From positions 86,064-150,063 of the forward strand of contig CAWDXE010000006.1 of assembly GCA_963806185.1 (NCBI GenBank): DNA of 64,000 nucleotides, written 5' to 3'. Positions 1 to 64,000 of the stretch are shown one piece after another. Under the pieces are notes generated by a model. The model was given only the letters and a program-made list of their open reading frames with translations, did not search any database and was not told the origin of the DNA. The position numbers and the translations under genes are program-made. Origin of the DNA: an uncultured candidate division Zixibacteria bacterium (GTDB lineage Bacteria; Zixibacteria; MSB-5A5; GN15; FEB-12). Position 1 is the first letter of the stretch. The number at the start of each line of letters is the position of its first letter.

Positions 1-468
1 CGAGTTGATTCGCTACTTACCGAGCTATTGCCGCAATCGATAACTAAGCTATCGTCTATCTATGACAATCTCGTTTCACCTAATCCTGAAGATTGGTCCA
101 ACGCCGCTCATTCGTGCCGTAAGGTTCTTCAAGATCTAGCGGATGTTGTGCTCCCGGCCACGACGGAGACGAGGACAATCGATCGAAATGGTAAGAGGCA
201 AACCATCTCTCTCGGACCAGATCAGTACAAAAACCGGCTAATGGTCTACGTTTCAGACAATTCCGATTCAGAAACATATGAAGGAATTGTTGGATCAACT
301 CTAGAGTTCATAGGTGATCGATTAGACGCCATCCTGAAGGGTGCCCAGAAGGGTTCACGTGGTACAATCTCGAAAGAGGAAGCCGAAAGGTATGTGGTAC
401 ACACCTATATGCTGGTGGGTGACATTCTGTTTCTCTTTCAATCGAAGAGAACCCCGCCATCCTTGTAA
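1..468 (+). CDS. C-terminal part of a hypothetical protein, probably AbiTii/HEPN-like helical domain (5' end outside the window)
   Basis: Frame is open from base 1 and AT-richer than its neighbours. The motif DWSNAAHSCRKVLQDLAD...QKGSRG..EEAERYVVHTYMLVGDIL resembles abortive-infection-associated C-terminal domains (recalled, not searched). Confidence 0.45.
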   Translation, partial: RVDSLLTELLPQSITKLSSIYDNLVSPNPEDWSNAAHSCRKVLQDLADVVLPATTETRTIDRNGKRQTISLGPDQYKNRLMVYVSDNSDSETYEGIVGSTLEFIGDRLDAILKGAQKGSRGTISKEEAERYVVHTYMLVGDILFLFQSKRTPPSL

Positions 469-560
469 TCTAGATTTTTGGAAGATGTTTCTGCACATTG
501 TGCATGATCGCCAGCCAGAATTGCCTTCTGCGGCTTTGATGCTATTATTTTCCCCCAGTG

Positions 561-588
561 CTGGATTCCCGCCTTCGCGGGAATGACA
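561..588. repeat. REP-like palindrome CTGGATTCCCGCCTTCGCGGGAATGACA
   Basis: Hairpin, with related copies near 14557, 18992, 21637 and, inverted, 62491. Confidence 0.75.
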
Positions 589-625
589 TCGTTGGCAGTT
601 CTCAGTAAACTCGACGCCCCATACC

Positions 626-656
626 AAAAACCCCGCCCGGCGTGAACCGGACGGGG
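626..656 (-). terminator. Rho-independent terminator of the giant surface protein gene
   Basis: CCCCGTCCGG-loop-CCGGGCGGGG stem followed by TTTTT on the minus strand, just after the stop codon at 678. Confidence 0.75.
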
Positions 657-677
657 TAGGTAATGGTGCTGTGGTGA

Positions 678-3600
678 CTACTTGAGGAGCACCATCTTCT
701 TGGTGGCGCTATACGCACCAGCCGTCAAACGATAGAAGTAGATACCCGAAGCATATCTACCGGCATCCCACACCACTTGGTAATATCCGGGCTGGTCCTC
801 ACCCTCAAACGCGTTCACCGTCTGACCCAGGATATTGTATATCTCCAGCCGCCACTTGCCCGCTTCGGGCAGTGCGAAATCTATCTTCGTCTGAGGATTG
901 AACGGGTTCGGATAGTTCTGCGACAAGCTGTACGCCGTCGGCAGATTCGACAGCTTCGTCGCCACCACCAGACCGTCCGCCGAACCGATGTCGACGCTCT
1001 TCACCGCTGCCGTGTCCGCTCAGCGTCAGCAGCTCGCCGGTTTCAATCGCACCCTTGCCGGTGGAACTGAACACCAGGATGCGCGTCACCTTGCCGTCGA
1101 AGCTGTATTGCAGCTCCATGTCCTTCGCCGCGGAGCCAAGGACCGGCTTAACGTCACCCTCGACCACCACCTGCACGCCGCCTATTCGCGTGTTGCAGTC
1201 GCTGATGCGCAAGGCATCGCCGGAGACCGCCACGGTCGCCTCGTAGCCGGCGTTGGGATTGAGTTTCTCGTACGGCGAGGCATCGCCCACCACCACGCGG
1301 ATCAGGTACACCAGGTCTCCGACCGTCAGCGGTATGCCGTCCGCATTCACGTCCGAAGCCGCTATTGCGCCCTTCAATCCGAACGTTGGCGGGATACACG
1401 TCGGGCAATCCTGCGGGAAAGCGCTCAGCCCCTTGATGAAATACTGAGTGAACATGACCACGTCGGCGATTTCGTACGCCAGATCATTCAGGTTGATATC
1501 ACCGCGCGCGTCGATGGAATCAGCGCAGACGATATCGATGCCGCCGTTGGTGAAATCGACACACCGCTGCGGCAACCCCTTGCCGCCGGGGATCAGGCAG
1601 CTATTCGGCGCGCCGAAGTAACTCGGCATCGGGTACGAATTGTCGGTGATGTTATGCAGTTCGAGATCGAACACGTTGCGCGAAATCCAGAGCGTATCGC
1701 CGCCCTTGCTCGACAAGGCGTTGTCACCACACTCGAGCCAGAAGAAGCTCACCGGCGCGTACTGGCACTCGAGCGACCGATCATTCGACACCAGGAAGTC
1801 TATCGTCGCCATCGTCCCTACCTGACCGTCAAAGAAACAGCTCGGATGGTACGCTCCGTTGTTCGTCTCAGCGATACCGGCGATACGCAGCAGCCCGCTC
1901 GGACAGCCGTCGCCGCAGTTGCCGTCGGCGCCGTACCGAAGGTGAAGTACTCCCAGCCGCAACCTTCAAAGAGCGAACCGGGCGTCACCGTGTAGGGGGT
2001 CAGAGCCGTCGCGTCATACGCGATCAGGAAACTGAATCCGCCGAGCGGCTTGCCCGAACCGTTCAGGAAGATATCGACCAGTGAATGCTGCCCCTGGAAT
2101 GCGTCGTGAACCTTCTCGATCTGCACGTGTATGCATTCGTCGATCTGGACTTTGACACAGATCGTATCCTTGTCGATCAAGCCGCATTGATCGGTCGCGG
2201 TCAGTTCAAGACAATAGGTTCCGGTCGTGTCGGCGTTGAAACAGACCTGGCCGTTCGCATACGTTCCGAGCGGCGATACGGTCACGCTACCAACATTGAG
2301 GTCCGGATCATTCACCGTGATGTCAAAGCAGACCTCGCCCACTGCTTCAAGATAGGCCGTGAAGTCGGGCAGAGGTGTAATCACCGGCGCGGCATTGAAG
2401 TTGACCGTCACCACCGACGTGTCATAGTCCACCGCTCCGCAGGCGTCCGTCGCCTTGAGTATAAACTGGTAAACCTTGTCCGATCCGTCGCCGTTGGGCG
2501 CCGTCAGGCAGATCTTCCCGGTATTACTGTCATACGTGCCGAACGGCGAAAGCAATTCGCACGTCGACAGATTGTTGTCCTCGTCGGTACAGCCCGCGGT
2601 GATACAGACACTCGCGGTGCCGCAGGCGAAGACCGTCGTATCGCGACCGGCATTGGCCACCGGCGCGGCATTCAGATTGATCTTCACGAAGAACGAATCA
2701 ATGCACGACGCGCCGCACGAGTCACTGCACTGCACTTTCACCTTCACCAGTTGATCGACCGTCGGCGTGAAGACCCAGTTGCCGCCCACCAGCGATCCCG
2801 GCCCGGCCAGCAACTCGCAATGTGAGAAATTGCCGTTCGGATCGGTCGCCCCGACCGGAATGGTGATCTGTGTCGGAGTGCACTGGAATACAACGGTTGT
2901 GTCGGCCGGGGGCATCTGGCAGACCGGCGGCGTGTTGAGCGCGATCGTGATGACTACCGTATCCTGGTCCGCCACACCGCAATGGTCCACTGCCCGGGTG
3001 ATGAACGTGTAGGTCCCGGACGAACCCGGCGTGAAGCAAATCTGCCCGCCCGCATATGTGCCCGGGCCACTGATCAACTTGCAGCTATCCAGATTATTGT
3101 CGGGATCGGTGCACGACGCCGGCCAGCACACCTGCGTCGGCGTGCACAGCTTCAGCGACTGATCCGGGCCGGCGTTGGCCACCGGCGGCCGATTCTGCAG
3201 TACGTTCACCGTAATCGTATCCGCGTCACCCGCGCCACAGGCGTCTGTGGCAAGCACAATTATCTGATGTACGCCCGCGCCGATTGGCGTGAAGCAATAC
3301 GGGCTGACGGCATTGGTATCCGCCACCGTGCCGTCAAGCTTCACGAATCGAATCGAAATATTGTTATTGGCGTCAGTGATCGTGAACGGTATGCACACCG
3401 GACCGGTCGCACACTGGAACACCGTCGTGTCGGCGCCAAGTGTCACCACCGGCGCGCTATTGACTGTCACATTGTAGGTCGCCGTGATCGTGTCGGCCTT
3501 GCCGCACGAATCAGCCACCGCTGCCGTCACTGTGTACGTTCCGGCGGCGCTGATCGTGAAGCACCATTGCCCCGACGCGCTCACGGTTCCGCTGCCCGTC

Positions 3601-6600
3601 AGTCTCGACCAGGTCAGCCCGTTGCCGTCCGGATCGGTCGCCGCGAGTTGGCGACACACCTGTCCACCGGTCGCGCACACGAAGGTATCGACAGGCGTCA
3701 CCTCGGTCGCCACCGGCGCCCGGTCGATCTGGACATTCACTTCAAGGTCGCAGGTATCGGCGCCGCAAGCACTGGTCGCGATGACGCGCAATACATAGTG
3801 TCCGGTCGTATCGGCCGTGAAGCAGACGTCACCACTATTGTACGTACCGATCGGCGACACTGTGACCGTCCCGCCGCCCATCACACCGACCGGGATACAT
3901 ACCTGGCCGGCCGAGCAGAGGAACTTTGACGTCACACCCGGGCAACTCAACTGCGGCACGCTGCCGATGGTCACGTTGAACGTCACCTGGCAGGTGTCTG
4001 CGCCGCACGAGGTGGTGGCAATTACCGTCGCTGTGTAGGTTCCCGACACCGCGGCGTCGAAACAAAGCTGGCCGCCACTATAGGTACCAAGCGTCGTCGT
4101 CACCGTGGCTGTGCTCGGTGTTATCTCAAGTGTCTGGCACACCGGCCCCGCCGCGCACAACGATACCGCTATCGGACCGCTCGGGCAGGCTATGTCGGCC
4201 CCTTGACCGGTCGTCACAGTTATAACTACGGTATCCTGATCACTACCACCGCACGAATCGACCACACCGACGATAAACTGGTAGCTGCCCGCGCCGCTCG
4301 GCGTGAAGCAAATTTCGTTGGTCGCTGTGTTGATGGATCCGAATCCGGAAATCATCGTTTCCGTCAGGCCGCTCGTCCCGTCGGCATCGCTCACATTGTA
4401 GTTTAAGCAGATCGGCGACAATGTGCACTGGAACACGGCGCTGTCGGCCGGCAACGTCACCACCGGTACCGAGTTCAACACCACAGTCACTGTGACCGTG
4501 TCGTCAGCCTCAAGACCACAGGCATCTTCCACGTGGAGGACAAAGACATAACTGCCCGACGCATTCGGCGTGAAGCAAATCTGCGAACCGTTGAATGTAC
4601 CCGGCCCGCTGAAATCACACACATTCTGATTGTTATCCGGGTCGGTACAGGCTGCCGGCAGGCATATTTGCGTCGGCGTGCACTGGAAGACATTGGTGTC
4701 CGCGGGTAATACCGCTACCGGCGCCTGATTGACCGTCACAACCGCATCAATCGTGTCCGCTGCCGTGGCGCCGCAATTATCCGTGATCGTCAGGATGAAA
4801 TGATACGTCCCGGTCGTATCGGCGTTGAAACAGACCTGCGAATTGGCCAGGTCGAGCGTCCCGCCGCCCGCCAGCGTGATGACCGGCGTTGGGCTGTCAT
4901 TGTCCGTCGCCGTGAACTGGAGACAGACCTGCTGCGGTCCGCACAGGAAGAACGGGTTGTACGATGCAAATTCAATGGTCGGCTTCGAGTTGATGCGGAA
5001 ATCAACCGTGAAGCTCTCCGTGCAAGTCGCTCCGCATGAATCAGTGCACTGAATGCCGACCGTCACGACCTGGCTCTGGGCCGACGGCGTGTAGCACCAA
5101 TTGCCGCCCGTCAGCATACCCGGCCCCGATGTAATTTCGCACGACAGCAGGTTGTTATCGGTGGCATACGCCGGCAGGCAGACCTGCGTCGGCGTGCACT
5201 GGTAAATGACCGTGTCATTCGGCACGACGCAGACCGGCGCCGCGTTGAGCGTGATATATATCACTGATGTGTCAACGTCGGTCTTGCCGCAGGCGTCGAT
5301 GGCTTCGAGAATGAACGTGTAGGTTCCCGACGTCGACGGAGTGAAACAGATTTGCGATCCGTCAAACGACCCCGGCCCCGCGATCAGGTTGGTCGCCGTC
5401 AGATTGCCATTCACATCCGAACTGCCGGCCACCCAGCAAATCGCCTGTGGCGCGCAGAGCACAACAGTCGAATCGCGACCGGCGTTGGCCACCGGCGCGC
5501 TGTTGTGCGTGTAATAGATCACGACCGTGTCGTAGCTGATCAGACCGCAGGCGTCGGTCGCCTTCAGCACAAACTCATAATTGAGCGTTCCGGTCGGCGT
5601 GAAGCAAATCTGGCCGCCGCTGTATGTACCGGGGCTGTTCACCAGCTGAACAGTGGTGAGATTGCCGTCGGGATCGGTCGCGCCCGCCGGCCAGCAGATT
5701 TGCTGTATTTCACACTGGAATATTGTCTGATCCGGCCCGGCGTTGACCACCGGCGCCCGATTCAGAGTCACTGTCACTCTAAGCGTGTCAACCGCTGTCG
5801 CACCGCACGAATCCAGCGCTTGCGCGACAAGCGTGTATACTCCGGCCACCGTCGGCGTGAAGCAAAGCTGACCGGCGTTTAGTGTTCCTGAACCGGAAAG
5901 CAGCGTCACCGCCTGCAGGTTTCCGTTGGCGTCACTAACCGTGTATGGCAGACAGATCTGCGCCGCGGCACACTGGAAGAGCGATGTGTCATTGGCCAGC
6001 GTCAGTACCGGCACGGCGTTGATCGTTACATTATATGTCACAGTAACGGTATCCGCCGCCCCGCATGAATCAGCTACCTGCGCGACGACACTGTATGCAC
6101 CCGAGCCGGCCGGCGTGAAGCACCACTGACCGTCCGCCGCCACTGATCCGGCGCCGGAGATTCGACTCCAGGTCAGCGTTCCGCCATTCACATCCGCAGC
6201 GGAGAAACTGTAGCACACCTGAGTCGCCACACACTGGAAGACATTCACCGGTGTCGTCGGATTCACGGCCACCGGCGCGCTGTTGCGCGTTACCGTCGTC
6301 GATACATAGCACGTATCCGCGCTGCAACCCGTTCCTGCAATAACGCGAATCACATAGGTACCGCTCGTGTCGGCCGTGAAACAGAGTTGACCCGCACTAT
6401 AACTGCCAATCGGCGAAACAGTCACTGTCGCACTCGCCGGCGTCACTGTCACCGGCCGGCAGAGCGAGGTCGGCGCGCAGATGAAATAGCTCGCCGCCGG
6501 CGGACAGGTCACATCGGCAAATTCGCCGAAGGTCACTGTCACGTGTACCGTATCGCGGGCCGTCACACCGCAGGAATCGCTCACCTGGGCGATAAAGGAG

Positions 6601-9600
6601 TAGGTGCCACCGGTGCTTGGTGTGAAGCAAATCTGATTGCCGCTAATCGTACCGCTGCCGGAGATGAGTGTTACCGACTGAATATTGTTATTCGGATCGC
6701 TGGTCACGAAGCTCCGGCAAATCTGTGCCGGGGTGCAGAGATTGACCGTGGTGTCGCCGGCGATAGTGATACTCGGCGCACCGTTTATGACTATGTCATA
6801 GGACAACGATACCGTGTCGGCGGCGCCGCACGAATCGGCCACCTGGGCCACGACACTGTAGGTACCGGTTCCCGTCGGCGTGAAGCACCAGTTACCGCTT
6901 GTACTCACCGAACCCGAACCGGACAGCCGCGTCCAGGTCAAGGTGCCACCGTTGATATCGGTCGCTGTAAACTGCGTGCACACCTCCGTCGGCGTGCACT
7001 GGAAGATTGTCGCGGGCAAGCGCGGATTGGCCGCCACCGGCGCTGAATTGATGGTTACATGCGCCGTAATGAAGCAGGAGTCGGTGCCGCACGGCGTCGA
7101 CGCCTTCACCTTCAGAATATAGGTGCCCGACGTATCAGCCGGGCAGATCACATTGCCGCCCACATACGACCCGATCGGCGTCACCGTATAGGTCGCCACC
7201 GGCGCTCCACCCACGGCGATACACAAACTGCCCGGCCCGCAGATGAATATCGTCTGCTCCGGCGGGCAAACCAGCACCGGCGGCTGGCTCACGGTCACAT
7301 TAAACGTGATGTCGCAGGTATCCGCGCCGCACTCGGCCGTCGCGATCACGCGAGCCGTGTATGTGCCCGAGGCCGGTGCATTGAAACAAAGTTGACCGCC
7401 GCTGAACGTACCCAGCGTCGTCGTCACCGTCGCATTCGCCGGTGTGATCGTCAACGCCTGGCAGATCTGGCCGCCGGCGCACTCCGTGATGTTAATCGGT
7501 CCGGTCGGACAATCGATCACCGCCACCGGGCCGAAGGTCACGGTTACGTTGACCGTATCTCTGGCTGACAGACCGCACGAGTCGCTCACTTGAACGATGA
7601 ATTGATACGACCCGGCGCTGCTCGGAGTGAAACAAACCTTGTTGTTGACGGCGTCAAGCGTGCCATACCCCGAAATAAGCGTCTTGGTCAAACCGCTCGA
7701 GCCATTAGGATCGGAAACCGTAAAACTCCGGCAAATCTCGACCGGCGTACACAGATGTACGGTCGTGTCGTTGGCGAGGGTAAGCGACGGTGCACTGTTT
7801 ACGGTCACATTGTATGTCAGGTTGACCGTATCTTTGGCGCCGCACGAATCCGCAACTACCGCGCTCACCGCGTAGTTCCCATTACCCGCCGGCGTGAAAC
7901 ACCACTGCCCGCCGGCTGAAACCGTGCCGGTCCCGCTCAGTTTACTCCAGGTCAGCGTTCCGCCATTGACATCCGCGGCTGTAAAGGTGTAGCAAATCTG
8001 GGCCGGCACACACTGGAAGACACTCACCGGCGTCGGCGGATTCACCGCCACCGGCGCGCTGTTCTTCGTTACCGTTGTCGTGACAAAGCAGGTGTCGGCA
8101 CTGCATCCGGTCGTTGCAATTACGCGCAGCACATACGTGCCGCTCGTGTCGGCGGCGAAGCAGACGTTACCGGCACTGTAGGTACCGATCGGCGATATCG
8201 TCACCGTGGCACTTGCCGGTGTCACCGTCACCGGACGGCAGATCGACGTCGGGGCGCAAATGAAGTAGGCCGCGCTCGACGGACACGTGACGTCGGCATA
8301 CTGCCCCATCGTCACGGTCACGACTACCGTATCAAGATCGTACGCGCCGCACGAATCCGTCACTGATGTGACAATCTGGTAGGTCCCGCTCGCACTCGGG
8401 GTGAAACACACCGTGTTGGCCGCCGTGTCAATCGCACCAAAGCCGGAAACCAGTACCTCGGTCAGCTTGCTTGTCCCATTCGGATCGCTGACTGCATAGC
8501 TCCGGCAAATCTGAGTCGGTGCACACAGGAAGATCGTCGTGTCATTCGCCAGCGTGATCGTCGGTGCGCCGTTCAGGGTGACATTGTAGGTGAGCGTTGT
8601 CGTATCCTTGGCGCCGCAGGAATCGGCGACCACCGCCGTTATTGCATAGGCTCCCGACGACGCCGGCGTGAAGCACCATTGCCCGCCGCTGGTGAGCGTC
8701 CCGGTCCCCGTGAGTTTCGTCCAGCTCAACGTGCCGCCATTGACATCGCTGGCCGCAAAGGTGTAGCACACCTGGGCGGGAGTGCATTGAATGAGATTTA
8801 CCGGCGTGGTCGGATTGACCGCTACCGGCGCAGAGTTCAGAGTGACTGTATAGCTGATTGAGGTAGTATCTTTGGCGCCACACGAATCGGACACCACGGC
8901 CGTTACCGCATAAGTCCCGGAAATCGTCGGCGTGAAACAGAACTGACCGCCCGACGTCACTGTCCCCGACCCGGCCAGCTTTGTCCAACTGAGCGTCCCG
9001 CCATTGGGATCGGCCGCCGTGAAGTTGTAGCAGATTTGCGCCGAGGCACACTGGAAAACCGTCTGGTTCGGCGGATTCACGGCCACGGGAGCTGCATTGA
9101 GCCCGATCGTCACCACCACCGTATCCAGATCGACGGCGTTACACGAGTCGGTCACCTTGATGACAAATGTCGAGGCGCCCGCCGCCCCGGGTGTATAGCA
9201 AATCTGATTGCCGGCAAGCGTCCCCGGCCCCGACAGCAATTGCGTCGACTTTATATTGTTGTCCGGATCGGTGAAACTGACCGGGAAACAAACCTGCCCG
9301 AGTGAGCAGAGGAATTTCGTGAAATCGGCCCCGGCGTTGGCCACCGGCGGGCGATTTATGACCACGGTGACCAGAGTCGTGTCGGCTCCGACATGACCAC
9401 ACTGGTCGGTCGCTGTCACTATCACCGTGTAGACGCCGGCCGTGTCGGCCGTGAAGCAAACGTCACTACTGGTCGATGACGGCGCCGTGCGCGCACCAAA
9501 GCCGTCGATTTCGATTACCCCTGATGTGCACTTGATGTATACCTGGTTGAACGGCAGACCGTCCGGCAGATCGAACGCAACTCCACCCGTTCCGGATCCG

Positions 9601-11000
9601 CTCGTACCGCCGGGAACGGTTCCCGTGAACGAATACACCACGGTCCCGCTCAACTTGAACTGCAGGAGAGCTGTGCCGCCGCCGTCGCTGTTGGAGAAAA
9701 TGACAAAATCACTGTTGGAGCCGTTGCATGTCCTGATCGTGCTTGAGAATCCAACCGTCACATAGTTTCCGCTCGAAAAATCAACCGAGCCGTCACCCAA
9801 TCCGCCATCAGGGCCACCTGCACCCGGCAACGTGAAGGTCAAATCAGTCGGCACCCCCTTGAGTTGATCGGCCGATTGCGCCGGGCCGACGCCCGACGGG
9901 AACGATCCGTAACTGACAATGGAGCTCACGAACACAAAGTTCGGCAACGTCACCGTAACACCCGAGGAGGCGTTTACCGGTGAAACAAAGTCGCCCGCCA
10001 CGAATAGTGCCTTGCCCGGCTGGCCGCCGCCCACCTGCGTGACCGTGCCACCCAACTGGCGCAAATAACTTACCTGATCGTAATTCGATTCATTACCGGC
10101 GTACACGCCGAGGTTGCTCACCACCGTGTCGATATCACAATTCGGATCGACAATCTGCACGGGCAGACAAATCTGCTGCGGGCCGCACTGCCCGACTGTC
10201 CTGTTCGCCGGCATTGTTACGACCGGCGCTGTGCCGTAGTTCGCCACAACTTTGAATGCCTTGCACTCATTAGTCGATGACAACTCAATTCGCTGGGTCG
10301 GATTACACGCCGAGTTTGGCGACTGATACTTGCTGGGTTTGGGCTCGCCACGGAACTTGATGCGAATGCTGTACTGCCCCGTCGCGACCGGCATGGCAAA
10401 TGTTACGCACGCATTCCCGTTGGCGTCGGTGGTCGCCGAGTCCTGGGCAAGCTGGCCGACGTCTGCGCCGCAATTCCCCGTGTTCACGAAAAACAGGACG
10501 CGCCGGTTCGCCAATGGCGCCCGGTTGCCGCCCCCGCAATTCTCCGCCAAATTCGCACAGACTTCCAGCGGTCGCCCCGCGCAGACGGAATCCGGAAGGC
10601 CGGTCGTAAAGGCAAGCAACACGTTGCAGTCAGTGAAGGTCGCTGTAGCCGTCAGTCCGGAACTCAAGCCCAGGGCGTCCACATAGAGAGTCTTGTTGAC
10701 CGCGTCATCCGGAACGATCCAGATTGCCGAGATGCTCCCCTCACCGTCTGCCGTCACCGTCCACGGTTCATAAAACTGGGCATTCTCCGGCTCCGGAAGA
10801 CCTACCTGTAGATGAACCTGCAATTGGACCGATTCGTTAGCCCAGTATCCGGCGCCTTCGATGTAAACCGTGTCGCCGGGGGCATAATCTAGCGTGTCAG
10901 TACTGACAATCGCCGAGAGCGTGGCCGCTTGTGCTGCTGTGCACAGCAAAACGGCGCCAACTAGGACTGCGAGACCTCGAAACAAATTGTACGTTCCCAT
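678..11000 (-). CDS. Giant secreted Cys-rich Ig/cadherin-like repeat protein (~3,440 aa) with cohesin-like, dockerin-like and T9SS type-A sorting domains; split by two indels (~1937, ~1006)
   Basis: Signal peptide, then roughly 27 repeats of ~87 aa (N.AP...C...C...D.NG...CFTP...G.Y.....DSCG..D). ORFs 1818..11000, 805..1962 and 678..1004 join into one protein ending YSLSQNYPNPFNP...SGIYFYRL...KKMVLLK. Confidence 0.85.
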
Positions 11001-11272
11001 GACGCGAGGACCCTATCTATCGATGAAGTGCAATGTTTTTGCCGATAGCAAACAGGGTACGCCATAGAAGAGCAGCAGCAGTCTGCCACGCTAAGAGATG
11101 GTTGGTGATGCAGTTTGGAAATTGCAACCCGTGAGCACTTGACCATGCACTCTTCCTACAGCTACCCAATATCGCCTAAACCCAAAGCCCGGCACCCGGT
11201 ATCGACTGACTAGGTCGTGTGCCTCACCCGAATACGAATTCAGCTAAAACCGGAACCGGCGTGACCAACTAA

Positions 11273-11300
11273 AAGATATGAAACCGCGAGTGTATGTCAA
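11273..11300 (-). promoter_or_regulatory. Putative sigma70 promoter of the giant protein gene
   Basis: TTGACA-16 nt-TATCTT on the minus strand, ~270 nt upstream of the ATG. Confidence 0.5.
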
Positions 11301-11393
11301 GGGAAAATGACCGCTATAGATGTAGTGATATGGCAACAGATGCCCCGGATACGTCGCTTACCGGAACATCTGGGTCCTGTGGAAGAGACCACC

Positions 11394-12269
11394 TCAGCTG
11401 GTTTTGGAATTGCGCGAGCGGTTTCGCTCCAGCTTTACCAGGAACTCCCCCGCCTCTCGCTTCGACAACCCCTGTTGCACCAACGAATCAACTGTCTCCG
11501 AAAAACCCTCGAGGTACTTGGTCAGCACCTTGACCTCCGGACCCGAAAACGAGATTGCCTTCAGCGTGTAGTCCTCAAAGGCCTCATAGGCAACCGGTGC
11601 CACCGTCCGAACCATTTTGGCCATCACCTCGGCATACTCACGGATCTCCTGCTGGGCGTGGAGGTCAAGACGTAAGTGCAAAAAATGAAAGAGGTTATGA
11701 AGATCAATCTTCCAGTACCACTCGGTGTAGAGAGATAGCGGCAGATTGATCCTCGCCAGCTCCCTCGCCAGCCCCGCTTCCACAAACTTCGAATACTCCT
11801 GGTACAACTCCCGCTGCGTCGTCTGGGCATGCATCAGAAACTGGTCCTTGAGCTCGTTGGGCACTTCTTCCTCGGACCTCCCCTGATGATTGGTCACGGA
11901 TTGATAACGAATATCATCCCGCTTCGGCAGATAGAACTCTTCTTTCATGACCGAGTACCGGCCCGAGTATTCGTTGACATTGGCTGAACGGTGGCGGATC
12001 CACTGACGGGCCACGAAAATGGGCAGTTTGACGTGAAACTTGAACTCGACCATCTCAAACGGGGTCGTGTGCTGATGGCGCATGAGATAGCGAATCAGCC
12101 CGCGATCCTCGTGCACTTTCTTGGTCCCCTCACCGTATGACACTCGCGCCGCCTGCACAATAGCATCATCGGAACCAAGGTAGTCGATCAGCCGGACAAA
12201 GCCGTGATCCAGAACCTTGAACTCCTTGTCGAGCAATGCGTCGGCTTCAGTATTCTTTGCGTGGCCCAT
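11394..12269 (-). CDS. thyX: FAD-dependent thymidylate synthase
   Basis: VLDHGFVRLIDY, IVQAARVSY, HTTPFE, RQWIRHR..NEYSGRYS and ELARINLP motifs. Confidence 0.97.
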   Translation of the reverse strand: MGHAKNTEADALLDKEFKVLDHGFVRLIDYLGSDDAIVQAARVSYGEGTKKVHEDRGLIRYLMRHQHTTPFEMVEFKFHVKLPIFVARQWIRHRSANVNEYSGRYSVMKEEFYLPKRDDIRYQSVTNHQGRSEEEVPNELKDQFLMHAQTTQRELYQEYSKFVEAGLARELARINLPLSLYTEWYWKIDLHNLFHFLHLRLDLHAQQEIREYAEVMAKMVRTVAPVAYEAFEDYTLKAISFSGPEVKVLTKYLEGFSETVDSLVQQGLSKREAGEFLVKLERNRSRNSKTS

Positions 12270-12450
12270 GAAAATTCCCTCCGATGACGGCGCTCAATAT
12301 AGGCCCATGCCCAAAGGGCGACAACAGAATTGTTACCCGCCAATTGCTTTCGTGACCGTCCTGAATTACCTTCCGCCTAAGACACAATAACTACTAATTG
12401 CCCGGCCACTCTTGCTGCCGCCGGCCGGGATTTGGTCAAGGAGAAGCAGC

Positions 12451-13962
12451 ATGACTGCCCAACAAGCTTATCAAGAACTCATTAAAGAAGTCAAAGAGAT
12501 TTCCATCCTTGGGTCATGCGCCTCGGTCCTCGGATGGGACGAACGCACCTACATGCCCCGTCAGGGCGCCGAACACCGCTCCAACCAGCTCGGCCTGATC
12601 GCCCGGCTGAGCCACGAACGGTTCACCTCGTCAAAAATCGGCGACCTGCTCGCCAAGAGCGAAAGCGACGGCCTCAAAGCGGGTGATACGCCCGAGGCCG
12701 CCAACCTGCGCGAAATCCGCCACCAGTACGACAAAGCCACCAAGCTGCCGTCCGATCTGGTCGAAGAAATGACCAAAACCACCTCGCTCGCCCAGGGTAA
12801 ATGGGCTGAGGCCCGCGCCAAATCCGACTTCAAAGCCTTCCAGCCCTGGCTTGAGAAGATCGTCGCCATCGAACAGAAAGTCGCCGACGCCTACGGCTGG
12901 AAGGGCGAACGGTACAACGCCCTGCTCGACAACTATGAACCGGGCGCGACCGTCGACGACATCGCTTCCGTTTTCGAGAAACTCCGCGGCGAACTGGTGA
13001 CGCTGCTGCAGAAAATCAAGAATGCGCCGAAAAAGCCCGATGTCAGCATCATTGAGCGCGAGTACAACATCGAGATGCAGCGTGTCTTTGGTGAATCGGT
13101 TGCCGAGGCGATGGGTTTTGACTTCGCCGCCGGCCGCTTGGACATCACCACCCACCCCTTCTGCTCCGGCTTCGGCCCCGGTGATACTCGCATCACCACG
13201 CGCTACAATCCGAGACGATTGAACGACGCCCTCTTTGGCATCATGCACGAGGCCGGCCACGCCCTGTACGAAATGGGGATACAAAAAGCGGAGTATTTCG
13301 GCGAGCCAATGGGCGAGGCTGCCTCGCTCGGCATCCATGAATCGCAATCGCGCATGTGGGAAAACCAGGTCGGCCGCTCAAAAGAGTTCTGGGTCTACTT
13401 CCTCCCGCAGGCCAAGCGGATTTTCCGCCCGTCGCTCGACAACGTTTCACTCGATGCCTTCTACGGCGCGGTCAACTACGTGACTCCGTCGTACATCCGT
13501 GTCGAGGCCGACGAGGCCACCTACAACCTGCACATACTCCTGCGTTTTGAAATCGAGCGCGCCATGTTGACCGGCGATCTCAAACCGGCCGACGTTGCGC
13601 ATGAGTGGAACAGCCGCTTCGAGAAGTATTTCGGGCTTAAGGTCGACAACGACGCCAACGGCTGCTTGCAGGACGTTCACTGGTCGGCCGGCTATATCGG
13701 CTATTTCCCGACCTACACCTTGGGCAATCTGTATTCCGCGCAGTTCTTTGCGAAAGCCAGACAGGACATGCCGAATCTGGGCAAACAGTTCGAGCAGGGC
13801 AATTATGCCGAGTTGTTAGCCTGGCTGCGGAAGAACATCCATATGCACGGCCAGCGTTACCGCGCCACCGATCTGGTAAAGCGAGTGACCGGCCAGCCCT
13901 TGTCAGCGCAGCCGTTGGTCGACTATATGAACAAGAAGTACGGCGAGATCTACGGCTTCTAG
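12451..13962 (+). CDS. Carboxypeptidase, M32 family (Taq type)
   Basis: HPFC, RITTRY, HEAGH zinc motif, HESQSR, IRVEADE, GCLQDVHW and GYFPTY; AAGGAG RBS before ATG 12451. Confidence 0.95.
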   Translation: MTAQQAYQELIKEVKEISILGSCASVLGWDERTYMPRQGAEHRSNQLGLIARLSHERFTSSKIGDLLAKSESDGLKAGDTPEAANLREIRHQYDKATKLPSDLVEEMTKTTSLAQGKWAEARAKSDFKAFQPWLEKIVAIEQKVADAYGWKGERYNALLDNYEPGATVDDIASVFEKLRGELVTLLQKIKNAPKKPDVSIIEREYNIEMQRVFGESVAEAMGFDFAAGRLDITTHPFCSGFGPGDTRITTRYNPRRLNDALFGIMHEAGHALYEMGIQKAEYFGEPMGEAASLGIHESQSRMWENQVGRSKEFWVYFLPQAKRIFRPSLDNVSLDAFYGAVNYVTPSYIRVEADEATYNLHILLRFEIERAMLTGDLKPADVAHEWNSRFEKYFGLKVDNDANGCLQDVHWSAGYIGYFPTYTLGNLYSAQFFAKARQDMPNLGKQFEQGNYAELLAWLRKNIHMHGQRYRATDLVKRVTGQPLSAQPLVDYMNKKYGEIYGF

Positions 13963-13983
13963 ACTTGTCGTCCGAAAGAGTAT

Positions 13984-14585
13984 CGGTAGCCCACCGTCTT
14001 GCGGTGGGCTGAATGTCCCATCAGACTCCCGTGCCAAACGCCTGTGCGGTCAGGCCCCCGTGCCTGACCGCACTCTTCTGAGTTGCTTCGGGTCCTGCGG
14101 CGATTCCTATCGCCGTGTGACCCGAAGCATCACCATACCGGCCCTCACCCCAACCCTCTCCCTGAAGGGAGAGGGGGTATGAGAGGAAATCTGTAGGGCA
14201 AAAGTATTTTCAATTTATCAAGCGTTTTGCCAAGGAGGTGTTGCAACAGGCCCTTTACCTATTTCGAACGTGAGACCTGACGCCCCGCAATTCACCGACT
14301 ACTCATTGCGAGAACCTCGCGGAGCCGAAGGGGCCGACGTCAATCCTGAATCATTCTCGTGCTTCCGCGATCTCGACGATCTCCGCAATCTTACCTGACA
14401 CGTCATTGCGAGCCGCTCCTTAGCGGCGTGGCAATCTTTCAGTTCGCTTCCTGTAAGTCGAAACCGCTTCGGTTTCGACCTGACCCACGGGCCTTCGCCA
14501 TCGAGTAACGTCATGCTGAGCGGAGTCGAAGCATGATCCGTATGCAAATCCTACCCTTGATCCCCGCCTTCACGGGTATGACAAT
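13984..14585. repeat. Mosaic cluster of several REP-like palindrome families (BIME-like)
   Basis: GTAGCCCACC..GGTGGGCT; GTCAGGCCCCCGTGCCTGAC (14049); CCCTCACCCCAACCCTCTCC..GGGAGAGGG; GTCATTGCGAG..GGCAATCT; GTCATGCTGAGCGGAGTCGAAGCATGA; ATCCCCGCCTTCACGGGTATGACA. Confidence 0.8.
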
Positions 14586-14804
14586 TCTGTATGGTCAGCA
14601 TTTCTTGCCTTGGGGCGGCATCGATATCCGGTAATGCCCTGCGCTCCCCCCTCCGATTGCCGCGCATCCCGACCCGGCCGGCCTTTGCGACGTCGTCCCC
14701 CAATTTCTCTTGCAATATGGATGCTATGTACCGATATTATCCACGTGGCGGTCACGGCCACAACAACCAGATCAACGCTAAACCTCTGAACCGGGAGTAT
14801 TTCA

Positions 14805-17480
14805 GTGGCTCTATCCAGTGGTGCCAAGCTAGGTCCCTACATCATCGAATCAACCGCCGGCGCCGGCGGCATGGGCGAAGTCTACAAAGCCAAAGACAGC
14901 CGACTTGATCGCACCGTTGCGATCAAGGTTCTCTCGGTGCAAGTGGCCGGCAATCAGGATCTCCGCCTCCGTTTCGAACGCGAGGCCAAGGCCATCTCAA
15001 GCCTCAACCACCCCAACATCTGCACCCTTTTCGACATCGGTCATCAGGACGGTGTCGACTATCTGGTCATGGAGTATCTGGAAGGCGAAACGCTCGCCTC
15101 ACGTCTCCTGCGTGGCCCGTTATCTGTCCCCGACTTGCTGAATATTGCCGTGCAGATTGCCGACGGCCTTGACAAGGCCCACCGCCAGGGACTGATCCAC
15201 CGCGATCTCAAACCGGGCAACATCATGCTCACCAAGTCCGGCGCCAAACTTCTCGACTTCGGCCTGGCCAAACTGCAGGAATCAGGTGGACTCGTCCACG
15301 GTCAGAGTGGTATCACCCGCACCACCACGCCTCTCACCGGAGAGGGCGCGATCATCGGCACCCTCCAGTATATGGCCCCCGAACAACTCGAAGGGAAAGA
15401 GGTGGATGCCCGCACCGACATCTTCGCCTTCGGCGCCATTCTTTACGAAATGGCCACCGGCCGCCGCGCCTTTGACGGCGGCAGTCAGGCCAGCCTCATC
15501 GCCTCCATCATCAAGGAACAGCCGCGCGCTATCGCCGAGTTACAGCCCATGTCCCCTCCCATGCTTGAACGGGTCATCCGCCAGTGCCTGGAAAAGGATC
15601 CCGACCATCGCTGGCACACGGCCGGCGATCTCAAGCGATCACTGCTCTGGATTAACGAAGGTGGCTCACAGGTCGGCGTGCCGTTGCAGGTCTCTGTTCG
15701 CCGCAAATCGCGAGAACGGATGCTCTGGGCCGCAACAGGTGTATTGGGATTGGCTGCACTCGCCCTGGGCGCGAAGATCTTGTTGCAGGCTAAGCCGGAG
15801 CTGAGGGTCGCCCGCTTCTCCATTACCCAGGAGCCTCGCTATTCCGGCACCACTTGGCCGATGATTTCACCAGACGGCAAGTACGTCGCCTTCCAGGCAC
15901 AGGACAGCGCCAGAGTGTTTAAGATCTGGGTCCGTCCCATGAACTCACTCCAGGCGATTCCTCTGGAGGGTACTGATGGCGCCAATCGCCCCTTCTGGTC
16001 GCCCGACAGCAAGTTCCTGGCCTTTTTCGATAACCGCAATCAACTCCGACGAATCCCCGCCACCGGTGGGCCGACCCTTTTGATCTGCGAGGCGCCGCAC
16101 GCCTCGGATGGTACATGGGGAAGTGACGGCATTATTATCTTTGACGGCAACGCCGCCGATTCGCTCCGACAAGTCCCGGCCGCAGGCGGGCCGGTGACCC
16201 AGGCATCGTTCATCAACCGCGCGGTCGGCGAAACCGGTCACGCCTGGCCCTGGTTTCTCCCTGACGGCAAGCACTACTTGTTTAATACCTTTGCGTCCAT
16301 CCCCGGCACCGGCCAGCAGTCGTACCTGATGTCCGGAACTCTCGGATCCAGGGAGAGCAAGAAACTCGCGACAGTGGAATCACGCGTCGTCTATTCGACT
16401 GCCGGCTATATCCTCTATATGAAAGATCGCATCCTGGTAGCACAGCCGTTCAACGCTGATAAACAGGAAATCACCGGCGACCCGATACCCCTCACAAACG
16501 AGGTAACCAGTCTCGACGAGCGCGCTCTCTTCAGTGTTTCCAACGACGGTCAACTGCTGTACCAGCGCGGCACCGCGATAAGCGAGCGACGCATGGTCTG
16601 GGTCGACCGTACGGGCAAGGAGCTCTCCGAGGAAATGCCCCCGTCAGGTTTTGAAAACGTCGCTCTGTCTCCCGACGGCAAACGCATTGCCTATGAACTC
16701 ACGAGCAACAACGGCAACCAGACCGACATCTGGGTCCGCGATCTCCAGCGCCAGATTTCTTCGCGTCTGACGTTCAACGAGGCAGCCGACGTCTGGCCGG
16801 TGTGGAGTGCCGACAATTCCCGGGTTTATTTTGGCTCCGACCGAAAGGACAATCTGGGCAAGTGGAGTATCTTCAGCCGACTAGCCAACGGTACTGGATC
16901 CGATGAAGAACTGCCGAGATCCGATTCGACTCCCTTCATCACGCAAAGCGCCTATCCTGACGGTTCCGCACTCGTGGTCATGTCGGTGCCAATTACGCGC
17001 GTCTTCGATATCTGGAAACTCGAACTTCGTTCCGGCAAGATGGAACCGTTGCTGAATTCTGAATTCAGCGAGCGCTGGGCCTCCATCTCACCCAACAGTC
17101 AGTATATTGCCTATAGCAGTAACGAGTCCGGTCGGGCTCAGGTGTATATTCAACAACTCGGCGCCGGCGGCGGCAAATGGCAGATAACGTCTGTGAACAC
17201 CCGCATGGCGCAATGGCGCGCTGACGGCCGGGAGTTGTATTGCGTGTCGGCGGATGGCAACCTGATGGCTACACCGATAAGTTATGAAGGCGGCCTGCAA
17301 ATTGGTCAGCCGACCGTGCTGTTTCGAAAGCCATTCTACTTTGACATCACCTACACGAATTCAAGCTATCAGGTCACGCGCGACGGTCAGCGCTTTCTCT
17401 GCGTGACACAGCCCGAGCAGAACTCCTCCGTTGAGCTGATACTCGTGCAAAACTGGGCCGAGGAACTCGTGGGCCGCTGA
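14805..17480 (+). CDS. Hanks-type Ser/Thr protein kinase with a TM helix and TolB/PD40-like beta-propeller repeats
   Basis: GAGGMGEVY, VAIK, HRDLKPGN, DFGLAK and YMAPE motifs; TM segment; repeated SPDG motifs. Confidence 0.95.
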   Translation: MALSSGAKLGPYIIESTAGAGGMGEVYKAKDSRLDRTVAIKVLSVQVAGNQDLRLRFEREAKAISSLNHPNICTLFDIGHQDGVDYLVMEYLEGETLASRLLRGPLSVPDLLNIAVQIADGLDKAHRQGLIHRDLKPGNIMLTKSGAKLLDFGLAKLQESGGLVHGQSGITRTTTPLTGEGAIIGTLQYMAPEQLEGKEVDARTDIFAFGAILYEMATGRRAFDGGSQASLIASIIKEQPRAIAELQPMSPPMLERVIRQCLEKDPDHRWHTAGDLKRSLLWINEGGSQVGVPLQVSVRRKSRERMLWAATGVLGLAALALGAKILLQAKPELRVARFSITQEPRYSGTTWPMISPDGKYVAFQAQDSARVFKIWVRPMNSLQAIPLEGTDGANRPFWSPDSKFLAFFDNRNQLRRIPATGGPTLLICEAPHASDGTWGSDGIIIFDGNAADSLRQVPAAGGPVTQASFINRAVGETGHAWPWFLPDGKHYLFNTFASIPGTGQQSYLMSGTLGSRESKKLATVESRVVYSTAGYILYMKDRILVAQPFNADKQEITGDPIPLTNEVTSLDERALFSVSNDGQLLYQRGTAISERRMVWVDRTGKELSEEMPPSGFENVALSPDGKRIAYELTSNNGNQTDIWVRDLQRQISSRLTFNEAADVWPVWSADNSRVYFGSDRKDNLGKWSIFSRLANGTGSDEELPRSDSTPFITQSAYPDGSALVVMSVPITRVFDIWKLELRSGKMEPLLNSEFSERWASISPNSQYIAYSSNESGRAQVYIQQLGAGGGKWQITSVNTRMAQWRADGRELYCVSADGNLMATPISYEGGLQIGQPTVLFRKPFYFDITYTNSSYQVTRDGQRFLCVTQPEQNSSVELILVQNWAEELVGR

Positions 17481-17519
17481 CCCCAGGGCAGAGTCGACTC
17501 CTCTCCTCGCCGATATAAC

Positions 17520-17652
17520 GTGCGGTCAGGCCCCCGTGCCTGACCGAGAGTCGTCATGTTGAAGTCGCTTCTTAGCGCGCTTCAGCATCTCGGTGTTCAC
17601 CACACTCCCGACAAACTCCAAGTGGCTGGCGTACGTCTCGTGCGCCAGCCGG
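17520..17652. repeat. REP-like palindromes between convergent genes
   Basis: CGGTCAGGCCCCCGTGCCTGACCG at 17523 and GTGGCTGGCGTACGTCTCGTGCGCCAGCC at 17622. Confidence 0.75.
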
Positions 17653-17715
17653 CGGCTATCCTCAACTCCACTTACTTTCCATCCTGCGGTCGGGTCTTGT
17701 GCCCGATCGCATTTT

Positions 17716-18864
17716 TCATTTATGCCGTGAGTGAGGTCGATAGGCCCATCTAACATCTCGAATGCGATCATCCTTGATCATGATCTCTGGCCCGGCAACT
17801 GATGAGTCCGTGAATATAAAACGACAAAGTTCATTCCCGCGACGGGATATTAGCGTGTCTCCGTCGATGAGCAGTAAAGTCCCTATCCGGCCGAGAATTA
17901 TACGATTGTTGTCGGTATTGATGAAGACTGTCGAGTCTGAGACGATGTCCTCTCCTCTGGAGACTCGATGCACCCAGTCCATGTCCGGACCACTATAGGA
18001 AACTGTGCCAACTATGTAGCGCCCCTCTGGTCGAAGATGCGTAACGTCTCCGGGAACAAGCACCGAGTTCCATGTCCGTCGGTGTCGGTCAAAAATCAGC
18101 ACCTCCCTTTCCATGTATCCGCCCTTTTCCGGGATGGAGAAGATCGCGAGATAATCCTTTTCATGGGCGAATAGAAACCACCCTTCAGCATTTCTCATTC
18201 TAACAATTGAATCTGGAACGGGGAATGCCGTCACATCAATGCCCGTGTCAATCCATGCAATATCCGGAGTACCAGAGAAAATCGAGCCTACACTTACACC
18301 AAAAAACGAACCGACCTCGCTCTGCGTACCCGTGAATCTGATTTCTCCAGCCGCCGGTTCTCCTACAGAATCGAGTTCGGTGCAGAGTGAGGGAGATACT
18401 CGGAGTATCTTGTATTGCGAAAGTCCTTTTCCGACGAGACAATTCAGGGCATACTGGCCAAGCGGCCTCCCGGCATCATTTTGCCACAGTTGGAGTAGGT
18501 GAACGGTCGAAGGAACTCGATATGTTGCAACAACAGAGCACGTTGCCATGTCGACAACGGTGATCGGCCGACCATACGACTCCACAATCGTCAAGGTTCC
18601 CAAATCTGGCTGAAGACGGAGATTGTTGATTTCATTGGGCGTGTGATCGAGCTTCCACACGGTGTCAATGATTTCGGTCGAATCCAATCGCAGAATCGAT
18701 ATTGTCGCATGATACTCATGCTGCCCATGACTTGAATGCGATTCACAGCACCAATCCTCAGAGATGAGCAATAGCGGGTTATTTTCGGCACTCAAGAGGT
18801 GTGTGGAAATCAGCATGATGAAGAAGCTTGTTGCGATCAGTCTCAATATCCGTGCGAATCGCAT
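17716..18864 (-). CDS. Hypothetical secreted protein, probably beta-propeller-like
   Basis: Long ORF with a signal peptide (MRFARILRLIATSFFIMLISTHLLSA) and AGGGAGG RBS; beta-rich and AT-richer. Confidence 0.65.
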   Translation of the reverse strand: MRFARILRLIATSFFIMLISTHLLSAENNPLLLISEDWCCESHSSHGQHEYHATISILRLDSTEIIDTVWKLDHTPNEINNLRLQPDLGTLTIVESYGRPITVVDMATCSVVATYRVPSTVHLLQLWQNDAGRPLGQYALNCLVGKGLSQYKILRVSPSLCTELDSVGEPAAGEIRFTGTQSEVGSFFGVSVGSIFSGTPDIAWIDTGIDVTAFPVPDSIVRMRNAEGWFLFAHEKDYLAIFSIPEKGGYMEREVLIFDRHRRTWNSVLVPGDVTHLRPEGRYIVGTVSYSGPDMDWVHRVSRGEDIVSDSTVFINTDNNRIILGRIGTLLLIDGDTLISRRGNELCRFIFTDSSVAGPEIMIKDDRIRDVRWAYRPHSRHK

Positions 18865-18943
18865 AATGATTCCTCCCTGTCGGCTAATATTGCTGCACAC
18901 CGGGCCGTGAACAATTCAAAAAACTCACTGTTCAGTCGCTCAG

Positions 18944-19019
18944 CGTTATGCTGAGCGGAGCCGAAACACGATCAGAGTGCGAGTCCTACCCTGGATACCC
19001 GCTTTCGCGGGTATGACAA
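18944..19019. repeat. REP-like pair
   Basis: CGTTATGCTGAGCGGAGCCGAAACACG followed by CTGGATACCCGCTTTCGCGGGTATGACA, in the same order as at 14510-14583 and 21590-21663. Confidence 0.7.
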
Positions 19020-19310
19020 TCCTGTGAATTTCACAATCTCTGTACCGCCCTTTTCCCCGGCGCAACTCGCCGCACTCCCCCACAACCCACTGCGCTCAAC
19101 CGGGTTGCCGTCAACTTCGACAATTGCGGACTTGCCTCGTAATCATTCACCGTACGATTTATTCCGATTTTCGCAACATTGCGCGTCGCACGGCGTATCT
19201 TCATGCCGAATGATCATCGATAGCATGTCTACCATATTCGCGGACATTCGAATCCTGATTGACTCCTCACAAGGGACGGAGTATGGTGTGTGCTATCAAC
19301 GGGAGGTTTT

Positions 19311-21299
19311 ATGCAACACGCTGACGGGATTCCATTGATGTACCTGGTGTGGGCGGCCATCGCCTTCGTGGTGATTGTGCTTATTCTACCCTCGCTGCGG
19401 GTCATCGGCCAGACCGAAGTAGGCCTGGTGTCAAAACGCTTCTCACGCAAACGGCTGTCCGAAGGCAATCCGATCGCCTTTCACGGTGAGGCCGGCTTCC
19501 AGGCCAACCTGCTGATGCCGGGCATTCGCTTCAAATTCTGGCTGCTCTACAGCGTGCGGAAATACCCATGGGTGCAGGTGCCCGCCGGCGAAATCGGCGT
19601 CGTCATCTCGCAAATCGGCGAACCATTACCGGTCGGCGCGAAATCTGCCGTCTACAAATCGGTCTTCGGGAATTTCTCTGACGTCAAAACGTTTGTTGAG
19701 AACGGCGGTCAAAAAGGAGTCCAGCGCCCTGTGCTCCCTCCGGGCACCCTCGTGCCGATACATCCGGTCGCCTTTCTCGTGATCACCAAGCAGCGCGTGC
19801 ACGGCCGCCCCGTCGATCCGACCATTCTCAGCATTTTGAATCGGACCGAGACAGGGTTGTCCGTAAAATCGTTCGGTATTCATCCGGAACAGCTCGAAGT
19901 AGTGCGGATTGAACCAAAACCGTACGCCGACTCAGGCGCGCTGGTCGATGTCGTCGGCGTTGTGACAACTTTTGACGGTCCGCCTTTGGAAGCGGGCGAC
20001 ATTGCCTGCCGCCTGGGCGGCTTCGAGGACCTGGCTGCTATGGAAGCAGCCGGGAAGAGCGACGCTGAGATCATCGAGTACATCCTGCGTAGCAAGAACA
20101 ACGTCCACAACAATTTCCAGGACTACCAGCAGTTTTTGGATAATGGCGGCAAGATCGGTTTGCAGCACGACGTCCTCTTGTACGGCGCCTACAACCTGAA
20201 TCCATTCCTCGTGAAGGTGGAGCTGGTGCCGATGCTGATCGTGCAACAGGGCCAGGTGGCCGTGATCAAATCATATGTCGGACTGGCGACCCAGGATACG
20301 TCGGGCGCGTCCTTCAAGTACGGTTCCCTCGTTCGCCCCGGACATCGCGGCGTCTGGCAGGAACCTCTGCGCACCGGCAAGTTTGCCATCAACCCGCGCA
20401 TCTACAATGCCGAGATTGTGCCGACTGCCATCCTTACGCTCAACTGGGCCGATGCTACTTCCAAAGCTCACAACCTGGATAGAGAACTGAAGCAGATTGT
20501 TGCCAAGTCACGCGAAGGTTTCGTCTTCAACATCGATCTGCAGGTGCAGATCCATGTCCCGGATACACTGGCGCCGCGCGTCATTTCGATGGTCGGTACG
20601 ATGCAGAATCTGGCTAACGAGGTCCTGCAGGCGGCGGTCGGCAATCACTTCCGCGACAAACTGCAGAGTATGCCGGCGGTGATGTTCATCGAAACCCGTC
20701 AGGAAGTTCAGAACAAGGCGCTCGAACTTATCACCGATAAGCTGAGTGTCTACCAGGTGGAAACCAAGGGCGTGTATATTCAGGACGTCGTCTTCCCGGC
20801 GGAACTGGTGAAGGTGCTCACGTCACGAGAAATCGCCAATCAGGAGATTGCGACCTATCGAAAGGAAAAGTCGGCCGAGGACGAACGCATCGAGATGGAA
20901 AAAGCACGCGGTACGGCTGATATGCAGAAAGAACTCGCTGCCTCCAAGGTCGGCGTGGATATTCAGCGCAACAACGCCGAGGCGCGCAAGGCTGTCGCTG
21001 ACGGTGAGTCGACCTACCTTGAGCGTGTCGGTAACGCGAAGGGCGCAGAGCCGCGCTCAGTCGGTTTGGCGAATGCCGAGGCCTACGCCAAGCAGGTTCA
21101 GGCGCTGGGCATGCAGGGAACGATGCTGGTCAATATTGCCAACGCTCTCGCCAAGAGCCAGCAACCGTTTATGCCCGGCATCCTGGTGACCGGCGGCGGT
21201 GGCTCAATCGAGGCGTTAGCCGCGGCGCTGACTGGTAAGTTCGCCGGGAACGGCGGCCCGACGACTACCGAACCCGCGACACCCTCAACGTCGAATTGA
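19311..21299 (+). CDS. SPFH (flotillin/band 7) domain membrane protein
   Basis: N-terminal TM, repeated G.Q...L.PG motifs, SREGFVFNIDLQVQIH SPFH core and coiled-coil tail; GGAGG RBS. Confidence 0.9.
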   Translation: MQHADGIPLMYLVWAAIAFVVIVLILPSLRVIGQTEVGLVSKRFSRKRLSEGNPIAFHGEAGFQANLLMPGIRFKFWLLYSVRKYPWVQVPAGEIGVVISQIGEPLPVGAKSAVYKSVFGNFSDVKTFVENGGQKGVQRPVLPPGTLVPIHPVAFLVITKQRVHGRPVDPTILSILNRTETGLSVKSFGIHPEQLEVVRIEPKPYADSGALVDVVGVVTTFDGPPLEAGDIACRLGGFEDLAAMEAAGKSDAEIIEYILRSKNNVHNNFQDYQQFLDNGGKIGLQHDVLLYGAYNLNPFLVKVELVPMLIVQQGQVAVIKSYVGLATQDTSGASFKYGSLVRPGHRGVWQEPLRTGKFAINPRIYNAEIVPTAILTLNWADATSKAHNLDRELKQIVAKSREGFVFNIDLQVQIHVPDTLAPRVISMVGTMQNLANEVLQAAVGNHFRDKLQSMPAVMFIETRQEVQNKALELITDKLSVYQVETKGVYIQDVVFPAELVKVLTSREIANQEIATYRKEKSAEDERIEMEKARGTADMQKELAASKVGVDIQRNNAEARKAVADGESTYLERVGNAKGAEPRSVGLANAEAYAKQVQALGMQGTMLVNIANALAKSQQPFMPGILVTGGGGSIEALAAALTGKFAGNGGPTTTEPATPSTSN

Positions 21300-21332
21300 T
21301 TGACCAAATCGGTTGATTTAAACATCTTGGAT

Positions 21333-21665
21333 GTGCGGTCAGGCCCCCGTGCCTGACCGCATTCCTTTTGTCAGCGTCTGAATCGTAGGGCAGCATCGAT
21401 GTCCGCCGCTAGGCGGACGGATGCTGCCGATAAGATCTCGTGATATCAACAAGACGGCAGCACCCGCTCGAAGACTCGCATCGGTGCTGCCTTACGGTAC
21501 GCGCCAAAGACCCCCATCATCGTCATTGCGAGCCGCTTCTTAGCGGCGTGGCAATCTTTCAGCTTCTCTGCTCATCATTGTCGCGCAGCGTCATGCTGAG
21601 CGGAGTCGAAGCATGATCGGTAAGTGTATCCTACCCTGGATATCCGCTTCTGCGGGTATGACATT
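21333..21665. repeat. Mosaic REP/REPIN cluster
   Basis: GTCAGGCCCCCGTGCCTGAC, a REPIN GTAGGGCAGCA...TGCTGCCTTAC (21385-21495), then the GTCATTGCGAG, GTCATGCTGAG and CTGGATATCCGC families. Confidence 0.8.
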
Positions 21666-21746
21666 TTTGTGCAGTGAGCATCTTAGTCGCGGGTCAGCTT
21701 CGGTGCCCGCTTCTTGGCGGCGTGGCAACTTATCGGTTACCGTCGT

Positions 21747-21925
21747 TCACGATTCTAACGTTACTTCACTTTTCACTAGCCTCCAACCATTAGCTCCCCG
21801 AGCAACTAACTTCAGACAAGCTTGCCCCTCCAGGGGACCTTGCCAATGGTATGTCGAAACGAGCGCCCACGCGCTGTCATGCGAAAAGGCTATGCGAGTG
21901 AAGCTGATCAGAACCGGTAACACCA
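21747..21925 (-). pseudogene. C-terminal remnant of a hypothetical secreted or lipoprotein gene
   Basis: Minus frame reads ...ISFTRIAFSHDSAWALVSTYHWQGPLEGQACLKLVARGANGWRLVKSEVTLES*, a protein-like C-terminus preceded by an in-frame TAA next to the REP. Confidence 0.45.
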
Positions 21926-21955
21926 CTTACCCACGATCATCGCGTTTTCCGTTCT

Positions 21956-22666
21956 CCGTACCCCACCTACCAGGTGGGTTCGCTCGAGACCGCTTTTCCC
22001 TTCACCCATCACTTGCGACTCTCCCCAACGCACCGTTCCTCGCGTGATCCAGCCTCGATGTTCCAGCCATCCGGCACCAACATCCCCGGATTCGCCAAGC
22101 CTGCATACCACCGGCAACTCGACCACGACCACCGCGTCGACTCATCGACCAGCCCGGCACGCACCGGGTTATTATGACAGTACTGGATCGCCGCGACCAC
22201 CGCTTCGTCGCTGCGAAGATTCCGATCGAAACACCGCCGCTGCCAGATCGCTGTCCGCTCCTGCCCATCGCGTACCACGTGAAACGGGGTGCGATGCCTA
22301 TGCTCGCGGCCATCCAGTAGAACACTAATGGCGCGCCCGCTTAGCCGCTTAATCTCCCCGATAGTTCGTCCCAAATCCACCTCCACAGGCGGCACCACCA
22401 CCAGATGCACGTGATCCGGCATGTACACCCAGGCAAGAAGGCGAAGACCACTTTGATGCCGCACCGTCTCGATCGCGTCAGAGACCGCCTGACGGGTGGT
22501 ATTGTTGGTCAAGAGCGGCGTGCGCCGATGAATACAGAAGGTGATGAATCGGGCCCGGCCGTCATGATCATAATGCTTAAGCCGCATACCGCCTCAGATG
22601 AACGAGCGGTGGTTGCCGCTCGGGGAAAAGCACAGAAGCCGAACCCACCTGTTAGGTGGGGTACGG
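21956..22666. mobile_element. REPtron: RAYT gene flanked by inverted 27-bp REPs
   Basis: CCGTACCCCACCTACCAGGTGGGTTCG (21956-21982) and its inverted copy CGAACCCACCTGTTAGGTGGGGTACGG (22640-22666) differ at one position. Confidence 0.85.
22009..22587 (-). CDS. rayT: REP-associated tyrosine transposase (RAYT, Y1 HUH family)
   Basis: RFITFC, AWVYMPDHVH (HUH), IWQRRCFDRNLR, YCHNNPVRAGLV and WSWSS motifs. Confidence 0.92.
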   Translation of the reverse strand: MRLKHYDHDGRARFITFCIHRRTPLLTNNTTRQAVSDAIETVRHQSGLRLLAWVYMPDHVHLVVVPPVEVDLGRTIGEIKRLSGRAISVLLDGREHRHRTPFHVVRDGQERTAIWQRRCFDRNLRSDEAVVAAIQYCHNNPVRAGLVDESTRWSWSSCRWYAGLANPGMLVPDGWNIEAGSREERCVGESRK

Positions 22667-22733
22667 TTCCTACGCTCTCGTCGGGAACATAGCGAATGTC
22701 ATCCACGGTGGCAAGAGGGGATAATAAGGGGCG

Positions 22734-23003
22734 TTACCGGTTCAGCTCACCATCAATTACCTGCAACCTTGCCTTGAAGTATTTCGCTTCGGCAAACAGG
22801 CAATTATCACCGCTTACTCGGAGGGCGTTGATGGCACGATCAACGAAATTATGCTGATAAATACCCAGCCCAATGAGAGCTTGAGTTCGACAAATATCGA
22901 ATTCAGGACCAAGGTCCGATTCGCCCACGCTCAATTCATCGAGCAGACGAATCGCTTCCTGAAAGTCCCGACGATTGAGTAGTTGACGAATTTCCTGTAT
23001 CAT
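22734..23003 (-). pseudogene. Truncated N-terminus of a TPR-like helical protein
   Basis: MIQEIRQLLNRRDFQEAIRLLDEL...FAEAKYFKARLQVIDGELNR* has TPR-like helices and stops ~70 bp before the REPtron. Confidence 0.5.
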
Positions 23004-23304
23004 TTGACGGTACAGCGTTCCTTCCTTCGATCCTGTCTCGGCCGGTGAACATGTTGAGGCCAAACCACAAACAGATGCATTTCCAGGAATTGTCCAAACG
23101 AGTTGAGCCTTTTGGTATCGACGGAGATTTGTCTATAACAAACGGATCATCATCCGTCTCCCCACCCATCCCGACTGACGGCCGATACGTACTCCGATAA
23201 TCCAGGGCCGATACCGACGGTACCACCAGCAACGCGAAAACCGCCACCATTCCTATGGCTATCCACCGCGTCGCCGTTTGCCAGAGTGCTCGCATTCGCT
23301 TCAT
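22936..23304 (-). CDS. Small secreted hypothetical protein or peptide precursor
   Basis: AAGGA RBS, signal peptide ending VSA, acidic motif GGETDDDPF and low-complexity tail; overlaps the start of the next gene. Confidence 0.55.
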   Translation of the reverse strand: MKRMRALWQTATRWIAIGMVAVFALLVVPSVSALDYRSTYRPSVGMGGETDDDPFVIDKSPSIPKGSTRLDNSWKCICLWFGLNMFTGRDRIEGRNAVPSNDTGNSSTTQSSGLSGSDSSAR

Positions 23305-23531
23305 ATTCCTTTCACTCCTGATACCTAATATCAACCCCGCGACGTCTGCATCGCCGCTCATCGTTACAATCGTTTGCTATCGTCTCTATCGTGCAATAGA
23401 CAAGTTATCTCTGATGAGTGGGTCGGCAAGAACCAGTGCATCAGTCTGCACTGTTACTGGAAGATTACGGCTTGAGAACGCGTGAGCCGGAATCTCCACG
23501 AGTCCCCGCCGGCCACCTGTCATGTATGAGT

Positions 23532-23561
23532 AGACTACGACCACCTGCTATAATGTGTCAA
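23532..23561 (-). promoter_or_regulatory. Putative sigma70 promoter
   Basis: TTGACA-18 nt-TAGTCT upstream of the small secreted ORF. Confidence 0.4.
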
Positions 23562-23840
23562 GGGAAAAACGCAGAAAAGACTCTAAAAGTGGAAATAGTT
23601 ATCTCTGACTGATGGTATCAGTGATGAAGCGACATGACACTGTGTGACAACAATCCGTCACTGCCAATTTTATCGTGAAGCATTACAATCGGTTGGCCAT
23701 TTCTTGCCACTTCCGTCGCCTCTTTGCTTCTCCCCGCTACACCCACCCCGCCGTTTTAACCTTGCTTCCCTCTCCCCCGCTTGTTACGCTATCCCCACAC
23801 CGCGCCACTGCTTGGCCGGCCTGAAACGGTAAGAGGAACC

Positions 23841-25184
23841 ATGACCATCAACCCGTCTATTTTCAAAGCGTATGATATCCGGGGCACCTACCCCGAACAA
23901 CTCGCCGAGGAACAAGCCTACGCCATCGGCGCCGCCATCGCCACCTATCTCAAACCCAAAGCCATCGCCGTCGGCCGCGACATGCGCATCTCCTCCGGCC
24001 CGCTCTTCGACGCCGTCGCGCGCGGCATCAATGACTGCGGCGTCGACGTGATCGATCTCGGCCTCGTCTCCACCGACGGCCTTTACTTCGCCGTCGGCAA
24101 ATTCGGCTACGACGGCGGCATTATGATCACCGCCAGTCACAATCCGAAACAGTACAACGGATTCAAGGTCTGCCGCAAAAATGCCGAACCGCTCTCCGGC
24201 TCTGAAGGACTCGACGAAATCCTCAAATCGATTCAGGAAAACCGCCACATCACCAAGGCCGGCACGCGCGGCGCCATTGTCCGCAAAGACATTTCCGAAG
24301 CGTACGCCGATCATTGCCTGTCGTTTATTGACCGCAGCAAAATCCGGCCGTATTCGATTGTCATCGACGCCGGCAATGGTATGGCGGGCGCCACTCTCCC
24401 CCCCGTGCTCGATCAACTGCCCATCACCGTCCATCGGCTCTATTTCGATCTCGACGGCTCTTTTCCGAATCATCCCGCTTCACCAATCGAACTTGAAAAC
24501 CTGGTCGACCTGCAGAAGAAAATCGCCGAGACCAAAGCCGATTTCGGCGTGGCGTTTGACGGCGACGCAGATCGGATGTTTCTCCTCGACAAATTCGGCA
24601 CTCAGCTCGGCGGCGATATGGTGACGGCACTTGTATCCAAATCCCTTTTGACCAAACACCCGGGCGAAACCATCCTCTACAACCTGATCTGCTCGCACGC
24701 CGTCCCGGAACTGGTCCAGCGCATGGGCGGCAAGCCGATCCGCACTCGCGTTGGCCACGCCCTGATCAAACCGCTCATGAAGAAATACAACGCCATCTTC
24801 GGCGGCGAACATTCCGGCCATTTCTATTTTCGCGACTTCTGGTTCGCCGACTCCGGTCTGATCGCATTTTTGGTTTGCCTCGAGCTGATCTCGATGGAGA
24901 ACCGCCCCCTGCACGAAATGGTCAAGCAGATCGACCCGTATGTCCGCTCCGGCGAAATCAACAGCCGCGTCGAATCGATTGCCGAAACCATCAACCGCGT
25001 GAAGGCGAACTTCAAGGACGGCAAACTGGACGAGATCGACGGCGTCACGATCGAGTATCCCGATTTCTGGTTCAACTTGCGGCCGTCCAACACCGAGCCG
25101 CTCCTGCGGCTCAACGCCGAGGCCAACAACAAGACCACGCTGGATCAGACGGTTGACCGTCTTTTGAAAATCATTCGGGGGTGA
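23841..25184 (+). CDS. manB: Phosphomannomutase/phosphoglucomutase
   Basis: IFKAYDIRG, ITASHNP, FDGDADR, GEHSGH and RPSNTEP motifs. Confidence 0.95.
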   Translation: MTINPSIFKAYDIRGTYPEQLAEEQAYAIGAAIATYLKPKAIAVGRDMRISSGPLFDAVARGINDCGVDVIDLGLVSTDGLYFAVGKFGYDGGIMITASHNPKQYNGFKVCRKNAEPLSGSEGLDEILKSIQENRHITKAGTRGAIVRKDISEAYADHCLSFIDRSKIRPYSIVIDAGNGMAGATLPPVLDQLPITVHRLYFDLDGSFPNHPASPIELENLVDLQKKIAETKADFGVAFDGDADRMFLLDKFGTQLGGDMVTALVSKSLLTKHPGETILYNLICSHAVPELVQRMGGKPIRTRVGHALIKPLMKKYNAIFGGEHSGHFYFRDFWFADSGLIAFLVCLELISMENRPLHEMVKQIDPYVRSGEINSRVESIAETINRVKANFKDGKLDEIDGVTIEYPDFWFNLRPSNTEPLLRLNAEANNKTTLDQTVDRLLKIIRG

Positions 25185-25190
25185 ACAGCC

Positions 25191-25940
25191 ATGGCACGAG
25201 CGTCAATTCTGGTTGTCGATGATGACGAGCTGCTGCTCGAACTGCTGGTTGATACGCTGACGGCTGTCGGCTACGACGCGGTCGGGGCGCCCGGCGGCAT
25301 CGAGGCGCTCGACGTCCTTCAGGATCGGAAGTTTGACCTGATGATCACCGACATCAAGATGCCGAATATCGACGGCCTGCAGTTGCTCAAGCGGGTGAAA
25401 CGCCATTACCCCGCTATGCCGGTACTCTTCATCACCGGCGTCGCTTCGCCCGAGATAATCGGTCATACCGAAGCTGACGGTTTCCTCGCCAAGCCGTTCC
25501 GTATCCAGGCCATTGAAGAATTAATCGAATCGGCCCTGCACCAGAAGCCGGTTTCAGCCGAACACCAGCGCCGGATTCTACTGGTCGGGATGGATCGAAG
25601 TTTCGGCGATGTGTTAAGTGAAGGATTGAACTGCCGGCATTACCTGCCGTTCCCGCATCAGACGCTGAAAGAGGCACTTCACGATCTGGAAAACGGTTCG
25701 TTCGACGCGGTCATCGCCGACACCGAGCATTCGCACACCGGCGTGAGCGACATGGTCGAACAGATCCGTTCGCTTGGCCCGCGTATTCCGCTCGTATTGG
25801 TGGGACAGTCTTTCCCGAATGAAGTGATTGATCGGTATCGCGACCGCTTCAACGTTTCGGCTTTTCTGGAGAAACCGTTCAAGGTCGGCCAGGTGATCGA
25901 CGTGTTGGACCGCCTGACCTCGTCGGTCTCGAGCAACTGA
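25191..25940 (+). CDS. Response regulator with two receiver domains and no output domain
   Basis: First REC: ILVVDDD..ITDIKMP..LAKPF. Second, degenerate REC: ILLVGMD..IADTE..LEKPF. Confidence 0.85.
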   Translation: MARASILVVDDDELLLELLVDTLTAVGYDAVGAPGGIEALDVLQDRKFDLMITDIKMPNIDGLQLLKRVKRHYPAMPVLFITGVASPEIIGHTEADGFLAKPFRIQAIEELIESALHQKPVSAEHQRRILLVGMDRSFGDVLSEGLNCRHYLPFPHQTLKEALHDLENGSFDAVIADTEHSHTGVSDMVEQIRSLGPRIPLVLVGQSFPNEVIDRYRDRFNVSAFLEKPFKVGQVIDVLDRLTSSVSSN

Positions 25941-25980
25941 TTTCCATTATTGATCATTGTACTATGCGGCAATACACACA

Positions 25981-26345
25981 GTGGCCGGCGTACGTCTCGT
26001 GCGCCGGCTCCTTGCCTTTACCCCACTATCATCCCCGCCACCCCAAATGTCATCCCCGCCTTGAGCGGGGACCCAGTCCTGCATCTCTGCGCGATCTTCT
26101 CATACGCCGATTCTTCCTTTGTTTTCAATATTCGCCACCCTCCCCCATCGTCATTCCGGCCCCTTGGTCCGGAACCCATGGGTCGAATTATCAGACGTGG
26201 TGTCAGGCCCCCGCGCCCGGCACCGATTCCACTCATTGCGAGGAGCGCAGCGACGAAGCAACCTCATGACAATCGACGTCCTGTGCGCGGCAGGCGTCCT
26301 CGCCTGCCCGATCGATGCAGGGGCAGGTCAAGAGCCCTGCCGCCC
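25981..26345. repeat. Mosaic of partly degenerate REP-like palindromes
   Basis: GTGGCCGGCGTACGTCTCGTGCGCCGGC, GTCATCCCCGCCTTGAGCGGGGACCCAG, TCATTGCGAGGAGCGCAGCGACGAAGCAACCTC and GGGCAGGCGTCCTCGCCTGCCC. Confidence 0.7.
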
Positions 26346-27206
26346 ACGAGGGTCAGTCATCCGGGAAGGTATCTCTCCACTCCCCATTCCCCCGACAGGT
26401 TTGATGTGCACCCCACCTGCAGTCGAATAGATGCCCGCCATCAGAACGAAGTTAAAATCCGTGCATCTCAATTCAACCCTGATTGATCCCGAATCTGCCT
26501 GCTTTACAAATACCAACAGCGAATCCAGGTAGGTCCCGTCTGGTCTGAGACTACCCTGCGAGCTTCTCGGAACAAGCGCAATTACAGCATCCGAACCCTG
26601 CGCCTCCAGCGTCGGATTTGGACATGCACCGCTCTTCTTCGGCTGGTATGAAACCGACAGCCAGGCTGTCGTGTCGTCAACTTGCTTCATCACCGCCAGT
26701 ATTGGAGTCCCTACGGAGGAGTCTATCTTCGGGAATTCTCCGGGACGAATGTTCCCCCGTATTTTTCCTTTCTCCAACTCCGGCTCATACCGGAAGACGA
26801 GTCGCGGATCACCATCCCACACTTCCAGCGAATCGGCGGTCAATACGAAATATCGCATGGTCGCCCAATGTACTCCGTCGCAGTTTATTGTTACCGTCAG
26901 GGCACTGGTGTCGGGCGTGGGAAAGCGCAGAGATGCTGTTTCCCGCATATAGCGTGTACTGTCAACTGTAAGCGGCTTGGGTGCGATCGGCAACATGACG
27001 ATTGAACTGTCACCCTGAATTGCCACTTGTGCGTTGGCACAACTAATTCTCGATTCTGAGACAAATATGTTCACCTCGGCTGTCTTGGCCCCAAAATCGT
27101 AGTTGATCACCTTCACTTGCACGTCGTATTGAGGCGGAGGTGGTTTTGGTACTCTCGCACCAGCGAGCGGCGCCATAGCGATTCCCAGTAGAGCAGCTAT
27201 CAACAT
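26328..27206 (-). CDS. Hypothetical secreted protein with two similar beta-sandwich-like domains
   Basis: Signal peptide MLIAALLGIAMAPLAGA. The two halves share TA.v...C.N.....QG.....+.P...........D+..+.V.+.C. Start codon uncertain. Confidence 0.6.
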   Translation of the reverse strand: MLIAALLGIAMAPLAGARVPKPPPPQYDVQVKVINYDFGAKTAEVNIFVSESRISCANAQVAIQGDSSIVMLPIAPKPLTVDSTRYMRETASLRFPTPDTSALTVTINCDGVHWATMRYFVLTADSLEVWDGDPRLVFRYEPELEKGKIRGNIRPGEFPKIDSSVGTPILAVMKQVDDTTAWLSVSYQPKKSGACPNPTLEAQGSDAVIALVPRSSQGSLRPDGTYLDSLLVFVKQADSGSIRVELRCTDFNFVLMAGIYSTAGGVHIKPVGGMGSGEIPSRMTDPRGRQGS

Positions 27207-27510
27207 TATTGCAACTGGCTTTGCCACTGATAAAAAAAACCGCTCGCATCCGATTGTGGCCGCCCTTCCGGCAGCCAGTTGCTCGAGAACTGATCTCGAC
27301 CATGCGATCCCCTCCTGCTGAAATACTTGATCCGGACTAGCGGGAGCCTGGAAGCAGGCTCGCATTCCGATTCAGCTCCATCGCCGATACACAGATCTGC
27401 CTGAATTCTTCCCACCGTTCCACCCTGGATGTACACGAACGTGTACCGCTGCGCCCATCTTGGCAAAGGCTGCTGCAATTGTCAAGCGGGAAATCCCTCC
27501 CATAAATCAA

Positions 27511-27543
27511 GAGCCCCGCATCACTGCGGGGCTCCTGTCTTTG
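27511..27543. terminator. Terminator hairpin after the second T9SS-CTD gene
   Basis: GAGCCCCGCA-TCAC-TGCGGGGCTC perfect stem ~30 nt downstream of the stop codon. Confidence 0.7.
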
Positions 27544-27565
27544 CTTCGCTGAGAGAAGGCGATGC

Positions 27566-30209
27566 TTACTTAACGAGCATCATCTTCTTCACGTTGGAGA
27601 ACTCGCCGGACGTGAGCTTATAGAAGTACACGCCGCTAGCTACTGAGCTGGCATCCCACTCAACTGAGAAGAAGCCCGCTTCTTGAGCCGTACCGTTGAA
27701 GGTGGTGACAGACTGCCCCTGGATGTTGTAAATCGTCAGGGAGTAGTCGCCGGCCTTCGGCAGAGCGAACTCAATTGTCGTGCTCGGGTTGAACGGGTTC
27801 GGATAGTTCTGCGACAGCGCGTACGCGCGCGGAACCAGTTTCGCCGCAACCGGCTGGCCGAGAACGGTCGCCATTTCGATGGAGACCATTTCGCCGGACA
27901 CTTCAAGGAAGTTACCGGTGAAGCCAGTCATGCTGCCGTGTTCGAAATCGGGATGGATGATGATCCGAGTGATATTGGCACTCTGATCATACTCATAGCC
28001 CATCACCGCACTAGTCAGATTCTTAGGCGTCTGGTTGCCGGCAACCACGACAGCCACGGCACCCATCTCGGCATCAACCGAGTAGACACCACCGTCGTTG
28101 CTCCAGATAGCGTTGGCTACGCTGACCTTATCGTACGGAGCGGCATCGCCCACGACGACACGGATCAAGTAGACCAGGTCGGCCACTGAAAGCGGGATAC
28201 CGTCAGCATTGACGTCGGAAGCTGCAATCGCACCCTGCGTCGCATAAGTCGGCGGGATGCAAAGCGGGCAATCCGGCGGGAACGCGGCCAGACCCTTGAT
28301 GAAGTACTGGGTGAACATAACGGCGTCAGCGATTTCGTAGCCCAGGCCGTTCAAGGTTGATATCACCACGAGCGTCGATCGAGTCGGCGCAGATGACGTC
28401 GACACCACCGTTGAGGAAGTCGATCCAAGCGAACCGGTTTACCCTTCGCCGGATACATCACACTCAGGCGATGTCGGACCGGTGTAAGACGGCATCGGAG
28501 CGCTGAAATCAGTGATATCGACGTAGGTGTCGCCACCGGCGTCGCCGTAGTAGTCAAACACATTCTTCGCGAGGAAGAGAGTGTCACCACCTACGACTCG
28601 AAAGCGTATTATCTCCGCAGTCCATCCAGAAGAACTTCACGGGCAGCAGCTGGCATTCATACGTCCGATCGTTCGAAACGAGGAACTTAAGAACGGCCAG
28701 TTGGAAGGGTCAACAAGCGGATCGCCGACCATATAGCAATCAGGATGATTCGCACCGTTGTTTGTTTCAGCCATAGCGACGATGCGAACAAGACCGCTCG
28801 GGCAGCCATTGCCGCAATTGCCGTTCGGACCAAAGCGATACGTGAAATATTCCCAGCCGCAATCCTTGATGAACTGACCCTCTTTGACCTCGGTCAAACT
28901 CAACCCAGTCGCATCATAGGCGATGAGGAAGTCGAAACCGCCAATCGGGTAGTTCTCGTACGTCGTGGCCAGCAGTGGTTATGTCAATGGTTGTAAATTG
29001 ACCCTGGAAGACACCCTTACCGTCCGGTCCATGCTGTTTCTGTATGGTGATCTGGAACGGTACCACCTTTACATTGAAGCAGCAAGTATCCGAGTTCGAA
29101 GGATTGTACGTCGGACAAATCGACGTACCGTCCGACACCTTCACACAGATCTGGAACGTGCCGGTATAAGCGCAATCTTCACGGTCGCCCAAGTGACTTC
29201 ACCGGTAACGGGATTGACATTCACCGTACCCGGAGCCGTTGTGCTCACGAGACTGTAGATCAACTGGCCGAGCGGACCGTCGTCAGTAGCACGATACGGT
29301 ATCTTGAGCATGTCACCCCAGCCGAATCGTCTTGGCTGGATCCACCGTCGGGCACGCTAACACCGGTGCGTTGTTCGTCACATTGATGTTGAACGTTACG
29401 GTGTCTTTTGCTCCGCAGGCGTCGGCGGCCACGATCTTAACCGGGTTGACACATACGTCTGCGATCGTCGTAACCCACGAAATGTTGCCATTCGTGGCGT
29501 TGACAGTCAAAGCAGTCGGGCCACTCAGCTTGCTGTAGCTGATGGTCTCGCAGCCATTGAGGGTATCGGGATCGGTAGCATGCGCATTCCCGGTGTAGAC
29601 AAGCCCAAAATGGAGCGTGGCATCGGGTATGGAAGCCAGAATCGGCGCATTGTTTGTTACCGTCACGGTACCTGTTGTCACCGCCACCGGCAGAATGCTG
29701 GCATTGGCGGCGTTGACAAACTGAGTGGTAATCGGTCCAAGCGGGCACCCGCAAGCCGTCGAATATTCGAACGTCCCGCCGGCTAACGCCACCGAGCCAC
29801 CACAGTTATTGCTGGTTTTGAACTTGATCTGGCCAACTACCGTGGACCCAATTTTCAGGGACGAATCGGTAGACTGTAGCCGCATAGCAGCAATTCGGAT
29901 CGTATCCGGGGAGACATGGTTGACACGTGAATAATCGATCACGCGATCATCCAAAGCCGTAAACCCCGGCGCCCACTGGAAGGTTAGGGAATCAAAGAAC
30001 GCGCCGCCGGCCCCGGTTACTTCCAGCACTATTTCCACAGCGCTGACCGAGTCTGCCGAGACCACCGCTGTCACATCGAGAAGACCCCGATCACAGCGTA
30101 GCGAATTCTTCGACTGGACCGTCACCTGATTAGCGAACGATACCGATACCGAAAAAACCACTATAAAGGAGATCAGCAGCAAAGAATATAAGGTTCTTTT
30201 TTGCATCAT
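27566..30209 (-). CDS. Secreted cohesin-like + Ig + cohesin-like + dockerin-like protein with T9SS type-A CTD; paralog of the giant gene, broken by several indels between ~28350 and ~29330
   Basis: Fragments 29313..30209, 28914..29192, 28637..28903 and 27566..28408 are collinear with the C-terminus of the giant protein (CGWEYFTYRFG..GNCG.GCPSG; YEIADAVMFTQYFIKGL; YALSQNYPNPFNP..KKMMLVK); AAGGAG RBS. Confidence 0.8.
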
Positions 30210-30598
30210 TTAATGCTCCTTTAACAACTCTAAAGAACTTTACCTTTTAGGCTATTCACTCAGCCACCACTCTGAAATTACTAACCTAATCTAAAGCCGA
30301 TGTTTTCCAAAATGGACTGGGCATCGGCGCCCACCAATCTCGCTCCAAAGGAACCGGTCAGAACGCGGTGGTAGATTCGCGTGAGAAGTGCGATCTCTGG
30401 TTCGAAATTGTTTGGTGATTTAATGAGAGGTTAAAAACCGTCCAGGTGTTTTCCACCGGATAGTTTTGCAAGTCTCTTGAAAACCTGGAGGATCAGAGCT
30501 TTAATCGACGTAACGCTAAGTTTTAGTTACCGTTACTAAAGGTGCTGAGGATCCAAAACAGAAGCGTCTTAAACACAACTATTTCCCTAGACGAGCAG

Positions 30599-30627
30599 AT
30601 AATACCAACAAACCTTCATTTTGTCAA
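30599..30627 (-). promoter_or_regulatory. Near-consensus sigma70 promoter
   Basis: TTGACA-17 nt-TATTAT, ~390 nt upstream of ATG 30209. Confidence 0.65.
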
Positions 30628-30883
30628 GACTTTTTTCACTTTCCATCCCCATCTGCCGTTGTTCTACAATGTGTAGTAATAATCGCGCCCCCTCCAACCT
30701 CACTCAGAACGATACGCCGAACTCTCCCCACGTCGCCAAATTCGCGCCAAAAACCCCCGCCTCATCTCCGTCCCAAGAGCAAATTCAGCCCCCCCTGTGC
30801 TCCCCCCACGGAGCCTGTCCCACCCCGGCCCCGCCACACTCTCGAAGATCCCGAGTCCCAATCCCCTGCACAACCACATCGGC

Positions 30884-31177
30884 TGTGAAAACAATCACAT
30901 GTCATCCCTCTTTCGCCTGGCTGGCCGGAATCACTCGCGAATACAACCGGGCATGGTTCATTAGTGAATTGTTTCACATATATGGCCAATGGCCCACCTC
31001 CTTCAGGCATTTGACCCCGGCTACTAATTCCCGGCCGCGGCCATGTCCAATCAGGGTCCATAGCGCGCCATCAAGCTAGCCCCAATTTCCTAATAAGTGA
31101 ATTTATTCACAAAGCTAGCCCGCCCCATGCTCCCTGCCATCTCAATCAGGCGGAGCATGCTTGTGATATAATTCACA
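30884..31177. promoter_or_regulatory. Four CRP/Rex-type operator palindromes (T/A)GTGA-N6-TCACA
   Basis: TGTGAaaacaaTCACA (30884), AGTGAattgttTCACA (30963), AGTGAatttatTCACA (31096) and TGTGAtataatTCACA (31162). Confidence 0.6.
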
Positions 31178-31289
31178 AATGATTCGCCGCAAGCTGCGCC
31201 CAATTTCCCCAAGCCATTACTCTGTCAGGTGAATTCAACCACAAGTGAGCAGGCGCGGCAACCGCCCTTGGCGACCGATCAGTCATGCC

Positions 31290-32564
31290 CTAGAACGAAT
31301 AGACCAGCCCCGCAGAAACCAGATAAACCCGGTTGTCCTGTCCGCGATCAGCGTACCAGTCCCATTCGGCCGATGTCAGCATGTCAAAGGACAACCGCCG
31401 CCCGATCTCCAGATCGCCTATCGCCGAAAACCGCAGGACCGTATAATCGGCCTGAAATTCGTCTTCTGTTTTGACATTGCGCCTCGCCCAGACAGCCTCA
31501 ATTGATCCAAAAAGCCCGGCTGCCTGCTGGTAGTCGAGCTTCGCCTTCCCTCCCAGTTCGAGGTAGTCCCCGGCCGCCAATTGCTCGGTCCCCTTTTCGT
31601 CCAGCCAGTCTATTGCCGGCCCGACGCCCAACTCCAAACCGTCCCAAATCGGCCCCACCAGAGTGGCTGATTGCAGTCGCGTATAGTCGCTGCTGAAGGT
31701 CTCAGAGTCTCCAAAATTGGCCAACTCCAACTGGAGCTCCTCAGTCGTCTCCAGCCGGCCGCTCCAGACATGACGACACCGCGAGTCAAGATCGAAGCGC
31801 GTGTAGTCACCCCGCCCCTCAATCTCCTGTAGATTCCGCCGCTCCAGCCGGGCTGATACGTCGAGGTCGGTCTCGCCAAGCTCGCCCAGATAGGTAGTGG
31901 AGAGGCCGTAGCTGTCATAATTCAGGTCCGACGAATCGGCGACGCTTCGGTGGAGGAAGAATAGCTCACTACTGAGGATCGAGAGGCCTGCAAACGTTTG
32001 CATAACTCCCAGCGACCCGCCCCACCTATGGTAGCTGTAGACGTAGTCCGAAGACTGGTCGAACGACACGAAATCCGTCCTGAGCTGCCCGGTCAGCGAG
32101 AAGCTGCCCGACACGGGGTAGCCCAGTTTGACTCGCGAATCCCCGAGGAAATACTCATCTCCCGGCTTGGTCGAGTCGCGATAACGTATCTGCCTCGAGA
32201 GATCGGTAGTCCAACTCAGTTTGGCCCTCCGCCAGGACGGCCGAATTTCCGATCGAAATTTTACACGCAATAGCTCGGGAGTCTGCTCCAGCGAGCCGCG
32301 AAGGTCATACCGGCCGGGCCGGTCTCTCCACCGTGCTTCGAGCATCGCCCTGAAATCATCCAGATAGGTTGTCTTGATGGTGGTGGCGACGGCCAGTGAA
32401 TCGGCCGTAGAGCTGGTTAGCGAATCGTGGAAGAAATCCTGCGAAAAGAAATCGTACCCCATCCCGGCACGAAAACGCCAACCGGAGGTTTGACCGTACA
32501 GATCGCTACCTCCGGCGGCAACTAGCGTCACAAGGAAGAAGAACAGACGGAAAAATCGAAACAA
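31290..32564 (-). CDS. Hypothetical outer-membrane beta-barrel protein
   Basis: Signal peptide, amphipathic beta strands and a C-terminal beta-signal (VSAGLVYSF). Confidence 0.7.
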   Translation of the reverse strand: MFRFFRLFFFLVTLVAAGGSDLYGQTSGWRFRAGMGYDFFSQDFFHDSLTSSTADSLAVATTIKTTYLDDFRAMLEARWRDRPGRYDLRGSLEQTPELLRVKFRSEIRPSWRRAKLSWTTDLSRQIRYRDSTKPGDEYFLGDSRVKLGYPVSGSFSLTGQLRTDFVSFDQSSDYVYSYHRWGGSLGVMQTFAGLSILSSELFFLHRSVADSSDLNYDSYGLSTTYLGELGETDLDVSARLERRNLQEIEGRGDYTRFDLDSRCRHVWSGRLETTEELQLELANFGDSETFSSDYTRLQSATLVGPIWDGLELGVGPAIDWLDEKGTEQLAAGDYLELGGKAKLDYQQAAGLFGSIEAVWARRNVKTEDEFQADYTVLRFSAIGDLEIGRRLSFDMLTSAEWDWYADRGQDNRVYLVSAGLVYSF

Positions 32565-32591
32565 TCGGCGATGGCCCCACTCAGCGATTGA

Positions 32592-33644
32592 TTAATGCGT
32601 GGCGCCAATATAATCGTCCACTTTGTCAATCGCAAGGTGAGCCGCTTGGAGCGAGGCTTCCGCCCCGGAGAGGTTGCCTGCCTCTATCTCCATTTTTGCC
32701 TTAGCCAACAACTCTCTGGCCTGGTCCAAAAGGGCCCGGGCTTGAGTGCCCGTATCGCCGGTAAGGCTTGTCACCGGCTCCGCCAGTCGATCCACGTCGC
32801 CCTTCAGCGCCTCGTAACGCTGACTGACCCGTGAAAGATCACTGGCAGCCGTCCCTCCGCATTCGCGAATCGCCTTTTGGGCCAGGTCCCGTGCCGTTTG
32901 GAGTGCCTTGAGGGCCTGCGCCGCCTTACCGGCGGTGTTGAGCTCCTGAGCCAATTGAAGGTTCTTTTCAGCTTGCTCAGCAGCCGTCTTTCCAGCCTCG
33001 GAACTGCAGGCCTTGGCGGCGTCAGTCCCCCTGGCTACCAGGTCGATCACTGTCGCCTCGCGGCGAATATACTGTTCCCGAATACGGTCAGCCCCCCTGG
33101 CCGCATCGAGAATGGTCCCTGCCGTTCGCTCCACCTGGTCGGCCAGCTTTATGGCCGGTCGATATTTCTCGCTTCGATAAAACTCCCACGCCCGATCCAG
33201 CGAATTGCGAGCGACCTGATACAGACTCTGCAGACGCGGTAGCTCTGCGTCCGCTATAGCCTGCTGAGCCAACTCCAATTGCTCCTCAGCTCGTTCCAGT
33301 CGCCGCTGCACTGTCCCTTCCTGATTCTCGCTTTGCTTGCTATTCGTCAGGGCGGTTCTAAGCAGTTTCCGAGCTTCGAGTGAGAGCTTCTTGGCAACGC
33401 CATACGCGCCCCGGTTAAAGGCCTCCCAGGCCTTGGCCTGAAGGTCGGTGGAACGGGCCAGAACGTCGAGCGCTATCGGATCGTTGGCGTCCCGAATAAT
33501 CGGCGTGGCATAGTCGATCAACTGATCTGTCTGCTCCAGAATCACCCGGGCACCATTATCGCCGCTTTGCGCAAATGATGCTCCCGTCATCAATAGGAGC
33601 ACGGATCCAAGAAGCACAAAAAATGTCGGTCGCCACATATTCAC
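32592..33644 (-). CDS. Hypothetical periplasmic alpha-helical repeat protein
   Basis: Signal peptide ending SFA; Ala/Glu/Arg-rich helical hairpin repeats (AWEAFNRGAYGVAKKL / AWEFYRSEKYRPAIKL). Confidence 0.75.
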   Translation of the reverse strand: MNMWRPTFFVLLGSVLLLMTGASFAQSGDNGARVILEQTDQLIDYATPIIRDANDPIALDVLARSTDLQAKAWEAFNRGAYGVAKKLSLEARKLLRTALTNSKQSENQEGTVQRRLERAEEQLELAQQAIADAELPRLQSLYQVARNSLDRAWEFYRSEKYRPAIKLADQVERTAGTILDAARGADRIREQYIRREATVIDLVARGTDAAKACSSEAGKTAAEQAEKNLQLAQELNTAGKAAQALKALQTARDLAQKAIRECGGTAASDLSRVSQRYEALKGDVDRLAEPVTSLTGDTGTQARALLDQARELLAKAKMEIEAGNLSGAEASLQAAHLAIDKVDDYIGATH

Positions 33645-33669
33645 AGCACAATCCTCTTACGGAGAGTAT

Positions 33670-33685
33670 AACAAGCCCTGTGCCG
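33670..33685 (-). promoter_or_regulatory. Putative sigma54 (-24/-12) promoter
   Basis: CGGCAC-AGGGC-TTGTT versus consensus TGGCAC-N5-TTGC, with palindrome TGTACC-N4-GGTACA at 33760-33775 as a candidate enhancer. Confidence 0.55.
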
Positions 33686-33809
33686 ATCAGATCGGCAACA
33701 ATAACCTATTATCAAACAATATCTTAAACCAGAAAAACAGATCAAGCACAAGTGCGGCCTGTACCGGCGGGTACAACCTCACCGTCCCTTGCCGCACAAC
33801 GGCCACGAC

Positions 33810-35138
33810 TTACCCCTTGATATCGTGAACTTTCATCCGGCTGTAGAGCCGGCGCCGGGTGATCCGCAGCAGCTTGGCCGCCTCCGTCTTGTTGCCACCA
33901 GCCCGCTCCAATGCTCCCAGAATCAACTGCTTTTCGGTCGCTTCCAGCCCCCTTTCACCCATGGGAGCATCATCAAGATCAAGCGGAGCATCATCGATTT
34001 CAAGTGAAAAGTCCTCGACCGACAGCGGCTCTCCGCCGGACAAAATGGCCGCCCGCTCCAGGACGTTTCGGAGTTCGCGGATATTCCCCGGCCAGTCGTA
34101 TGCTGTCAATAGCTCGGTCACCGGCTCAGCCAGTTGCCAATGGGCAAATCCCTGACGCTGCAACATGTGCTCTGCCAACGCCACTACGTCGTTTACCCGC
34201 TCCGCCAGAGTCGGAATAGCAATAGGAAACACATTCAGTCGGAAATACAAATCCTCCCGAAATCCCCCGCGCTTGATCTCGTCCTTAAGATTCCGATTGG
34301 TCGCCGAAATGATGCGTACGTCTATGTCGACACTGTCAATCCCGCCCACCCGGACCAATTGCCGCTCCTCGATCACCCGAAGCAACTTCGATTGCATTCC
34401 GGGCGACATCTCGCCGATTTCGTCCAGGAATATCGTTCCCTTCTCCGCCAGCTCGAACCGCCCCCGTTTGCGCGCCTGCGCCCCGGTAAACGCTCCCTTT
34501 TCATGGCCGAAAAGTTCCGATTCCAATAGCGTCTCGGTGAGGGCCGCGCAATTGATCGCAATGAAGGCATTCTCCTTACGCCGGGAATGCTGATGAATCA
34601 TCCGCGCCACCAGTTCCTTCCCGGTCCCCGACTTCCCGGTGATCAGCACCGAGGCATCCGTCGGCGCAACCTGATGAATCAGCTTCTTCACCTTCTCCGC
34701 GGCCGCCGACCGGCCGACAAACTCAGAGAGCAGCGAGGCCTCAGCCTGCTTTTCCAGATGCTCGACCATCGCCGCCTGGCGCTGTTGGGAGATCAGCCGA
34801 TTGACCAGCAGGGCGAGTTCTTCGAGCGAAAACGGTTTGATCAGGTAGTCGGCCGCCCCCCGTTTCATCGCCTTTACCGCGCTTTCCACCGTCCCGTAAG
34901 CGGTCATGATGATCACCTCGGTGCCGGTTCGTTCGAGCGCCTTGTCGAGTATCGTCATGCCGGAGACATTCGGCATGGAAAGGTCGGTCACCACCACATC
35001 ATATGAGTGCGTCTCGAGCATCTTCATGGCCACCTGCGGATCGGTGGCCGTGCTCACCCGATGCCCGGCATCTTCCAGCTCGCCGCACACGAGGGCGGTC
35101 ATTTTCGGTTCATCGTCGACTACCAGTATCCGCGCCAT
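33810..35138 (-). CDS. Sigma54-dependent response regulator (NtrC/AtoC/ZraR family)
   Basis: REC + AAA+ (GKSGTGKE, ESELFGHEKGAFTGA, WPGNIREL) + Fis-type HTH. Confidence 0.95.
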   Translation of the reverse strand: MARILVVDDEPKMTALVCGELEDAGHRVSTATDPQVAMKMLETHSYDVVVTDLSMPNVSGMTILDKALERTGTEVIIMTAYGTVESAVKAMKRGAADYLIKPFSLEELALLVNRLISQQRQAAMVEHLEKQAEASLLSEFVGRSAAAEKVKKLIHQVAPTDASVLITGKSGTGKELVARMIHQHSRRKENAFIAINCAALTETLLESELFGHEKGAFTGAQARKRGRFELAEKGTIFLDEIGEMSPGMQSKLLRVIEERQLVRVGGIDSVDIDVRIISATNRNLKDEIKRGGFREDLYFRLNVFPIAIPTLAERVNDVVALAEHMLQRQGFAHWQLAEPVTELLTAYDWPGNIRELRNVLERAAILSGGEPLSVEDFSLEIDDAPLDLDDAPMGERGLEATEKQLILGALERAGGNKTEAAKLLRITRRRLYSRMKVHDIKG

Positions 35139-35140
35139 AG

Positions 35141-36470
35141 TCAGTGCATCGCTTTCTTGGGCAAATGGATGATCATGCGAGTTGACGAACCGGGACGACT
35201 GTCGACCGTCAGCTTGCCTCGCATTTCTTCAATGAGTCGTTTACTTAAGTACAGGCCCAGCCCGGAACCGGTTTGCTTGGTCGTATAGAACGGGGCAAAG
35301 ATCCGCTTGGCTTCCTTCGCCGTCATGCCCGGCCCGTAGTCGATCACTACTATTTGTACTTCGTGCTGACGGTCGGTCACGTCCAGGCCCACTTTGATCG
35401 GCCGCTCCGCCGCCTGGCAAGCTTCCGCTCCGTTTACCAGTAAATTCAATATAACCTGCCGCAACGCCCGGGGAAATCCCTCCATTGACAGCGCCGGTAC
35501 CGGTGCTTCCTCCACCCACTGCGCCTGCTGGCCGGCGTACCGGGTGAGGAAGTGTTTCCGAATGGTGCTCACCATCTCCGCCAGATCATACGTTTCAGGC
35601 GTCTCGGTGGCAATCAGCGATTGCTCCGCTCGGGCAAAATTCAGATACCCGGTCACCAGCGCGTTAAGTCGGTCGGTCTCTTCAACGATATACTTCGCTT
35701 CCTCGGCCTGGTGCTTCTTGAAGAGGCGTTCGGCCGACGCCCGGATGATGCCGAGCGGGTTCTTGACTTCATGCGCGACGACCGCCACCATCCGCCCCAT
35801 GAACGAGTGCGTCTCGCCCATATACAATCGCTGTTCGATCTGATTGAGGCGGCGCTGCAGGAGGAGGAATACCGCCCCAAGCATCAGCCCGCCCAGCATC
35901 GAGATCCCGGTCGCATACCAGAGGTTTTTTCGCAGGGCGGCCAGCGACGCGAAGTAGTCGACATTTGCTTCCACCCCCAGCACCGCCGCCACCGATCTAT
36001 TCCGGTCGGTGATCGGTGCGAAGGCCGACTTCAGGACGACCTCCCCCACCTGATACGATGGTGTGGCGATGGTCGCATGACTGGTGCCAAAGAACAGGGA
36101 GTCGATATATTTCCCGTTGAATGAGGCAAGAAAGTACACACTGTCGACTTCGACCTGCGTAGTGGCGAGGTAGTGAGAACCGTCGTCCAGAATGAACACC
36201 TCGGACAGCGAGTCCGACAACCGCAGCCGCTCCAGCCGACCGATGACCGAGGCGTACACCTCCAGATCATTGGCTCTGAGCTTGTCCAGCTCTTCCGTCT
36301 GGATACCGTCTGCTCCCACCTGCGCCAGCGCCGATAGACCGCCGCGACAACTGGTTGTCGAGCATCACTTCGGTTTTCCGGTAGTAGAGCCACCAGGAGA
36401 GATTGACCAGGGCGATCAGGACGAGAGTAAAGACGGCGATGACAATCAGCCGGACGGAGGTAGTTCGCAT
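35141..36470 (-). CDS. Membrane sensor histidine kinase; one indel near 36335
   Basis: ORF 36267..36470 supplies TM1. ORF 35141..36319 supplies the periplasmic domain, TM2, HEVKNPL H-box and N/G1/F/G2 boxes. Confidence 0.88.
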
Positions 36471-36524
36471 GCCGCAAAGAAGCGGTTCTCAGTTCGGCTT
36501 GGCAACAAGAGTTGTTGGGGGGGA

Positions 36525-36850
36525 TGTGCCGTCAGGCCCCCGTGCCTGACGGAATCCGTTGCGTCAGGTCCTGCGGCGATTCTTGTCGCCGTGTGACCTG
36601 ACGCCTCACCCTACTCGCCCTCACCCCAACCCTCTCCCGGAGGGAGAGCAAGCAAGAGGGAATCTGTAGGGCAGCATCGATGCCCGCCGAGGGCGGGCAG
36701 ATGCTGCCGGGGGGCCCATGAATTCCGAAAGATGGCAGCACCCGCTCGAAGACTCGCATCGGTGCTGCCCTACGTGATGGGTTCATTCCAATGGCCGGCG
36801 TACGTCTCGTGCGTCGGCGGGTGTGCCGTCAGGCCCCCGTGCCTGACGGT
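36525..36850. repeat. Mosaic REP/REPIN cluster
   Basis: Two GTCAGGCCCCCGTGCCTGAC copies, GTCCTGCGGCGATT..TCGCCGTGTGAC, CCCTCACCCCAACCCTCTCCC, a REPIN at 36666-36773 and TGGCCGGCGTACGTCTCGTGCG. Confidence 0.8.
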
Positions 36851-38493
36851 GGAGGAATGGGCAGCGTGTCGGGCCGAACTACATGCTGCCAAAGCCAAGA
36901 ATCAAACCATCTCACAATGTCACTACTGAAACGATGTGGATAAATGACTAAAAACAGTGGTACCCAATGAGGATGCTTCTTCAACATTGCAGGCACAGTA
37001 ATTCCACCGCATTCCTCAGCCATTTCCTGCAATTCCTGCCAGTCCATGGTGTATGGCGGTATGATGGTCGAGTTGTACCCAGTCGGTGTTCGCCACAACA
37101 GATATTGCCATGATTCATTAGGGTCGACTCGATGAAGCATAAGGTACGTGTAGAGCGGCCATTGCAGCTTCAGCTCACGTTTCCAGTTCATTCTTACGGC
37201 AAGATGCAATAGAGCTTCAGGAGTATAAGCGCTACCTTCGAAATTCTCGCTGATCTTCCCGTCAGCCAATCCGAGTTGAGAGAGCACGACAGACTCGCCG
37301 CTATAGTAAGGGGACGCCAAAGGGCATTTTGACCCCGGTTTGTTCGACGTGATTACAGCATCAAGGACACTCATAATTATTTGTTCGGGAGCTGGTGTAG
37401 AGTCTACCGTGCGAAGATACCAATAAGCCGCAACATACGACGAGACAGCGCCCTCCCCCCATAAAGACATTTCTCTCAGATGCGAGCGAAGGAACCTTTG
37501 TATCATTCCATCAATTTCTTCACTGCAATGTTCAAGTGATCTGTTCCAGATACCGAAAGCACTCAGAACACCAACCAGGAAGGTCACGCGCAATGTATAG
37601 AATGGCTGATCGGGGAGTGCATTGCCCTCCAATAAGTGATCTCTCTTTCCAATCTCTTCGATTAGATTTTCAAAAGACTCAAGTACATACTGCTCTACTA
37701 ATCGAAATGTGGAAGTCCAGTACTTCTGGGGGAGTTGATGTTGCTCAATGACCGCAGATATATAGGCCAAAAAGAACACCCACACTTGTATCTTGGCACA
37801 GTGGTTGTTCTTCTCCTCGTACGAGGCTGAAGCAACAGCTGTAATTAAGGCTGAACTAGCTATGGCGCGAAAGAAACTTGCTTTGGAGGGGCTTTTTTCC
37901 CTTTCATTGAGAAAGGGCATCGAGTAACTCAACAGCCGTTCGAACTTTTCAGGGGAAGGTTCATTATTTCCCTCCTCGAGGTAGAGTTCGCCCAATATTC
38001 GGAAATCGCGCAATTCGCTCGGAAGAAGCGACCGCGATAGCGCCAGAGTCATCGCCAAGAGTTTTCCTCGGGAAATGAGCTCAACCTGTCGCTCGGGAAA
38101 GCCCTTGTCGCGAAGACCACTATTAAAATTATTAATAGAGACTTGTATTTCTTCCTCGATGTCTGCGTTTACAACTAGGTAAGACCGATGCCAGCGAGCG
38201 CTCGCGAGACCAGGGTAGTTCACCTTCAGCATCACAAGATCCAACAGTTGTGATTCTGCTTCCCTCCAATCGTTTCTCGAAAATCGCTTGTTACTCGTGC
38301 TCTTGAGTTGGTACGCATGAATCTCGCCATCTGGGCTGACGCTAATCACGTCCTTGCCCTCCTCGAGGCCGGTATGCCGCGTGGAGTGAACAATTTCGTG
38401 TCCCTCGTTGATGAGCATGGCGCAGAAGGGCAACTGGTAACTTCGCTCTGTCGCACTATCCAACCAATTTTCGAGAAGCCTCTCTATCATCAA
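36829..38493 (-). CDS. Hypothetical protein with an N-terminal PD-(D/E)xK (Mrr/REase-like) nuclease domain and a helical C-terminal region
   Basis: E(RSYQ)...HTGLEEGKDVISVSPDGEIHAYQLK matches the E..D..QxK active-site pattern; AT-richer than the flanks. Confidence 0.75.
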   Translation of the reverse strand: MMIERLLENWLDSATERSYQLPFCAMLINEGHEIVHSTRHTGLEEGKDVISVSPDGEIHAYQLKSTSNKRFSRNDWREAESQLLDLVMLKVNYPGLASARWHRSYLVVNADIEEEIQVSINNFNSGLRDKGFPERQVELISRGKLLAMTLALSRSLLPSELRDFRILGELYLEEGNNEPSPEKFERLLSYSMPFLNEREKSPSKASFFRAIASSALITAVASASYEEKNNHCAKIQVWVFFLAYISAVIEQHQLPQKYWTSTFRLVEQYVLESFENLIEEIGKRDHLLEGNALPDQPFYTLRVTFLVGVLSAFGIWNRSLEHCSEEIDGMIQRFLRSHLREMSLWGEGAVSSYVAAYWYLRTVDSTPAPEQIIMSVLDAVITSNKPGSKCPLASPYYSGESVVLSQLGLADGKISENFEGSAYTPEALLHLAVRMNWKRELKLQWPLYTYLMLHRVDPNESWQYLLWRTPTGYNSTIIPPYTMDWQELQEMAEECGGITVPAMLKKHPHWVPLFLVIYPHRFSSDIVRWFDSWLWQHVVRPDTLPIPPPSGTGA

Positions 38494-39050
38494 AGTCCCT
38501 TCGTTTTTTGGCTATAAGTGCCTCGAATTGCTTCTTAATCTCCGGATCACTTTCAGACTCCACCATAATCTGCCTAAATCGTTCAGCCATTTGTGGCGCT
38601 GCTACTATTGTCGGCAGCTTGATTTTCCCGCTGCGATCGAAGTCCATTTCGACATTCTCTAGCATATCGAGGAAATCGCGAGGTCCAAAACTCTCCCGAC
38701 GAAATTGAAGGTCCTGCCCTTCTCATCGAGAAACTGCGAAATAGAAGAGAAGAAAGTGCGCTGCTGTTGTTCCGCTACCTGTTTCGCAATACTGTCGACA
38801 AGCTCCATCAACTTGGGTTGACCTCCTGCAATCAACTCGGACGGAGCGAAGGAGATTTGTCCGGACAATTTCATTAATGTGGGCTTTCATCGACTGCGCC
38901 GTCTGCCCGGATGACGCGCATCTTGTTCGCTTCAAATGCCTTCGATTCAGAGATGCCCAAAACTGATATGAATGTTCTCGCCCGCGTATAGATGAGCTTG
39001 TCGATGGAGCGGAGGACGACTTCCTTTGACTTGGGGTAGTCTGGCAACAC
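38456..39050 (-). CDS. Hypothetical protein of ~198 aa hidden by two indels (~38880, ~38695); possible truncated HK97/encapsulin-like fold
   Basis: GTG 39050 MLPDYPKSKEVV...IRADGAVDESP / LMKLSGQISFAPSELIAGG..KGRTFNFVG / ESFGPRDFLDMLENVEMDFDRSGKIKLPTIVAAP...DREASRKLVG*; overlaps the start of the nuclease gene. Confidence 0.65.
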
Positions 39051-39059
39051 GGCTTTACC

Positions 39060-39893
39060 CTACATCCTCTCCACGCACCCCGCGATCAGGTCACGAATTT
39101 CGGTTCGGTGCGCGAGGCTGTCCCGATCACATCCTGCAACGAGCACGGATGCATGTTGTCGGCCAGCCCCATATCGGTAATAATCGAGAACGCCAGATAT
39201 CTTGCTCCTCTGATGATGCGCCGCGATCACCTCCGGCACCGTCGACATCCCGACCGCGTCGCCGCCGATCGTCCGGAAAAACCGGTACTCCGCCGCCGTC
39301 TCCAGCGTCGGGCCGGTCAGCCCCACATACACGCCGGTCTGCAAGCGGCAAGTTTCTGCTCCAGCGCCACCTGCTTGGCGATCTCCTGATACTTGTGGTT
39401 GTAGACCTCGTACATGTCGGGGAAACGGTCGCCCCACTTGTCGTCGTTCGGGCCGATCAGCGGATTGCCGGGAAAGAAATTGATGTGGTCCTTGATCAGC
39501 ATGACGTCGCCCGCCTTGAAATTCGGGTTCATCCCGCCGGCGGCGTTGGACACAATCAGCGTCTCCATGCCGAGCATCTTCATCACCCGCACCGGAAACG
39601 CGATCTGCTGGAACGAATACCCCTCATAATAGTGGAACCGCCCCTGCATGCAGACCACCGGTTTCCCCTTCAGGTGGCCGAACAAGAGCCGTCCGGCGTG
39701 CGACTCGACTGTCGACACCGGGAAATGCGGAATCTTGTCGTACGACACCGTGCCGGTCATCTGGATACCGTCGACCAGCGACCCGAGCCCGGTGCCGAGG
39801 ATGATGCCGATCTGCGGTTTGAGTTTGATCTGCGATTGAATGTACGCTGGTGGCTTCGCCAAGCTGTTTGTGAATTTCTGCCCACGTCTGCAT
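39060..39893 (-). CDS. punA: Purine-nucleoside phosphorylase (several indels)
   Basis: [41 protein letters not shown] and [10 protein letters not shown] motifs spread over three frames. Confidence 0.9.
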
Positions 39894-39984
39894 GTCTGTC
39901 TCCATTTGGGTATGTGTAATTATGTTTGTCGTTTACTCCTACGCTCACCAGTAAATGGTGGGGCACGGGAACTATGCGCCTCAC

Positions 39985-40158
39985 CGGCCCTCACCCCAAC
40001 CCTCTCCCAGAGGGGAGGGGGAGGAAGATGCGCTCGTGGCGCACGGGACGTACGCCACGCACGGAATGCACTCCGCCCACCAATCATGTTCGGCGTTTGC
40101 CGTGGCCGGCGTACGTCTCGTGCGCCGGCTTGTAAGTCAGGCTCCCTGCGAGCCTGAC
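39985..40158. repeat. REP-like cluster
   Basis: CCCTCACCCCAACCCTCTCCCAGAGGGGAGGGGG, GTGGCCGGCGTACGTCTCGTGCGCCGGC and GTCAGGCTCCCTGCGAGCCTGAC. Confidence 0.75.
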
Positions 40159-40898
40159 GATTGGTCCTTCGTGAAAATGAAATTCGCCGTGCAAGGAAGC
40201 ATCCGCTGCAAGAACGTCAGGCGGCGAAGCACAAAATAATACACTGTCTCCACCGGCCCCCGCTTCACCAGCGACGGATAGTAATCCACCCGGCAGTTCA
40301 AACCGGCCTGGCGCGCCATGCGGACGATGTCACCCGGTACCAGCACATCCTCGGGTACCGACGATCGCTTCTTTATCACCCGTCGATAGGCCAGCGGATA
40401 CAGCACCTTAGGAGACGTCGGTTCATAAAACCAGCAGGCCGCGCCGGTCGGCTTCAGGATGCGGGCCATCTCGCGCAATGTCTGGGCGTGCGCCACAAAA
40501 TGGTGTGCCGCCGCATAACAGAAGATCAGATCAACCGACGCATCGGCCTCTTCAGTGGCATACCCCTTCGCGGCATAAGCCCGGTCGATCTTCACTTTCC
40601 AGATATGTTCCCATTTATTCACCGAGGCTACCGCGTCCGGGCTGATATCGGTGGCCACGACAATCGCGTCGGGGTGAAGGCGTTTCACGAAACACGACGC
40701 CCACCCTTGACCTGCGCCCAGCTCCAGAATCCGGCCCGTCAGGCGAAGTTCTGAGGCGTATCGACGAAGGCAGTCGAGCAGGATCTCCGCATCGGCAACT
40801 TTGGATATGACGTTCTCCACCGACTCAGACGTCGGCTTCTCCGCCGGCGAGTTACGCCAGAAAGCCAGTTCCCGGGCCTGCTTTTCCTCGATGCTCAC
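40137..40898 (-). CDS. Class I SAM-dependent methyltransferase
   Basis: ILELGAGQG motif I, TDIS, VDLIFCYAAAHH and LREMARILKP. Confidence 0.85.
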   Translation of the reverse strand: MSIEEKQARELAFWRNSPAEKPTSESVENVISKVADAEILLDCLRRYASELRLTGRILELGAGQGWASCFVKRLHPDAIVVATDISPDAVASVNKWEHIWKVKIDRAYAAKGYATEEADASVDLIFCYAAAHHFVAHAQTLREMARILKPTGAACWFYEPTSPKVLYPLAYRRVIKKRSSVPEDVLVPGDIVRMARQAGLNCRVDYYPSLVKRGPVETVYYFVLRRLTFLQRMLPCTANFIFTKDQSSGSQGA

Positions 40899-40922
40899 GC
40901 TCGCTTCTCTCTCATCAAAGGT

Positions 40923-41387
40923 CTATGCTCCCCCGCCCGCGCGCCGCATGGTAATAAACCGATTCACGTGGCGCAAAGCTTCTTTGTTCTCCGGCCAGTA
41001 GAGCATGTCAATCGCCTCGCCCAGCGAGCACCAGCGGTAATCGTCATGCTCGCGCGGGTCGATCGTGATCGCCGATTCCGGCCGTACCTCGGCCATGTAG
41101 ACGCGCTCGACAATTTCCTTAACATCCCAGTGATACCTGTCGCGGAAATCGTCATCAAGCGGAAAAGAGTACGAGTATTCGACATCGACGACCGACACGC
41201 CTCGGACGCCCGTTTCCTCGCTCAGTTCCCGATTGGCCGCCGCGATTGGCGTCTCTCCCCCTTCTACGCCGCCGGAGACACCCTGCCAGAAACAGTCCTT
41301 GCCCGAATTGCGATGCAACAGCAGATACTCGATCCCCCGCTCGTTGATTCGATAGACGAAGACCATGACTTGTATGGGCTGGCGCAT
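40923..41387 (-). CDS. NUDIX hydrolase (NudB/dATP pyrophosphohydrolase-like)
   Basis: WQGVSGGVEGGETPIAAANRELSEETG Nudix box and EHDDYRW. Confidence 0.9.
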   Translation of the reverse strand: MRQPIQVMVFVYRINERGIEYLLLHRNSGKDCFWQGVSGGVEGGETPIAAANRELSEETGVRGVSVVDVEYSYSFPLDDDFRDRYHWDVKEIVERVYMAEVRPESAITIDPREHDDYRWCSLGEAIDMLYWPENKEALRHVNRFITMRRAGGGA

Positions 41388-41401
41388 ACCTGATCATCCG
41401 C

Positions 41402-42151
41402 TCATTTCGGTTTCCGGCCGATTAGCCACATCCACAGGCAATTGGTGTCGATCGGTTCTTCTTTGACCGAGCCAAACCCCTCGATCTCCTCAAACCCAAC
41501 CTGCTCGAACATGCCGGCCAGTTCGTGGAATGAGTACATCCGCAGGGACACCTCATGCGTCACCTCGCGGCCATCTTTCTTGATGAACGTCCATGGCCCG
41601 TGATTGCGCGAGGTGCGGTAATCGAATTGCCTTGAATGCAGCAGCAGAAGATCCCCGTGCCGTTCCCAGTCTCTCGTCGTGTAGTGTTTCAGAATCCAGT
41701 CGCGATTGACGATTTGCACCATGAGCCTGCCACCCGGCTTCAGTGCGGCGTAGAGTCGTTTCAAAACCAGCACATTGTCGGCCTCGCGTTCGAAATAACC
41801 CAGCGAGGTTCCGAGATTCGCCGCACCGTCGAAGCGATTGGCGAAAGCAAGGCGGCGCATGTCGCCCCTCTGCGTGGCAATGCGCACTCCGGCTTTCGCC
41901 GCTTTGGCGTTGAGTCGTTCCAGGTACGACGAGGTGAGATCAACGCCGGTCACCCGGATCCCCAGCTTTGCCAGCGGGATGGAAATGCGGCCAATGCCGC
42001 AGGGACAGTCGAGGAAACTCATCCCCTTCTTGAGCCGCAGCTTCGCCATGATGTAGCGCGCCTCGGCACTTGCCTTGCGAGCGCTCTGCAGTTCCAGGAC
42101 GTCATGAAAGTCCTCAAAGAAATCATTGAACCATTTCTTCTCCGGTGCCAT
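41402..42151 (-). CDS. Class I SAM-dependent methyltransferase
   Basis: FLDCPCGIGR, VTGVD, GDMR and LKPGG motifs. Confidence 0.9.
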   Translation of the reverse strand: MAPEKKWFNDFFEDFHDVLELQSARKASAEARYIMAKLRLKKGMSFLDCPCGIGRISIPLAKLGIRVTGVDLTSSYLERLNAKAAKAGVRIATQRGDMRRLAFANRFDGAANLGTSLGYFEREADNVLVLKRLYAALKPGGRLMVQIVNRDWILKHYTTRDWERHGDLLLLHSRQFDYRTSRNHGPWTFIKKDGREVTHEVSLRMYSFHELAGMFEQVGFEEIEGFGSVKEEPIDTNCLWMWLIGRKPK

Positions 42152-42180
42152 ACACACGCTCCTTCCAAGCCCCCTTCACC

Positions 42181-42573
42181 TTACCCTCGGCTTGCAAACG
42201 CCACCACGTGACAGTCGGGATCCATCACGTACGCCGCGTTATCGCCCCAGCCGCGCAATTGCAGCGGGCTCAACTCAGTGGCGCCCGCATTCAACGCCCG
42301 TGTCACATACGCCTGCGGATCGTCAACCGTCAGATACAGCTCCGCGCGCGGAATTCCCTCCGCCCGCTCCGGATCCGGCAGCTTGTCGCCCAACAGCTTT
42401 TTGATGCCGGAACTGGGCATCAAACCGAGTGTCGAGTTGTCAGTCAGCGCAAATTCGGTCATCCCGGGCACATGAAGCGTCGGCTCGGCCGCCAGCACCG
42501 CGCGGTAAAAATCAGCACTGACCTGCTGATCGCGAACATAGAGTATGAAAAGCGAGGCCTTCACCGTTGTCAT
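42181..42573 (-). CDS. VOC/glyoxalase family protein
   Basis: ILYVRDQQVSADFY...WGDNAAYVMDPDCHVVAF. Confidence 0.85.
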   Translation of the reverse strand: MTTVKASLFILYVRDQQVSADFYRAVLAAEPTLHVPGMTEFALTDNSTLGLMPSSGIKKLLGDKLPDPERAEGIPRAELYLTVDDPQAYVTRALNAGATELSPLQLRGWGDNAAYVMDPDCHVVAFASRG

Positions 42574-42648
42574 AGAATACGCTCAAGATAGACATGACTG
42601 TCCGGTCGGAAAAGCGAATTTGCAGTCCCGGCACTTGGACTCAGTGCA

Positions 42649-45129
42649 CTATTGAATCACCACCAATTTGCCGGTCTGGTTGCCCGTGGCCGATTCAACC
42701 ACCCAGTAATAGATCCCCGACACCGCTAACTGGTAATTCTTCGTGATCAGATCCCAGGCATCGTGTGTCGAATTGGGATCATCCGGCGCGTACTCGTGAA
42801 TGATCTCCCGCACCAGGTCGCCGTCGAGACTGAGTATCGAAATCTTGCATCGCGCCGGCAAATTGCCGAAATGAATCCGCCGCCCCCGGTCGATATACAA
42901 TGACTGGTCGTGATTCTCGTACCCCTTCAGTTCGTAGTCACCGTCGTACCGATACGGGTTGGGCCAGACATACACCGACGCCTTTTCCCCGGCGACCTCC
43001 GCACTTGACGGTATCGCCCACGCCGACGTGATCGTCTCCTGAAGGCGGCTCTCTTGCGCGGTGATACCCGCCGTGGCAAAGCCGAAATCAAAGGCGGTCA
43101 CGGCTGCCCAGTATTGAACGGTCGGCAAAAGCTTGTCGATGATGTATTCGTACTCATAATATTTGGCCAGTCGTTTGCCGTTCACCACAATCACGTCATC
43201 ATCCGTCCATTGCAGCGTGTCGTCGCTCGGTTTGACCGCGTCGGGGTAGACTTTGTGCACTTTGTCCGGGGCCAGAGGGGCGTTGTTCCCCTGCGGCAGA
43301 AAGCAGAGATATTCGCCGTTGATGACCAGTGGGTGTTCCCGGTCGTAAAGGCTCGGGTCAAAGTCCGGATCGAGATAGTACTCTCGCAATTGCGCCAGTG
43401 AATACGGATCGTTGGTCGGCCGCCAGTCCCAGCTTCCGTCCGGCGCTCCGGTCAGCCGATAGCGCACCCAGTCTTCACGATCGAAGGACGTCAGCAGCGA
43501 AAAACTCGACGGCCGCTCATCGAGTCCGAGAAAAACATTGTACCCTTCGAAATCTCGTACGCGCGTAAGCGGATCGATGGACGTCTCCGAACGAAACCCG
43601 TTCCAGCGAATCGCCAGTTGCTCCAGCGATGGAATCACGCGCATATCGGGCGGCGACGGTGGGCCATCGGCCCGCCAGTCCGGCACGCCGTCACCACGTA
43701 CCCAGACCGTGTCGCCGTTGCACAACTCGAAGGTGCCGGAGTACCCATCACCGTCCGTATCATACCCGGGATTGTCATACACCCGACCTGCCCACACGGC
43801 GTTGGCGGCCAGATGGGAAAAATCGTACCGACTGTACAACCAGTCCGGCTGCTGCGGATTGAATCGACTATACAACATCGGATCGATGATCACACTGTCA
43901 CCGGCAACGATGGCATAAATGATGGTCCCCTTCGCGCCGGGGGGAAGATCAAATCCGCCCAGCGACGTGGTGGCCGTCGCCGGATATCCCGACGCGAGCC
44001 GGTCGGCCTCCGGCGGCGGCGGAAACCAGCCGTCAACGTACCGATCCTTGGCCGCAAATATCTGATCGTAGTCGATCTCCGGATGGCTGAGAAAATAGTA
44101 AAGTTCGCCCGCCGTCTCCGGACCGTACTCGTGAAACTGTCGGTATGGATCCTCCGGCGTCGCCCGCTTGCGGGGGCTGTAGTACATGTACCCCGGCAAC
44201 CAGGCCTCCCAATTATAGTTCGGCGTCATTTTCTCCACCGGGGCCGCAATGAATCGAAAACCGGCCGCCGCCCGCGCGGAGTATTTCGACCAGCGCTTTA
44301 CCGTCGGCCGCGGATCCGCCACCATCGCGTAGGCCAGATTAATCGTATCCTCTGACAGACAGTTGGCTCGCGGATAGGTGGGCAGGTAGCCGGTGTAGAA
44401 CTTATCGAATTCCAGATCCAGCTCACCCAACTCGGTGATATGGATGACCGGATTGTTGAAACTGAGACCGACGTAAATGTCGTTCAAGGGATGGTCGGTC
44501 ACATTCTCCAACTGGCATTCGACCAGGACGAAATCATCTGACCCCTTGCCGGCCCACGCCATCGATCGTTGGTAAATCCGAAGCCCGATCGGCGTATGAA
44601 ACGGCGTGAGCACGGTATCAAGATATTCGCATCGAATGTCTAGATCCGAACGAGCCGTCGACGAATAAATGCCCGTCCGCGCTCGCTCGGCACTCGAATA
44701 GCGGAAAGGCTGAACACCGTAAAACAAAGGCTGCCAGTCGAACATACAATTCAGCGTATCATAACCCGCTATTGCCCCGATCCACATGTATGAATCCAAC
44801 AGGAATACATGACCGCTGTTGGCGGGATACGTGCATCGCTGGATCGGGTCATTACTCAACGGATCGATCACCGGCATCGCCTGACCAAAAATGTCCCAGC
44901 TGTACGGCAAACCAAAGCGACCGCTGTTGCTGACCGAGAGCTGTATGTTCCCCTGATTGTGGGCGGTTTCGTTAGTGGCAATATCGGCCTGCGCCGCCGC
45001 GCGCACCGAGGGTATTCGCTGCTGGATGAGCTTGGAGGGAACAGTGTCCGTCGTCTGCCCGACAGCCGACCCCGGGCGCCATGTCAGGAGGAGGAGCGTC
45101 CCAAGAAGGAAAACTAGAGGAACCCGCAC
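42649..45129 (-). CDS. Large secreted hypothetical protein with an FN3-like region and a T9SS-like C-terminal domain
   Basis: Signal peptide, PPSPP..IRW..DFEGYNVF, and C-terminal VYVWPNPY..IHFGNLP..WDLITKN..SGIYYWVVES..GKLVVIQ. Confidence 0.75.
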   Translation of the reverse strand: MRVPLVFLLGTLLLLTWRPGSAVGQTTDTVPSKLIQQRIPSVRAAAQADIATNETAHNQGNIQLSVSNSGRFGLPYSWDIFGQAMPVIDPLSNDPIQRCTYPANSGHVFLLDSYMWIGAIAGYDTLNCMFDWQPLFYGVQPFRYSSAERARTGIYSSTARSDLDIRCEYLDTVLTPFHTPIGLRIYQRSMAWAGKGSDDFVLVECQLENVTDHPLNDIYVGLSFNNPVIHITELGELDLEFDKFYTGYLPTYPRANCLSEDTINLAYAMVADPRPTVKRWSKYSARAAAGFRFIAAPVEKMTPNYNWEAWLPGYMYYSPRKRATPEDPYRQFHEYGPETAGELYYFLSHPEIDYDQIFAAKDRYVDGWFPPPPEADRLASGYPATATTSLGGFDLPPGAKGTIIYAIVAGDSVIIDPMLYSRFNPQQPDWLYSRYDFSHLAANAVWAGRVYDNPGYDTDGDGYSGTFELCNGDTVWVRGDGVPDWRADGPPSPPDMRVIPSLEQLAIRWNGFRSETSIDPLTRVRDFEGYNVFLGLDERPSSFSLLTSFDREDWVRYRLTGAPDGSWDWRPTNDPYSLAQLREYYLDPDFDPSLYDREHPLVINGEYLCFLPQGNNAPLAPDKVHKVYPDAVKPSDDTLQWTDDDVIVVNGKRLAKYYEYEYIIDKLLPTVQYWAAVTAFDFGFATAGITAQESRLQETITSAWAIPSSAEVAGEKASVYVWPNPYRYDGDYELKGYENHDQSLYIDRGRRIHFGNLPARCKISILSLDGDLVREIIHEYAPDDPNSTHDAWDLITKNYQLAVSGIYYWVVESATGNQTGKLVVIQ

Positions 45130-45291
45130 GAAGTCGCCTGTGGACCTTTCGCCAAAAGTATACTTGGCTATGAATATACTCAGTGAAACCGGTTACTTCA
45201 AGACCGACTCTTCCCGGTCCCAGCTGCCCGAGCGTCATTGCCAAGGAGAAAGTGTTCGAACCCGCTTGTCTATCACTCGGCGGATCTTCGA

Positions 45292-45319
45292 TTGACAAAA
45301 CCGCCAAAATGCGTACTTT
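45292..45319 (+). promoter_or_regulatory. Putative sigma70 promoter of the M6 protease gene
   Basis: TTGACA-16 nt-TACTTT. Confidence 0.45.
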
Positions 45320-45506
45320 ATGGCATACCATACTGCTGATCCAACGGTTACCTCAGCAACCGCCGGCGAAAGCTAAGAGCACCATGATTTTGCCAAGCGT
45401 GCCGACCACGACGGCGGCCGGGAAAGTCCCGCCCGCGAGTGGTCAACAGTCCGAATTTTCCGACATACGAATATATTGACGCCGTAACTTCTGGAATGGA
45501 TACACT

Positions 45507-48500
45507 ATGATACCGTACGCACGCATTACCATTTTGACGCTGGCCCTGTCTGTCCTACTGGCGGTCAGCCTGCTGGCCGTTGCCCCGACCGATGAGGCGC
45601 GCGAGCGCTGGAAAGCTGAGGGCACCTACGACAAGCAGATTCAGAACTGGACCGACTTTAAGGCCGCTGGCGGATGCCAACCAAATGAGAATACCCCCTT
45701 CCCCGAAGGACGAGTCAGCACCCGCACCGCTCTCGATGCCAACGCGGTTGATACCTTGAAAGTGCTGGTCATTCTGGTCGATTTCCCCGACTGCAAGTAC
45801 GACCAATCAACCTACGCCATTCCGGGCGGCGGCACCCTTACCATGAACGCGGTGGGCACGACTGCAAAATTCGACTCCCTTCTCTTCTCCGTCGCCACCG
45901 TGCCGACCGGCTCTATGACTGATTTCTACTGGGAGACTTCGTATCAGCGAATTCTGATCCAGGGTACGTCCGTGGGCTGGTACACCATGCCGCAGAACTA
46001 CTCGTACTATGTCGGTACGAACGACGGCTTGACGATGGGTTCGACTCTGGCCGGCCAGGCGATTCTCGCCGCCGATGCCGGCGGCGTGGACTTCACGCAA
46101 TACGACAATGACGATGACGAAACGGTCGAAGGGGTGATCATCATTCACGCTGGACCGGGCGCCGAAACGGGCGCCTATGGCATCTGGTCGCACAAATCGA
46201 ACCCGCAAGGAGCCGGCCTCCCCGACGGCATGCTGGTCGCATCTTATACCCTGAACCCGGAAGAGTACGGAAGCGGACTGTCGACTGTGGGCGTTTACTG
46301 CCATGAGTGGGGACACGTCATGGGATTGCCCGATCTGTACGATATCAACGAGACCAACAGCCCGAATAACGACGGACTGGGTGACTGGTCTTTGATGGCC
46401 GGCGGAAGCTGGAACGACAATGGCCGTCACCCGGCCCATTTAGACGCCTGGTGCAAGACCCAACTCGGCCTCGCCAGCATCACCTGGCTGAGCGCCAACC
46501 AGAAACAGGTCGAAGTTCCGGCGATTCAATACAATCCCGTGGTGTATGGCTTGCGGAATACCACGGTCAGCACGTCGCAATACTGGCTGATCGAGAACCG
46601 GCGCAAGGTTGGTTTTGACGCCTACATCCCGTGGCACGGCCTCATGATCTACCACATAGACAATTCGGTTGGCACCAACGACAATCCCGACCGGCTGCAT
46701 GTCGGACTTGAGCAGGCAGACGGCATGTTCAGCCTGGAACAGGTGGGCGGTAGTGACGTCGGAGACCCCTGGCCGGGCTCGGCGAATAAGCGCAATTTCA
46801 ACGATCGGACTGTCCCCAATTCCCGCACCAACATCGCCGGCGCGGTCACCCAGGTCGGCGTCTGGAACATTTCCAATTCCGACTCGCTCATGTACGCTGA
46901 CATGGATATCCGCTGGTCGCGCCCATATGTCGAATTTTTCGGCAGCGACTCGATTGCGATTTCCGACGCCGCCGGCGGCGACAACGACGGCCTCTACGAA
47001 CAGGGTGAAACCGTCACGTTCAATTGCCGCATTCGAAACACCATGCTGTCCGTCGGCATGGCGCGCATGCACCTGTCGTGCGACAATCCGAACCTGACCA
47101 TACTCAACAACGACGGCTTGTCATCGGCCGTATTAACCAGCAACACCAACGTCACGCTGGCCACACCGATGCAGATTCAAATTCCGGCCAATTTCCAGTC
47201 ACGCAAAGTCAACTTCACCTTGCAAGTGTCGATCGATTCGACCATCTCGCCCGGCAATGACTCCACCTTCTCGCACACTTTCACCTTTGCACGATCTTTC
47301 GGCGCGCCGCAGATTCTGGTCGTCGACGACGACAATGGCCAGTTGCGCAGCGGGGTCGGGTATGAGAAGCGAATTAAGGACGCCCTCGACCGCCTTGGCT
47401 TCCCCTATGTCGTCTGGACCAAGCTGACGCAGGGCTCGCCTACACCGTCGACCATGTTCCAGTACCTGTCGGTGGTTTGGTATACGGGACCAAGTTCGCA
47501 GGATGGCGGCGACTACGGCGGTGTGCTGACTGTCGCCGATGTCACGGCGATGAAAGCCCACCTCGACGCCGGCGGCAGCCTGTTGCTCAGCAGCAATACC
47601 GGCGCCGATCAATTAAACACACTCGATCCGTCCTTCCTGACCAACTACCTGCATTGCACTGTCGACGGACACATCCCGGTTGACGAATTCGCGCAGGAAT
47701 ACCATGGTGTCACCGGCAGTTCCATTGGCGACGGACTCAAGATCCAGTTCGGCAGCAGTGAACCGGTCTACTATATGGGGGCTCTGCTGGATACGATTAA
47801 TGGCGGACAGTTTGAATTCTACGGCCAAGGCGAGATGGGCGGCACCGTCTACGGCTACATCGGCGTCAGCTATCTGGGCACCTATCGCACCCTCTTCCTG
47901 ACTGTCCCGATCGAATCGACCAATGACGGTCTCATCGCTCAGGGGTGGGCGCCGCGCGATAGCCTGCTCATGCGGGCGCTCAACTTCTATCAGGGCTCAC
48001 CCGTCGTGCCAGCAATTTCCTATCTCCGCGTGCAGGGCGAAGGCGACATCAACCATGTCGTGACCAACTCACCGACTCTGCAATGGAGCTACGTCCACTG
48101 GCTCGGCATCACGCCCCAGCAATACGAACTGGAGGTCGGCACCGATAACGAATGGTCGACCGCCGAAATGTGGGATCCGGCGACCGTTCCAACCGGAGAC
48201 TCCAGCGTCGCATACGGTGGCGCGCCGCTTGCCGACGGGCAAACCTACTACGTCCGCGTCCGCGCTCATGACGGCAGTGACTGGACTACCTGGTTTGTCT
48301 TTGCCATGAGACTCAACTCCGCCCCGGGTGCGGCCGCGCCGCTCGATCCGGTCAACGGTGCCATTAGCGCCACCGGAAACCTGACCACCACCAATGCTGC
48401 CGACGCCGAGAGCGACGGACTGGCATACCAATTCCAGGTCTACGCCGACAGCGCGGGAACTTCGCTCCTGCGCTCGTCGAGTGACGTATCCGAAACGCCT

Positions 48501-49145
48501 TCCACCACCGGATGGATCATTATACCGGCCCTCCCCGATGACAATGTCTACTGGTGGCGTGTACGTGCGTACGACGGAACCGAGTATTCGTCCTGGTCGA
48601 CCCTCGAAAAATTCGTCCTGAATGCCTCGTCACAGGCGCCGTCGGCTTTCACGCTGACCACGCCGCCCGAGCCGTCGAATCTGCCGGTCTTCGATCTCAA
48701 GCCGACGTTCAGTTGGTCGACCGCCACCGATACCGATCCGGGTGATACCGTGCGCTACCGGTTGGAGATCGACGACAACAGCGGCCTGACGACACCGACC
48801 ACTGTCGACTCGCTGCTGATCACCTCACACGAGGTCGCCGATTCGCTGGCTTTTGGAACGCAATACTGGTGGCGTGTTACCGCGTACGACAAGTCCGGGC
48901 TATCCACTCAGGCGGCCGTCAAGAACTTCTGGACCTGGCAGCTTGGTGATGTTGATCACTCGCACGGCACCGACATCGGTGACCTGACCGTGCTCATCAA
49001 CAATCTGTTCATCACCTTTGAACCGATCAATCCCCCGTTGGTCGCCGACATGACCGGTGACTGCCAGGTGGATATCGGCGACCTGACTGCGCTTATCAAT
49101 AACTTGTTCATCACGTTTGGACCTTTGGGTATCGGCTGCCAGTAA
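45507..49145 (+). CDS. M6 family (immune inhibitor A-like) metalloprotease with FN3-like repeats and a C-terminal dockerin-like domain
   Basis: VLVILVDFPD, IHAGPGAE, IWSH, HEWGHVMGLPDLY and WSLMAGGSW motifs; terminal duplicated GDVDHSHGTDIGDL / ADMTGDCQVDIGDL. Confidence 0.92.
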   Translation: MIPYARITILTLALSVLLAVSLLAVAPTDEARERWKAEGTYDKQIQNWTDFKAAGGCQPNENTPFPEGRVSTRTALDANAVDTLKVLVILVDFPDCKYDQSTYAIPGGGTLTMNAVGTTAKFDSLLFSVATVPTGSMTDFYWETSYQRILIQGTSVGWYTMPQNYSYYVGTNDGLTMGSTLAGQAILAADAGGVDFTQYDNDDDETVEGVIIIHAGPGAETGAYGIWSHKSNPQGAGLPDGMLVASYTLNPEEYGSGLSTVGVYCHEWGHVMGLPDLYDINETNSPNNDGLGDWSLMAGGSWNDNGRHPAHLDAWCKTQLGLASITWLSANQKQVEVPAIQYNPVVYGLRNTTVSTSQYWLIENRRKVGFDAYIPWHGLMIYHIDNSVGTNDNPDRLHVGLEQADGMFSLEQVGGSDVGDPWPGSANKRNFNDRTVPNSRTNIAGAVTQVGVWNISNSDSLMYADMDIRWSRPYVEFFGSDSIAISDAAGGDNDGLYEQGETVTFNCRIRNTMLSVGMARMHLSCDNPNLTILNNDGLSSAVLTSNTNVTLATPMQIQIPANFQSRKVNFTLQVSIDSTISPGNDSTFSHTFTFARSFGAPQILVVDDDNGQLRSGVGYEKRIKDALDRLGFPYVVWTKLTQGSPTPSTMFQYLSVVWYTGPSSQDGGDYGGVLTVADVTAMKAHLDAGGSLLLSSNTGADQLNTLDPSFLTNYLHCTVDGHIPVDEFAQEYHGVTGSSIGDGLKIQFGSSEPVYYMGALLDTINGGQFEFYGQGEMGGTVYGYIGVSYLGTYRTLFLTVPIESTNDGLIAQGWAPRDSLLMRALNFYQGSPVVPAISYLRVQGEGDINHVVTNSPTLQWSYVHWLGITPQQYELEVGTDNEWSTAEMWDPATVPTGDSSVAYGGAPLADGQTYYVRVRAHDGSDWTTWFVFAMRLNSAPGAAAPLDPVNGAISATGNLTTTNAADAESDGLAYQFQVYADSAGTSLLRSSSDVSETPSTTGWIIIPALPDDNVYWWRVRAYDGTEYSSWSTLEKFVLNASSQAPSAFTLTTPPEPSNLPVFDLKPTFSWSTATDTDPGDTVRYRLEIDDNSGLTTPTTVDSLLITSHEVADSLAFGTQYWWRVTAYDKSGLSTQAAVKNFWTWQLGDVDHSHGTDIGDLTVLINNLFITFEPINPPLVADMTGDCQVDIGDLTALINNLFITFGPLGIGCQ

Positions 49146-49191
49146 TCTCGGTCGCTGCCGGCAGTCTCAGTCGCTATCCGCACCCTTCTTG

Positions 49192-49290
49192 CGTCATCCT
49201 GAACCTTTTCTAAAAAGTTCAGGATCTCAGTGTTCGGCAAACCCGCGTGCCTGCCATCGCGAGGCGCGCTTCGCGCCGTGGCGATCTCGC
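49192..49290. repeat. REP-like palindromes between convergent protease genes
   Basis: GTCATCCTGAAC..GTTCAGGATCTC and GCCATCGCGAGGCGCGCTTCGCGCCGTGGCGATCTC. Confidence 0.7.
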
Positions 49291-49351
49291 AGTTCCATTC
49301 TTCCCGTTGATGACGATTACCGATTGTCATATGTGGCACGCAAGTGTCGGC

Positions 49352-51175
49352 TCATGGTACCTCGAAGTGAAAACAAGGAATCACCGGCGGCGGTCCTTCG
49401 AGAAACAGGAAATTCACCATATACGTAAGGTCCCCAGAGGCCTCAACCTGCCCGTCGCAGTTGCAGTCGCCAAGGAGTGGCGTCGGGAAAGGCGGCTCAA
49501 AAGAGATGAACATGTAGTCTATCAACCGGGTGAGGTCGTTGATGTCAATGCCTCCGCTGTTGTCGGCATCGCCGCGTGCAATCGAGAGGACAGCCCGAAA
49601 GGCGTCGACGCGGCCGTGACCGTACTCCAAGTTGGGCGAACCTGTCCCCAGCGGAACCGCCGAGTGATCAAGAATATCGCATACCTCTGTTCGAGATAAA
49701 CTCTCGGATCGGGAAAGTATCAGAGCGGCGGCGCCCGCTACGACTGGGCAGGCGGCAGAAGTGCCCCCAAACAGGCAATCGTAGTTGATGTCATTAGGGG
49801 AGTCGCAGTTCCATGTTCGCGGGTATGTCGGGTTATATCCGAGCGAGTCCATCTGATCGAGAGTCCACACGTCGCCATAATGCCCGGCCATACCGCTGGG
49901 CGCCATGATATCCAGATTCATCCCGTATTGACTATAGTACCAACGCGTATCGCTTGAAGTGAGTGCACCTACGGCGTAGCAACTTAGTCTGAACGATGGA
50001 TAGCAGATGAAAGAAGCCTCAAAATTGCCGCTCGCGAAGATAATGGGACAACCCTTTCCGTCGCGTCCGAACAATGCAGCCCGGTCGAGCGCATCATCGA
50101 CATCTGCGTACAGATCATCACCGGTTATGTAGGCCCAACTATTCGAGAGAATATCAGCGCCGTTCTCATATGCCCAGGCAATCGCACTGGCGACATGGTC
50201 GTGAGTCACTCCCTGTCCGTCATCCCCAAATATTTTCACGGGAAGTATCTTGATGGCGGGTGACATTGAAATGACTCCTGAAGTTACCCCTAGTCCAGCC
50301 AAACTGTCAGTAGTATGACTTGCTGCAATAATACCTGAGCACGCCATCCCATGGTTTCTCCATGGCCCCGGTGCGGGATTGGTGTCATAAGGAGTGACGG
50401 AGAAGTCTCGACCGTTGAGGATTCTTACTTGTGGAAGGTCCTCGTGAATAGTAACTCCCTCATCTATCACTGCCACAACAATAGTATCAAGTACCCCGCT
50501 AAAATCCCATACAGTCTGCGAATTGAATTGCCCGATCACTTTCTTGACATGCCACTGGTGGCTCTGATAGTGATCAAATAGCTTGTAAGAACACAAGACT
50601 GGCCTCAAACCAAATATCGGGTGCGAATAGCGTATTCCGGGCAAGGCGTGAAGATCATTAGCTAGGGTCAATAGGCGTCGCGTCTGCGGATTCAGGTTGC
50701 GAGCCACGAATACGTTTGGCAGGTACTCGAGTTCGCGCACGGTGTCTGCTCCATATATGTGGAGGATCGAAGAGAGACTGTCGCGCGAAATATTCGCTTC
50801 GAACGCTATGACAAGTTCATCTCCGACCGGTGCGGGCAGTGAATCATTGATGTAGTAGTATGGTTCAGCGACCTCAATGCCGCTCGTGCGATTCAAGGTG
50901 TCCAGAAATTCATACAAACCACCCCCCGGTGCGATAGCTACGGACACGAAGCCATCCAACGCGTCCCCGTCCGCAATTATGGAATCAAGTCGCGGCACGG
51001 ATTCGATCACCCACTCCTGCGGAACTTCGGTATCAAACTTGAGACAAACCTTAGCTGTGTCGACCCGCAGATTGATCTGCCCGCTCCCGCCGTAGTAATA
51101 CTCCGCTTGTGCCGATGGAGATGCCACCAGCACGAGCAGCGTCATCAGTGCACATGCAATGACGCGCCTCTGCAT
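49352..51175 (-). CDS. S8 subtilisin-like serine peptidase with a C-terminal dockerin-like domain
   Basis: Triad VAVIDEG / NHGMACSGIIAA / FGGTSAACP; terminal GDADNSGGIDINDL..GDCNCDGQV..GDLTYMVNFLF; signal peptide; AAGGAGGAG RBS. Confidence 0.92.
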   Translation of the reverse strand: MQRRVIACALMTLLVLVASPSAQAEYYYGGSGQINLRVDTAKVCLKFDTEVPQEWVIESVPRLDSIIADGDALDGFVSVAIAPGGGLYEFLDTLNRTSGIEVAEPYYYINDSLPAPVGDELVIAFEANISRDSLSSILHIYGADTVRELEYLPNVFVARNLNPQTRRLLTLANDLHALPGIRYSHPIFGLRPVLCSYKLFDHYQSHQWHVKKVIGQFNSQTVWDFSGVLDTIVVAVIDEGVTIHEDLPQVRILNGRDFSVTPYDTNPAPGPWRNHGMACSGIIAASHTTDSLAGLGVTSGVISMSPAIKILPVKIFGDDGQGVTHDHVASAIAWAYENGADILSNSWAYITGDDLYADVDDALDRAALFGRDGKGCPIIFASGNFEASFICYPSFRLSCYAVGALTSSDTRWYYSQYGMNLDIMAPSGMAGHYGDVWTLDQMDSLGYNPTYPRTWNCDSPNDINYDCLFGGTSAACPVVAGAAALILSRSESLSRTEVCDILDHSAVPLGTGSPNLEYGHGRVDAFRAVLSIARGDADNSGGIDINDLTRLIDYMFISFEPPFPTPLLGDCNCDGQVEASGDLTYMVNFLFLEGPPPVIPCFHFEVP

Positions 51176-51196
51176 AACTCCTCCTTTGTTGAAGAA

Positions 51197-52276
51197 CTAC
51201 CTTCCCGCCTGACACGTGATATCGTAAAAGAGAGCCTGCACATTGAAGTTGCAGTAGCCGGTAATCGTCCGGCTACGCACGTCGAAAACAACAAGATCGT
51301 TGCCAATGATCGACCGTACCCCTACTAGCGTCTTGCCATCCGGCGTAATTGCCATCGAGCCGATCGGCATCTGATACTTCAACGGATCCTCCGGCCCACC
51401 GGCAAGGCCCAAAGTGCTGACTTCGCTGACGGAATTGGATGGCACGTCATAGATGTAAAAGGCCGAGGGCGCCAGATCACTGATCATGCTTCCCTCGTTG
51501 GTGAAAAACACCGTCTTGCTATCCGGTGCAACTACAATGCCACCTGGGCCGGGGGTTAAGTCCTGCCGATAAATCAGCGAGTCAGCCGCAACGTCATAAA
51601 CTCCAAAAGAATAACCGAAGGAATTCCAACATGAGTACAAGTACCAGAGTTTTTCATCGCGGGATGGTACGATTCGTGTAAGTGCGCCGGGCATCGCCGG
51701 GATGGTCTTTCGCTCTACATGAATGGTCCGCCCGATAGTTGCGCACATGATTTCGTTATGAGGTGTCCCCCAGATTAAGCAGTAGAACGTTCTGCTATCG
51801 CTGGAGAATATGCCGGCAGACACATTCAGCGTATCATCAGAGAACCGCACGCAATAGCTGGGAAGACTCATGATCGTCAATCCGAGCAAGCTCCGATTGA
51901 GCAACGCAAGTAGCTTTCCATTGGGTGAACTTGCGGTTTCCTGAGTCGGATTATGCAGAGTGCGGACAAACTGCCCCGACTCGGTCGTGAACACCATCAA
52001 CGAATCACCCAGGGACACATACAGAAAGCGGCCATCGGCAGAGACATTCGAGCGAAGCGACGCAGGCAGGCTATCGCTCACCGTATCTATCGCGCAGGTG
52101 GAGGGTGCGAGGCGAAGCACTCGACGACTGCTTAACCCATCTAACCCATAGAAGTCGTACGATACCGGTTTAGGATTCGGCCCGATCGGGTCATCACACC
52201 CCGCCAACCAGACGGCGACCACCACCCAACAGAGCGGGATCGCGGTCCGTGATAGCTTTCGCCACTTTGATGTCAT
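51197..52276 (-). CDS. Beta-propeller lipoprotein (YncE/YVTN-like)
   Basis: Lipobox LAGC, repeated SADG/SPNG/TPDG blades and GGAGG RBS; likely co-transcribed with the S8 gene. Confidence 0.75.
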   Translation of the reverse strand: MTSKWRKLSRTAIPLCWVVVAVWLAGCDDPIGPNPKPVSYDFYGLDGLSSRRVLRLAPSTCAIDTVSDSLPASLRSNVSADGRFLYVSLGDSLMVFTTESGQFVRTLHNPTQETASSPNGKLLALLNRSLLGLTIMSLPSYCVRFSDDTLNVSAGIFSSDSRTFYCLIWGTPHNEIMCATIGRTIHVERKTIPAMPGALTRIVPSRDEKLWYLYSCWNSFGYSFGVYDVAADSLIYRQDLTPGPGGIVVAPDSKTVFFTNEGSMISDLAPSAFYIYDVPSNSVSEVSTLGLAGGPEDPLKYQMPIGSMAITPDGKTLVGVRSIIGNDLVVFDVRSRTITGYCNFNVQALFYDITCQAGR

Positions 52277-52628
52277 GAAACCTCCCCATCGTCGCGAAGA
52301 CGATGACCACTACATCATCTAATGCGTGCCCACTCTCTTGTCAAGTGATATTTTGTGGACAGCCCGGTCGATCACTGACAGAATCTGTCAGTAGATGTGC
52401 CGATGTGAACCCTGTACGCAAGGCGCATCTCCGCCATTACCTTGTGACATAATATGATGGAGATTTCTAGATTAGTTTTCAGGCGTGGACTCCGTACCCC
52501 ATCCAACGGATGGGTTCTATTTCTCTGGCTTTCCCCTCACGATGTTCGATGGACTGAGATTGCCACGAGTCTCGTCGCCGACGGCTCCAGTTCAGAGGAC
52601 TATGCAAAGGGAAAACCGGAGAAAGAAA

Positions 52629-52740
52629 AACCCACCTGATAGGTGGGCTACGGAACCGAGATCCTGAATCATCGGAATGATTCAGGATGACGACATGGTG
52701 GAGGTTCAGGATAACGAGATGGTGGAGGTTTAGGATGACA
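52629..52740. repeat. Dispersed copy of the RAYT-flanking REP plus a REP-derived short tandem repeat
   Basis: AACCCACCTGATAGGTGGGCTACGG, then ATCCTGAATCAT..ATGATTCAGGATGAC and ~24-bp units TTCAGGATGACGACATGGTGGAGG. Confidence 0.7.
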
Positions 52741-52852
52741 ATTCATAAAGACGCCAAAAGTGCGACTCTGTCCGCTCCGTTTTTTTCTTGTAGCTATTCA
52801 ACTTTCCGTCGGCGATATTTCTGGACGACCAACGACGCAAGGAAGGGTGAGC

Positions 52853-53209
52853 ATGGTCCGTTATTTTGCCGCCATTGGATTGGCGATGGGGATTGCGACG
52901 CTGGGGTGTTCGAAGGAAGAACCGGCCCCGAAATCATCGACCGAACAAACCGAAGCCAACAGCCTTACCGTCAAACTGCCCATCGAACAGGTGATGACCG
53001 AGTTCACGGACAGCCTTATGTCATTTCCGGGAGTAGTCGGTGTGGGCGTCGGCGACTCCGCCGGCAAGCCGTGTATCGCCGTGCTGGTCGTGGAAAAAAC
53101 GACTGATCTTGAAGCGCAGGTGCCCAAACAATTGGGCGGCTATCCGGTCCGTATCGACGAGACGGGGGATTTCCGGCCCGACGATGATTCCATTCCGCCC
53201 GGCGACTGA
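52853..53209 (+). CDS. Small lipoprotein resembling a stand-alone protease pro-domain
   Basis: Lipobox TLGC; core LMSFPGVVGVGVG..CIAVLV..VPKQLGGYPVRIDETG. Confidence 0.7.
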   Translation: MVRYFAAIGLAMGIATLGCSKEEPAPKSSTEQTEANSLTVKLPIEQVMTEFTDSLMSFPGVVGVGVGDSAGKPCIAVLVVEKTTDLEAQVPKQLGGYPVRIDETGDFRPDDDSIPPGD

Positions 53210-53211
53210 GC

Positions 53212-54639
53212 CTACAGGTGGAAATACTCTTCGAAGGAATACCTGAACCCCTGCGGTGTAAACTCGCCGCTCTCCGTGTCCTGCACGTACGTCTGGCTAA
53301 AATCACCCGCGACAATCTTCCGAATCATCGCCACAAACGTGTCAATCTCCGCCGTCGTGTTGTACAACCCGAACGACATCCGGATCGCCCCCGGCACGTG
53401 CGAACGGTCGCGGGCGAGAATCTCCAGCTCCAGTCGCTTGGCCTCATCGTCCGTCAGATTCAATAAATTACGAATGTACGTGTGGGCACAGAAACAACCC
53501 GATCGCACCCCAATGGCTCCCTCGTACCCGAGAATCGCCGCCACCAGCGAGTGTGGCAGATTGCCCACGTTCATCGAAATCACCCCCAGCCGGTTGATCG
53601 CCTGCGCCGGATCGGTTTCTCCGTAAACCGTAACCTCGGGGATCTTCCGCAATTGCTCCAATGCATGCGCTGTCAGCTCGCGCTCATGCTCGATTATCTG
53701 TTTCCACCCCAGCGCCTGAAACATCAGGATCGCCTTCCCCAGCGCCACTACCCCCACGATGTCGGGCGTGCCGGCTTCTTCCTTATCCGGAAGATCAGTC
53801 CAGTACGCTTCTTCAATCGTTACGATATCGACCACCCCGCCGCCGACTGTATCCGGTTCGCCGATTTCGAATATCCGCTTGTCACCCACCAGCACCCCGA
53901 CGCCAAACGGCGCGTACATCTTGTGCGCGGAGAAAACGAGAAAATCGATGCGATGCAATGGATCGTGCGGCTTCATGTCGATGGGACGGTGCGGCACCAG
54001 TTGCGCCCCGTCGACCACAAACCGCGCTCCCAGCTTGTGGGTGTGTTCGGCAAAGTAATCAAGATCGTTGATGTACCCGGTCACATTCGACGCACCCGTG
54101 ATCGCCACCACTTTGATGCGTGAACCGAACTTGGCGATCTTCGCCTGAAAATCCTCGCGGCTGATCGTCCCGTCAGCGTTCAACCCGACATGCTCGACCC
54201 GTCCCACTCGCCGCCAGGGAAGTTCATTGGAATGATGTTCCATGAGCGTCGTCAGGATGATGCTCTCCCGCCCCGGGCGCAGCCGATTGGCCAGCTTGTT
54301 GATGGCGTCGGTGGTGTTTTTCGTGAAGATGACCACTTGCTGATGCAGATCGGCCCCGACAAACTTCGCCACCAGGTCGCGCGACTCTTCGTACGCCCAA
54401 CTCGAAAGCTGCGATTTGAAACCCGTGCCGCGATGTACATTGGAATACCATTTCAGAAACGACGACACCGCATCGGAGATCGGTGCAAAGGTCGGCGTCG
54501 ACGCGGCGTTATCGAAATTGACATACGTCTTCGGTCCGTGCATGGTCGGCACGACCGTGTGAGCCCCCACCATCAGGTCGGGCAGCCGATCGATCGTTAT
54601 GTCACCGCTCTGGGCGGTCGCGGCGGTCTTGGACGACAT
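53212..54639 (-). CDS. Class V PLP-dependent aminotransferase, cysteine desulfurase SufS-like
   Basis: NFDNAAST, MEHHSN, DGAQ, SAHKMYAP (PLP lysine) and RSGCFCAH motifs. Confidence 0.88.
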   Translation of the reverse strand: MSSKTAATAQSGDITIDRLPDLMVGAHTVVPTMHGPKTYVNFDNAASTPTFAPISDAVSSFLKWYSNVHRGTGFKSQLSSWAYEESRDLVAKFVGADLHQQVVIFTKNTTDAINKLANRLRPGRESIILTTLMEHHSNELPWRRVGRVEHVGLNADGTISREDFQAKIAKFGSRIKVVAITGASNVTGYINDLDYFAEHTHKLGARFVVDGAQLVPHRPIDMKPHDPLHRIDFLVFSAHKMYAPFGVGVLVGDKRIFEIGEPDTVGGGVVDIVTIEEAYWTDLPDKEEAGTPDIVGVVALGKAILMFQALGWKQIIEHERELTAHALEQLRKIPEVTVYGETDPAQAINRLGVISMNVGNLPHSLVAAILGYEGAIGVRSGCFCAHTYIRNLLNLTDDEAKRLELEILARDRSHVPGAIRMSFGLYNTTAEIDTFVAMIRKIVAGDFSQTYVQDTESGEFTPQGFRYSFEEYFHL

Positions 54640-54702
54640 AAGAATACTCCCGTCGTGTGCCGACATCGCGGTCACGATGCATGTACCAAAGTAGAGGCGA
54701 TG

Positions 54703-55914
54703 TCAGGATTTTTCCAGAAATTCCAGATACTGCGACGCCCACATCTCCCGGTGATGATACCGGGTCGCGTGCGTATGATACGATTTCCCCAGACTGTCAC
54801 CGTCGATCTTGCCCGATTTCAAGTCGAGAATCAGCTCCGTTAAGTGGCGCGGATTATCGGTTGCAAACGCCAGCGCACCGCCCGCCCGCTCAAGTTCCCG
54901 TACCGCTTCACCGTCGCGCGATCCAAACAGAATCGGGCGGCCGGAAGCCATGTACTCAAACAACTTACAGGGAAACGTACCGCGCGTTATGGGCACTTCG
55001 CGAAGACTCTCTATGAGAACGTCACTGGCCTTCAAAAAGTGAGGAATGGTCTCCAGCGGCTGTGAGCCAACGAAGCGGACATTTTCCAGACCGTACTCCG
55101 CTACCATCTGCTCAAGCTTCGCCCGCTTCTCACCCTCGCCGACAAACACGAACAGGATATCCGGGCGATCAGTCAGGTGGCGCGCCGATTCAACCAGCGT
55201 CTCCAGTTTGTGCGCCCAGCCGAGTGTCCCGGCGTACAGGATAAGATACTTGCCGTGCCACCCGAATTTGGTGCGAATACCGTTGTAATCCGCCGTCGAA
55301 AACTCCGGAGCAAACCCGGATTTGATCGTCTCCACGCGCGTCGGTTCAATGCCAAGCTGTCTGATATAGTCGGCGATACCGTCGGTGGCCGCAACAATCT
55401 TCTCCGCCTTGCGGTAGAGCGAATGCATCATCCACTTGAGCGAACGGGTGAAGACGGACTTGTTGAGATTGCCGAAATCCTCGCTTGATTCCGGCTGAAG
55501 ATCGCGAATCTCAATGACAAACCGGGCACCCCGGAACTTGCTCAATAGCCACCCGATCACCGGCGTATTCACCGGTGGCGTGGAGGCCAGCACCAGGTCA
55601 ACTTTTCCTTTGATCCGAAACGCGTTCAGAAGGGCGGTAAAAAAGAACACGGCGAATCCGATCATCCGCCGAGTAGGGTGACGATTCGAGGCCGGTAGGA
55701 CCCAGCTTCGGAATACCCGTACCCCTTCCATCTCCTCGTAATAGAACAGCTTACCACGATACTTCTCGGGTACTATGCCATCCGGGTAGTTCGGCATAGC
55801 CGTGAGTACTGACACCTGATGGCCTTGCCGCACGAAGAAACGGGCAAATTCATATAGCCGCCGAACCGCTCCGCGTTCTGGCGGAAAATGTTGTGTGACA
55901 ATCAGTATGTGCAT
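54703..55914 (-). CDS. GT4 glycosyltransferase (WbuB-like)
   Basis: ILIVTQHFPPE, MPNYPDG, EIRDL, YAGTLG and KLFEYMASGRP motifs. Confidence 0.92.
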   Translation of the reverse strand: MHILIVTQHFPPERGAVRRLYEFARFFVRQGHQVSVLTAMPNYPDGIVPEKYRGKLFYYEEMEGVRVFRSWVLPASNRHPTRRMIGFAVFFFTALLNAFRIKGKVDLVLASTPPVNTPVIGWLLSKFRGARFVIEIRDLQPESSEDFGNLNKSVFTRSLKWMMHSLYRKAEKIVAATDGIADYIRQLGIEPTRVETIKSGFAPEFSTADYNGIRTKFGWHGKYLILYAGTLGWAHKLETLVESARHLTDRPDILFVFVGEGEKRAKLEQMVAEYGLENVRFVGSQPLETIPHFLKASDVLIESLREVPITRGTFPCKLFEYMASGRPILFGSRDGEAVRELERAGGALAFATDNPRHLTELILDLKSGKIDGDSLGKSYHTHATRYHHREMWASQYLEFLEKS

Positions 55915-56111
55915 ACAATGTCAAGAATTGTACCTCTTTTTGCCCCTGCAAGCAATAATTTTGTTCGCGCCTCCGGCTTTTTTTGACCGCCGTTCCCAAT
56001 TAACTTGACAAAGCCCCTCGTGATTTTTTTCATTTGCGCCAGTGCTATTGCGGAATTTGTACACTACATTTGTGTATAAAGGACCAAAGACATCTTAGGA
56101 GGTTGTTGTTC

Positions 56112-56624
56112 ATGAGACTTGCCAAACTCTCTCTCATCATCCTGGCCTTGGCGGCGATTCTTGCCTCGATTGCCATCGCCCAGGAAAAGCCGAAGGCCAC
56201 CATCGTTGGCCCGGAAAAATGCAAAATGTGCCATAAGGCTGAATTCACTGCGTGGTCTGCCACCAAGCATGCCAAGGCCTTCGACGCGCTGAAGCCCGAA
56301 GAACAAGCCAAGGCCGAATGCGTCGGCTGCCACGTTACTGGTAAGACGGCCGAAGGCGTTGCGGTGAACGGCGTGACTTGCGAAGCCTGCCACGGCGCCG
56401 GCTCGGAGTACAAGAAGCCGACTATCATGTCAGCGGCCAAATGGAAAGCCGAACCTGACAAGTACAAAAAGATGGCTCTGGAAGCCGGCCTCGTTATGCC
56501 GACTGAAGCCACCTGCAAGAACTGCCATAAGGCTGAAGGAAACGCGAACTTCAAGGAACGCGATTTCAAGGCCCTGATGAGCCAGGTTCACGCGGTCAAG
56601 GCGGAAGCCCCGGCCACGAAGTAA
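56112..56624 (+). CDS. Periplasmic tetraheme cytochrome c (c554-like)
   Basis: Signal peptide; four CxxCH motifs (CKMCH, CVGCH, CEACH, CKNCH); AGGAGG RBS. Confidence 0.9.
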   Translation: MRLAKLSLIILALAAILASIAIAQEKPKATIVGPEKCKMCHKAEFTAWSATKHAKAFDALKPEEQAKAECVGCHVTGKTAEGVAVNGVTCEACHGAGSEYKKPTIMSAAKWKAEPDKYKKMALEAGLVMPTEATCKNCHKAEGNANFKERDFKALMSQVHAVKAEAPATK

Positions 56625-56653
56625 GACGAACTGACAAGTTGAAATAGCACGCA

Positions 56654-56684
56654 GCGGCTCGCGCAAGCGAGCCGCTCTTATTTT
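56654..56684 (+). terminator. Rho-independent terminator
   Basis: GCGGCTCGC-GCAA-GCGAGCCGC followed by TCTTATTTT. Confidence 0.75.
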
Positions 56685-56794
56685 GCCGACTGTGGTCGGT
56701 GATATCGTCTTCCGGCTGTGTTGCAATCATTGACCCACATAATGTATATTTACCGCAACGCCATGTCACCCGACACACAGGAGGATTGCCCGCT

Positions 56795-57208
56795 ATGGCC
56801 GAACTGAAAACCAGAGCCACGACCGCCAGTGTCGCGAAATTTCTTGCCGCCATTACCGATGAGGGCCGCCGCAAGGACGGCCGGAAGATCGCCGTCATGA
56901 TGGAAAAGATCACGCGCGCCAAACCGAAAATGTGGGGGCCGAGTATCGTCGGATTCGGCGAGTATAAATATACCTACGCCGACGGGCGTGAACTGGATTG
57001 GCCAATGGTCGGCTTCTCACCGCGCAAGCAGGCCATTTCCATCTACCTGATGGGTGGATTGCAGCATCAGGCCAAATGGCTCAAAAAGCTGGGCAAGCAC
57101 AAGACCGGCAAAGGGTGCCTGTACGTCAATCGGCTCGCCGACATTGATTTCGAGGTCCTGACAGCGATGGTGAAAGCATCGGTGGCAAAGATGAAAGCGC
57201 GTTTGTGA
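56795..57208 (+). CDS. DUF1801 (YdhG-like) domain protein
   Basis: PKMWGPSIVGFG.Y.Y..ADGR..VGFSPRK..LGKHKTGKGCLY; AGGAGG RBS. Confidence 0.88.
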   Translation: MAELKTRATTASVAKFLAAITDEGRRKDGRKIAVMMEKITRAKPKMWGPSIVGFGEYKYTYADGRELDWPMVGFSPRKQAISIYLMGGLQHQAKWLKKLGKHKTGKGCLYVNRLADIDFEVLTAMVKASVAKMKARL

Positions 57209-57326
57209 TTTACGTTTGGATAACCTGCAAACATCAACACCGCAAAGCCACCGCACTATGGCATTTTCCTGCGGCAGCCGACAACCGACCATTATCTCGT
57301 TGATGAACGCCGATTGAGATGAAACC

Positions 57327-57812
57327 TCAGGCGTAATTGGTCATCATCTCCGATATCATGCGCATGTGACCCGCCTCGAATTTCGCCAACTGCTCGAACA
57401 TCTTCTTCCCCTCGGTCTGATCCATGATCTTCGCCTGACCGTCAAACAGGTCATGCGCTTCCTTCTCGAGCTGATAGGCAAGATCGAGAATCTGCTTCAC
57501 CGTCGTCGTCTTCGCCAATTGGCTGAGCAAATCACGATGCACGGCCGACATATCCTCCGTGATCTCCGGCAGCCCGGGCATTTTGAGAATGTCCGCCGTA
57601 CTGATCCACTTCTCACTTCGGTTCAGCGAATCGTACTGACGTTCCAGCACGTGAAAATGGTCCTTCTCTTCATGCGCCAGCTTCTCCAGTATGGTCTTGA
57701 ACGCGGCCGACTGACTCTTCTTAGCCGCCGCGACATAGAAGACATAACTCGCTACCTCGGACTTAATTCCCGCTGTGAGAGCATCCAGAATCTGTCGACT
57801 AACCGGGGTCAT
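57327..57812 (-). CDS. Ferritin-like/rubrerythrin family diiron protein
   Basis: E..SY.FY, EEKDH, E.EAH.LF and EAGH motifs in two helical pairs. Confidence 0.85.
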   Translation of the reverse strand: MTPVSRQILDALTAGIKSEVASYVFYVAAAKKSQSAAFKTILEKLAHEEKDHFHVLERQYDSLNRSEKWISTADILKMPGLPEITEDMSAVHRDLLSQLAKTTTVKQILDLAYQLEKEAHDLFDGQAKIMDQTEGKKMFEQLAKFEAGHMRMISEMMTNYA

Positions 57813-58077
57813 ATCTGCTTCCTCTATGATCAAATGCCAAATCTTCTATCTCTTACCGGCCGCCCGGCAAACACCACCAACTAAGTTATCTTTTTCACAA
57901 GCGATGTCAACAGAATTGTGGCGCTCAATCTTCGACGCCGCTGCTTTCCCTTGCGTCCGTTCGGCTCATGTGCTAATATGTCTCTATTAGGTCAAAGTGA
58001 CCAACCCTGCGCTCATTCAAGCCGGGGACTAAACGTCTAATGCCATCCTCCAGGCGTGTGCATGCTCCGGGAATGGT

Positions 58078-60354
58078 ATGCCGCAGATCAGAGTTCGGAT
58101 CCGATTCAGTTGTCGCAGCAGATGCGTGCTCGCGCTGGTGTATGCGCTTTTATGGCTCACGGCGCCGACGAGTACATATGCCCAATCCTGCTGTGAAAGC
58201 GCCACCGGCAACCTCGATTGTGAAGAGATGTCCATTCCCGACATCGCCGACCTCACCATCCTCGTCGATCACCTCTTCCTCACCTTCACCCCGCTCTGCT
58301 GTGAGGCCGAGGGGAATGTCGATGGCAGCGCCGACGGCGTGATTGACATCGCCGATCTCCAGGCCCTGATCGAGAATCTCTTTATCAGTTTTGCGGAGAC
58401 CTCGCCGTGCGATATGGAACGCGTCGTAACCGACTCGACCCGGCTGGCGATCGTCCGTATCGTTGCCCCGGTCGCAGACTCATTACTGCGTCACAGTCTC
58501 CACTTTGGTGAAGACCTGCGCGATTTTCTTTCCACCATCCCCCGATTCGAAGCGACCGGGTACGACACGGCCACACAGAGCGTATGGGGAAGGTTCGTCG
58601 ACGGCACGCTTTATGTCGCCGTCGACAATTTTGCGCCTTCCACTGACAGCGGTATGTCGACGCTCATATCATCTGCCTCGACGCCTCCGCGCGTGTCATC
58701 ACCGCCAGGAATGGCATCCATCGCGAAACGTACAAACACTGCTCCCGCCGGCCTGCCCTGGTCGACCTCCGTGCGCTCACTGGTCACGCTCGACAGCACT
58801 TTTCGGCCCGGCAATGAGGCGATTGAGACTATGCTCCAGGCCAACGGCTACACCGTTGTTTCGCGCGATGCGTCCGTCGACGGACTGCTTCACGTGGGGG
58901 GCGATGGCGTTTTCTATTTTATGACTCACGGCGGCCACGCACACTTGCGCTATGGTCGGGAGACCTTTGCCCTGGAGACCACGACACTCTGTACGGAGTC
59001 AACCGTTGCCGTCTATCACACGGGGCTGGAAACAGGTTCCCTGGCGATCATGCAGGTGATGGATCGCGCGCGCCTTACTTCTCAGCTGCGCTTAGCCATC
59101 ACCACCGATTTCGTGATTGCCCACTGGAATGACTTCGCCCCCAACGCGATGGTCTTCATCAACACCGGCGGCATTCTCGCTCCGCAGGGTTTGTCCCTTC
59201 GGGAGATTCTTTTCGAAAAGAAAGCGTCCGCGTGTTTCGGTTGGACCGGCCCGATCGGTGCTGATGCCGCCAATTTCGTCGCCTCATTCTTGTTTGATCG
59301 CCTGCTCGGCGCCAACGAAATCGAACCAAAAGAAACTCCGGCCCAACGTGCCTTCGACTATCAGCACATCTATCAGGATCTCGTCTCACGCGCTTTGCAT
59401 CAATACACCCCCGGCGACAAAACTCCGGGTACGACAACATTTCAGGTTGATGCCGGCCCCGGCGATTTCGGCCTGCTCACACCAAGCATCCGCCGGCTAT
59501 CGATCGACGCTCATGACGTCATGTCAGTGACCGGCTTCTGCGGAGACAATCCCGGCGCCGCAGGACGCCTGCTCGTGAATGACACATCGCTCCCGGTGTT
59601 GTCGTGGGAACCGGGTCTCATTCGCGTGCAACTGCCCGACTCCGGCCTTGGCGCCGTTGGCCCGGTCGCCATCGAGATCGATCCCCGCTCAAACGGCGGC
59701 GCAACACCCGCCATTCGTCGAAGCAACATTGTTCACCTCACCGCGTGGGAAGGCTCTATGACCTACACCCATACCGATCTCGGCACTCTCAAGTACACGA
59801 TCGATTCAGACATCCGCCTTCGCGCCGATCTGCATCCGTACCGCGACGAACCGCATACCGTTCCCCTTCTTCCACCTGTCGACGTCGTTGGATCGCTGGC
59901 CACAAGCGCCGACATATCCGCCGCCGGCACACACACGATGACCACGGGAGATTCTTCGATCACCATCAAATGGTCGGGCGGCTGCACGGTGCCGGCCGCT
60001 GCAATCGAATCGGCTGACGGTCAGTTTGTTGCCGGTGTGTTTGATGCACAGAACTACTTGCTGAACTTGCGACTTTCCATGAATGGCGCCGATAGTTGCA
60101 TCACCGCCACCACCCTGCTTAATTCCGGCGATTCAACGCACCGCTTCCTCACCGCCACAATCGATTCCACTATATATGATGATAAACCAGGTCTGATTTT
60201 TCACCTGCCCTTGGAAGTTAATTGGGATATTCAGTCCGGAATTCGCCAAAGCATTGTTCCGTCACTCGTTGACCCATCGAAATCCATGAGCATCAGGCTC
60301 CAGTGGAACACGCTTTCAGCCCAGTACCCTCCGCACCCTGACGCTCCCCGGTAG
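58078..60354 (+). CDS. Secreted hypothetical protein with an N-terminal dockerin-like domain, an alpha/beta central domain and an IPT/TIG-like domain
   Basis: Signal peptide; CC..TGNLDC..PDIADLTILVDHLF..EGNVDGSADGVIDIADL..LIENLFI; later VLSWEPGLIRVQLP. Confidence 0.75.
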   Translation: MPQIRVRIRFSCRSRCVLALVYALLWLTAPTSTYAQSCCESATGNLDCEEMSIPDIADLTILVDHLFLTFTPLCCEAEGNVDGSADGVIDIADLQALIENLFISFAETSPCDMERVVTDSTRLAIVRIVAPVADSLLRHSLHFGEDLRDFLSTIPRFEATGYDTATQSVWGRFVDGTLYVAVDNFAPSTDSGMSTLISSASTPPRVSSPPGMASIAKRTNTAPAGLPWSTSVRSLVTLDSTFRPGNEAIETMLQANGYTVVSRDASVDGLLHVGGDGVFYFMTHGGHAHLRYGRETFALETTTLCTESTVAVYHTGLETGSLAIMQVMDRARLTSQLRLAITTDFVIAHWNDFAPNAMVFINTGGILAPQGLSLREILFEKKASACFGWTGPIGADAANFVASFLFDRLLGANEIEPKETPAQRAFDYQHIYQDLVSRALHQYTPGDKTPGTTTFQVDAGPGDFGLLTPSIRRLSIDAHDVMSVTGFCGDNPGAAGRLLVNDTSLPVLSWEPGLIRVQLPDSGLGAVGPVAIEIDPRSNGGATPAIRRSNIVHLTAWEGSMTYTHTDLGTLKYTIDSDIRLRADLHPYRDEPHTVPLLPPVDVVGSLATSADISAAGTHTMTTGDSSITIKWSGGCTVPAAAIESADGQFVAGVFDAQNYLLNLRLSMNGADSCITATTLLNSGDSTHRFLTATIDSTIYDDKPGLIFHLPLEVNWDIQSGIRQSIVPSLVDPSKSMSIRLQWNTLSAQYPPHPDAPR

Positions 60355-60399
60355 CATATTCCGCTTGCCAGCCGGTACGCCGGCAATCATACTCCATAT

Positions 60400-61096
60400 A
60401 TGCCAACGGATTTAGCAGCGAACCTTCTGCGAGATTGAACGTCAAATCACCGACGCCTGCGTTACGGCCCGTCGTAACCGCGACGCGGTCACCATCATCG
60501 CCATCACCAAGACTCACCCCGCGACCGTCATCACCGACGCCGTTAATTTGGGATTGCCCGATATCGGCGAAAGCCGCGTGCAGGAAGCGGAAGAAAAGTT
60601 CGCGCAGATCGGCCACATCGGCCGGTATCATCTGGTCGGGCATCTGCAGAGCAACAAGGTGAAAAAGGCGGTGCAGCTATTCGATGTCATCCATTCGGTC
60701 GATTCGCTCAAGCTGGCCGAAGAGATCAGCAAGCGCGCCGCTGAACAAGACAAGACGATAGACTGCCTCATCGAAGTCAACACTTCAGAAGAGCCGCAAA
60801 AGCACGGTGTCCAGCCGACCGAGGCGGTCGCCCTCATCCGCGAGATTTTCCCCCTCCCACATCTCCGGCTGGTTGGATTAATGACCGTCGGCCCCCTGAC
60901 TGACAATGCCGATCGGATTCGGGATGCTTTCCGGATGCTCCGGCACCTGCTCTTCCACGGCCAGGACATTGCCGGACCGCAATTTAGCGAACTTTCCATG
61001 GGTATGTCGGGCGACTTTGACCTGGCTATTCAGGAAGGCGCCACCATGATCCGTCTCGGTACCGCCCTTTTCGGCGCTCGCGAACCGCAAGTCTGA
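60400..61096 (+). CDS. yggS: PLP homeostasis protein YggS/PLPBP (indel near 60428)
   Basis: AITKTHP, GESRVQE, HLVGHLQSNK, HSVDS, LSMGMSGDF and IRLGTALFG motifs; ATG 60400 is one base out of frame. Confidence 0.92.
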
Positions 61097-61263
61097 CACT
61101 CCCCGATTCACGCTAAGAACCGATCTTTTTTGGAGTTGGCGGTTAACTTTGCCCGTCCCCTGTTCGATAACTAGAGGGTAGCGGCCGATTGAGCTGATTA
61201 GTGTTTGCACAGCCAGAGCGCCGGAAAACCAGGGAGTCTATGCCCGCAACCAGTGAGACGCGT

Positions 61264-62283
61264 ATGGAGCTAACACCCAACGATATCCGTAATCTTGAGT
61301 TCGCGAATTCCCTTCGCGGCTACGACAAGGACGCCGTCGATACCTTCAAAGAGCAGGTCGCTCGGGCGCTTGAAACCGTCAAGCAGGAAAATGTCAAATT
61401 GAACATGGAACTGGAATCCCTGCGGATCCAGGTCGCCGGCATCAAACAATTCGAGGACACCATTAAGAGCGCGGCCATCGATTCCCGCCGCAACGCCGAC
61501 ATGCTGTTGGCAAACGCCCGCAAGGAGGCCGAGCAGCTTGTCACCGCGGCGAAAGCCGAAGCTGAGAAACTGATGGCTTCGCGCAGCGACCGCATGCATG
61601 ACATCGAACAGCGCCTCCAGAATCTAGATCTGGTCAGAAAATCCTATGTCGCCAAACTGCGCGGCATGATACAGTCGCACATGGAACTGGTCAACGAGAT
61701 CGCTCGCGAGTCGGCGACGCCCATGACGACGCAATTACGAGAGCATCGCCGCGAAGATAACATCGACATTACCGAATCTACCGAGGTCCGCCGCGCCATG
61801 CGCGAGACCGTCGCCACTCAGCCGTCAACGTCCGATGCGCCGGTACTCGAGGAAGCCAACGCCGCCGGCAATATCATTGCCGCCGTCCACCAGGCGACGG
61901 AAGAAATCCAGTCGCTTACCAAGACGTTGCGGGGCGAGGATGATCCGTCGGTCGATCCCGAACTGGCCGCCGCTCTGGAGAACTACAACAAAGTAGCACA
62001 GTCGCAAGGCGCCGATGGCACCAAGAAGCGGGCCAAAGACACCCAGCCGATTCCGATCTCTGAAAATGCCCTGGGTCGCGTGACGACTATCAACAACGAG
62101 CAGGTCCTTGAGGAACCGGATCACGCGCATCCGACAGAAGAACACGACAGTCAGACCGAACACAACTCGATCAATATCGATCAACCGATAGCCGCCAATC
62201 CGGTGGCCGACAGTCTGGCGCGCGAACTCGACGAGGTCGCGGCCAAGTTCGAAGAGGAAATGGACAAAGCGGACAAGGTCTGA
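61264..62283 (+). CDS. divIVA: DivIVA domain protein with a long acidic C-terminal extension
   Basis: LTPNDIRNLEF..SLRGYDKDAVDTF followed by coiled coil; lies directly after yggS. Confidence 0.85.
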   Translation: MELTPNDIRNLEFANSLRGYDKDAVDTFKEQVARALETVKQENVKLNMELESLRIQVAGIKQFEDTIKSAAIDSRRNADMLLANARKEAEQLVTAAKAEAEKLMASRSDRMHDIEQRLQNLDLVRKSYVAKLRGMIQSHMELVNEIARESATPMTTQLREHRREDNIDITESTEVRRAMRETVATQPSTSDAPVLEEANAAGNIIAAVHQATEEIQSLTKTLRGEDDPSVDPELAAALENYNKVAQSQGADGTKKRAKDTQPIPISENALGRVTTINNEQVLEEPDHAHPTEEHDSQTEHNSINIDQPIAANPVADSLARELDEVAAKFEEEMDKADKV

Positions 62284-62304
62284 GCCACACATTGCAGAAC
62301 ACAC

Positions 62305-62341
62305 AAAGCCGCCCGGCCTGCACCCGGCGGCTTTCTTATTT
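62305..62341 (+). terminator. Rho-independent terminator
   Basis: AAAGCCGCC...GGCGGCTTT followed by CTTATTT. Confidence 0.65.
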
Positions 62342-62359
62342 GCACGCCAGTCGACACTT

Positions 62360-62865
62360 TGTCATCGTGAATCATTCCCCGCTTCGTCATCCTGAATCAT
62401 CCTCCCGCCTCGTCATCCTGAATCATTCCTATGATTCAGGATCTCAATGTTCACCGAATCGCCAAACAAGTCATCCCCGCCCTCCCATTTGTCATTCCCG
62501 CGAAAGCGGGAATCCAGGGTAGGGATTAGCCGGTCCGTGACCTCGTCGGTGATGCTGTAGAGACTCTGCAAACACCCCACCGCGTAGACGGTGGGGTCCG
62601 GATGGAGGACGAGGCTGGCGCACGAGGCGTACGCCAGCCATGGGATGAAGAGAGCTGAGAGATTGCCACGGCGCGAAACGCGCCTCGCAATGACTGCGAC
62701 GAGATAATGGAGCGAGCAGGGAAAGTACGTGATAAACGAAAGTGTTAAGATTGCTTCGTCGCGTTGGGAAACGCTCCTCGCAATGAGTATTGATGCGGTA
62801 CGTCGCACTGCCCAGGACCTGACTCTACGAAGATGGCCGGCGCACGAGACGTACGCCGGCCACCG
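62360..62865. repeat. Mosaic REP cluster
   Basis: Three GTCATC(C/G)TGAATCAT starts, GTCATTCCCGCGAAAGCGGGAATCCAG, CCCCACCG..CGGTGGGG, GAGATTGCCACG..TCGCAATGAC and GCCGGCGCACGAGACGTACGCCGGCCAC. Confidence 0.8.
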
Positions 62866-62885
62866 AAATCAATCGCTCTTCATCC

Positions 62886-64000
62886 TCACCCCATAAACGG
62901 ATACCGGAAATCCTTCGGTGGTACGAAGTTCTCCTTGATCGACCGCGGCGACGTCCATCTCAGCATATTCTGAATGCCGCCCGCCTTGTCGTTGGTGCCG
63001 CTGGCTCGTCCGCCGCCAAACGGCTGCTGCCCCACTACTGCGCCGGTCGGCTTATCGTTGATATAGAAATTTCCCGCCGCATTGCGCAAAGTCCGCTCGG
63101 CCAGCGCAATCGCCGACCGGTCGGTCGCAAACACCGCGCCGGTCAAAGCGTAGGGTGACGTTTGATCGCACAGGTGCAGAGTCTTGGCGAATTCGTCGTC
63201 TTCATAGATGAACATCGTCATCACCGGGCCGAAGATCTCTTCTTCCAGCGTTTTGTAGTGCGGATTGCTGGTGACGATAACAGTCGGTTTGATGAAGAAG
63301 CCGTTAGTTTTGTCGTATTCGCCGCCGATCAGAATCTCGGCGTCTTTCTGCGTTTTGGTGTAATCGATATACGCCGTGATCGATTTGAAAGCGCTCTCGT
63401 CGATCACCGCATTGATGAAGTTGCCGAAATCCTCCGGATCACCCATCTTCATCGCCGACACCTGCGCCACGATTTTCTCTTTCAGAGCCGGCCAGAGCGA
63501 CTTGGGCAGATAGGCGCGCGACGCCGCACTGCATTTCTGACCCTGGTATTCAAATGCGCCACGCGTGATCGCAGTCGCTAATGCGTCGACCTCCGCGCTC
63601 GGATGCGCCACGATGAAATCCTTGCCCCCAGTCTCGCCGACAATACGCGGATACGATTTGTAGACGGCGATATTCTCGCCGATCGTCTTCCACATCGACT
63701 GGAACACGCCGGTCGAGCCGGTGAAATGAATTCCGGCCAGCATCTTGTTTTTCAGCACGACGTCGCTCACCGAGCCGCCGCGCGCGAAGATCAGATTGAT
63801 CACGCCGGCAGGAAGTCCCGCCTCGCGCAGAATCTTCATGATGAAGTACGACGTGTACGCGACGGTCGACGCCGGTTTCCAGACCGCCACGTTGCCGAGC
63901 ATGGCCGGCGCGGTCGGCAGGTTGCCGTTGATCGAAACGAAATTGAACGGCGACACGCAGAAGACGTACCCTTCGAGCGGACGGTGATCCATCCGGTTCC
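62886..64000 (-). CDS. pruA: L-glutamate gamma-semialdehyde (P5C) dehydrogenase, 5'-truncated by the window
   Basis: RPLEG..SPFNF, FTGST, GETGGK, EYQGQKCSA, EEIFGP and NDKPTGAVVGQQPFGG motifs. Confidence 0.95.
   Translation of the reverse strand, partial: NRMDHRPLEGYVFCVSPFNFVSINGNLPTAPAMLGNVAVWKPASTVAYTSYFIMKILREAGLPAGVINLIFARGGSVSDVVLKNKMLAGIHFTGSTGVFQSMWKTIGENIAVYKSYPRIVGETGGKDFIVAHPSAEVDALATAITRGAFEYQGQKCSAASRAYLPKSLWPALKEKIVAQVSAMKMGDPEDFGNFINAVIDESAFKSITAYIDYTKTQKDAEILIGGEYDKTNGFFIKPTVIVTSNPHYKTLEEEIFGPVMTMFIYEDDEFAKTLHLCDQTSPYALTGAVFATDRSAIALAERTLRNAAGNFYINDKPTGAVVGQQPFGGGRASGTNDKAGGIQNMLRWTSPRSIKENFVPPKDFRYPFMG

What the first reader, a model, noticed from the sequence alone, without database searches (positions are those of the whole stretch)
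678..60354. Candidate cellulosome-like protease scaffold: cohesin-bearing T9SS-CTD proteins plus dockerin-tagged peptidases
Seen: two paralogous secreted proteins (678-11000, 27566-30209) carry a cohesin-like pattern (V.I....+GGF.FLIAYDA..L....V..G...SG++RI...AT+DF.VS; ~1560-2130, ~28400-29060), then a duplicated EF-hand dockerin-like unit and a T9SS type-A CTD. Three other secreted proteins carry a different dockerin-like class (DI.DL..LI..LFI.F) and no CTD: M6 protease (48945-49140), S8 protease (49375-49575) and the 58078 protein (58189-58410). Known: cohesin-dockerin pairs assemble cellulosomes, where separate dockerin types load enzymes and anchor scaffolds. Inference: a two-tier surface complex for protein degradation rather than cellulose, displayed through T9SS-like secretion. 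No glycoside hydrolase is visible in this window.
Basis: partly seen in the sequence, partly recalled or inferred. Interest (0 to 1): 0.75.

Follow-up and report, generated by a model that had tools for sequence, protein, structure and literature searches.

The report
Cohesin-dockerin surface display system in Zixibacteria
Five genes in this window belong to a genome-wide and phylum-wide set of docking modules that probably hang about ninety secreted proteins, proteases among them, on cell-surface anchor proteins, but binding is untested and both anchor genes in the window are broken in this assembly.

Summary
Every motif sits at the stated coordinates and the domain calls survive testing.

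- **Cohesin fold.** Pfam misses the cohesin-like domain, even in intact paralogues. An AlphaFold2 model of the closest intact paralogue matches only cohesins (Foldseek E 7e-10; VIA Z 17.2).
- **Both dockerin classes are dockerins.** The class on the cohesin proteins matches by fold (Z 10.0) and profile. The class on the enzymes matches by profile only.
- **T9SS.** Both sorting domains pass TIGR04183. SprA and PorU are present.

The interpretation needs correcting in four ways.

1. Both cohesin genes in the window are frame-broken: 2 breaks in gene 1, 7 in gene 2. Intact paralogues lie elsewhere in the genome.
2. This is not a locus. The genome has 91 ORFs with the enzyme-type dockerin, about 14 cohesin ORFs and 44 CTD loci. 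In a sample of 101 genomes of the phylum (probably Zixibacteria), 92 have the dockerin and 92 have the cohesin.
3. The cargo is mixed. 15 of 91 ORFs are peptidases, 0 of 91 are glycoside hydrolases and 46 of 91 have no other Pfam domain.
4. Which cohesin binds which dockerin is unknown.

The closest precedent is the cellulosome-like system inferred in Cloacimonadota. I rate this a new variant of a known kind.

The parts
678..11000 (-). Gene 1: giant surface protein of about 3,440 aa if read through. It has a signal-peptide-like N-terminus, Ig/cadherin-like repeats, a W-type cohesin, a class A dockerin, a beta-sandwich and a T9SS CTD. In this assembly it lies in three frames (1818-11000, 805-1965, 678-1019).
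   Evidence: The C-terminal 580 aa of the intact paralogue L007 match at 77-79% identity in three successive frames.
2142..9398 (-). Repeat region of Ig-like, cadherin-like and PKD-like domains
   Evidence: Pfam Big_9 E 7.1e-62 (8 stretches), PKD_4 E 8.3e-21, Cadherin_5 and Cadherin_4. About 25 tblastn repeat hits to one paralogue repeat.
1504..2141 (-). W-type cohesin of gene 1, split by a one-base frame change at about 1936-1941
   Evidence: Family HMM 66.4 bits (positions 2-82) and 208.0 bits (positions 74-222) on the two pieces. The site was read. The fold was shown on the paralogue L007:5068-5718, which is 79% identical over residues 72-217.
1264..1527 (-). Class A dockerin of gene 1: two Ca-loop/helix repeats with a 10-residue Cys-containing insert between them
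   Evidence: Class A HMM 125.4 bits. Alignment A4. hhalign against class B gives probability 84.8%, E 6.6e-6. The top 5 PDB profile hits are dockerins. The fold on the paralogue gives Z 10.0, 9.7 and 9.3 to dockerins.
690..914 (-). T9SS type A C-terminal sorting domain of gene 1. It lies in the third piece, in the same phase as the main ORF.
   Evidence: PF18962 43.9 bits, cut-off 27. TIGR04183 47.3 bits, cut-off 23.
27566..30209 (-). Gene 2: smaller paralogue with a signal-peptide-like N-terminus, a He_PIG Ig domain, a W cohesin, a class A dockerin, a beta-sandwich and a CTD. It is broken by 7 frame changes.
28442..29060 (-). W-type cohesin remnants of gene 2, spread over three phases
   Evidence: Family HMM 135.0 bits on 28640-28978. 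Frame map. My reading of the shifted frame.
28127..28360 (-). Class A dockerin of gene 2. The first Ca loop is lost to a frame change at about 28354.
   Evidence: Class A HMM 96.1 bits, positions 13-78. Alignment A4..
27578..27805 (-). T9SS type A sorting domain of gene 2
   Evidence: PF18962 47.0 bits. TIGR04183 47.9 bits.
45507..49145 (+). M6 (immune inhibitor A-like) metalloprotease, 1212 aa, with an HEWGH motif and a signal-peptide-like N-terminus. A class B dockerin sits at the extreme C-terminus (48930-49121). No CTD.
   Evidence: PF05547 E 3.6e-23. TIGR03296 190 bits, cut-off 110.8. HEWGH at residue 266. Dockerin: PF00404 26.9 bits in the six-frame search but 22.0 against a cut-off of 22.9 in hmmscan; 91.8 bits to the genome profile.
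49352..51175 (-). S8 subtilase, 607 aa, with a C-terminal class B dockerin (49391-49588). No CTD.
   Evidence: PF00082 E 5e-36, model positions 3-288 of 288. GTSAACP serine motif. Dockerin 74.7 bits to the genome profile. PF00404 not reported at E<=0.01.
58078..60354 (+). 758-aa secreted protein of no known family, with an N-terminal class B dockerin (58192-58395)
   Evidence: Dockerin 84.0 bits. No Pfam or NCBIfam family. The Atlas neighbours are only 'hypothetical protein' clusters.

Best explanation
The five window genes are members of a cohesin-dockerin surface display system that runs through the whole genome and most of the phylum. The phylum is probably Zixibacteria, in the FCB group.

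**Receptor side.** These proteins have a Sec signal, Ig-like repeats, one cohesin, their own class A dockerin, a beta-sandwich and a T9SS type A sorting domain. The cohesin is either a divergent 'W' subtype, with a roughly 70-residue insert and eight conserved cysteines, or a canonical Pfam-type cohesin. By analogy with Bacteroidota, the T9SS translocon SprA exports them and the PorU sortase attaches them to the cell surface.

**Ligand side.** About 90 secreted proteins without a sorting domain carry a cysteine-rich class B dockerin, nearly always at the extreme C-terminus. I infer that the anchored cohesins capture these proteins by Ca2+-dependent cohesin-dockerin binding. This would coat the cell with peptidases (S8, M6, M1, M12B, M28, M43, M64, C10) and with many adhesin-like and unknown proteins. 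I also infer that the class A dockerin links one anchored protein to a cohesin on another.

**Shown:** the domain identities, their partition between proteins, the T9SS genes, and the genome and phylum census.

**Inferred:** all binding, the pairing of dockerin class with cohesin type, surface attachment, and how the ligands cross the outer membrane.

In this assembly the two receptor genes of the window are frame-broken. If that is real, intact paralogues do the work.
For: **Cohesin fold.**
- The AF2 model of L007:5068-5718 has pLDDT 88.9 and pTM 0.87.
- All 38 listed Foldseek PDB hits are cohesins. The best is 2vn5_C at E 7e-10, with target-normalised TM up to 0.84.
- VIA-align over 48,161 chains puts cohesins in ranks 1-20, best Z 17.2, 141 residues, 2.1 A.
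- The W-family HMM also hits an ORF that Pfam calls Cohesin (L012) at E 2e-8.

**Dockerins.**
- Class A fold: Z 10.0, 9.7 and 9.3 to solved dockerins over model residues 210-296.
- Class A profile: the top 5 PDB hits are dockerins.
- Class A against class B: hhalign probability 84.8%.
- Class B: 19 of 28 PF00404 hits in the genome are over the cut-off.
- Class B: a profile seeded from 18 of those finds 100 modules in 91 ORFs. Its top 10 PDB hits include named dockerin chains and endoglucanases matched at their C-termini.

**Partition.**
- All 5 intact W-cohesin ORFs, both window genes and 5 further ORFs with canonical-cohesin hits end in a T9SS CTD.
- 1 of 91 class B ORFs has a CTD.
- 86 of 91 class B ORFs have the dockerin within 25 aa of the stop, and 75 of 91 have a signal-peptide-like start by a crude regex.

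**T9SS.**
- SprA scores 542 bits (cut-off 200) and PorU 653 bits (cut-off 420). A PorV-like gene is adjacent.
- 44 CTD loci were found by tblastn.

**Phylum.**
- W cohesin is in 92 of 101 and Pfam cohesin in 95 of 101.
- Every class B-positive genome has at least one cohesin type.
Against: - No binding evidence of any kind exists.
- Pfam PF00963 does not report the W domain even in intact paralogues at E<=0.1.
- Both window cohesin genes are frame-broken.
- Ligand proteins without a CTD need another route across the outer membrane. The genome has two secretins, but their system is unknown.
- Six genomes have 15-56 class B dockerins and no W cohesin with this query. W is therefore not required for class B.
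- Seven genomes have Pfam cohesins and no class B match.
- 46 of 91 cargo ORFs have no recognisable domain, so 'what is displayed' is mostly unknown.
Confidence: 0.55

Rival explanations
1. One reading: a dedicated two-tier protease scaffold. Class B dockerins on proteases load onto the W cohesins of the two window proteins, and class A dockerins anchor those scaffolds, giving a complex specialised for protein degradation.
For: - Peptidases are the only enzyme class that recurs on class B proteins: 15 of 91, including 7 S8. No glycoside hydrolase was found in any of the 91.
- The W domain has a cohesin fold.
- The two dockerin classes differ clearly. The class A HMM barely detects class B and the class B HMM barely detects class A.
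Against: - 76 of 91 class B ORFs have no peptidase domain.
- Each W protein has a single cohesin.
- Six genomes have many class B dockerins and no W cohesin. The 5 of them that were tested have Pfam cohesins.
- The scaffolds are already anchored by a CTD, so an anchoring dockerin is not needed.
- Both window scaffold genes are broken.
Confidence: 0.15
2. Different wiring: W cohesins bind class A dockerins of sister proteins, building a lattice or chains of giant Ig-repeat adhesins on the surface. Class B dockerins dock onto the canonical Pfam-type cohesins.
For: - W and class A occur in cis in the 7 long W genes of this genome. L010's copy is degenerate, and the eighth W ORF, L017, lacks class A.
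- The canonical-cohesin protein L012 has the same cassette.
- Class B occurs without W in 6 of 101 genomes, and the 5 tested have Pfam cohesins.
- Canonical cohesins sit on small CTD proteins such as L013 and L015.
Against: - In one search, four class B-positive genomes (G059, G071, G081, G094) had no Pfam cohesin at E<=1e-4. G071 did show one.
- The AF2 single-chain model gives no confident packing between the domains (pTM 0.59 against 0.87 for the cohesin alone).
- No binding data exist.
Confidence: 0.2
3. No pairing at all: the dockerin-like modules are Ca2+-stabilised tags with another role, such as a sorting or secretion signal, glycan binding or surface binding. The W domain is simply an adhesin beta-sandwich.
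For: - 86 of 91 class B modules lie within 25 aa of the stop, like a sorting tag.
- They carry conserved cysteines that cellulosomal dockerins lack.
- Seven genomes have Pfam cohesins without class B.
- From recall: non-cellulosomal cohesin-like and dockerin-like modules of unknown role are widespread (Peer et al. 2009, seen here only as a reference).
Against: - Four class B modules are N-terminal and one is internal, and 7 ORFs carry more than one.
- Cohesins go with a CTD and class B dockerins go without one. That complementary partition fits receptor and ligand.
- Both folds match solved partners of cohesin-dockerin complexes.
Confidence: 0.15
4. The two window cohesin genes are real pseudogenes, so nothing in this window scaffolds anything. 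The alternative is that the frame changes are assembly artefacts.
For: - There are 9 frame changes in about 4 kb of these two genes, while no other ORF of the window looked broken in the ORF lists and Pfam scans.
- DNA identity to paralogues is only 72-80%, so cross-mapping of paralogue reads is unlikely.
- The breaks are not at long homopolymers.
Against: - The frame changes strictly alternate in sign: gene 1 goes 2-0-2 and gene 2 goes 2-1-2-1-2-1-2-1. Independent mutations or errors would do that with a chance of about 1/128. The pattern fits a consensus that flips between two read populations held one base out of register.
- The shifted segments still match paralogues at 65-100%, so no decay has followed the breaks.
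- Relatives hold frames of 2,400-3,600 aa with the W domain and no stops.
- The 8-contig assembly looks like a long-read MAG (my inference).
Confidence: 0.4

Closest known systems
Cellulosome-like system inferred in Cloacimonadota 'Ca. Stygibacter' (Williams et al. 2021, PMC8542988; abstract and passages read)
   Same: - A diderm FCB-related candidate phylum.
- Signal-peptide enzymes with C-terminal dockerins, including S8 and other peptidases.
- A giant non-catalytic cohesin protein ending in a T9SS CTD for surface attachment.
- Inferred from MAGs only.
   Different: - There, one 3,755-aa scaffoldin has tandem cohesins plus CBM2/CBM3, and the cargo includes GH18 and GH57.
- Here, each receptor has a single cohesin fused to its own dockerin, no CBM and no GH among 91 cargo ORFs.
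- Here, the main cohesin subtype escapes Pfam.
- Here, the dockerin set is about 90 per genome and is found across the phylum.
Clostridial cellulosome (C. thermocellum CipA with type I and type II cohesin-dockerin pairs; solved complexes 1ohz, 2ccl, 4fl4, 2b59, as listed)
   Same: - Cohesin jelly-roll and dockerin double F-hand folds.
- Many dockerins against few cohesins.
- Dockerins mostly C-terminal.
- A cohesin protein that also carries a dockerin of another class.
   Different: - Gram-positive hosts with SLH or sortase anchoring rather than T9SS.
- Cohesin arrays on the scaffoldin.
- Cargo dominated by glycoside hydrolases.
- No cysteine-rich insert in the cohesin and no cysteine-rich dockerins.
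Non-cellulosomal cohesin-dockerin systems: R. bromii amylosome (PMC4611034), Limousia mucinolysome (PMC12997984), ANME archaea (PMC9012536). Search listings only. Also the A. fulgidus cohesin 2xdh.
   Same: Cohesin-dockerin modules reused for substrates or functions other than cellulose. The 2xdh cohesin matches the W model at Z 14.7.
   Different: Those systems are organised around glycan-active enzymes or archaeal surface proteins. None is T9SS-anchored, and none is reported for Zixibacteria.

Membership tests
Cohesin (PF00963; cohesin jelly-roll) | Scores above the Pfam gathering threshold. This is a detection criterion, not a biological one. | tested here: not met
   - No PF00963 hit on the window pieces at E<=0.01.
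- No hit on 5 intact W paralogues at E<=0.1.
- The six-frame genome search finds 6 places, none in the window.
Cohesin (PF00963; cohesin jelly-roll) | Flattened beta jelly-roll fold that superposes on solved cohesins | tested here: met
   Tested on the intact paralogue L007, not on the broken window genes.
- Foldseek: all 38 listed hits are cohesins, best E 7e-10.
- VIA: Z 17.2, 141 of 143 residues, 2.1 A; ranks 1-20 are all cohesins.
Cohesin (PF00963; cohesin jelly-roll) | Sequence homology to recognised cohesins | tested here: met
   - The W-family HMM hits ORF L012 at E 2e-8 over positions 2-152. Pfam calls residues 80-189 of that ORF Cohesin at 30.4 bits.
- Weak PDB profile hit to the ScaC cohesin 5lxv_A, E 0.14.
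Cohesin (PF00963; cohesin jelly-roll) | Binds a dockerin | not testable with these tools
   Needs a pull-down, ITC or cohesin array.
Dockerin (PF00404) | Two tandem Ca2+-loop plus helix (F-hand) repeats | tested here: met
   - Class B consensus...GNVDCDxxxGVDIGDLTxLIDNLFI...EANCDGxGxVDIGDLTALIxNLFITF.
- Class A: GDINLNGLxYEIADxVxFTxYFI...ASDVNxDGxxLTVxDLVYLIRV.
Dockerin (PF00404) | Scores above the Pfam gathering threshold | tested here: inconclusive
   - M6 module: 26.9 bits, over the cut-off, in the six-frame search, but 22.0 against 22.9 in hmmscan of the whole protein.
- The S8 module, the 58078 module and both class A modules were not reported at E<=0.01.
- Genome-wide, 19 of 28 hits are over the cut-off. 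A profile seeded from 18 of them scores the three window modules at 74.7-91.8 bits.
Dockerin (PF00404) | Dockerin fold | tested here: met
   Class A only, on paralogue L007: Z 10.0 (4fl4_A, 67 of 68 residues, 1.9 A), 9.7 (2ccl_B) and 9.3 (5m2o_B).

Class B was not folded. Its profile's top 10 PDB hits include named dockerin chains and endoglucanases matched at their C-termini, at E 0.0023-0.39.
T9SS type A sorting domain (TIGR04183 / PF18962) | HMM over the cut-off at the extreme C-terminus | tested here: met
   - TIGR04183 47.3 and 47.9 bits, cut-off 23.
- PF18962 43.9 and 47.0 bits, cut-off 27.
- Both domains end 3 residues before the stop.
T9SS type A sorting domain (TIGR04183 / PF18962) | T9SS machinery encoded in the same genome | tested here: met
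   - SprA TIGR04189: 542.4 bits summed, cut-off 200.
- PorU NF033707: 653.4 bits, cut-off 420.
- PorV NF033710: only 87.4 bits against a cut-off of 250, but directly downstream of PorU.
- GldK, GldL, GldM and GldN were not searched.
- The genome is 82% complete.
Cellulosome in the strict sense | Scaffoldin with several cohesins, and dockerin-bearing glycoside hydrolases | tested here: not met
   - One W cohesin per ORF in 8 of 8 W genes.
- 0 of 91 class B ORFs has a glycoside hydrolase family at E<=1e-5. There is one CBM9 and three beta-helix proteins.

The most novel reading that the evidence does not exclude
Zixibacteria as a phylum use cohesin-dockerin docking as their main way of dressing the cell surface. 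On this reading:
- Some 50-100 dockerin-tagged proteins per genome (peptidases, adhesin-like propellers and lectins, even a cytochrome) are held on T9SS-anchored cohesins.
- The receptors include a cohesin subtype that current models do not recognise, with a disulfide-rich insert.
- The conserved cohesin / class A dockerin / CTD cassette lets the anchored giants link to one another into a surface lattice.

That would be a general 'dockerome' in a diderm rather than a substrate-specific '-some'.
Probability: 0.3. Interest if true: 0.75.

Novelty: new variant of a known kind. Interest (0 to 1): 0.55.

Why it matters
Cohesin-dockerin assembly is mostly studied as a Gram-positive device for plant-fibre digestion.

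Here it appears in a widespread, uncultured sediment phylum with an outer membrane. It is coupled to T9SS anchoring, no glycoside hydrolase was found among the cargo, and the dockerin repertoire is as large as that of the best-known cellulosome producers.

If the binding is real:
- It explains how these bacteria hold extracellular peptidases and adhesins at the cell, which matters for protein turnover in anoxic sediments.
- It adds a cohesin subtype that current models miss.
- It offers new orthogonal cohesin-dockerin pairs for protein engineering.

It is also a caution: the two flagship genes in the window are not intact in this assembly.

Tried and rejected
- **Complex prediction**. W cohesin (A1) with class B dockerin (A3) scored 0.02 and 0.01 against a mark of 0.32. 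The tool gave no verdict and the controls were not run. This says nothing either way.
- **Public reads**. No run holds window 600-2400; the best share of words is 0.07. Laying X1-X4 gave only short pieces of relatives. One X3 contig, with 45 bases laid and 4 other letters, has an extra base behind 1935 that would restore the frame. It comes from a relative, so it says nothing about this genome. The parts without cover say nothing.
- **Another genetic code for the in-frame stops of gene 2.** Rejected, because the neighbouring phase matches paralogues across each stop. The stops come from frame changes.
- **Paralogue cross-mapping as the cause of the breaks.** DNA identity between paralogues is only 72-80%, so this is unlikely.
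- **Phyletic profiles to assign the class B receptor**. Both cohesin types are near-universal, so the profiles do not discriminate. G071 showed a Pfam cohesin but none, which is a first-look difference.
- **Earlier notes of the scan.** None exist for this genome.
- **NCBIfam.** It has no model for the W cohesin or for either dockerin class.
- **The Atlas search on the body of the 58078 protein.** It gave only 'hypothetical protein' clusters at 0.92.
- **The third domain of the cassette** (model residues 299-400). Only a weak match, Z 7.2 to a chitin-binding domain. The fold is not assigned.
- **L014.** Its cohesin is over the cut-off in the six-frame search but is not listed by hmmscan of the ORF. 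I count it as uncertain.
- **Asp and His motifs of the S8 protease.** My simple regexes did not find them. I claim only the serine motif and the full-length Pfam match.

Full report
**Setting.** The window is G000:C6:86064-150063, in a 3.65-Mb genome of 8 contigs that is 82% complete. GC is 54-60% throughout.

The genes in the finding lie among ordinary chromosomal genes:
- ThyX
- an M32 carboxypeptidase
- a Ser/Thr kinase
- phosphoglucomutase
- a sigma-54 two-component pair
- methyltransferases
- an aminotransferase
- DivIVA

This is therefore not an operon or an island. Homologues of the cohesin proteins that carry a name are called Zixibacteria, Zixiibacteriota or GN15. Of 16 related loci in named records, 6 are titled Candidatus Zixiibacteriota, 1 FCB group, 7 'uncultured Ignavibacteriales' (third-party MAG labels), 1 'uncultured Planctomycetales' and 1 'uncultured bacterium'. 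I take the organism to be a Zixibacterium.

**The observation.** Gene 1 (678-11000, minus strand) starts with a hydrophobic signal-like N-terminus and about 2,400 residues of Ig/cadherin/PKD-like repeats (Big_9 E 7e-62).
- Its 3,060-aa frame ends inside the cohesin-like domain.
- The sequence continues in a second frame (805-1965) and a third (678-1019).
- The C-terminal 580 residues of an intact paralogue align to these three pieces in order, at 77-79% identity.
- At the first break, gene 1 reads ...TACTTCACCTTCGGTAC..., where five paralogues are open and encode EYFT[FY]R[FY]G. One base is missing relative to them.

Gene 2 (27566-30209, minus strand) needs seven frame changes. Its two apparent in-frame stops are products of these shifts, not of another genetic code.

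**Is the cohesin-like domain a cohesin?** Pfam says nothing, on the window pieces or on five intact paralogues at E<=0.1. Three other lines of evidence say yes.
1. The domain defines a large family. At least 1,248 proteins of 485-1,546 aa match at E<=1e-3. These are the proteins that sources label Zixibacteria or GN15.
2. An AlphaFold2 model was built on 44 family members for the paralogue closest to gene 1 (L007:5068-5718, 79% identical over residues 72-217). It has pLDDT 88.9 and pTM 0.87.
   - In Foldseek against the PDB, every one of the 38 listed hits is a cohesin. The best is E 7e-10, with target-normalised TM up to 0.84.
   - An independent all-against-all alignment over 48,161 chains gives Z 17.2 (5nrk_A, 141 of 143 residues, 2.1 A). 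Ranks 1-20 are all cohesins. The first non-cohesin fold is at Z 9.0.
3. An HMM of the family hits, at E 2e-8, an ORF of the same genome (L012) whose corresponding domain Pfam does call Cohesin at 30.4 bits.

The domain is about 70 residues longer than solved cohesins. It has eight invariant or near-invariant cysteines, which suggests an insert held by disulfides. I call it the W type.

**The dockerins.** The unit after the cohesin (class A) has two Ca-loop/helix repeats.
- In a 401-residue model of the cassette (pLDDT 87.9), residues 210-296 superpose on solved dockerins at Z 10.0, 9.7 and 9.3.
- Its profile's top five PDB hits are dockerins, best E 1e-3.
- hhalign against class B gives probability 84.8% and E 6.6e-6.

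For class B, PF00404 finds 28 places in the genome, 19 over the cut-off, including the M6 C-terminus at 26.9 bits. I seeded a profile from 18 of these and iterated it twice over 29,684 stop-to-stop frames. It finds 100 modules in 91 ORFs at domain E<1e-3. The three window modules score 91.8, 84.0 and 74.7 bits. Its top ten PDB hits include named dockerin chains and endoglucanases matched at their C-termini, at E 0.0023-0.39.

**The partition and the census.**
- W cohesins occur in 8 genes of the genome, one per ORF.
- Pfam-type cohesins occur at 6 further places, 3 of them over the cut-off.
- All five intact long W ORFs, both window genes, and L012, L013, L014, L015 and L016 end in a T9SS sorting domain. 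Two short ORFs (L017, L018) do not.
- Conversely, only 1 of 91 class B ORFs (L104, an S8 protease with four dockerin modules) has a sorting domain.
- 86 of 91 class B ORFs carry the dockerin within 25 residues of the stop, 4 carry it at the N-terminus, and 75 of 91 have a signal-like start by a crude pattern.

Pfam content of the 91 ORFs at E<=1e-5:

| Content | ORFs |
|---|---|
| Peptidase domains: S8 x7, M6 x2, and one each of M1, M12B, M28, M43, M64, C10 | 15 |
| Glycoside hydrolase families | 0 |
| No domain other than a dockerin | 46 |

The remaining ORFs hold FG-GAP repeats, SBBP/DUF7948 propellers, C-type lectin with beta-helix, TSP3, LTD, CAP, CBM9, a glucose/sorbosone dehydrogenase and a cytochrome c7 domain.

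The T9SS is present:
- SprA at 542 bits and PorU at 653 bits, both over their cut-offs.
- A PorV-like gene (87 bits, under the cut-off) lies directly after PorU.
- 44 CTD loci were found by tblastn.

**Breadth.** The sample is 101 genomes of the phylum, this one included.
- W cohesins are found in 92 genomes, 1-23 per genome. Many sit in frames of 2,400-3,600 aa without stops.
- Pfam cohesins are found in 95 genomes.
- Six genomes have 15-56 class B dockerins but no W cohesin with this query. The five of them that I tested have 1-8 Pfam cohesins.
- Six genomes have a W match, mostly a single weak one, and no class B.
- Seven genomes have Pfam cohesins and no class B.

Every class B-positive genome thus has some cohesin. 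The profiles cannot say which type is the receptor, and they show that W is not indispensable for class B.

**Mechanism.** The best-supported reading is a receptor-ligand display system.
- Cohesin proteins are exported and anchored by the T9SS. Attachment is inferred by analogy with Bacteroidota.
- Dockerin-tagged secreted proteins are captured on them.
- The class A dockerin in each receptor is most simply a second-tier link to another cohesin.

None of the binding is shown. How CTD-less ligands cross the outer membrane is open: two secretins exist, but I did not type them.

**The frame breaks.** All nine frame changes alternate in sign. Gene 1 goes through phases 2-0-2 and gene 2 through 2-1-2-1-2-1-2-1. 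Independent one-base events would do this about once in 128.
- The shifted segments still match paralogues at 65-100%.
- No other ORF of the window looked broken in the ORF lists and Pfam scans.
- Of the CTD-bearing frames listed, only three are short (113, 119 and 290 aa).

I think a consensus artefact in strain-variable surface genes is somewhat more likely than true pseudogenes (about 60:40). I could not test this, because no public run holds the stretch.

**What is known.** No paper in the searchable library holds Zixibacteria with dockerin (0 papers), Zixiibacteriota with dockerin (0) or Zixibacteria with cohesin (0). One unrelated paper holds Zixibacteria with cellulosome. Subscription journals and supplements were not searched.

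The same kind of inference was published for Cloacimonadota: dockerin-bearing S8 and C25 peptidases and GH18/GH57 enzymes, plus a 3,755-aa cohesin scaffoldin with a CTD (PMC8542988; abstract and passages read). Non-cellulose '-somes' and dockerin-rich archaea also appear in the search listings.

The present case differs in five ways:
- the Pfam-invisible cohesin subtype;
- the single-cohesin plus own-dockerin plus CTD cassette;
- no glycoside hydrolase found among the cargo;
- the size of the dockerin set;
- its spread across a phylum.

I rate it a new variant of a known kind, of moderate interest, with the decisive experiments clear and feasible.

Noticed in passing
L103 (G000:C7:792682-794205): A class B dockerin ORF also carries a cytochrome c7-type multihaem domain (Pfam E 2.2e-6). 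It is a dockerin-tagged cytochrome. The window itself has a separate multihaem cytochrome at 56034-56624 (+).
   Followed up: no
L104 (G000:C7:811787-816679): The only ORF with both dockerins and a T9SS CTD. It is a 1,631-aa S8 protease with four dockerin modules (residues 568-633, 826-888, 1091-1154, 1345-1413), followed by Por_Secre_tail.
   Followed up: partly
G000:C6:174000-199000 (24-49 kb beyond the window's end): A cluster of system genes:
- two class B dockerin proteins (L074, L076);
- a 3,037-aa He_PIG/cadherin-repeat protein with a C-terminal Pfam dockerin (L075);
- a canonical cohesin / class A dockerin / CTD protein (L012);
- a cohesin fragment (L018);
- an intact W cohesin protein (L008).
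   Followed up: partly
window 678-2200 and 27566-30209: The 9 frame changes alternate strictly in sign and use only two phases in each gene. That is unexpected for independent errors or mutations.
   Followed up: partly
window 22009-22587 (-): An IS200-like Y1 transposase ORF (PF01797, E 1.3e-9) lies between the two cohesin genes.
   Followed up: no
window 14805-17480 (+): A Ser/Thr protein kinase fused to PD40/WD40-like beta-propeller repeats (891 aa).
   Followed up: no
L011 (G000:C2:3572-5818) and L010 (G000:C2:946-3540): Two W cohesin genes stand in tandem on a 10-kb contig. L011 has one W cohesin followed by two class A-like dockerins. L010's class A unit is degenerate.
   Followed up: partly
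L079 (G000:C7:41384-41980): A 199-aa class B dockerin ORF gives a weak NCBIfam hit to the CPR-type pilus protein PamT (24.3 bits against a cut-off of 240). This is probably chance.
   Followed up: no
PDB entries 8x39_A and 8x3a_A: Both dockerin profiles hit a 151-aa solved chain named only 'Serine protease', at chain residues 4-59 (E 0.018 for class B, about 1 for class A). It may be a solved protease-borne dockerin worth comparing.
   Followed up: no

Follow-up and report, generated by a model that had tools for sequence, protein, structure and literature searches.

The window analysed here, a stretch of 64,000 nucleotides from an uncultured Zixibacteria bacterium, carries a minus-strand two-gene insert between punA and a cluster of REP-like repeats. 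An earlier note had proposed that this insert is a new anti-phage system in which a capsid-like protein (gene 1) is translationally coupled to a PD-(D/E)xK nuclease (gene 2). The locus raises the questions of whether the two genes form a genuine and conserved unit, what their proteins resemble, and whether phage defence is the best explanation for their association.

The insert, its flanks and its reading frames

The insert is AT-richer than its surroundings, as the earlier note had observed; the gene pair has a GC content of 48.8% compared to 57.0% for the rest of the window, and the GC profile runs at 0.43-0.50 over positions 36900-39000 versus 0.57-0.65 in the flanks. Genes 1 and 2 account for its whole content, and the earlier statement that no methyltransferase or NTPase lies inside the insert holds. 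At the 3' end of gene 2 the insert is bounded by the REP-like repeat cluster (36519..36849, no strand assigned), which is real: its units of 27 and 28 nt occur in 29 and 28 copies in the genome, and REP elements flank both sides, with a further stretch (39987-40129) beyond punA. The upstream neighbor of gene 1 is punA (purine nucleoside phosphorylase; 39060..39862, minus strand), a single-copy gene that is frameshifted two or three times; the minus strand shows no promoter-like site in the interval that separates it from gene 1, and the two genes are probably co-transcribed. Within the window the pair is surrounded by housekeeping genes (a two-component system, methyltransferases, NUDIX, punA), and in an empty-site comparison with two relatives synteny was limited to punA.

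Gene 2 (36829..38493, minus strand) is an intact open reading frame of 554 amino acids when counted from a TTG start; it is single-copy in the genome, and its last ~15 residues extend into the REP element. Its true start is probably the ATG at position 38490, since this codon yields MIERLLENWLD, the beginning found in homologs. Gene 1 overlaps gene 2 at 38456..38493 (minus strand), with gene 2 in the +1 frame of gene 1 and an AGGGA Shine-Dalgarno-like motif just upstream of the gene 2 start; the previously reported overlap of 38 nt is correct if counted from TTG 38493, and amounts to 35 nt if counted from ATG 38490. Overlaps of 29-38 nt recur in 41 of 45 genome loci and, mostly, in metagenome loci, and the pair is thereby supported as a conserved, translationally overlapping unit.

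Gene 1 spans positions 38456-39050 of the minus strand (595 nt) and is split into three pieces, all on this strand. Piece A (38874..39050; 58 amino acids, family positions ~1-56) begins with a GTG start 9 nt past the punA stop and matches, by tblastn, the gene upstream of gene 2 in homologous loci. Piece B (38659..38874; 71 amino acids, family positions ~60-125) holds a long helix; piece C (38456..38665; 69 amino acids, family positions ~128-198) ends inside gene 2 with a conserved RKLVG and stop, and its tblastn matches lie immediately before gene 2 in 36 of 45 loci. When aligned to 30 intact homologs, the three pieces tile the entire ~198-residue family end to end; adding two single-nucleotide losses to the 595 nt gives 597 nt, or 198 codons plus stop, exactly the family length. 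The earlier reconstruction, a gene of ~198 codons fragmented by two indels of which one is a missing G in a G-run, is in agreement with this tiling and with the location of both breaks at three-base runs. Frameshift 1 (approximately 38881..38883, minus strand; one base lost in a CCC run, GGG on the plus strand) falls outside read coverage and was placed by length match to the homologs. Frameshift 2 (38695..38697, minus strand) corresponds to one base lost at a coding-strand GGG run (CCC on the plus strand). A single public run contained sequence from this stretch (share 0.07), with high-identity contigs spanning only 38404-38694; a 151-nt contig of this sediment run is near-identical over 38558-38694 (two mismatches, no gap), and its 14-letter loose end contains one base more than the window at break 2, an extra base that, in our reading of this loose end, restores the frame.

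For the two breaks in gene 1, errors of the consensus are a likelier cause than decay: two 1-nt losses in three-base runs restore exactly 198 codons, the contig from the public run reads in frame at break 2, the adjoining single-copy punA is broken as well, and the window copy retains most of the conserved gene 1 residues. Approximately five indels are clustered within 38695-39350, where the breaks of gene 1 and punA occur together; indel noise throughout the genome was considered and rejected, as genome-wide ORF-length statistics resemble those of relatives. If the breaks were real, the genome would contain a partnerless copy with an intact nuclease, which would argue against gene 1 as an essential inhibitor.

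Conservation, spread and genomic neighborhood of the pair

Gene 1 is found directly upstream of gene 2 in all 45 genome loci (three are cut by contig ends), and it has the same position in all 74 metagenome loci that extend at least 300 nt downstream (74 of 74), a biased set since the search pattern lay in the overlap; the co-occurrence check suggested by the earlier note thus came out in favor of the pair. Pairwise distances of the two proteins are correlated (r=0.857), a value not reached in any of 2000 permutations. No third conserved gene emerged, as no family was common to more than four loci; neither a fused gene 1-gene 2 form nor a longer form of gene 1 was found, although this counts as weak evidence.

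The gene 1 family comprises 2456 representative clusters at E<=1e-3, with members of ~194-257 amino acids among the top 150; gene 2 has 222 homologs at E<=1e-3, about 540 amino acids long and at most 40% identical, and no Pfam domain was found among them. Carriers come from a dozen or more phyla, as judged by record titles, and include cultured Dechloromonas, Luteimonas, Massilia, Duganella, Geobacter, Stenotrophomonas, Algoriphagus, and Roseomonas. Within its own phylum the pair occurs in 5 of 285 genomes; it appeared in none of 107 other genomes of its own family, nor in any of 24 genomes in a separate family-genome search, and no close relative of the window copy was found in JGI metagenomes. 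In 40 of 44 loci the pair has a lower GC content than the flanking sequence (median -5.7 points). Gene 2 had no match in 72,556 plasmids or in 50,697 phage records; of 2.9 million viral contigs (IMG/VR), a single one contained gene 2, at a locus that resembles a defense island (KAP NTPase, TatD, SF1 helicase), and no IMG/VR contig with the gene 1 pattern was found. To judge by its sequence distribution, the pair is a horizontally acquired, conserved two-gene cassette.

Searches with both proteins against Pfam, NCBIfam, PHROGs, and PADLOC-DB 2.0.0 (2023) returned no family match above threshold. PADLOC-DB 2.0.0 gave no match for gene 2 of the window or for any of 26 gene 2 homologs; the gene 1 pieces reached E values of only 0.009-0.04, and the gene 1 homologs matched five different models, each marginally and in one of 41 members. 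A match of piece B to YhcG_C/PDC-S02 (E 0.009-0.015) was dropped, being absent from intact homologs. Profile searches of PDB sequences, run for gene 1, for gene 2, and for the gene 2 C-terminal domain, yielded nothing below E 0.17, and source names are all "hypothetical" except for one odd JGI name. Full-text searches of the literature provided no description of such a pair. The pair is absent from 2023-2025 family libraries, and the novelty expected in the earlier note stands insofar as no named system of PADLOC-DB 2.0.0 was matched; a name for the family may nevertheless exist in libraries that postdate PADLOC 2.0.0 or in the supplements of defense-discovery papers.

The genomic context was screened in 42 loci by comparing the 148 nearest ORFs (within two ORFs of the pair) to PADLOC models at E<=1e-15. 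Matches were found beside the pair in 16 of the 42 loci, and clear ones in 13, given here as raw counts. The clear neighbors include restriction-modification genes (type I, IIG/ISP, III, and II), SIR2-HerA, CBASS, Septu/PARIS-like ATPases, Hma, and PDC-S47/Abi_alpha; a Pfam search further identified toxin-antitoxin genes, integrases, transposases, and a STAND NTPase adjoining an Mrr protein. The placement of the pair in defense islands, one of the checks named in the earlier note, is supported by these counts, and the proposed defense role rests on guilt by association of this kind.

The gene 2 nuclease domain and the architecture of gene 1

The N-terminal domain of gene 2 (38029..38493, minus strand; residues ~1-155) is a predicted Mrr-type PD-(D/E)xK nuclease with E16, E44-x-G-K-D48, and Q62-L63-K64. 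Residues E16, E44, D48, and Q62-L63-K64 are invariant in a homolog alignment, and in a set of 120 homologs D48 is kept in 119 and Q62 and K64 in 120 each. An hhalign comparison of 120 homologs with 29 Mrr_cat domains (Prob 91.5%, E 8.8e-7, 123 columns) placed the D and QxK of gene 2 in register with those of Mrr_cat, and negative controls reached 0.2%. The relationship is visible only with domain-level profiles in hhalign; full-length gene 2 against one Mrr protein returned nothing. In Pfam, Mrr_cat stays below the cut-off (6 of 26 members at E>=0.0049, and no match for the window protein), and it is the sole Pfam family that recurs among 26 gene 2 members; in Atlas clusters, Mrr_cat appears on 12-13% of members. 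On this profile evidence the gene 2 N-terminus is assigned to the Mrr_cat/PD-(D/E)xK nucleases at superfamily or remote level, and the N-terminal nuclease motif that had been recognized earlier is confirmed.

The C-terminal domain of gene 2 (36829..38028, minus strand; ~400 amino acids) has conserved motifs that include LWGEG, PYY, and PHR; it had no match in Pfam, PDB sequences, or PHROG, and hhalign self-comparison found no internal repeats. No P-loop or STAND family was detected in gene 2 and 25 homologs at E<=1, except for a marginal NPHP3_N in one member, and no recognizable DNA-binding or modification-reading domain was found in gene 2.

The capsid-like character that the earlier note had attributed to gene 1 came out better than anticipated, yet its support stays weak. 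The AF2 prediction of a homolog (pLDDT 87), used as the gene 1 model, shows an N-terminal helix, a hairpin, a 33-residue helix, and then a helix-strand-helix arrangement; apart from two five-residue strands it is helical. Structural alignments that exceed 130 residues involve HK97-fold capsids or encapsulins without exception, and the best BFVD match of the model is T7 gp10 (gp10B); in a language-model feature search, phage major capsid clusters are the first named neighbors (Atlas score 0.83, a lead only). One local hhalign match to Phage_capsid_4 covers a helix-strand segment that also aligns in capsid proteins. These observations favor descent from a capsid protein; against it, every score remains below significance. 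The structural alignments have Z <=6.2 throughout, under the level that the tool calls meaningful; Foldseek retrieved nothing from the PDB for the model at E<=1e-3; a nine-sequence Phage_capsid_4 alignment, compared with gene 1 by hhalign, gave a Prob of 0.08%; and no capsid family occurs among the Pfam hits of 33 gene 1 members or among PHROG hits. Gene 1 also lacks the complete HK97 fold (a P-domain beta-sheet and full A-domain in ~250 amino acids or more), since it has 198 amino acids and only two short strands. The predicted order of elements and the long alignments to HK97 folds thus speak for the earlier proposal, and the similarity scores and the incomplete fold against it; the predicted architecture of gene 1 bears a faint likeness to a capsid or encapsulin of the HK97 fold over the N-terminal two-thirds of such a protein.

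Possible functions and comparison with known systems

The best explanation for the insert is an anti-phage defense cassette of two genes, widespread, so far unnamed, and spread by horizontal transfer, with the gene 2 nuclease as effector and gene 1 as partner; we consider this reading about as likely as not. In such a cassette, the N-terminal Mrr-type PD-(D/E)xK DNA nuclease would make gene 2 the effector, and the ~400-residue C-terminal domain would most likely regulate the nuclease or bind the trigger. Gene 1, a 198-residue acidic and soluble protein that translational coupling would supply in fixed proportion, probably binds gene 2 and would hold or license the nuclease until infection is sensed; the nuclease would then cut phage DNA, or all DNA in an abortive infection, and thereby confer protection. 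Gene 1 may recognize, or be recognized by, phage head components, a suggestion that draws on its architectural likeness to the N-terminal two-thirds of the HK97 fold. The mechanism suggested in the earlier note, a capsid mimic that would sense or poison head assembly and trigger the nuclease, is speculative. In a more specific version, gene 1 would derive from an HK97-fold capsid or encapsulin that has been truncated and domesticated, and would serve as sensor or decoy for phage head assembly. It would either engage capsid, scaffold, protease, or portal proteins of the phage by way of capsomer-type interfaces that have survived, or be displaced from the gene 2 C-terminal domain by the real capsid protein; the Mrr-type nuclease would thereby be freed. 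Given the scores and the incomplete fold reported above, we consider this version unlikely.

Mrr family members are classically modification-dependent restriction enzymes, and the pair could instead encode a type IV-like, modification-dependent or otherwise direct two-subunit restriction enzyme. Gene 2 would then cut foreign DNA via its Mrr domain, gene 1 would serve as the subunit for specificity or assembly, and neither phage-protein sensing nor cell death would be involved. The Mrr_cat-like region is the sole recognizable domain, the pair itself has neither methyltransferase nor NTPase, and it often lies immediately downstream of, and codirectional with, restriction-modification genes (loci L004, L013, L017, L027, L030, L031, and L043), all of which would suit such an enzyme. 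It is nonetheless a fairly unlikely alternative: the nuclease is N-terminal and unaccompanied by a recognizable DNA-binding or modification-reading domain, gene 1 is acidic (median pI 5.7) with no match to a DNA-binding family, and a strictly coupled partner of this kind would be unusual for Mrr enzymes.

The neighborhood of the pair also bears on two further explanations. Toxin-antitoxin genes and integrases often adjoin it, and together with its AT-rich, sporadic occurrence, the overlap of a small acidic upstream gene with a larger nuclease gene, and the tight co-divergence of the two proteins, this would fit an addiction module of mobile islands, in which gene 1 acts as labile antitoxin against the gene 2 toxin and stabilizes the island with no dedicated anti-phage role. 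Typical type II pairs consist of much smaller proteins than these two, and in gene 1 no antitoxin, HTH, or other DNA-binding family was found; true defense systems dominate the neighbors, the plasmid search was empty, and the intact gene 2 beside a broken gene 1 would mean, if the breaks are real, that a lone "toxin" is tolerated, so that we regard an addiction module as quite improbable. Since the structural and language-model neighbors of gene 1 are capsid proteins and encapsulins, the pair might also be a relic or working part of mobile element machinery, for example a capsid-derived protein and a nuclease with which a satellite-like element processes, packages, or transfers DNA. Yet the pair has no other conserved neighbor of phage, satellite, or transfer type, the phage records and PHROG contain no match, the single match among viral contigs sits at a defense-island-like locus, and 198 amino acids are too few for a shell-forming HK97 fold; this origin appears highly improbable.

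Returning to the defense cassette, both protein families are large and occur in many phyla, yet they have no model in Pfam, NCBIfam, PHROG, or PADLOC; if protective, the pair would add a widespread nuclease-based system that operates with neither NTPase nor methyltransferase. If the capsid likeness of gene 1 reflects true homology, bacteria would have recruited a viral structural protein into immunity, in a mirror image of the Avs, CapRel, and Lit systems that sense capsids; this would be the first defense system whose sensor is a capsid-protein homolog, and also a simple two-protein model of an Mrr nuclease that is kept silent and then released.

In its outline, a small upstream gene overlapping a larger effector gene in an AT-rich, sporadic, and island-borne unit, the pair is similar to AbiE and to the PADLOC candidate PDC pairs; it differs in that neither protein is consistently matched by a PADLOC-DB 2.0.0 model. 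With the type IV enzymes of the Mrr/Mrr_cat family (PF04471) gene 2 shares ~155 alignable N-terminal residues with catalytic D and QxK in register; in contrast to these enzymes, its nuclease domain is N-terminal rather than C-terminal and falls short of the Pfam cut-off, and it adds a 400-residue domain of no known family and an always coupled 198-residue partner. Compared to HK97-fold proteins of roughly 260-400 amino acids, gene 1 is short at 198 amino acids, and its model has two long C-terminal helices in place of the P-domain sheet. Avs4 has an N-terminal Mrr-type nuclease effector, and the remainder of this protein is a large sensor-type region; gene 2 likewise has a predicted Mrr-type nuclease effector at its N-terminus, but it differs from Avs proteins in lacking a detectable STAND or other NTPase domain and C-terminal repeats, and in being part of a two-gene unit. 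HK97-fold phage capsid proteins are named as triggers of Avs systems (the capsid-sensing Avs7/8/10) in one report (PMC13581612). In the pair described here, the capsid-like fold, if real, would reside not in the trigger, as for Avs7/8/10, but in the host's own partner protein.

Layout and distribution of the gene pair

Gene 2, the candidate nuclease gene, is an intact open reading frame (ORF) of 554 aa on the minus strand (36829..38493). Its partner gene 1 is annotated on the same strand in three pieces, overlapping ORFs immediately upstream of gene 2 with 58 aa (38874..39050), 71 aa (38659..38874) and 69 aa (38456..38665). Aligned with 30 intact homologues, the pieces tile a single protein of ~198 aa, from an MLPD start to an RKLVG end; the 595 nt of the span 38456-39050 plus two lost bases make 597 nt (198 codons and a stop), the length most common in the family, which bears out the earlier note's reconstruction of a gene broken by two indels. 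Judging from sequence, gene 2 most likely starts, as its homologues do, with the ATG at 38490, giving an overlap of 35 nt; the 38-nt overlap proposed earlier holds with a TTG start.

The pair has a GC content of 48.8%, vs. 57.0% elsewhere in the window, and the 3' end of gene 2 falls within a REP element, in agreement with the AT-richer insert described between punA and a REP cluster. The punA stop lies 9 nt from the gene 1 start, with no promoter-like site between them on the minus strand. Clusters of the same REP-like element, whose 27-28-nt units are dispersed over the genome in 28-29 copies, occur at 36519-36849 and, beyond punA, at 39987-40129; they flank the whole segment gene 2-gene 1-punA, not the insert alone, and ORF artefacts of the element read PLPEGEG/GRGLG. 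A 17-nt inverted repeat (88% complementary) connects 38461-38477, in the gene overlap, with a site 170 nt inside gene 2 (38274-38290). This pairing may be fortuitous, or it may form an mRNA structure that influences initiation of gene 2. At all loci, the most conserved stretches of gene 1 (R-E-x-x-R-K-L-V-G-stop) and gene 2 (E-R-L-L-E-N-W-L-D) are read from the same nucleotides in two frames, so that the conservation of either may be partly owed to the other.

Among 8000 candidates scored, gene 2 has 222 homologues (E<=1e-3) of ~540 aa, the closest 40% identical, and none of the 222 carries a Pfam domain or name. With each species represented by a single genome, 45 loci were found, in Poribacteria, Zixibacteria, Ignavibacteria, Bacteroidota, Acidobacteriota, Thermodesulfobacteriota, Calditrichota, Hydrogenedentota, Chloroflexota, Spirochaetia, Alpha-, Beta- and Gammaproteobacteria, and one Parcubacteria genome. 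The co-occurrence of the two genes was complete: a gene 1 homologue lies directly upstream of gene 2 in 45/45 loci (three copies are cut by contig ends), and a metagenome search starting from gene 1 found gene 2 downstream in 74/74 loci with room for it, a biased set in that the search pattern lay within the overlap. The gene 1 stop falls inside gene 2 in 41 genome loci, with an overlap of 35 or 38 nt in 38 and of 29 nt in 3. The genes abut, without the 35-nt overlap, in a divergent subfamily of four loci (L042-L045, from Lewinellaceae, Thermodesulfobacteriota, Parcubacteria and Saprospiraceae), where gene 1 encodes 201-209 aa with an MITDFP start and SRKIVD end, and the identity of gene 2 drops to 24-26%; one of these carriers is a candidate-phyla-radiation genome.

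Clustering of all 527 ORFs of the loci revealed no third gene family in more than 4 loci. Gene 1 and gene 2 protein distances are correlated over 38 loci (r=0.857; 0/2000 permutations as high), as expected for a pair inherited as a unit. The gene 1 family comprises 2456 representative clusters (E<=1e-3), the best 150 of which are all ~194-257 aa; no longer or fused forms were found, which is weak evidence. Occurrence is sporadic (5/285 genomes of the phylum, 0/107 other genomes of the window's own taxonomic family), and the pair is AT-richer than its flanks in 40/44 loci.

The nuclease protein and its partner

Residues ~1-155 of gene 2 are identified, by profile comparison, as an Mrr-type PD-(D/E)xK domain. 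A 120-homologue profile matched a 29-domain Mrr_cat profile built from relatives (91.5% probability, E 8.8e-7), registering D48 with the Mrr_cat D and Q62-x-K64 with its QxK, whereas the controls, gene 1 and the gene 2 C-terminal domain, each scored 0.2%. The catalytic residues are retained almost throughout (D in 119/120, Q and K in 120/120 homologues), and the N-terminal nuclease motif read from the window thus stands. The Pfam Mrr_cat model was matched below threshold only, in 6/26 members, and Mrr_cat is found on 12-13% of members of the family's Atlas clusters. The remaining ~400 residues have no match in Pfam, PDB sequences or PHROGs, and contain no internal repeat. Both proteins are predicted to be soluble and mildly acidic.

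An AlphaFold2 model of gene 1 was made for the homologue from locus L009, which is 21-43% identical to the window's gene 1 pieces, and is confident (pLDDT 87, pTM 0.65). Helices span residues 5-33, 78-110 (33 residues), 124-133, 153-168 and 170-196; between the first two of these lie a hairpin (44-58) and then a short helix, and a short extended segment follows the helix 124-133. The order of elements guessed earlier agrees with this model. Long structural alignments were obtained with encapsulins (9i8e, 7bcv, 9bhu, 6x8m) and capsids (9eg4, 7qof, 9in6, 9b40, 9ocb); the remaining 40 listed matches align at most 88 residues, mostly one helix. The best BFVD match is T7 gp10B (E 0.02, probability 0.96, TM 0.37), and in a language-model feature search with another gene 1 homologue, phage major capsid clusters were the first named neighbours beyond the family itself (score 0.83), which is no more than a lead. 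Against the proposed HK97 fold, Foldseek returned nothing from the PDB, the model lacks the P-domain sheet of HK97-fold proteins and has two long C-terminal helices instead, Pfam and PHROG scans of gene 1 found no capsid family, and hhalign against nine Phage_capsid_4 proteins gave 0.08%. The resemblance is weak but oddly specific; the model suggests a partial HK97-like architecture at most, and any homology is putative.

Frame breaks in gene 1

Placed by length-matching, the gene 1 breaks fall at ~38881-38883 and ~38695-38697, both 3-base runs. At the second, a 151-nt contig from a public sediment run (depth 2; possibly, but not necessarily, the source sample) aligns to 38558-38694 without gaps and with 2 mismatches. 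Its loose end of 14 letters carries an extra base, relative to the window, at the run 38695-38697, which by our reading leaves the frame open. The single-copy neighbour punA (39060-39862, minus strand), intact in relatives at 277-342 aa, switches back and forth between frames, two or three times in all (near 39350, 39210 and 39085). Altogether ~5 indels are clustered within ~700 bp (38695-39350), with none in gene 2 (1.66 kb) or the adjoining two-component genes; the ORF-length statistics of the whole genome resemble what is seen in two complete relatives, so the clustering is local rather than a sign of general noise. The gene 1 breaks are probably consensus errors, local to the edge of a strain-variable island, and not decay, because each is the loss of one base in a short run, repair restores exactly the family length, the conserved residues of gene 1 are kept, and the public-run contig is in frame at the second break. 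Gene 2 is itself split into two ORFs in three MAG loci (L001, 432+144 aa; L004, 411+116 aa; L009, 255+236 aa), by either frameshift error or decay.

Genomic neighbourhood and possible function

On either side of the pair, the first two ORFs were scanned (148 ORFs, 42 loci; L024, without flanks, L044, L045 and two ORFs over gene 1 were left out). PADLOC models matched 16 loci at E<=1e-15, of which 3 were generic (L001, L019, L034) and 13 clear: type I (L004), type II (L043), type III (L031) and type IIG/ISP (L013, L027, L030) restriction-modification, SIR2-HerA (L007), a CBASS cyclase and effector (L012), Hma, Septu and HEC-01 genes (L011), HmaB (L023), DISARM/Dpd-like genes with HEC-05 (L017), an AriA/PtuA-like ATPase (L018) and PDC-S47/Abi_alpha (L033). 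Defence genes generally make up a few per cent of a genome's genes, and against this general figure 13/42 is a clear excess; defence-island enrichment is supported to that extent, although the window's own neighbours are housekeeping genes. Pfam matches also place toxin-antitoxin genes, integrases, transposases, a resolvase and phage lysins near the pair, as well as a STAND NTPase that itself neighbours REase and Mrr genes. At seven loci (L004, L013, L017, L027, L030, L031, L043) the pair lies directly downstream of, and co-directional with, a restriction-modification enzyme (type I, ISP/IIG, III or II), 10-100 nt from its end; this adjacency may go beyond island clustering, for example through co-transcription or functional pairing.

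The best-supported reading, with about an even chance, is that the pair is, as a whole, a two-protein defence cassette. The Mrr-type nuclease of gene 2 would be the effector, its activity controlled via the large C-terminal domain, and gene 1 would be a stoichiometric partner, produced by translational coupling, that co-controls the nuclease. It is doubtful that the nuclease acts directly, as a type IV-like restriction enzyme to which gene 1 would be accessory. The earlier proposal that gene 1 is a capsid mimic triggering the nuclease is compatible with the data, speculative, and unlikely.

A plain addiction module is quite unlikely, and a mobile-element function very improbable; searches of 72,556 plasmids and 50,697 phage records with gene 2 found nothing, and 2.9 million viral contigs gave a single match. 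In that sole "viral" contig (L064, from IMG/VR), the pair is accompanied by a KAP NTPase, a TatD DNase and an SF1 helicase; no phage structural genes were found nearby, and the contig thus looks like a defence island.

Neither gene has a match in Pfam (2025 copy), NCBIfam 20.0, PHROGs v4 or PADLOC-DB 2.0.0, and the claim that this is not a named system holds for the last of these. Source names of the proteins are all "hypothetical" except for one stray JGI name, and full-text searches of articles yielded no description of such a pair. A nuclease-effector defence pair is a known sort of system; what is new, relative to the model sets compared, is the family of the partner protein, the C-terminal domain of gene 2 and the possible descent from a capsid protein.
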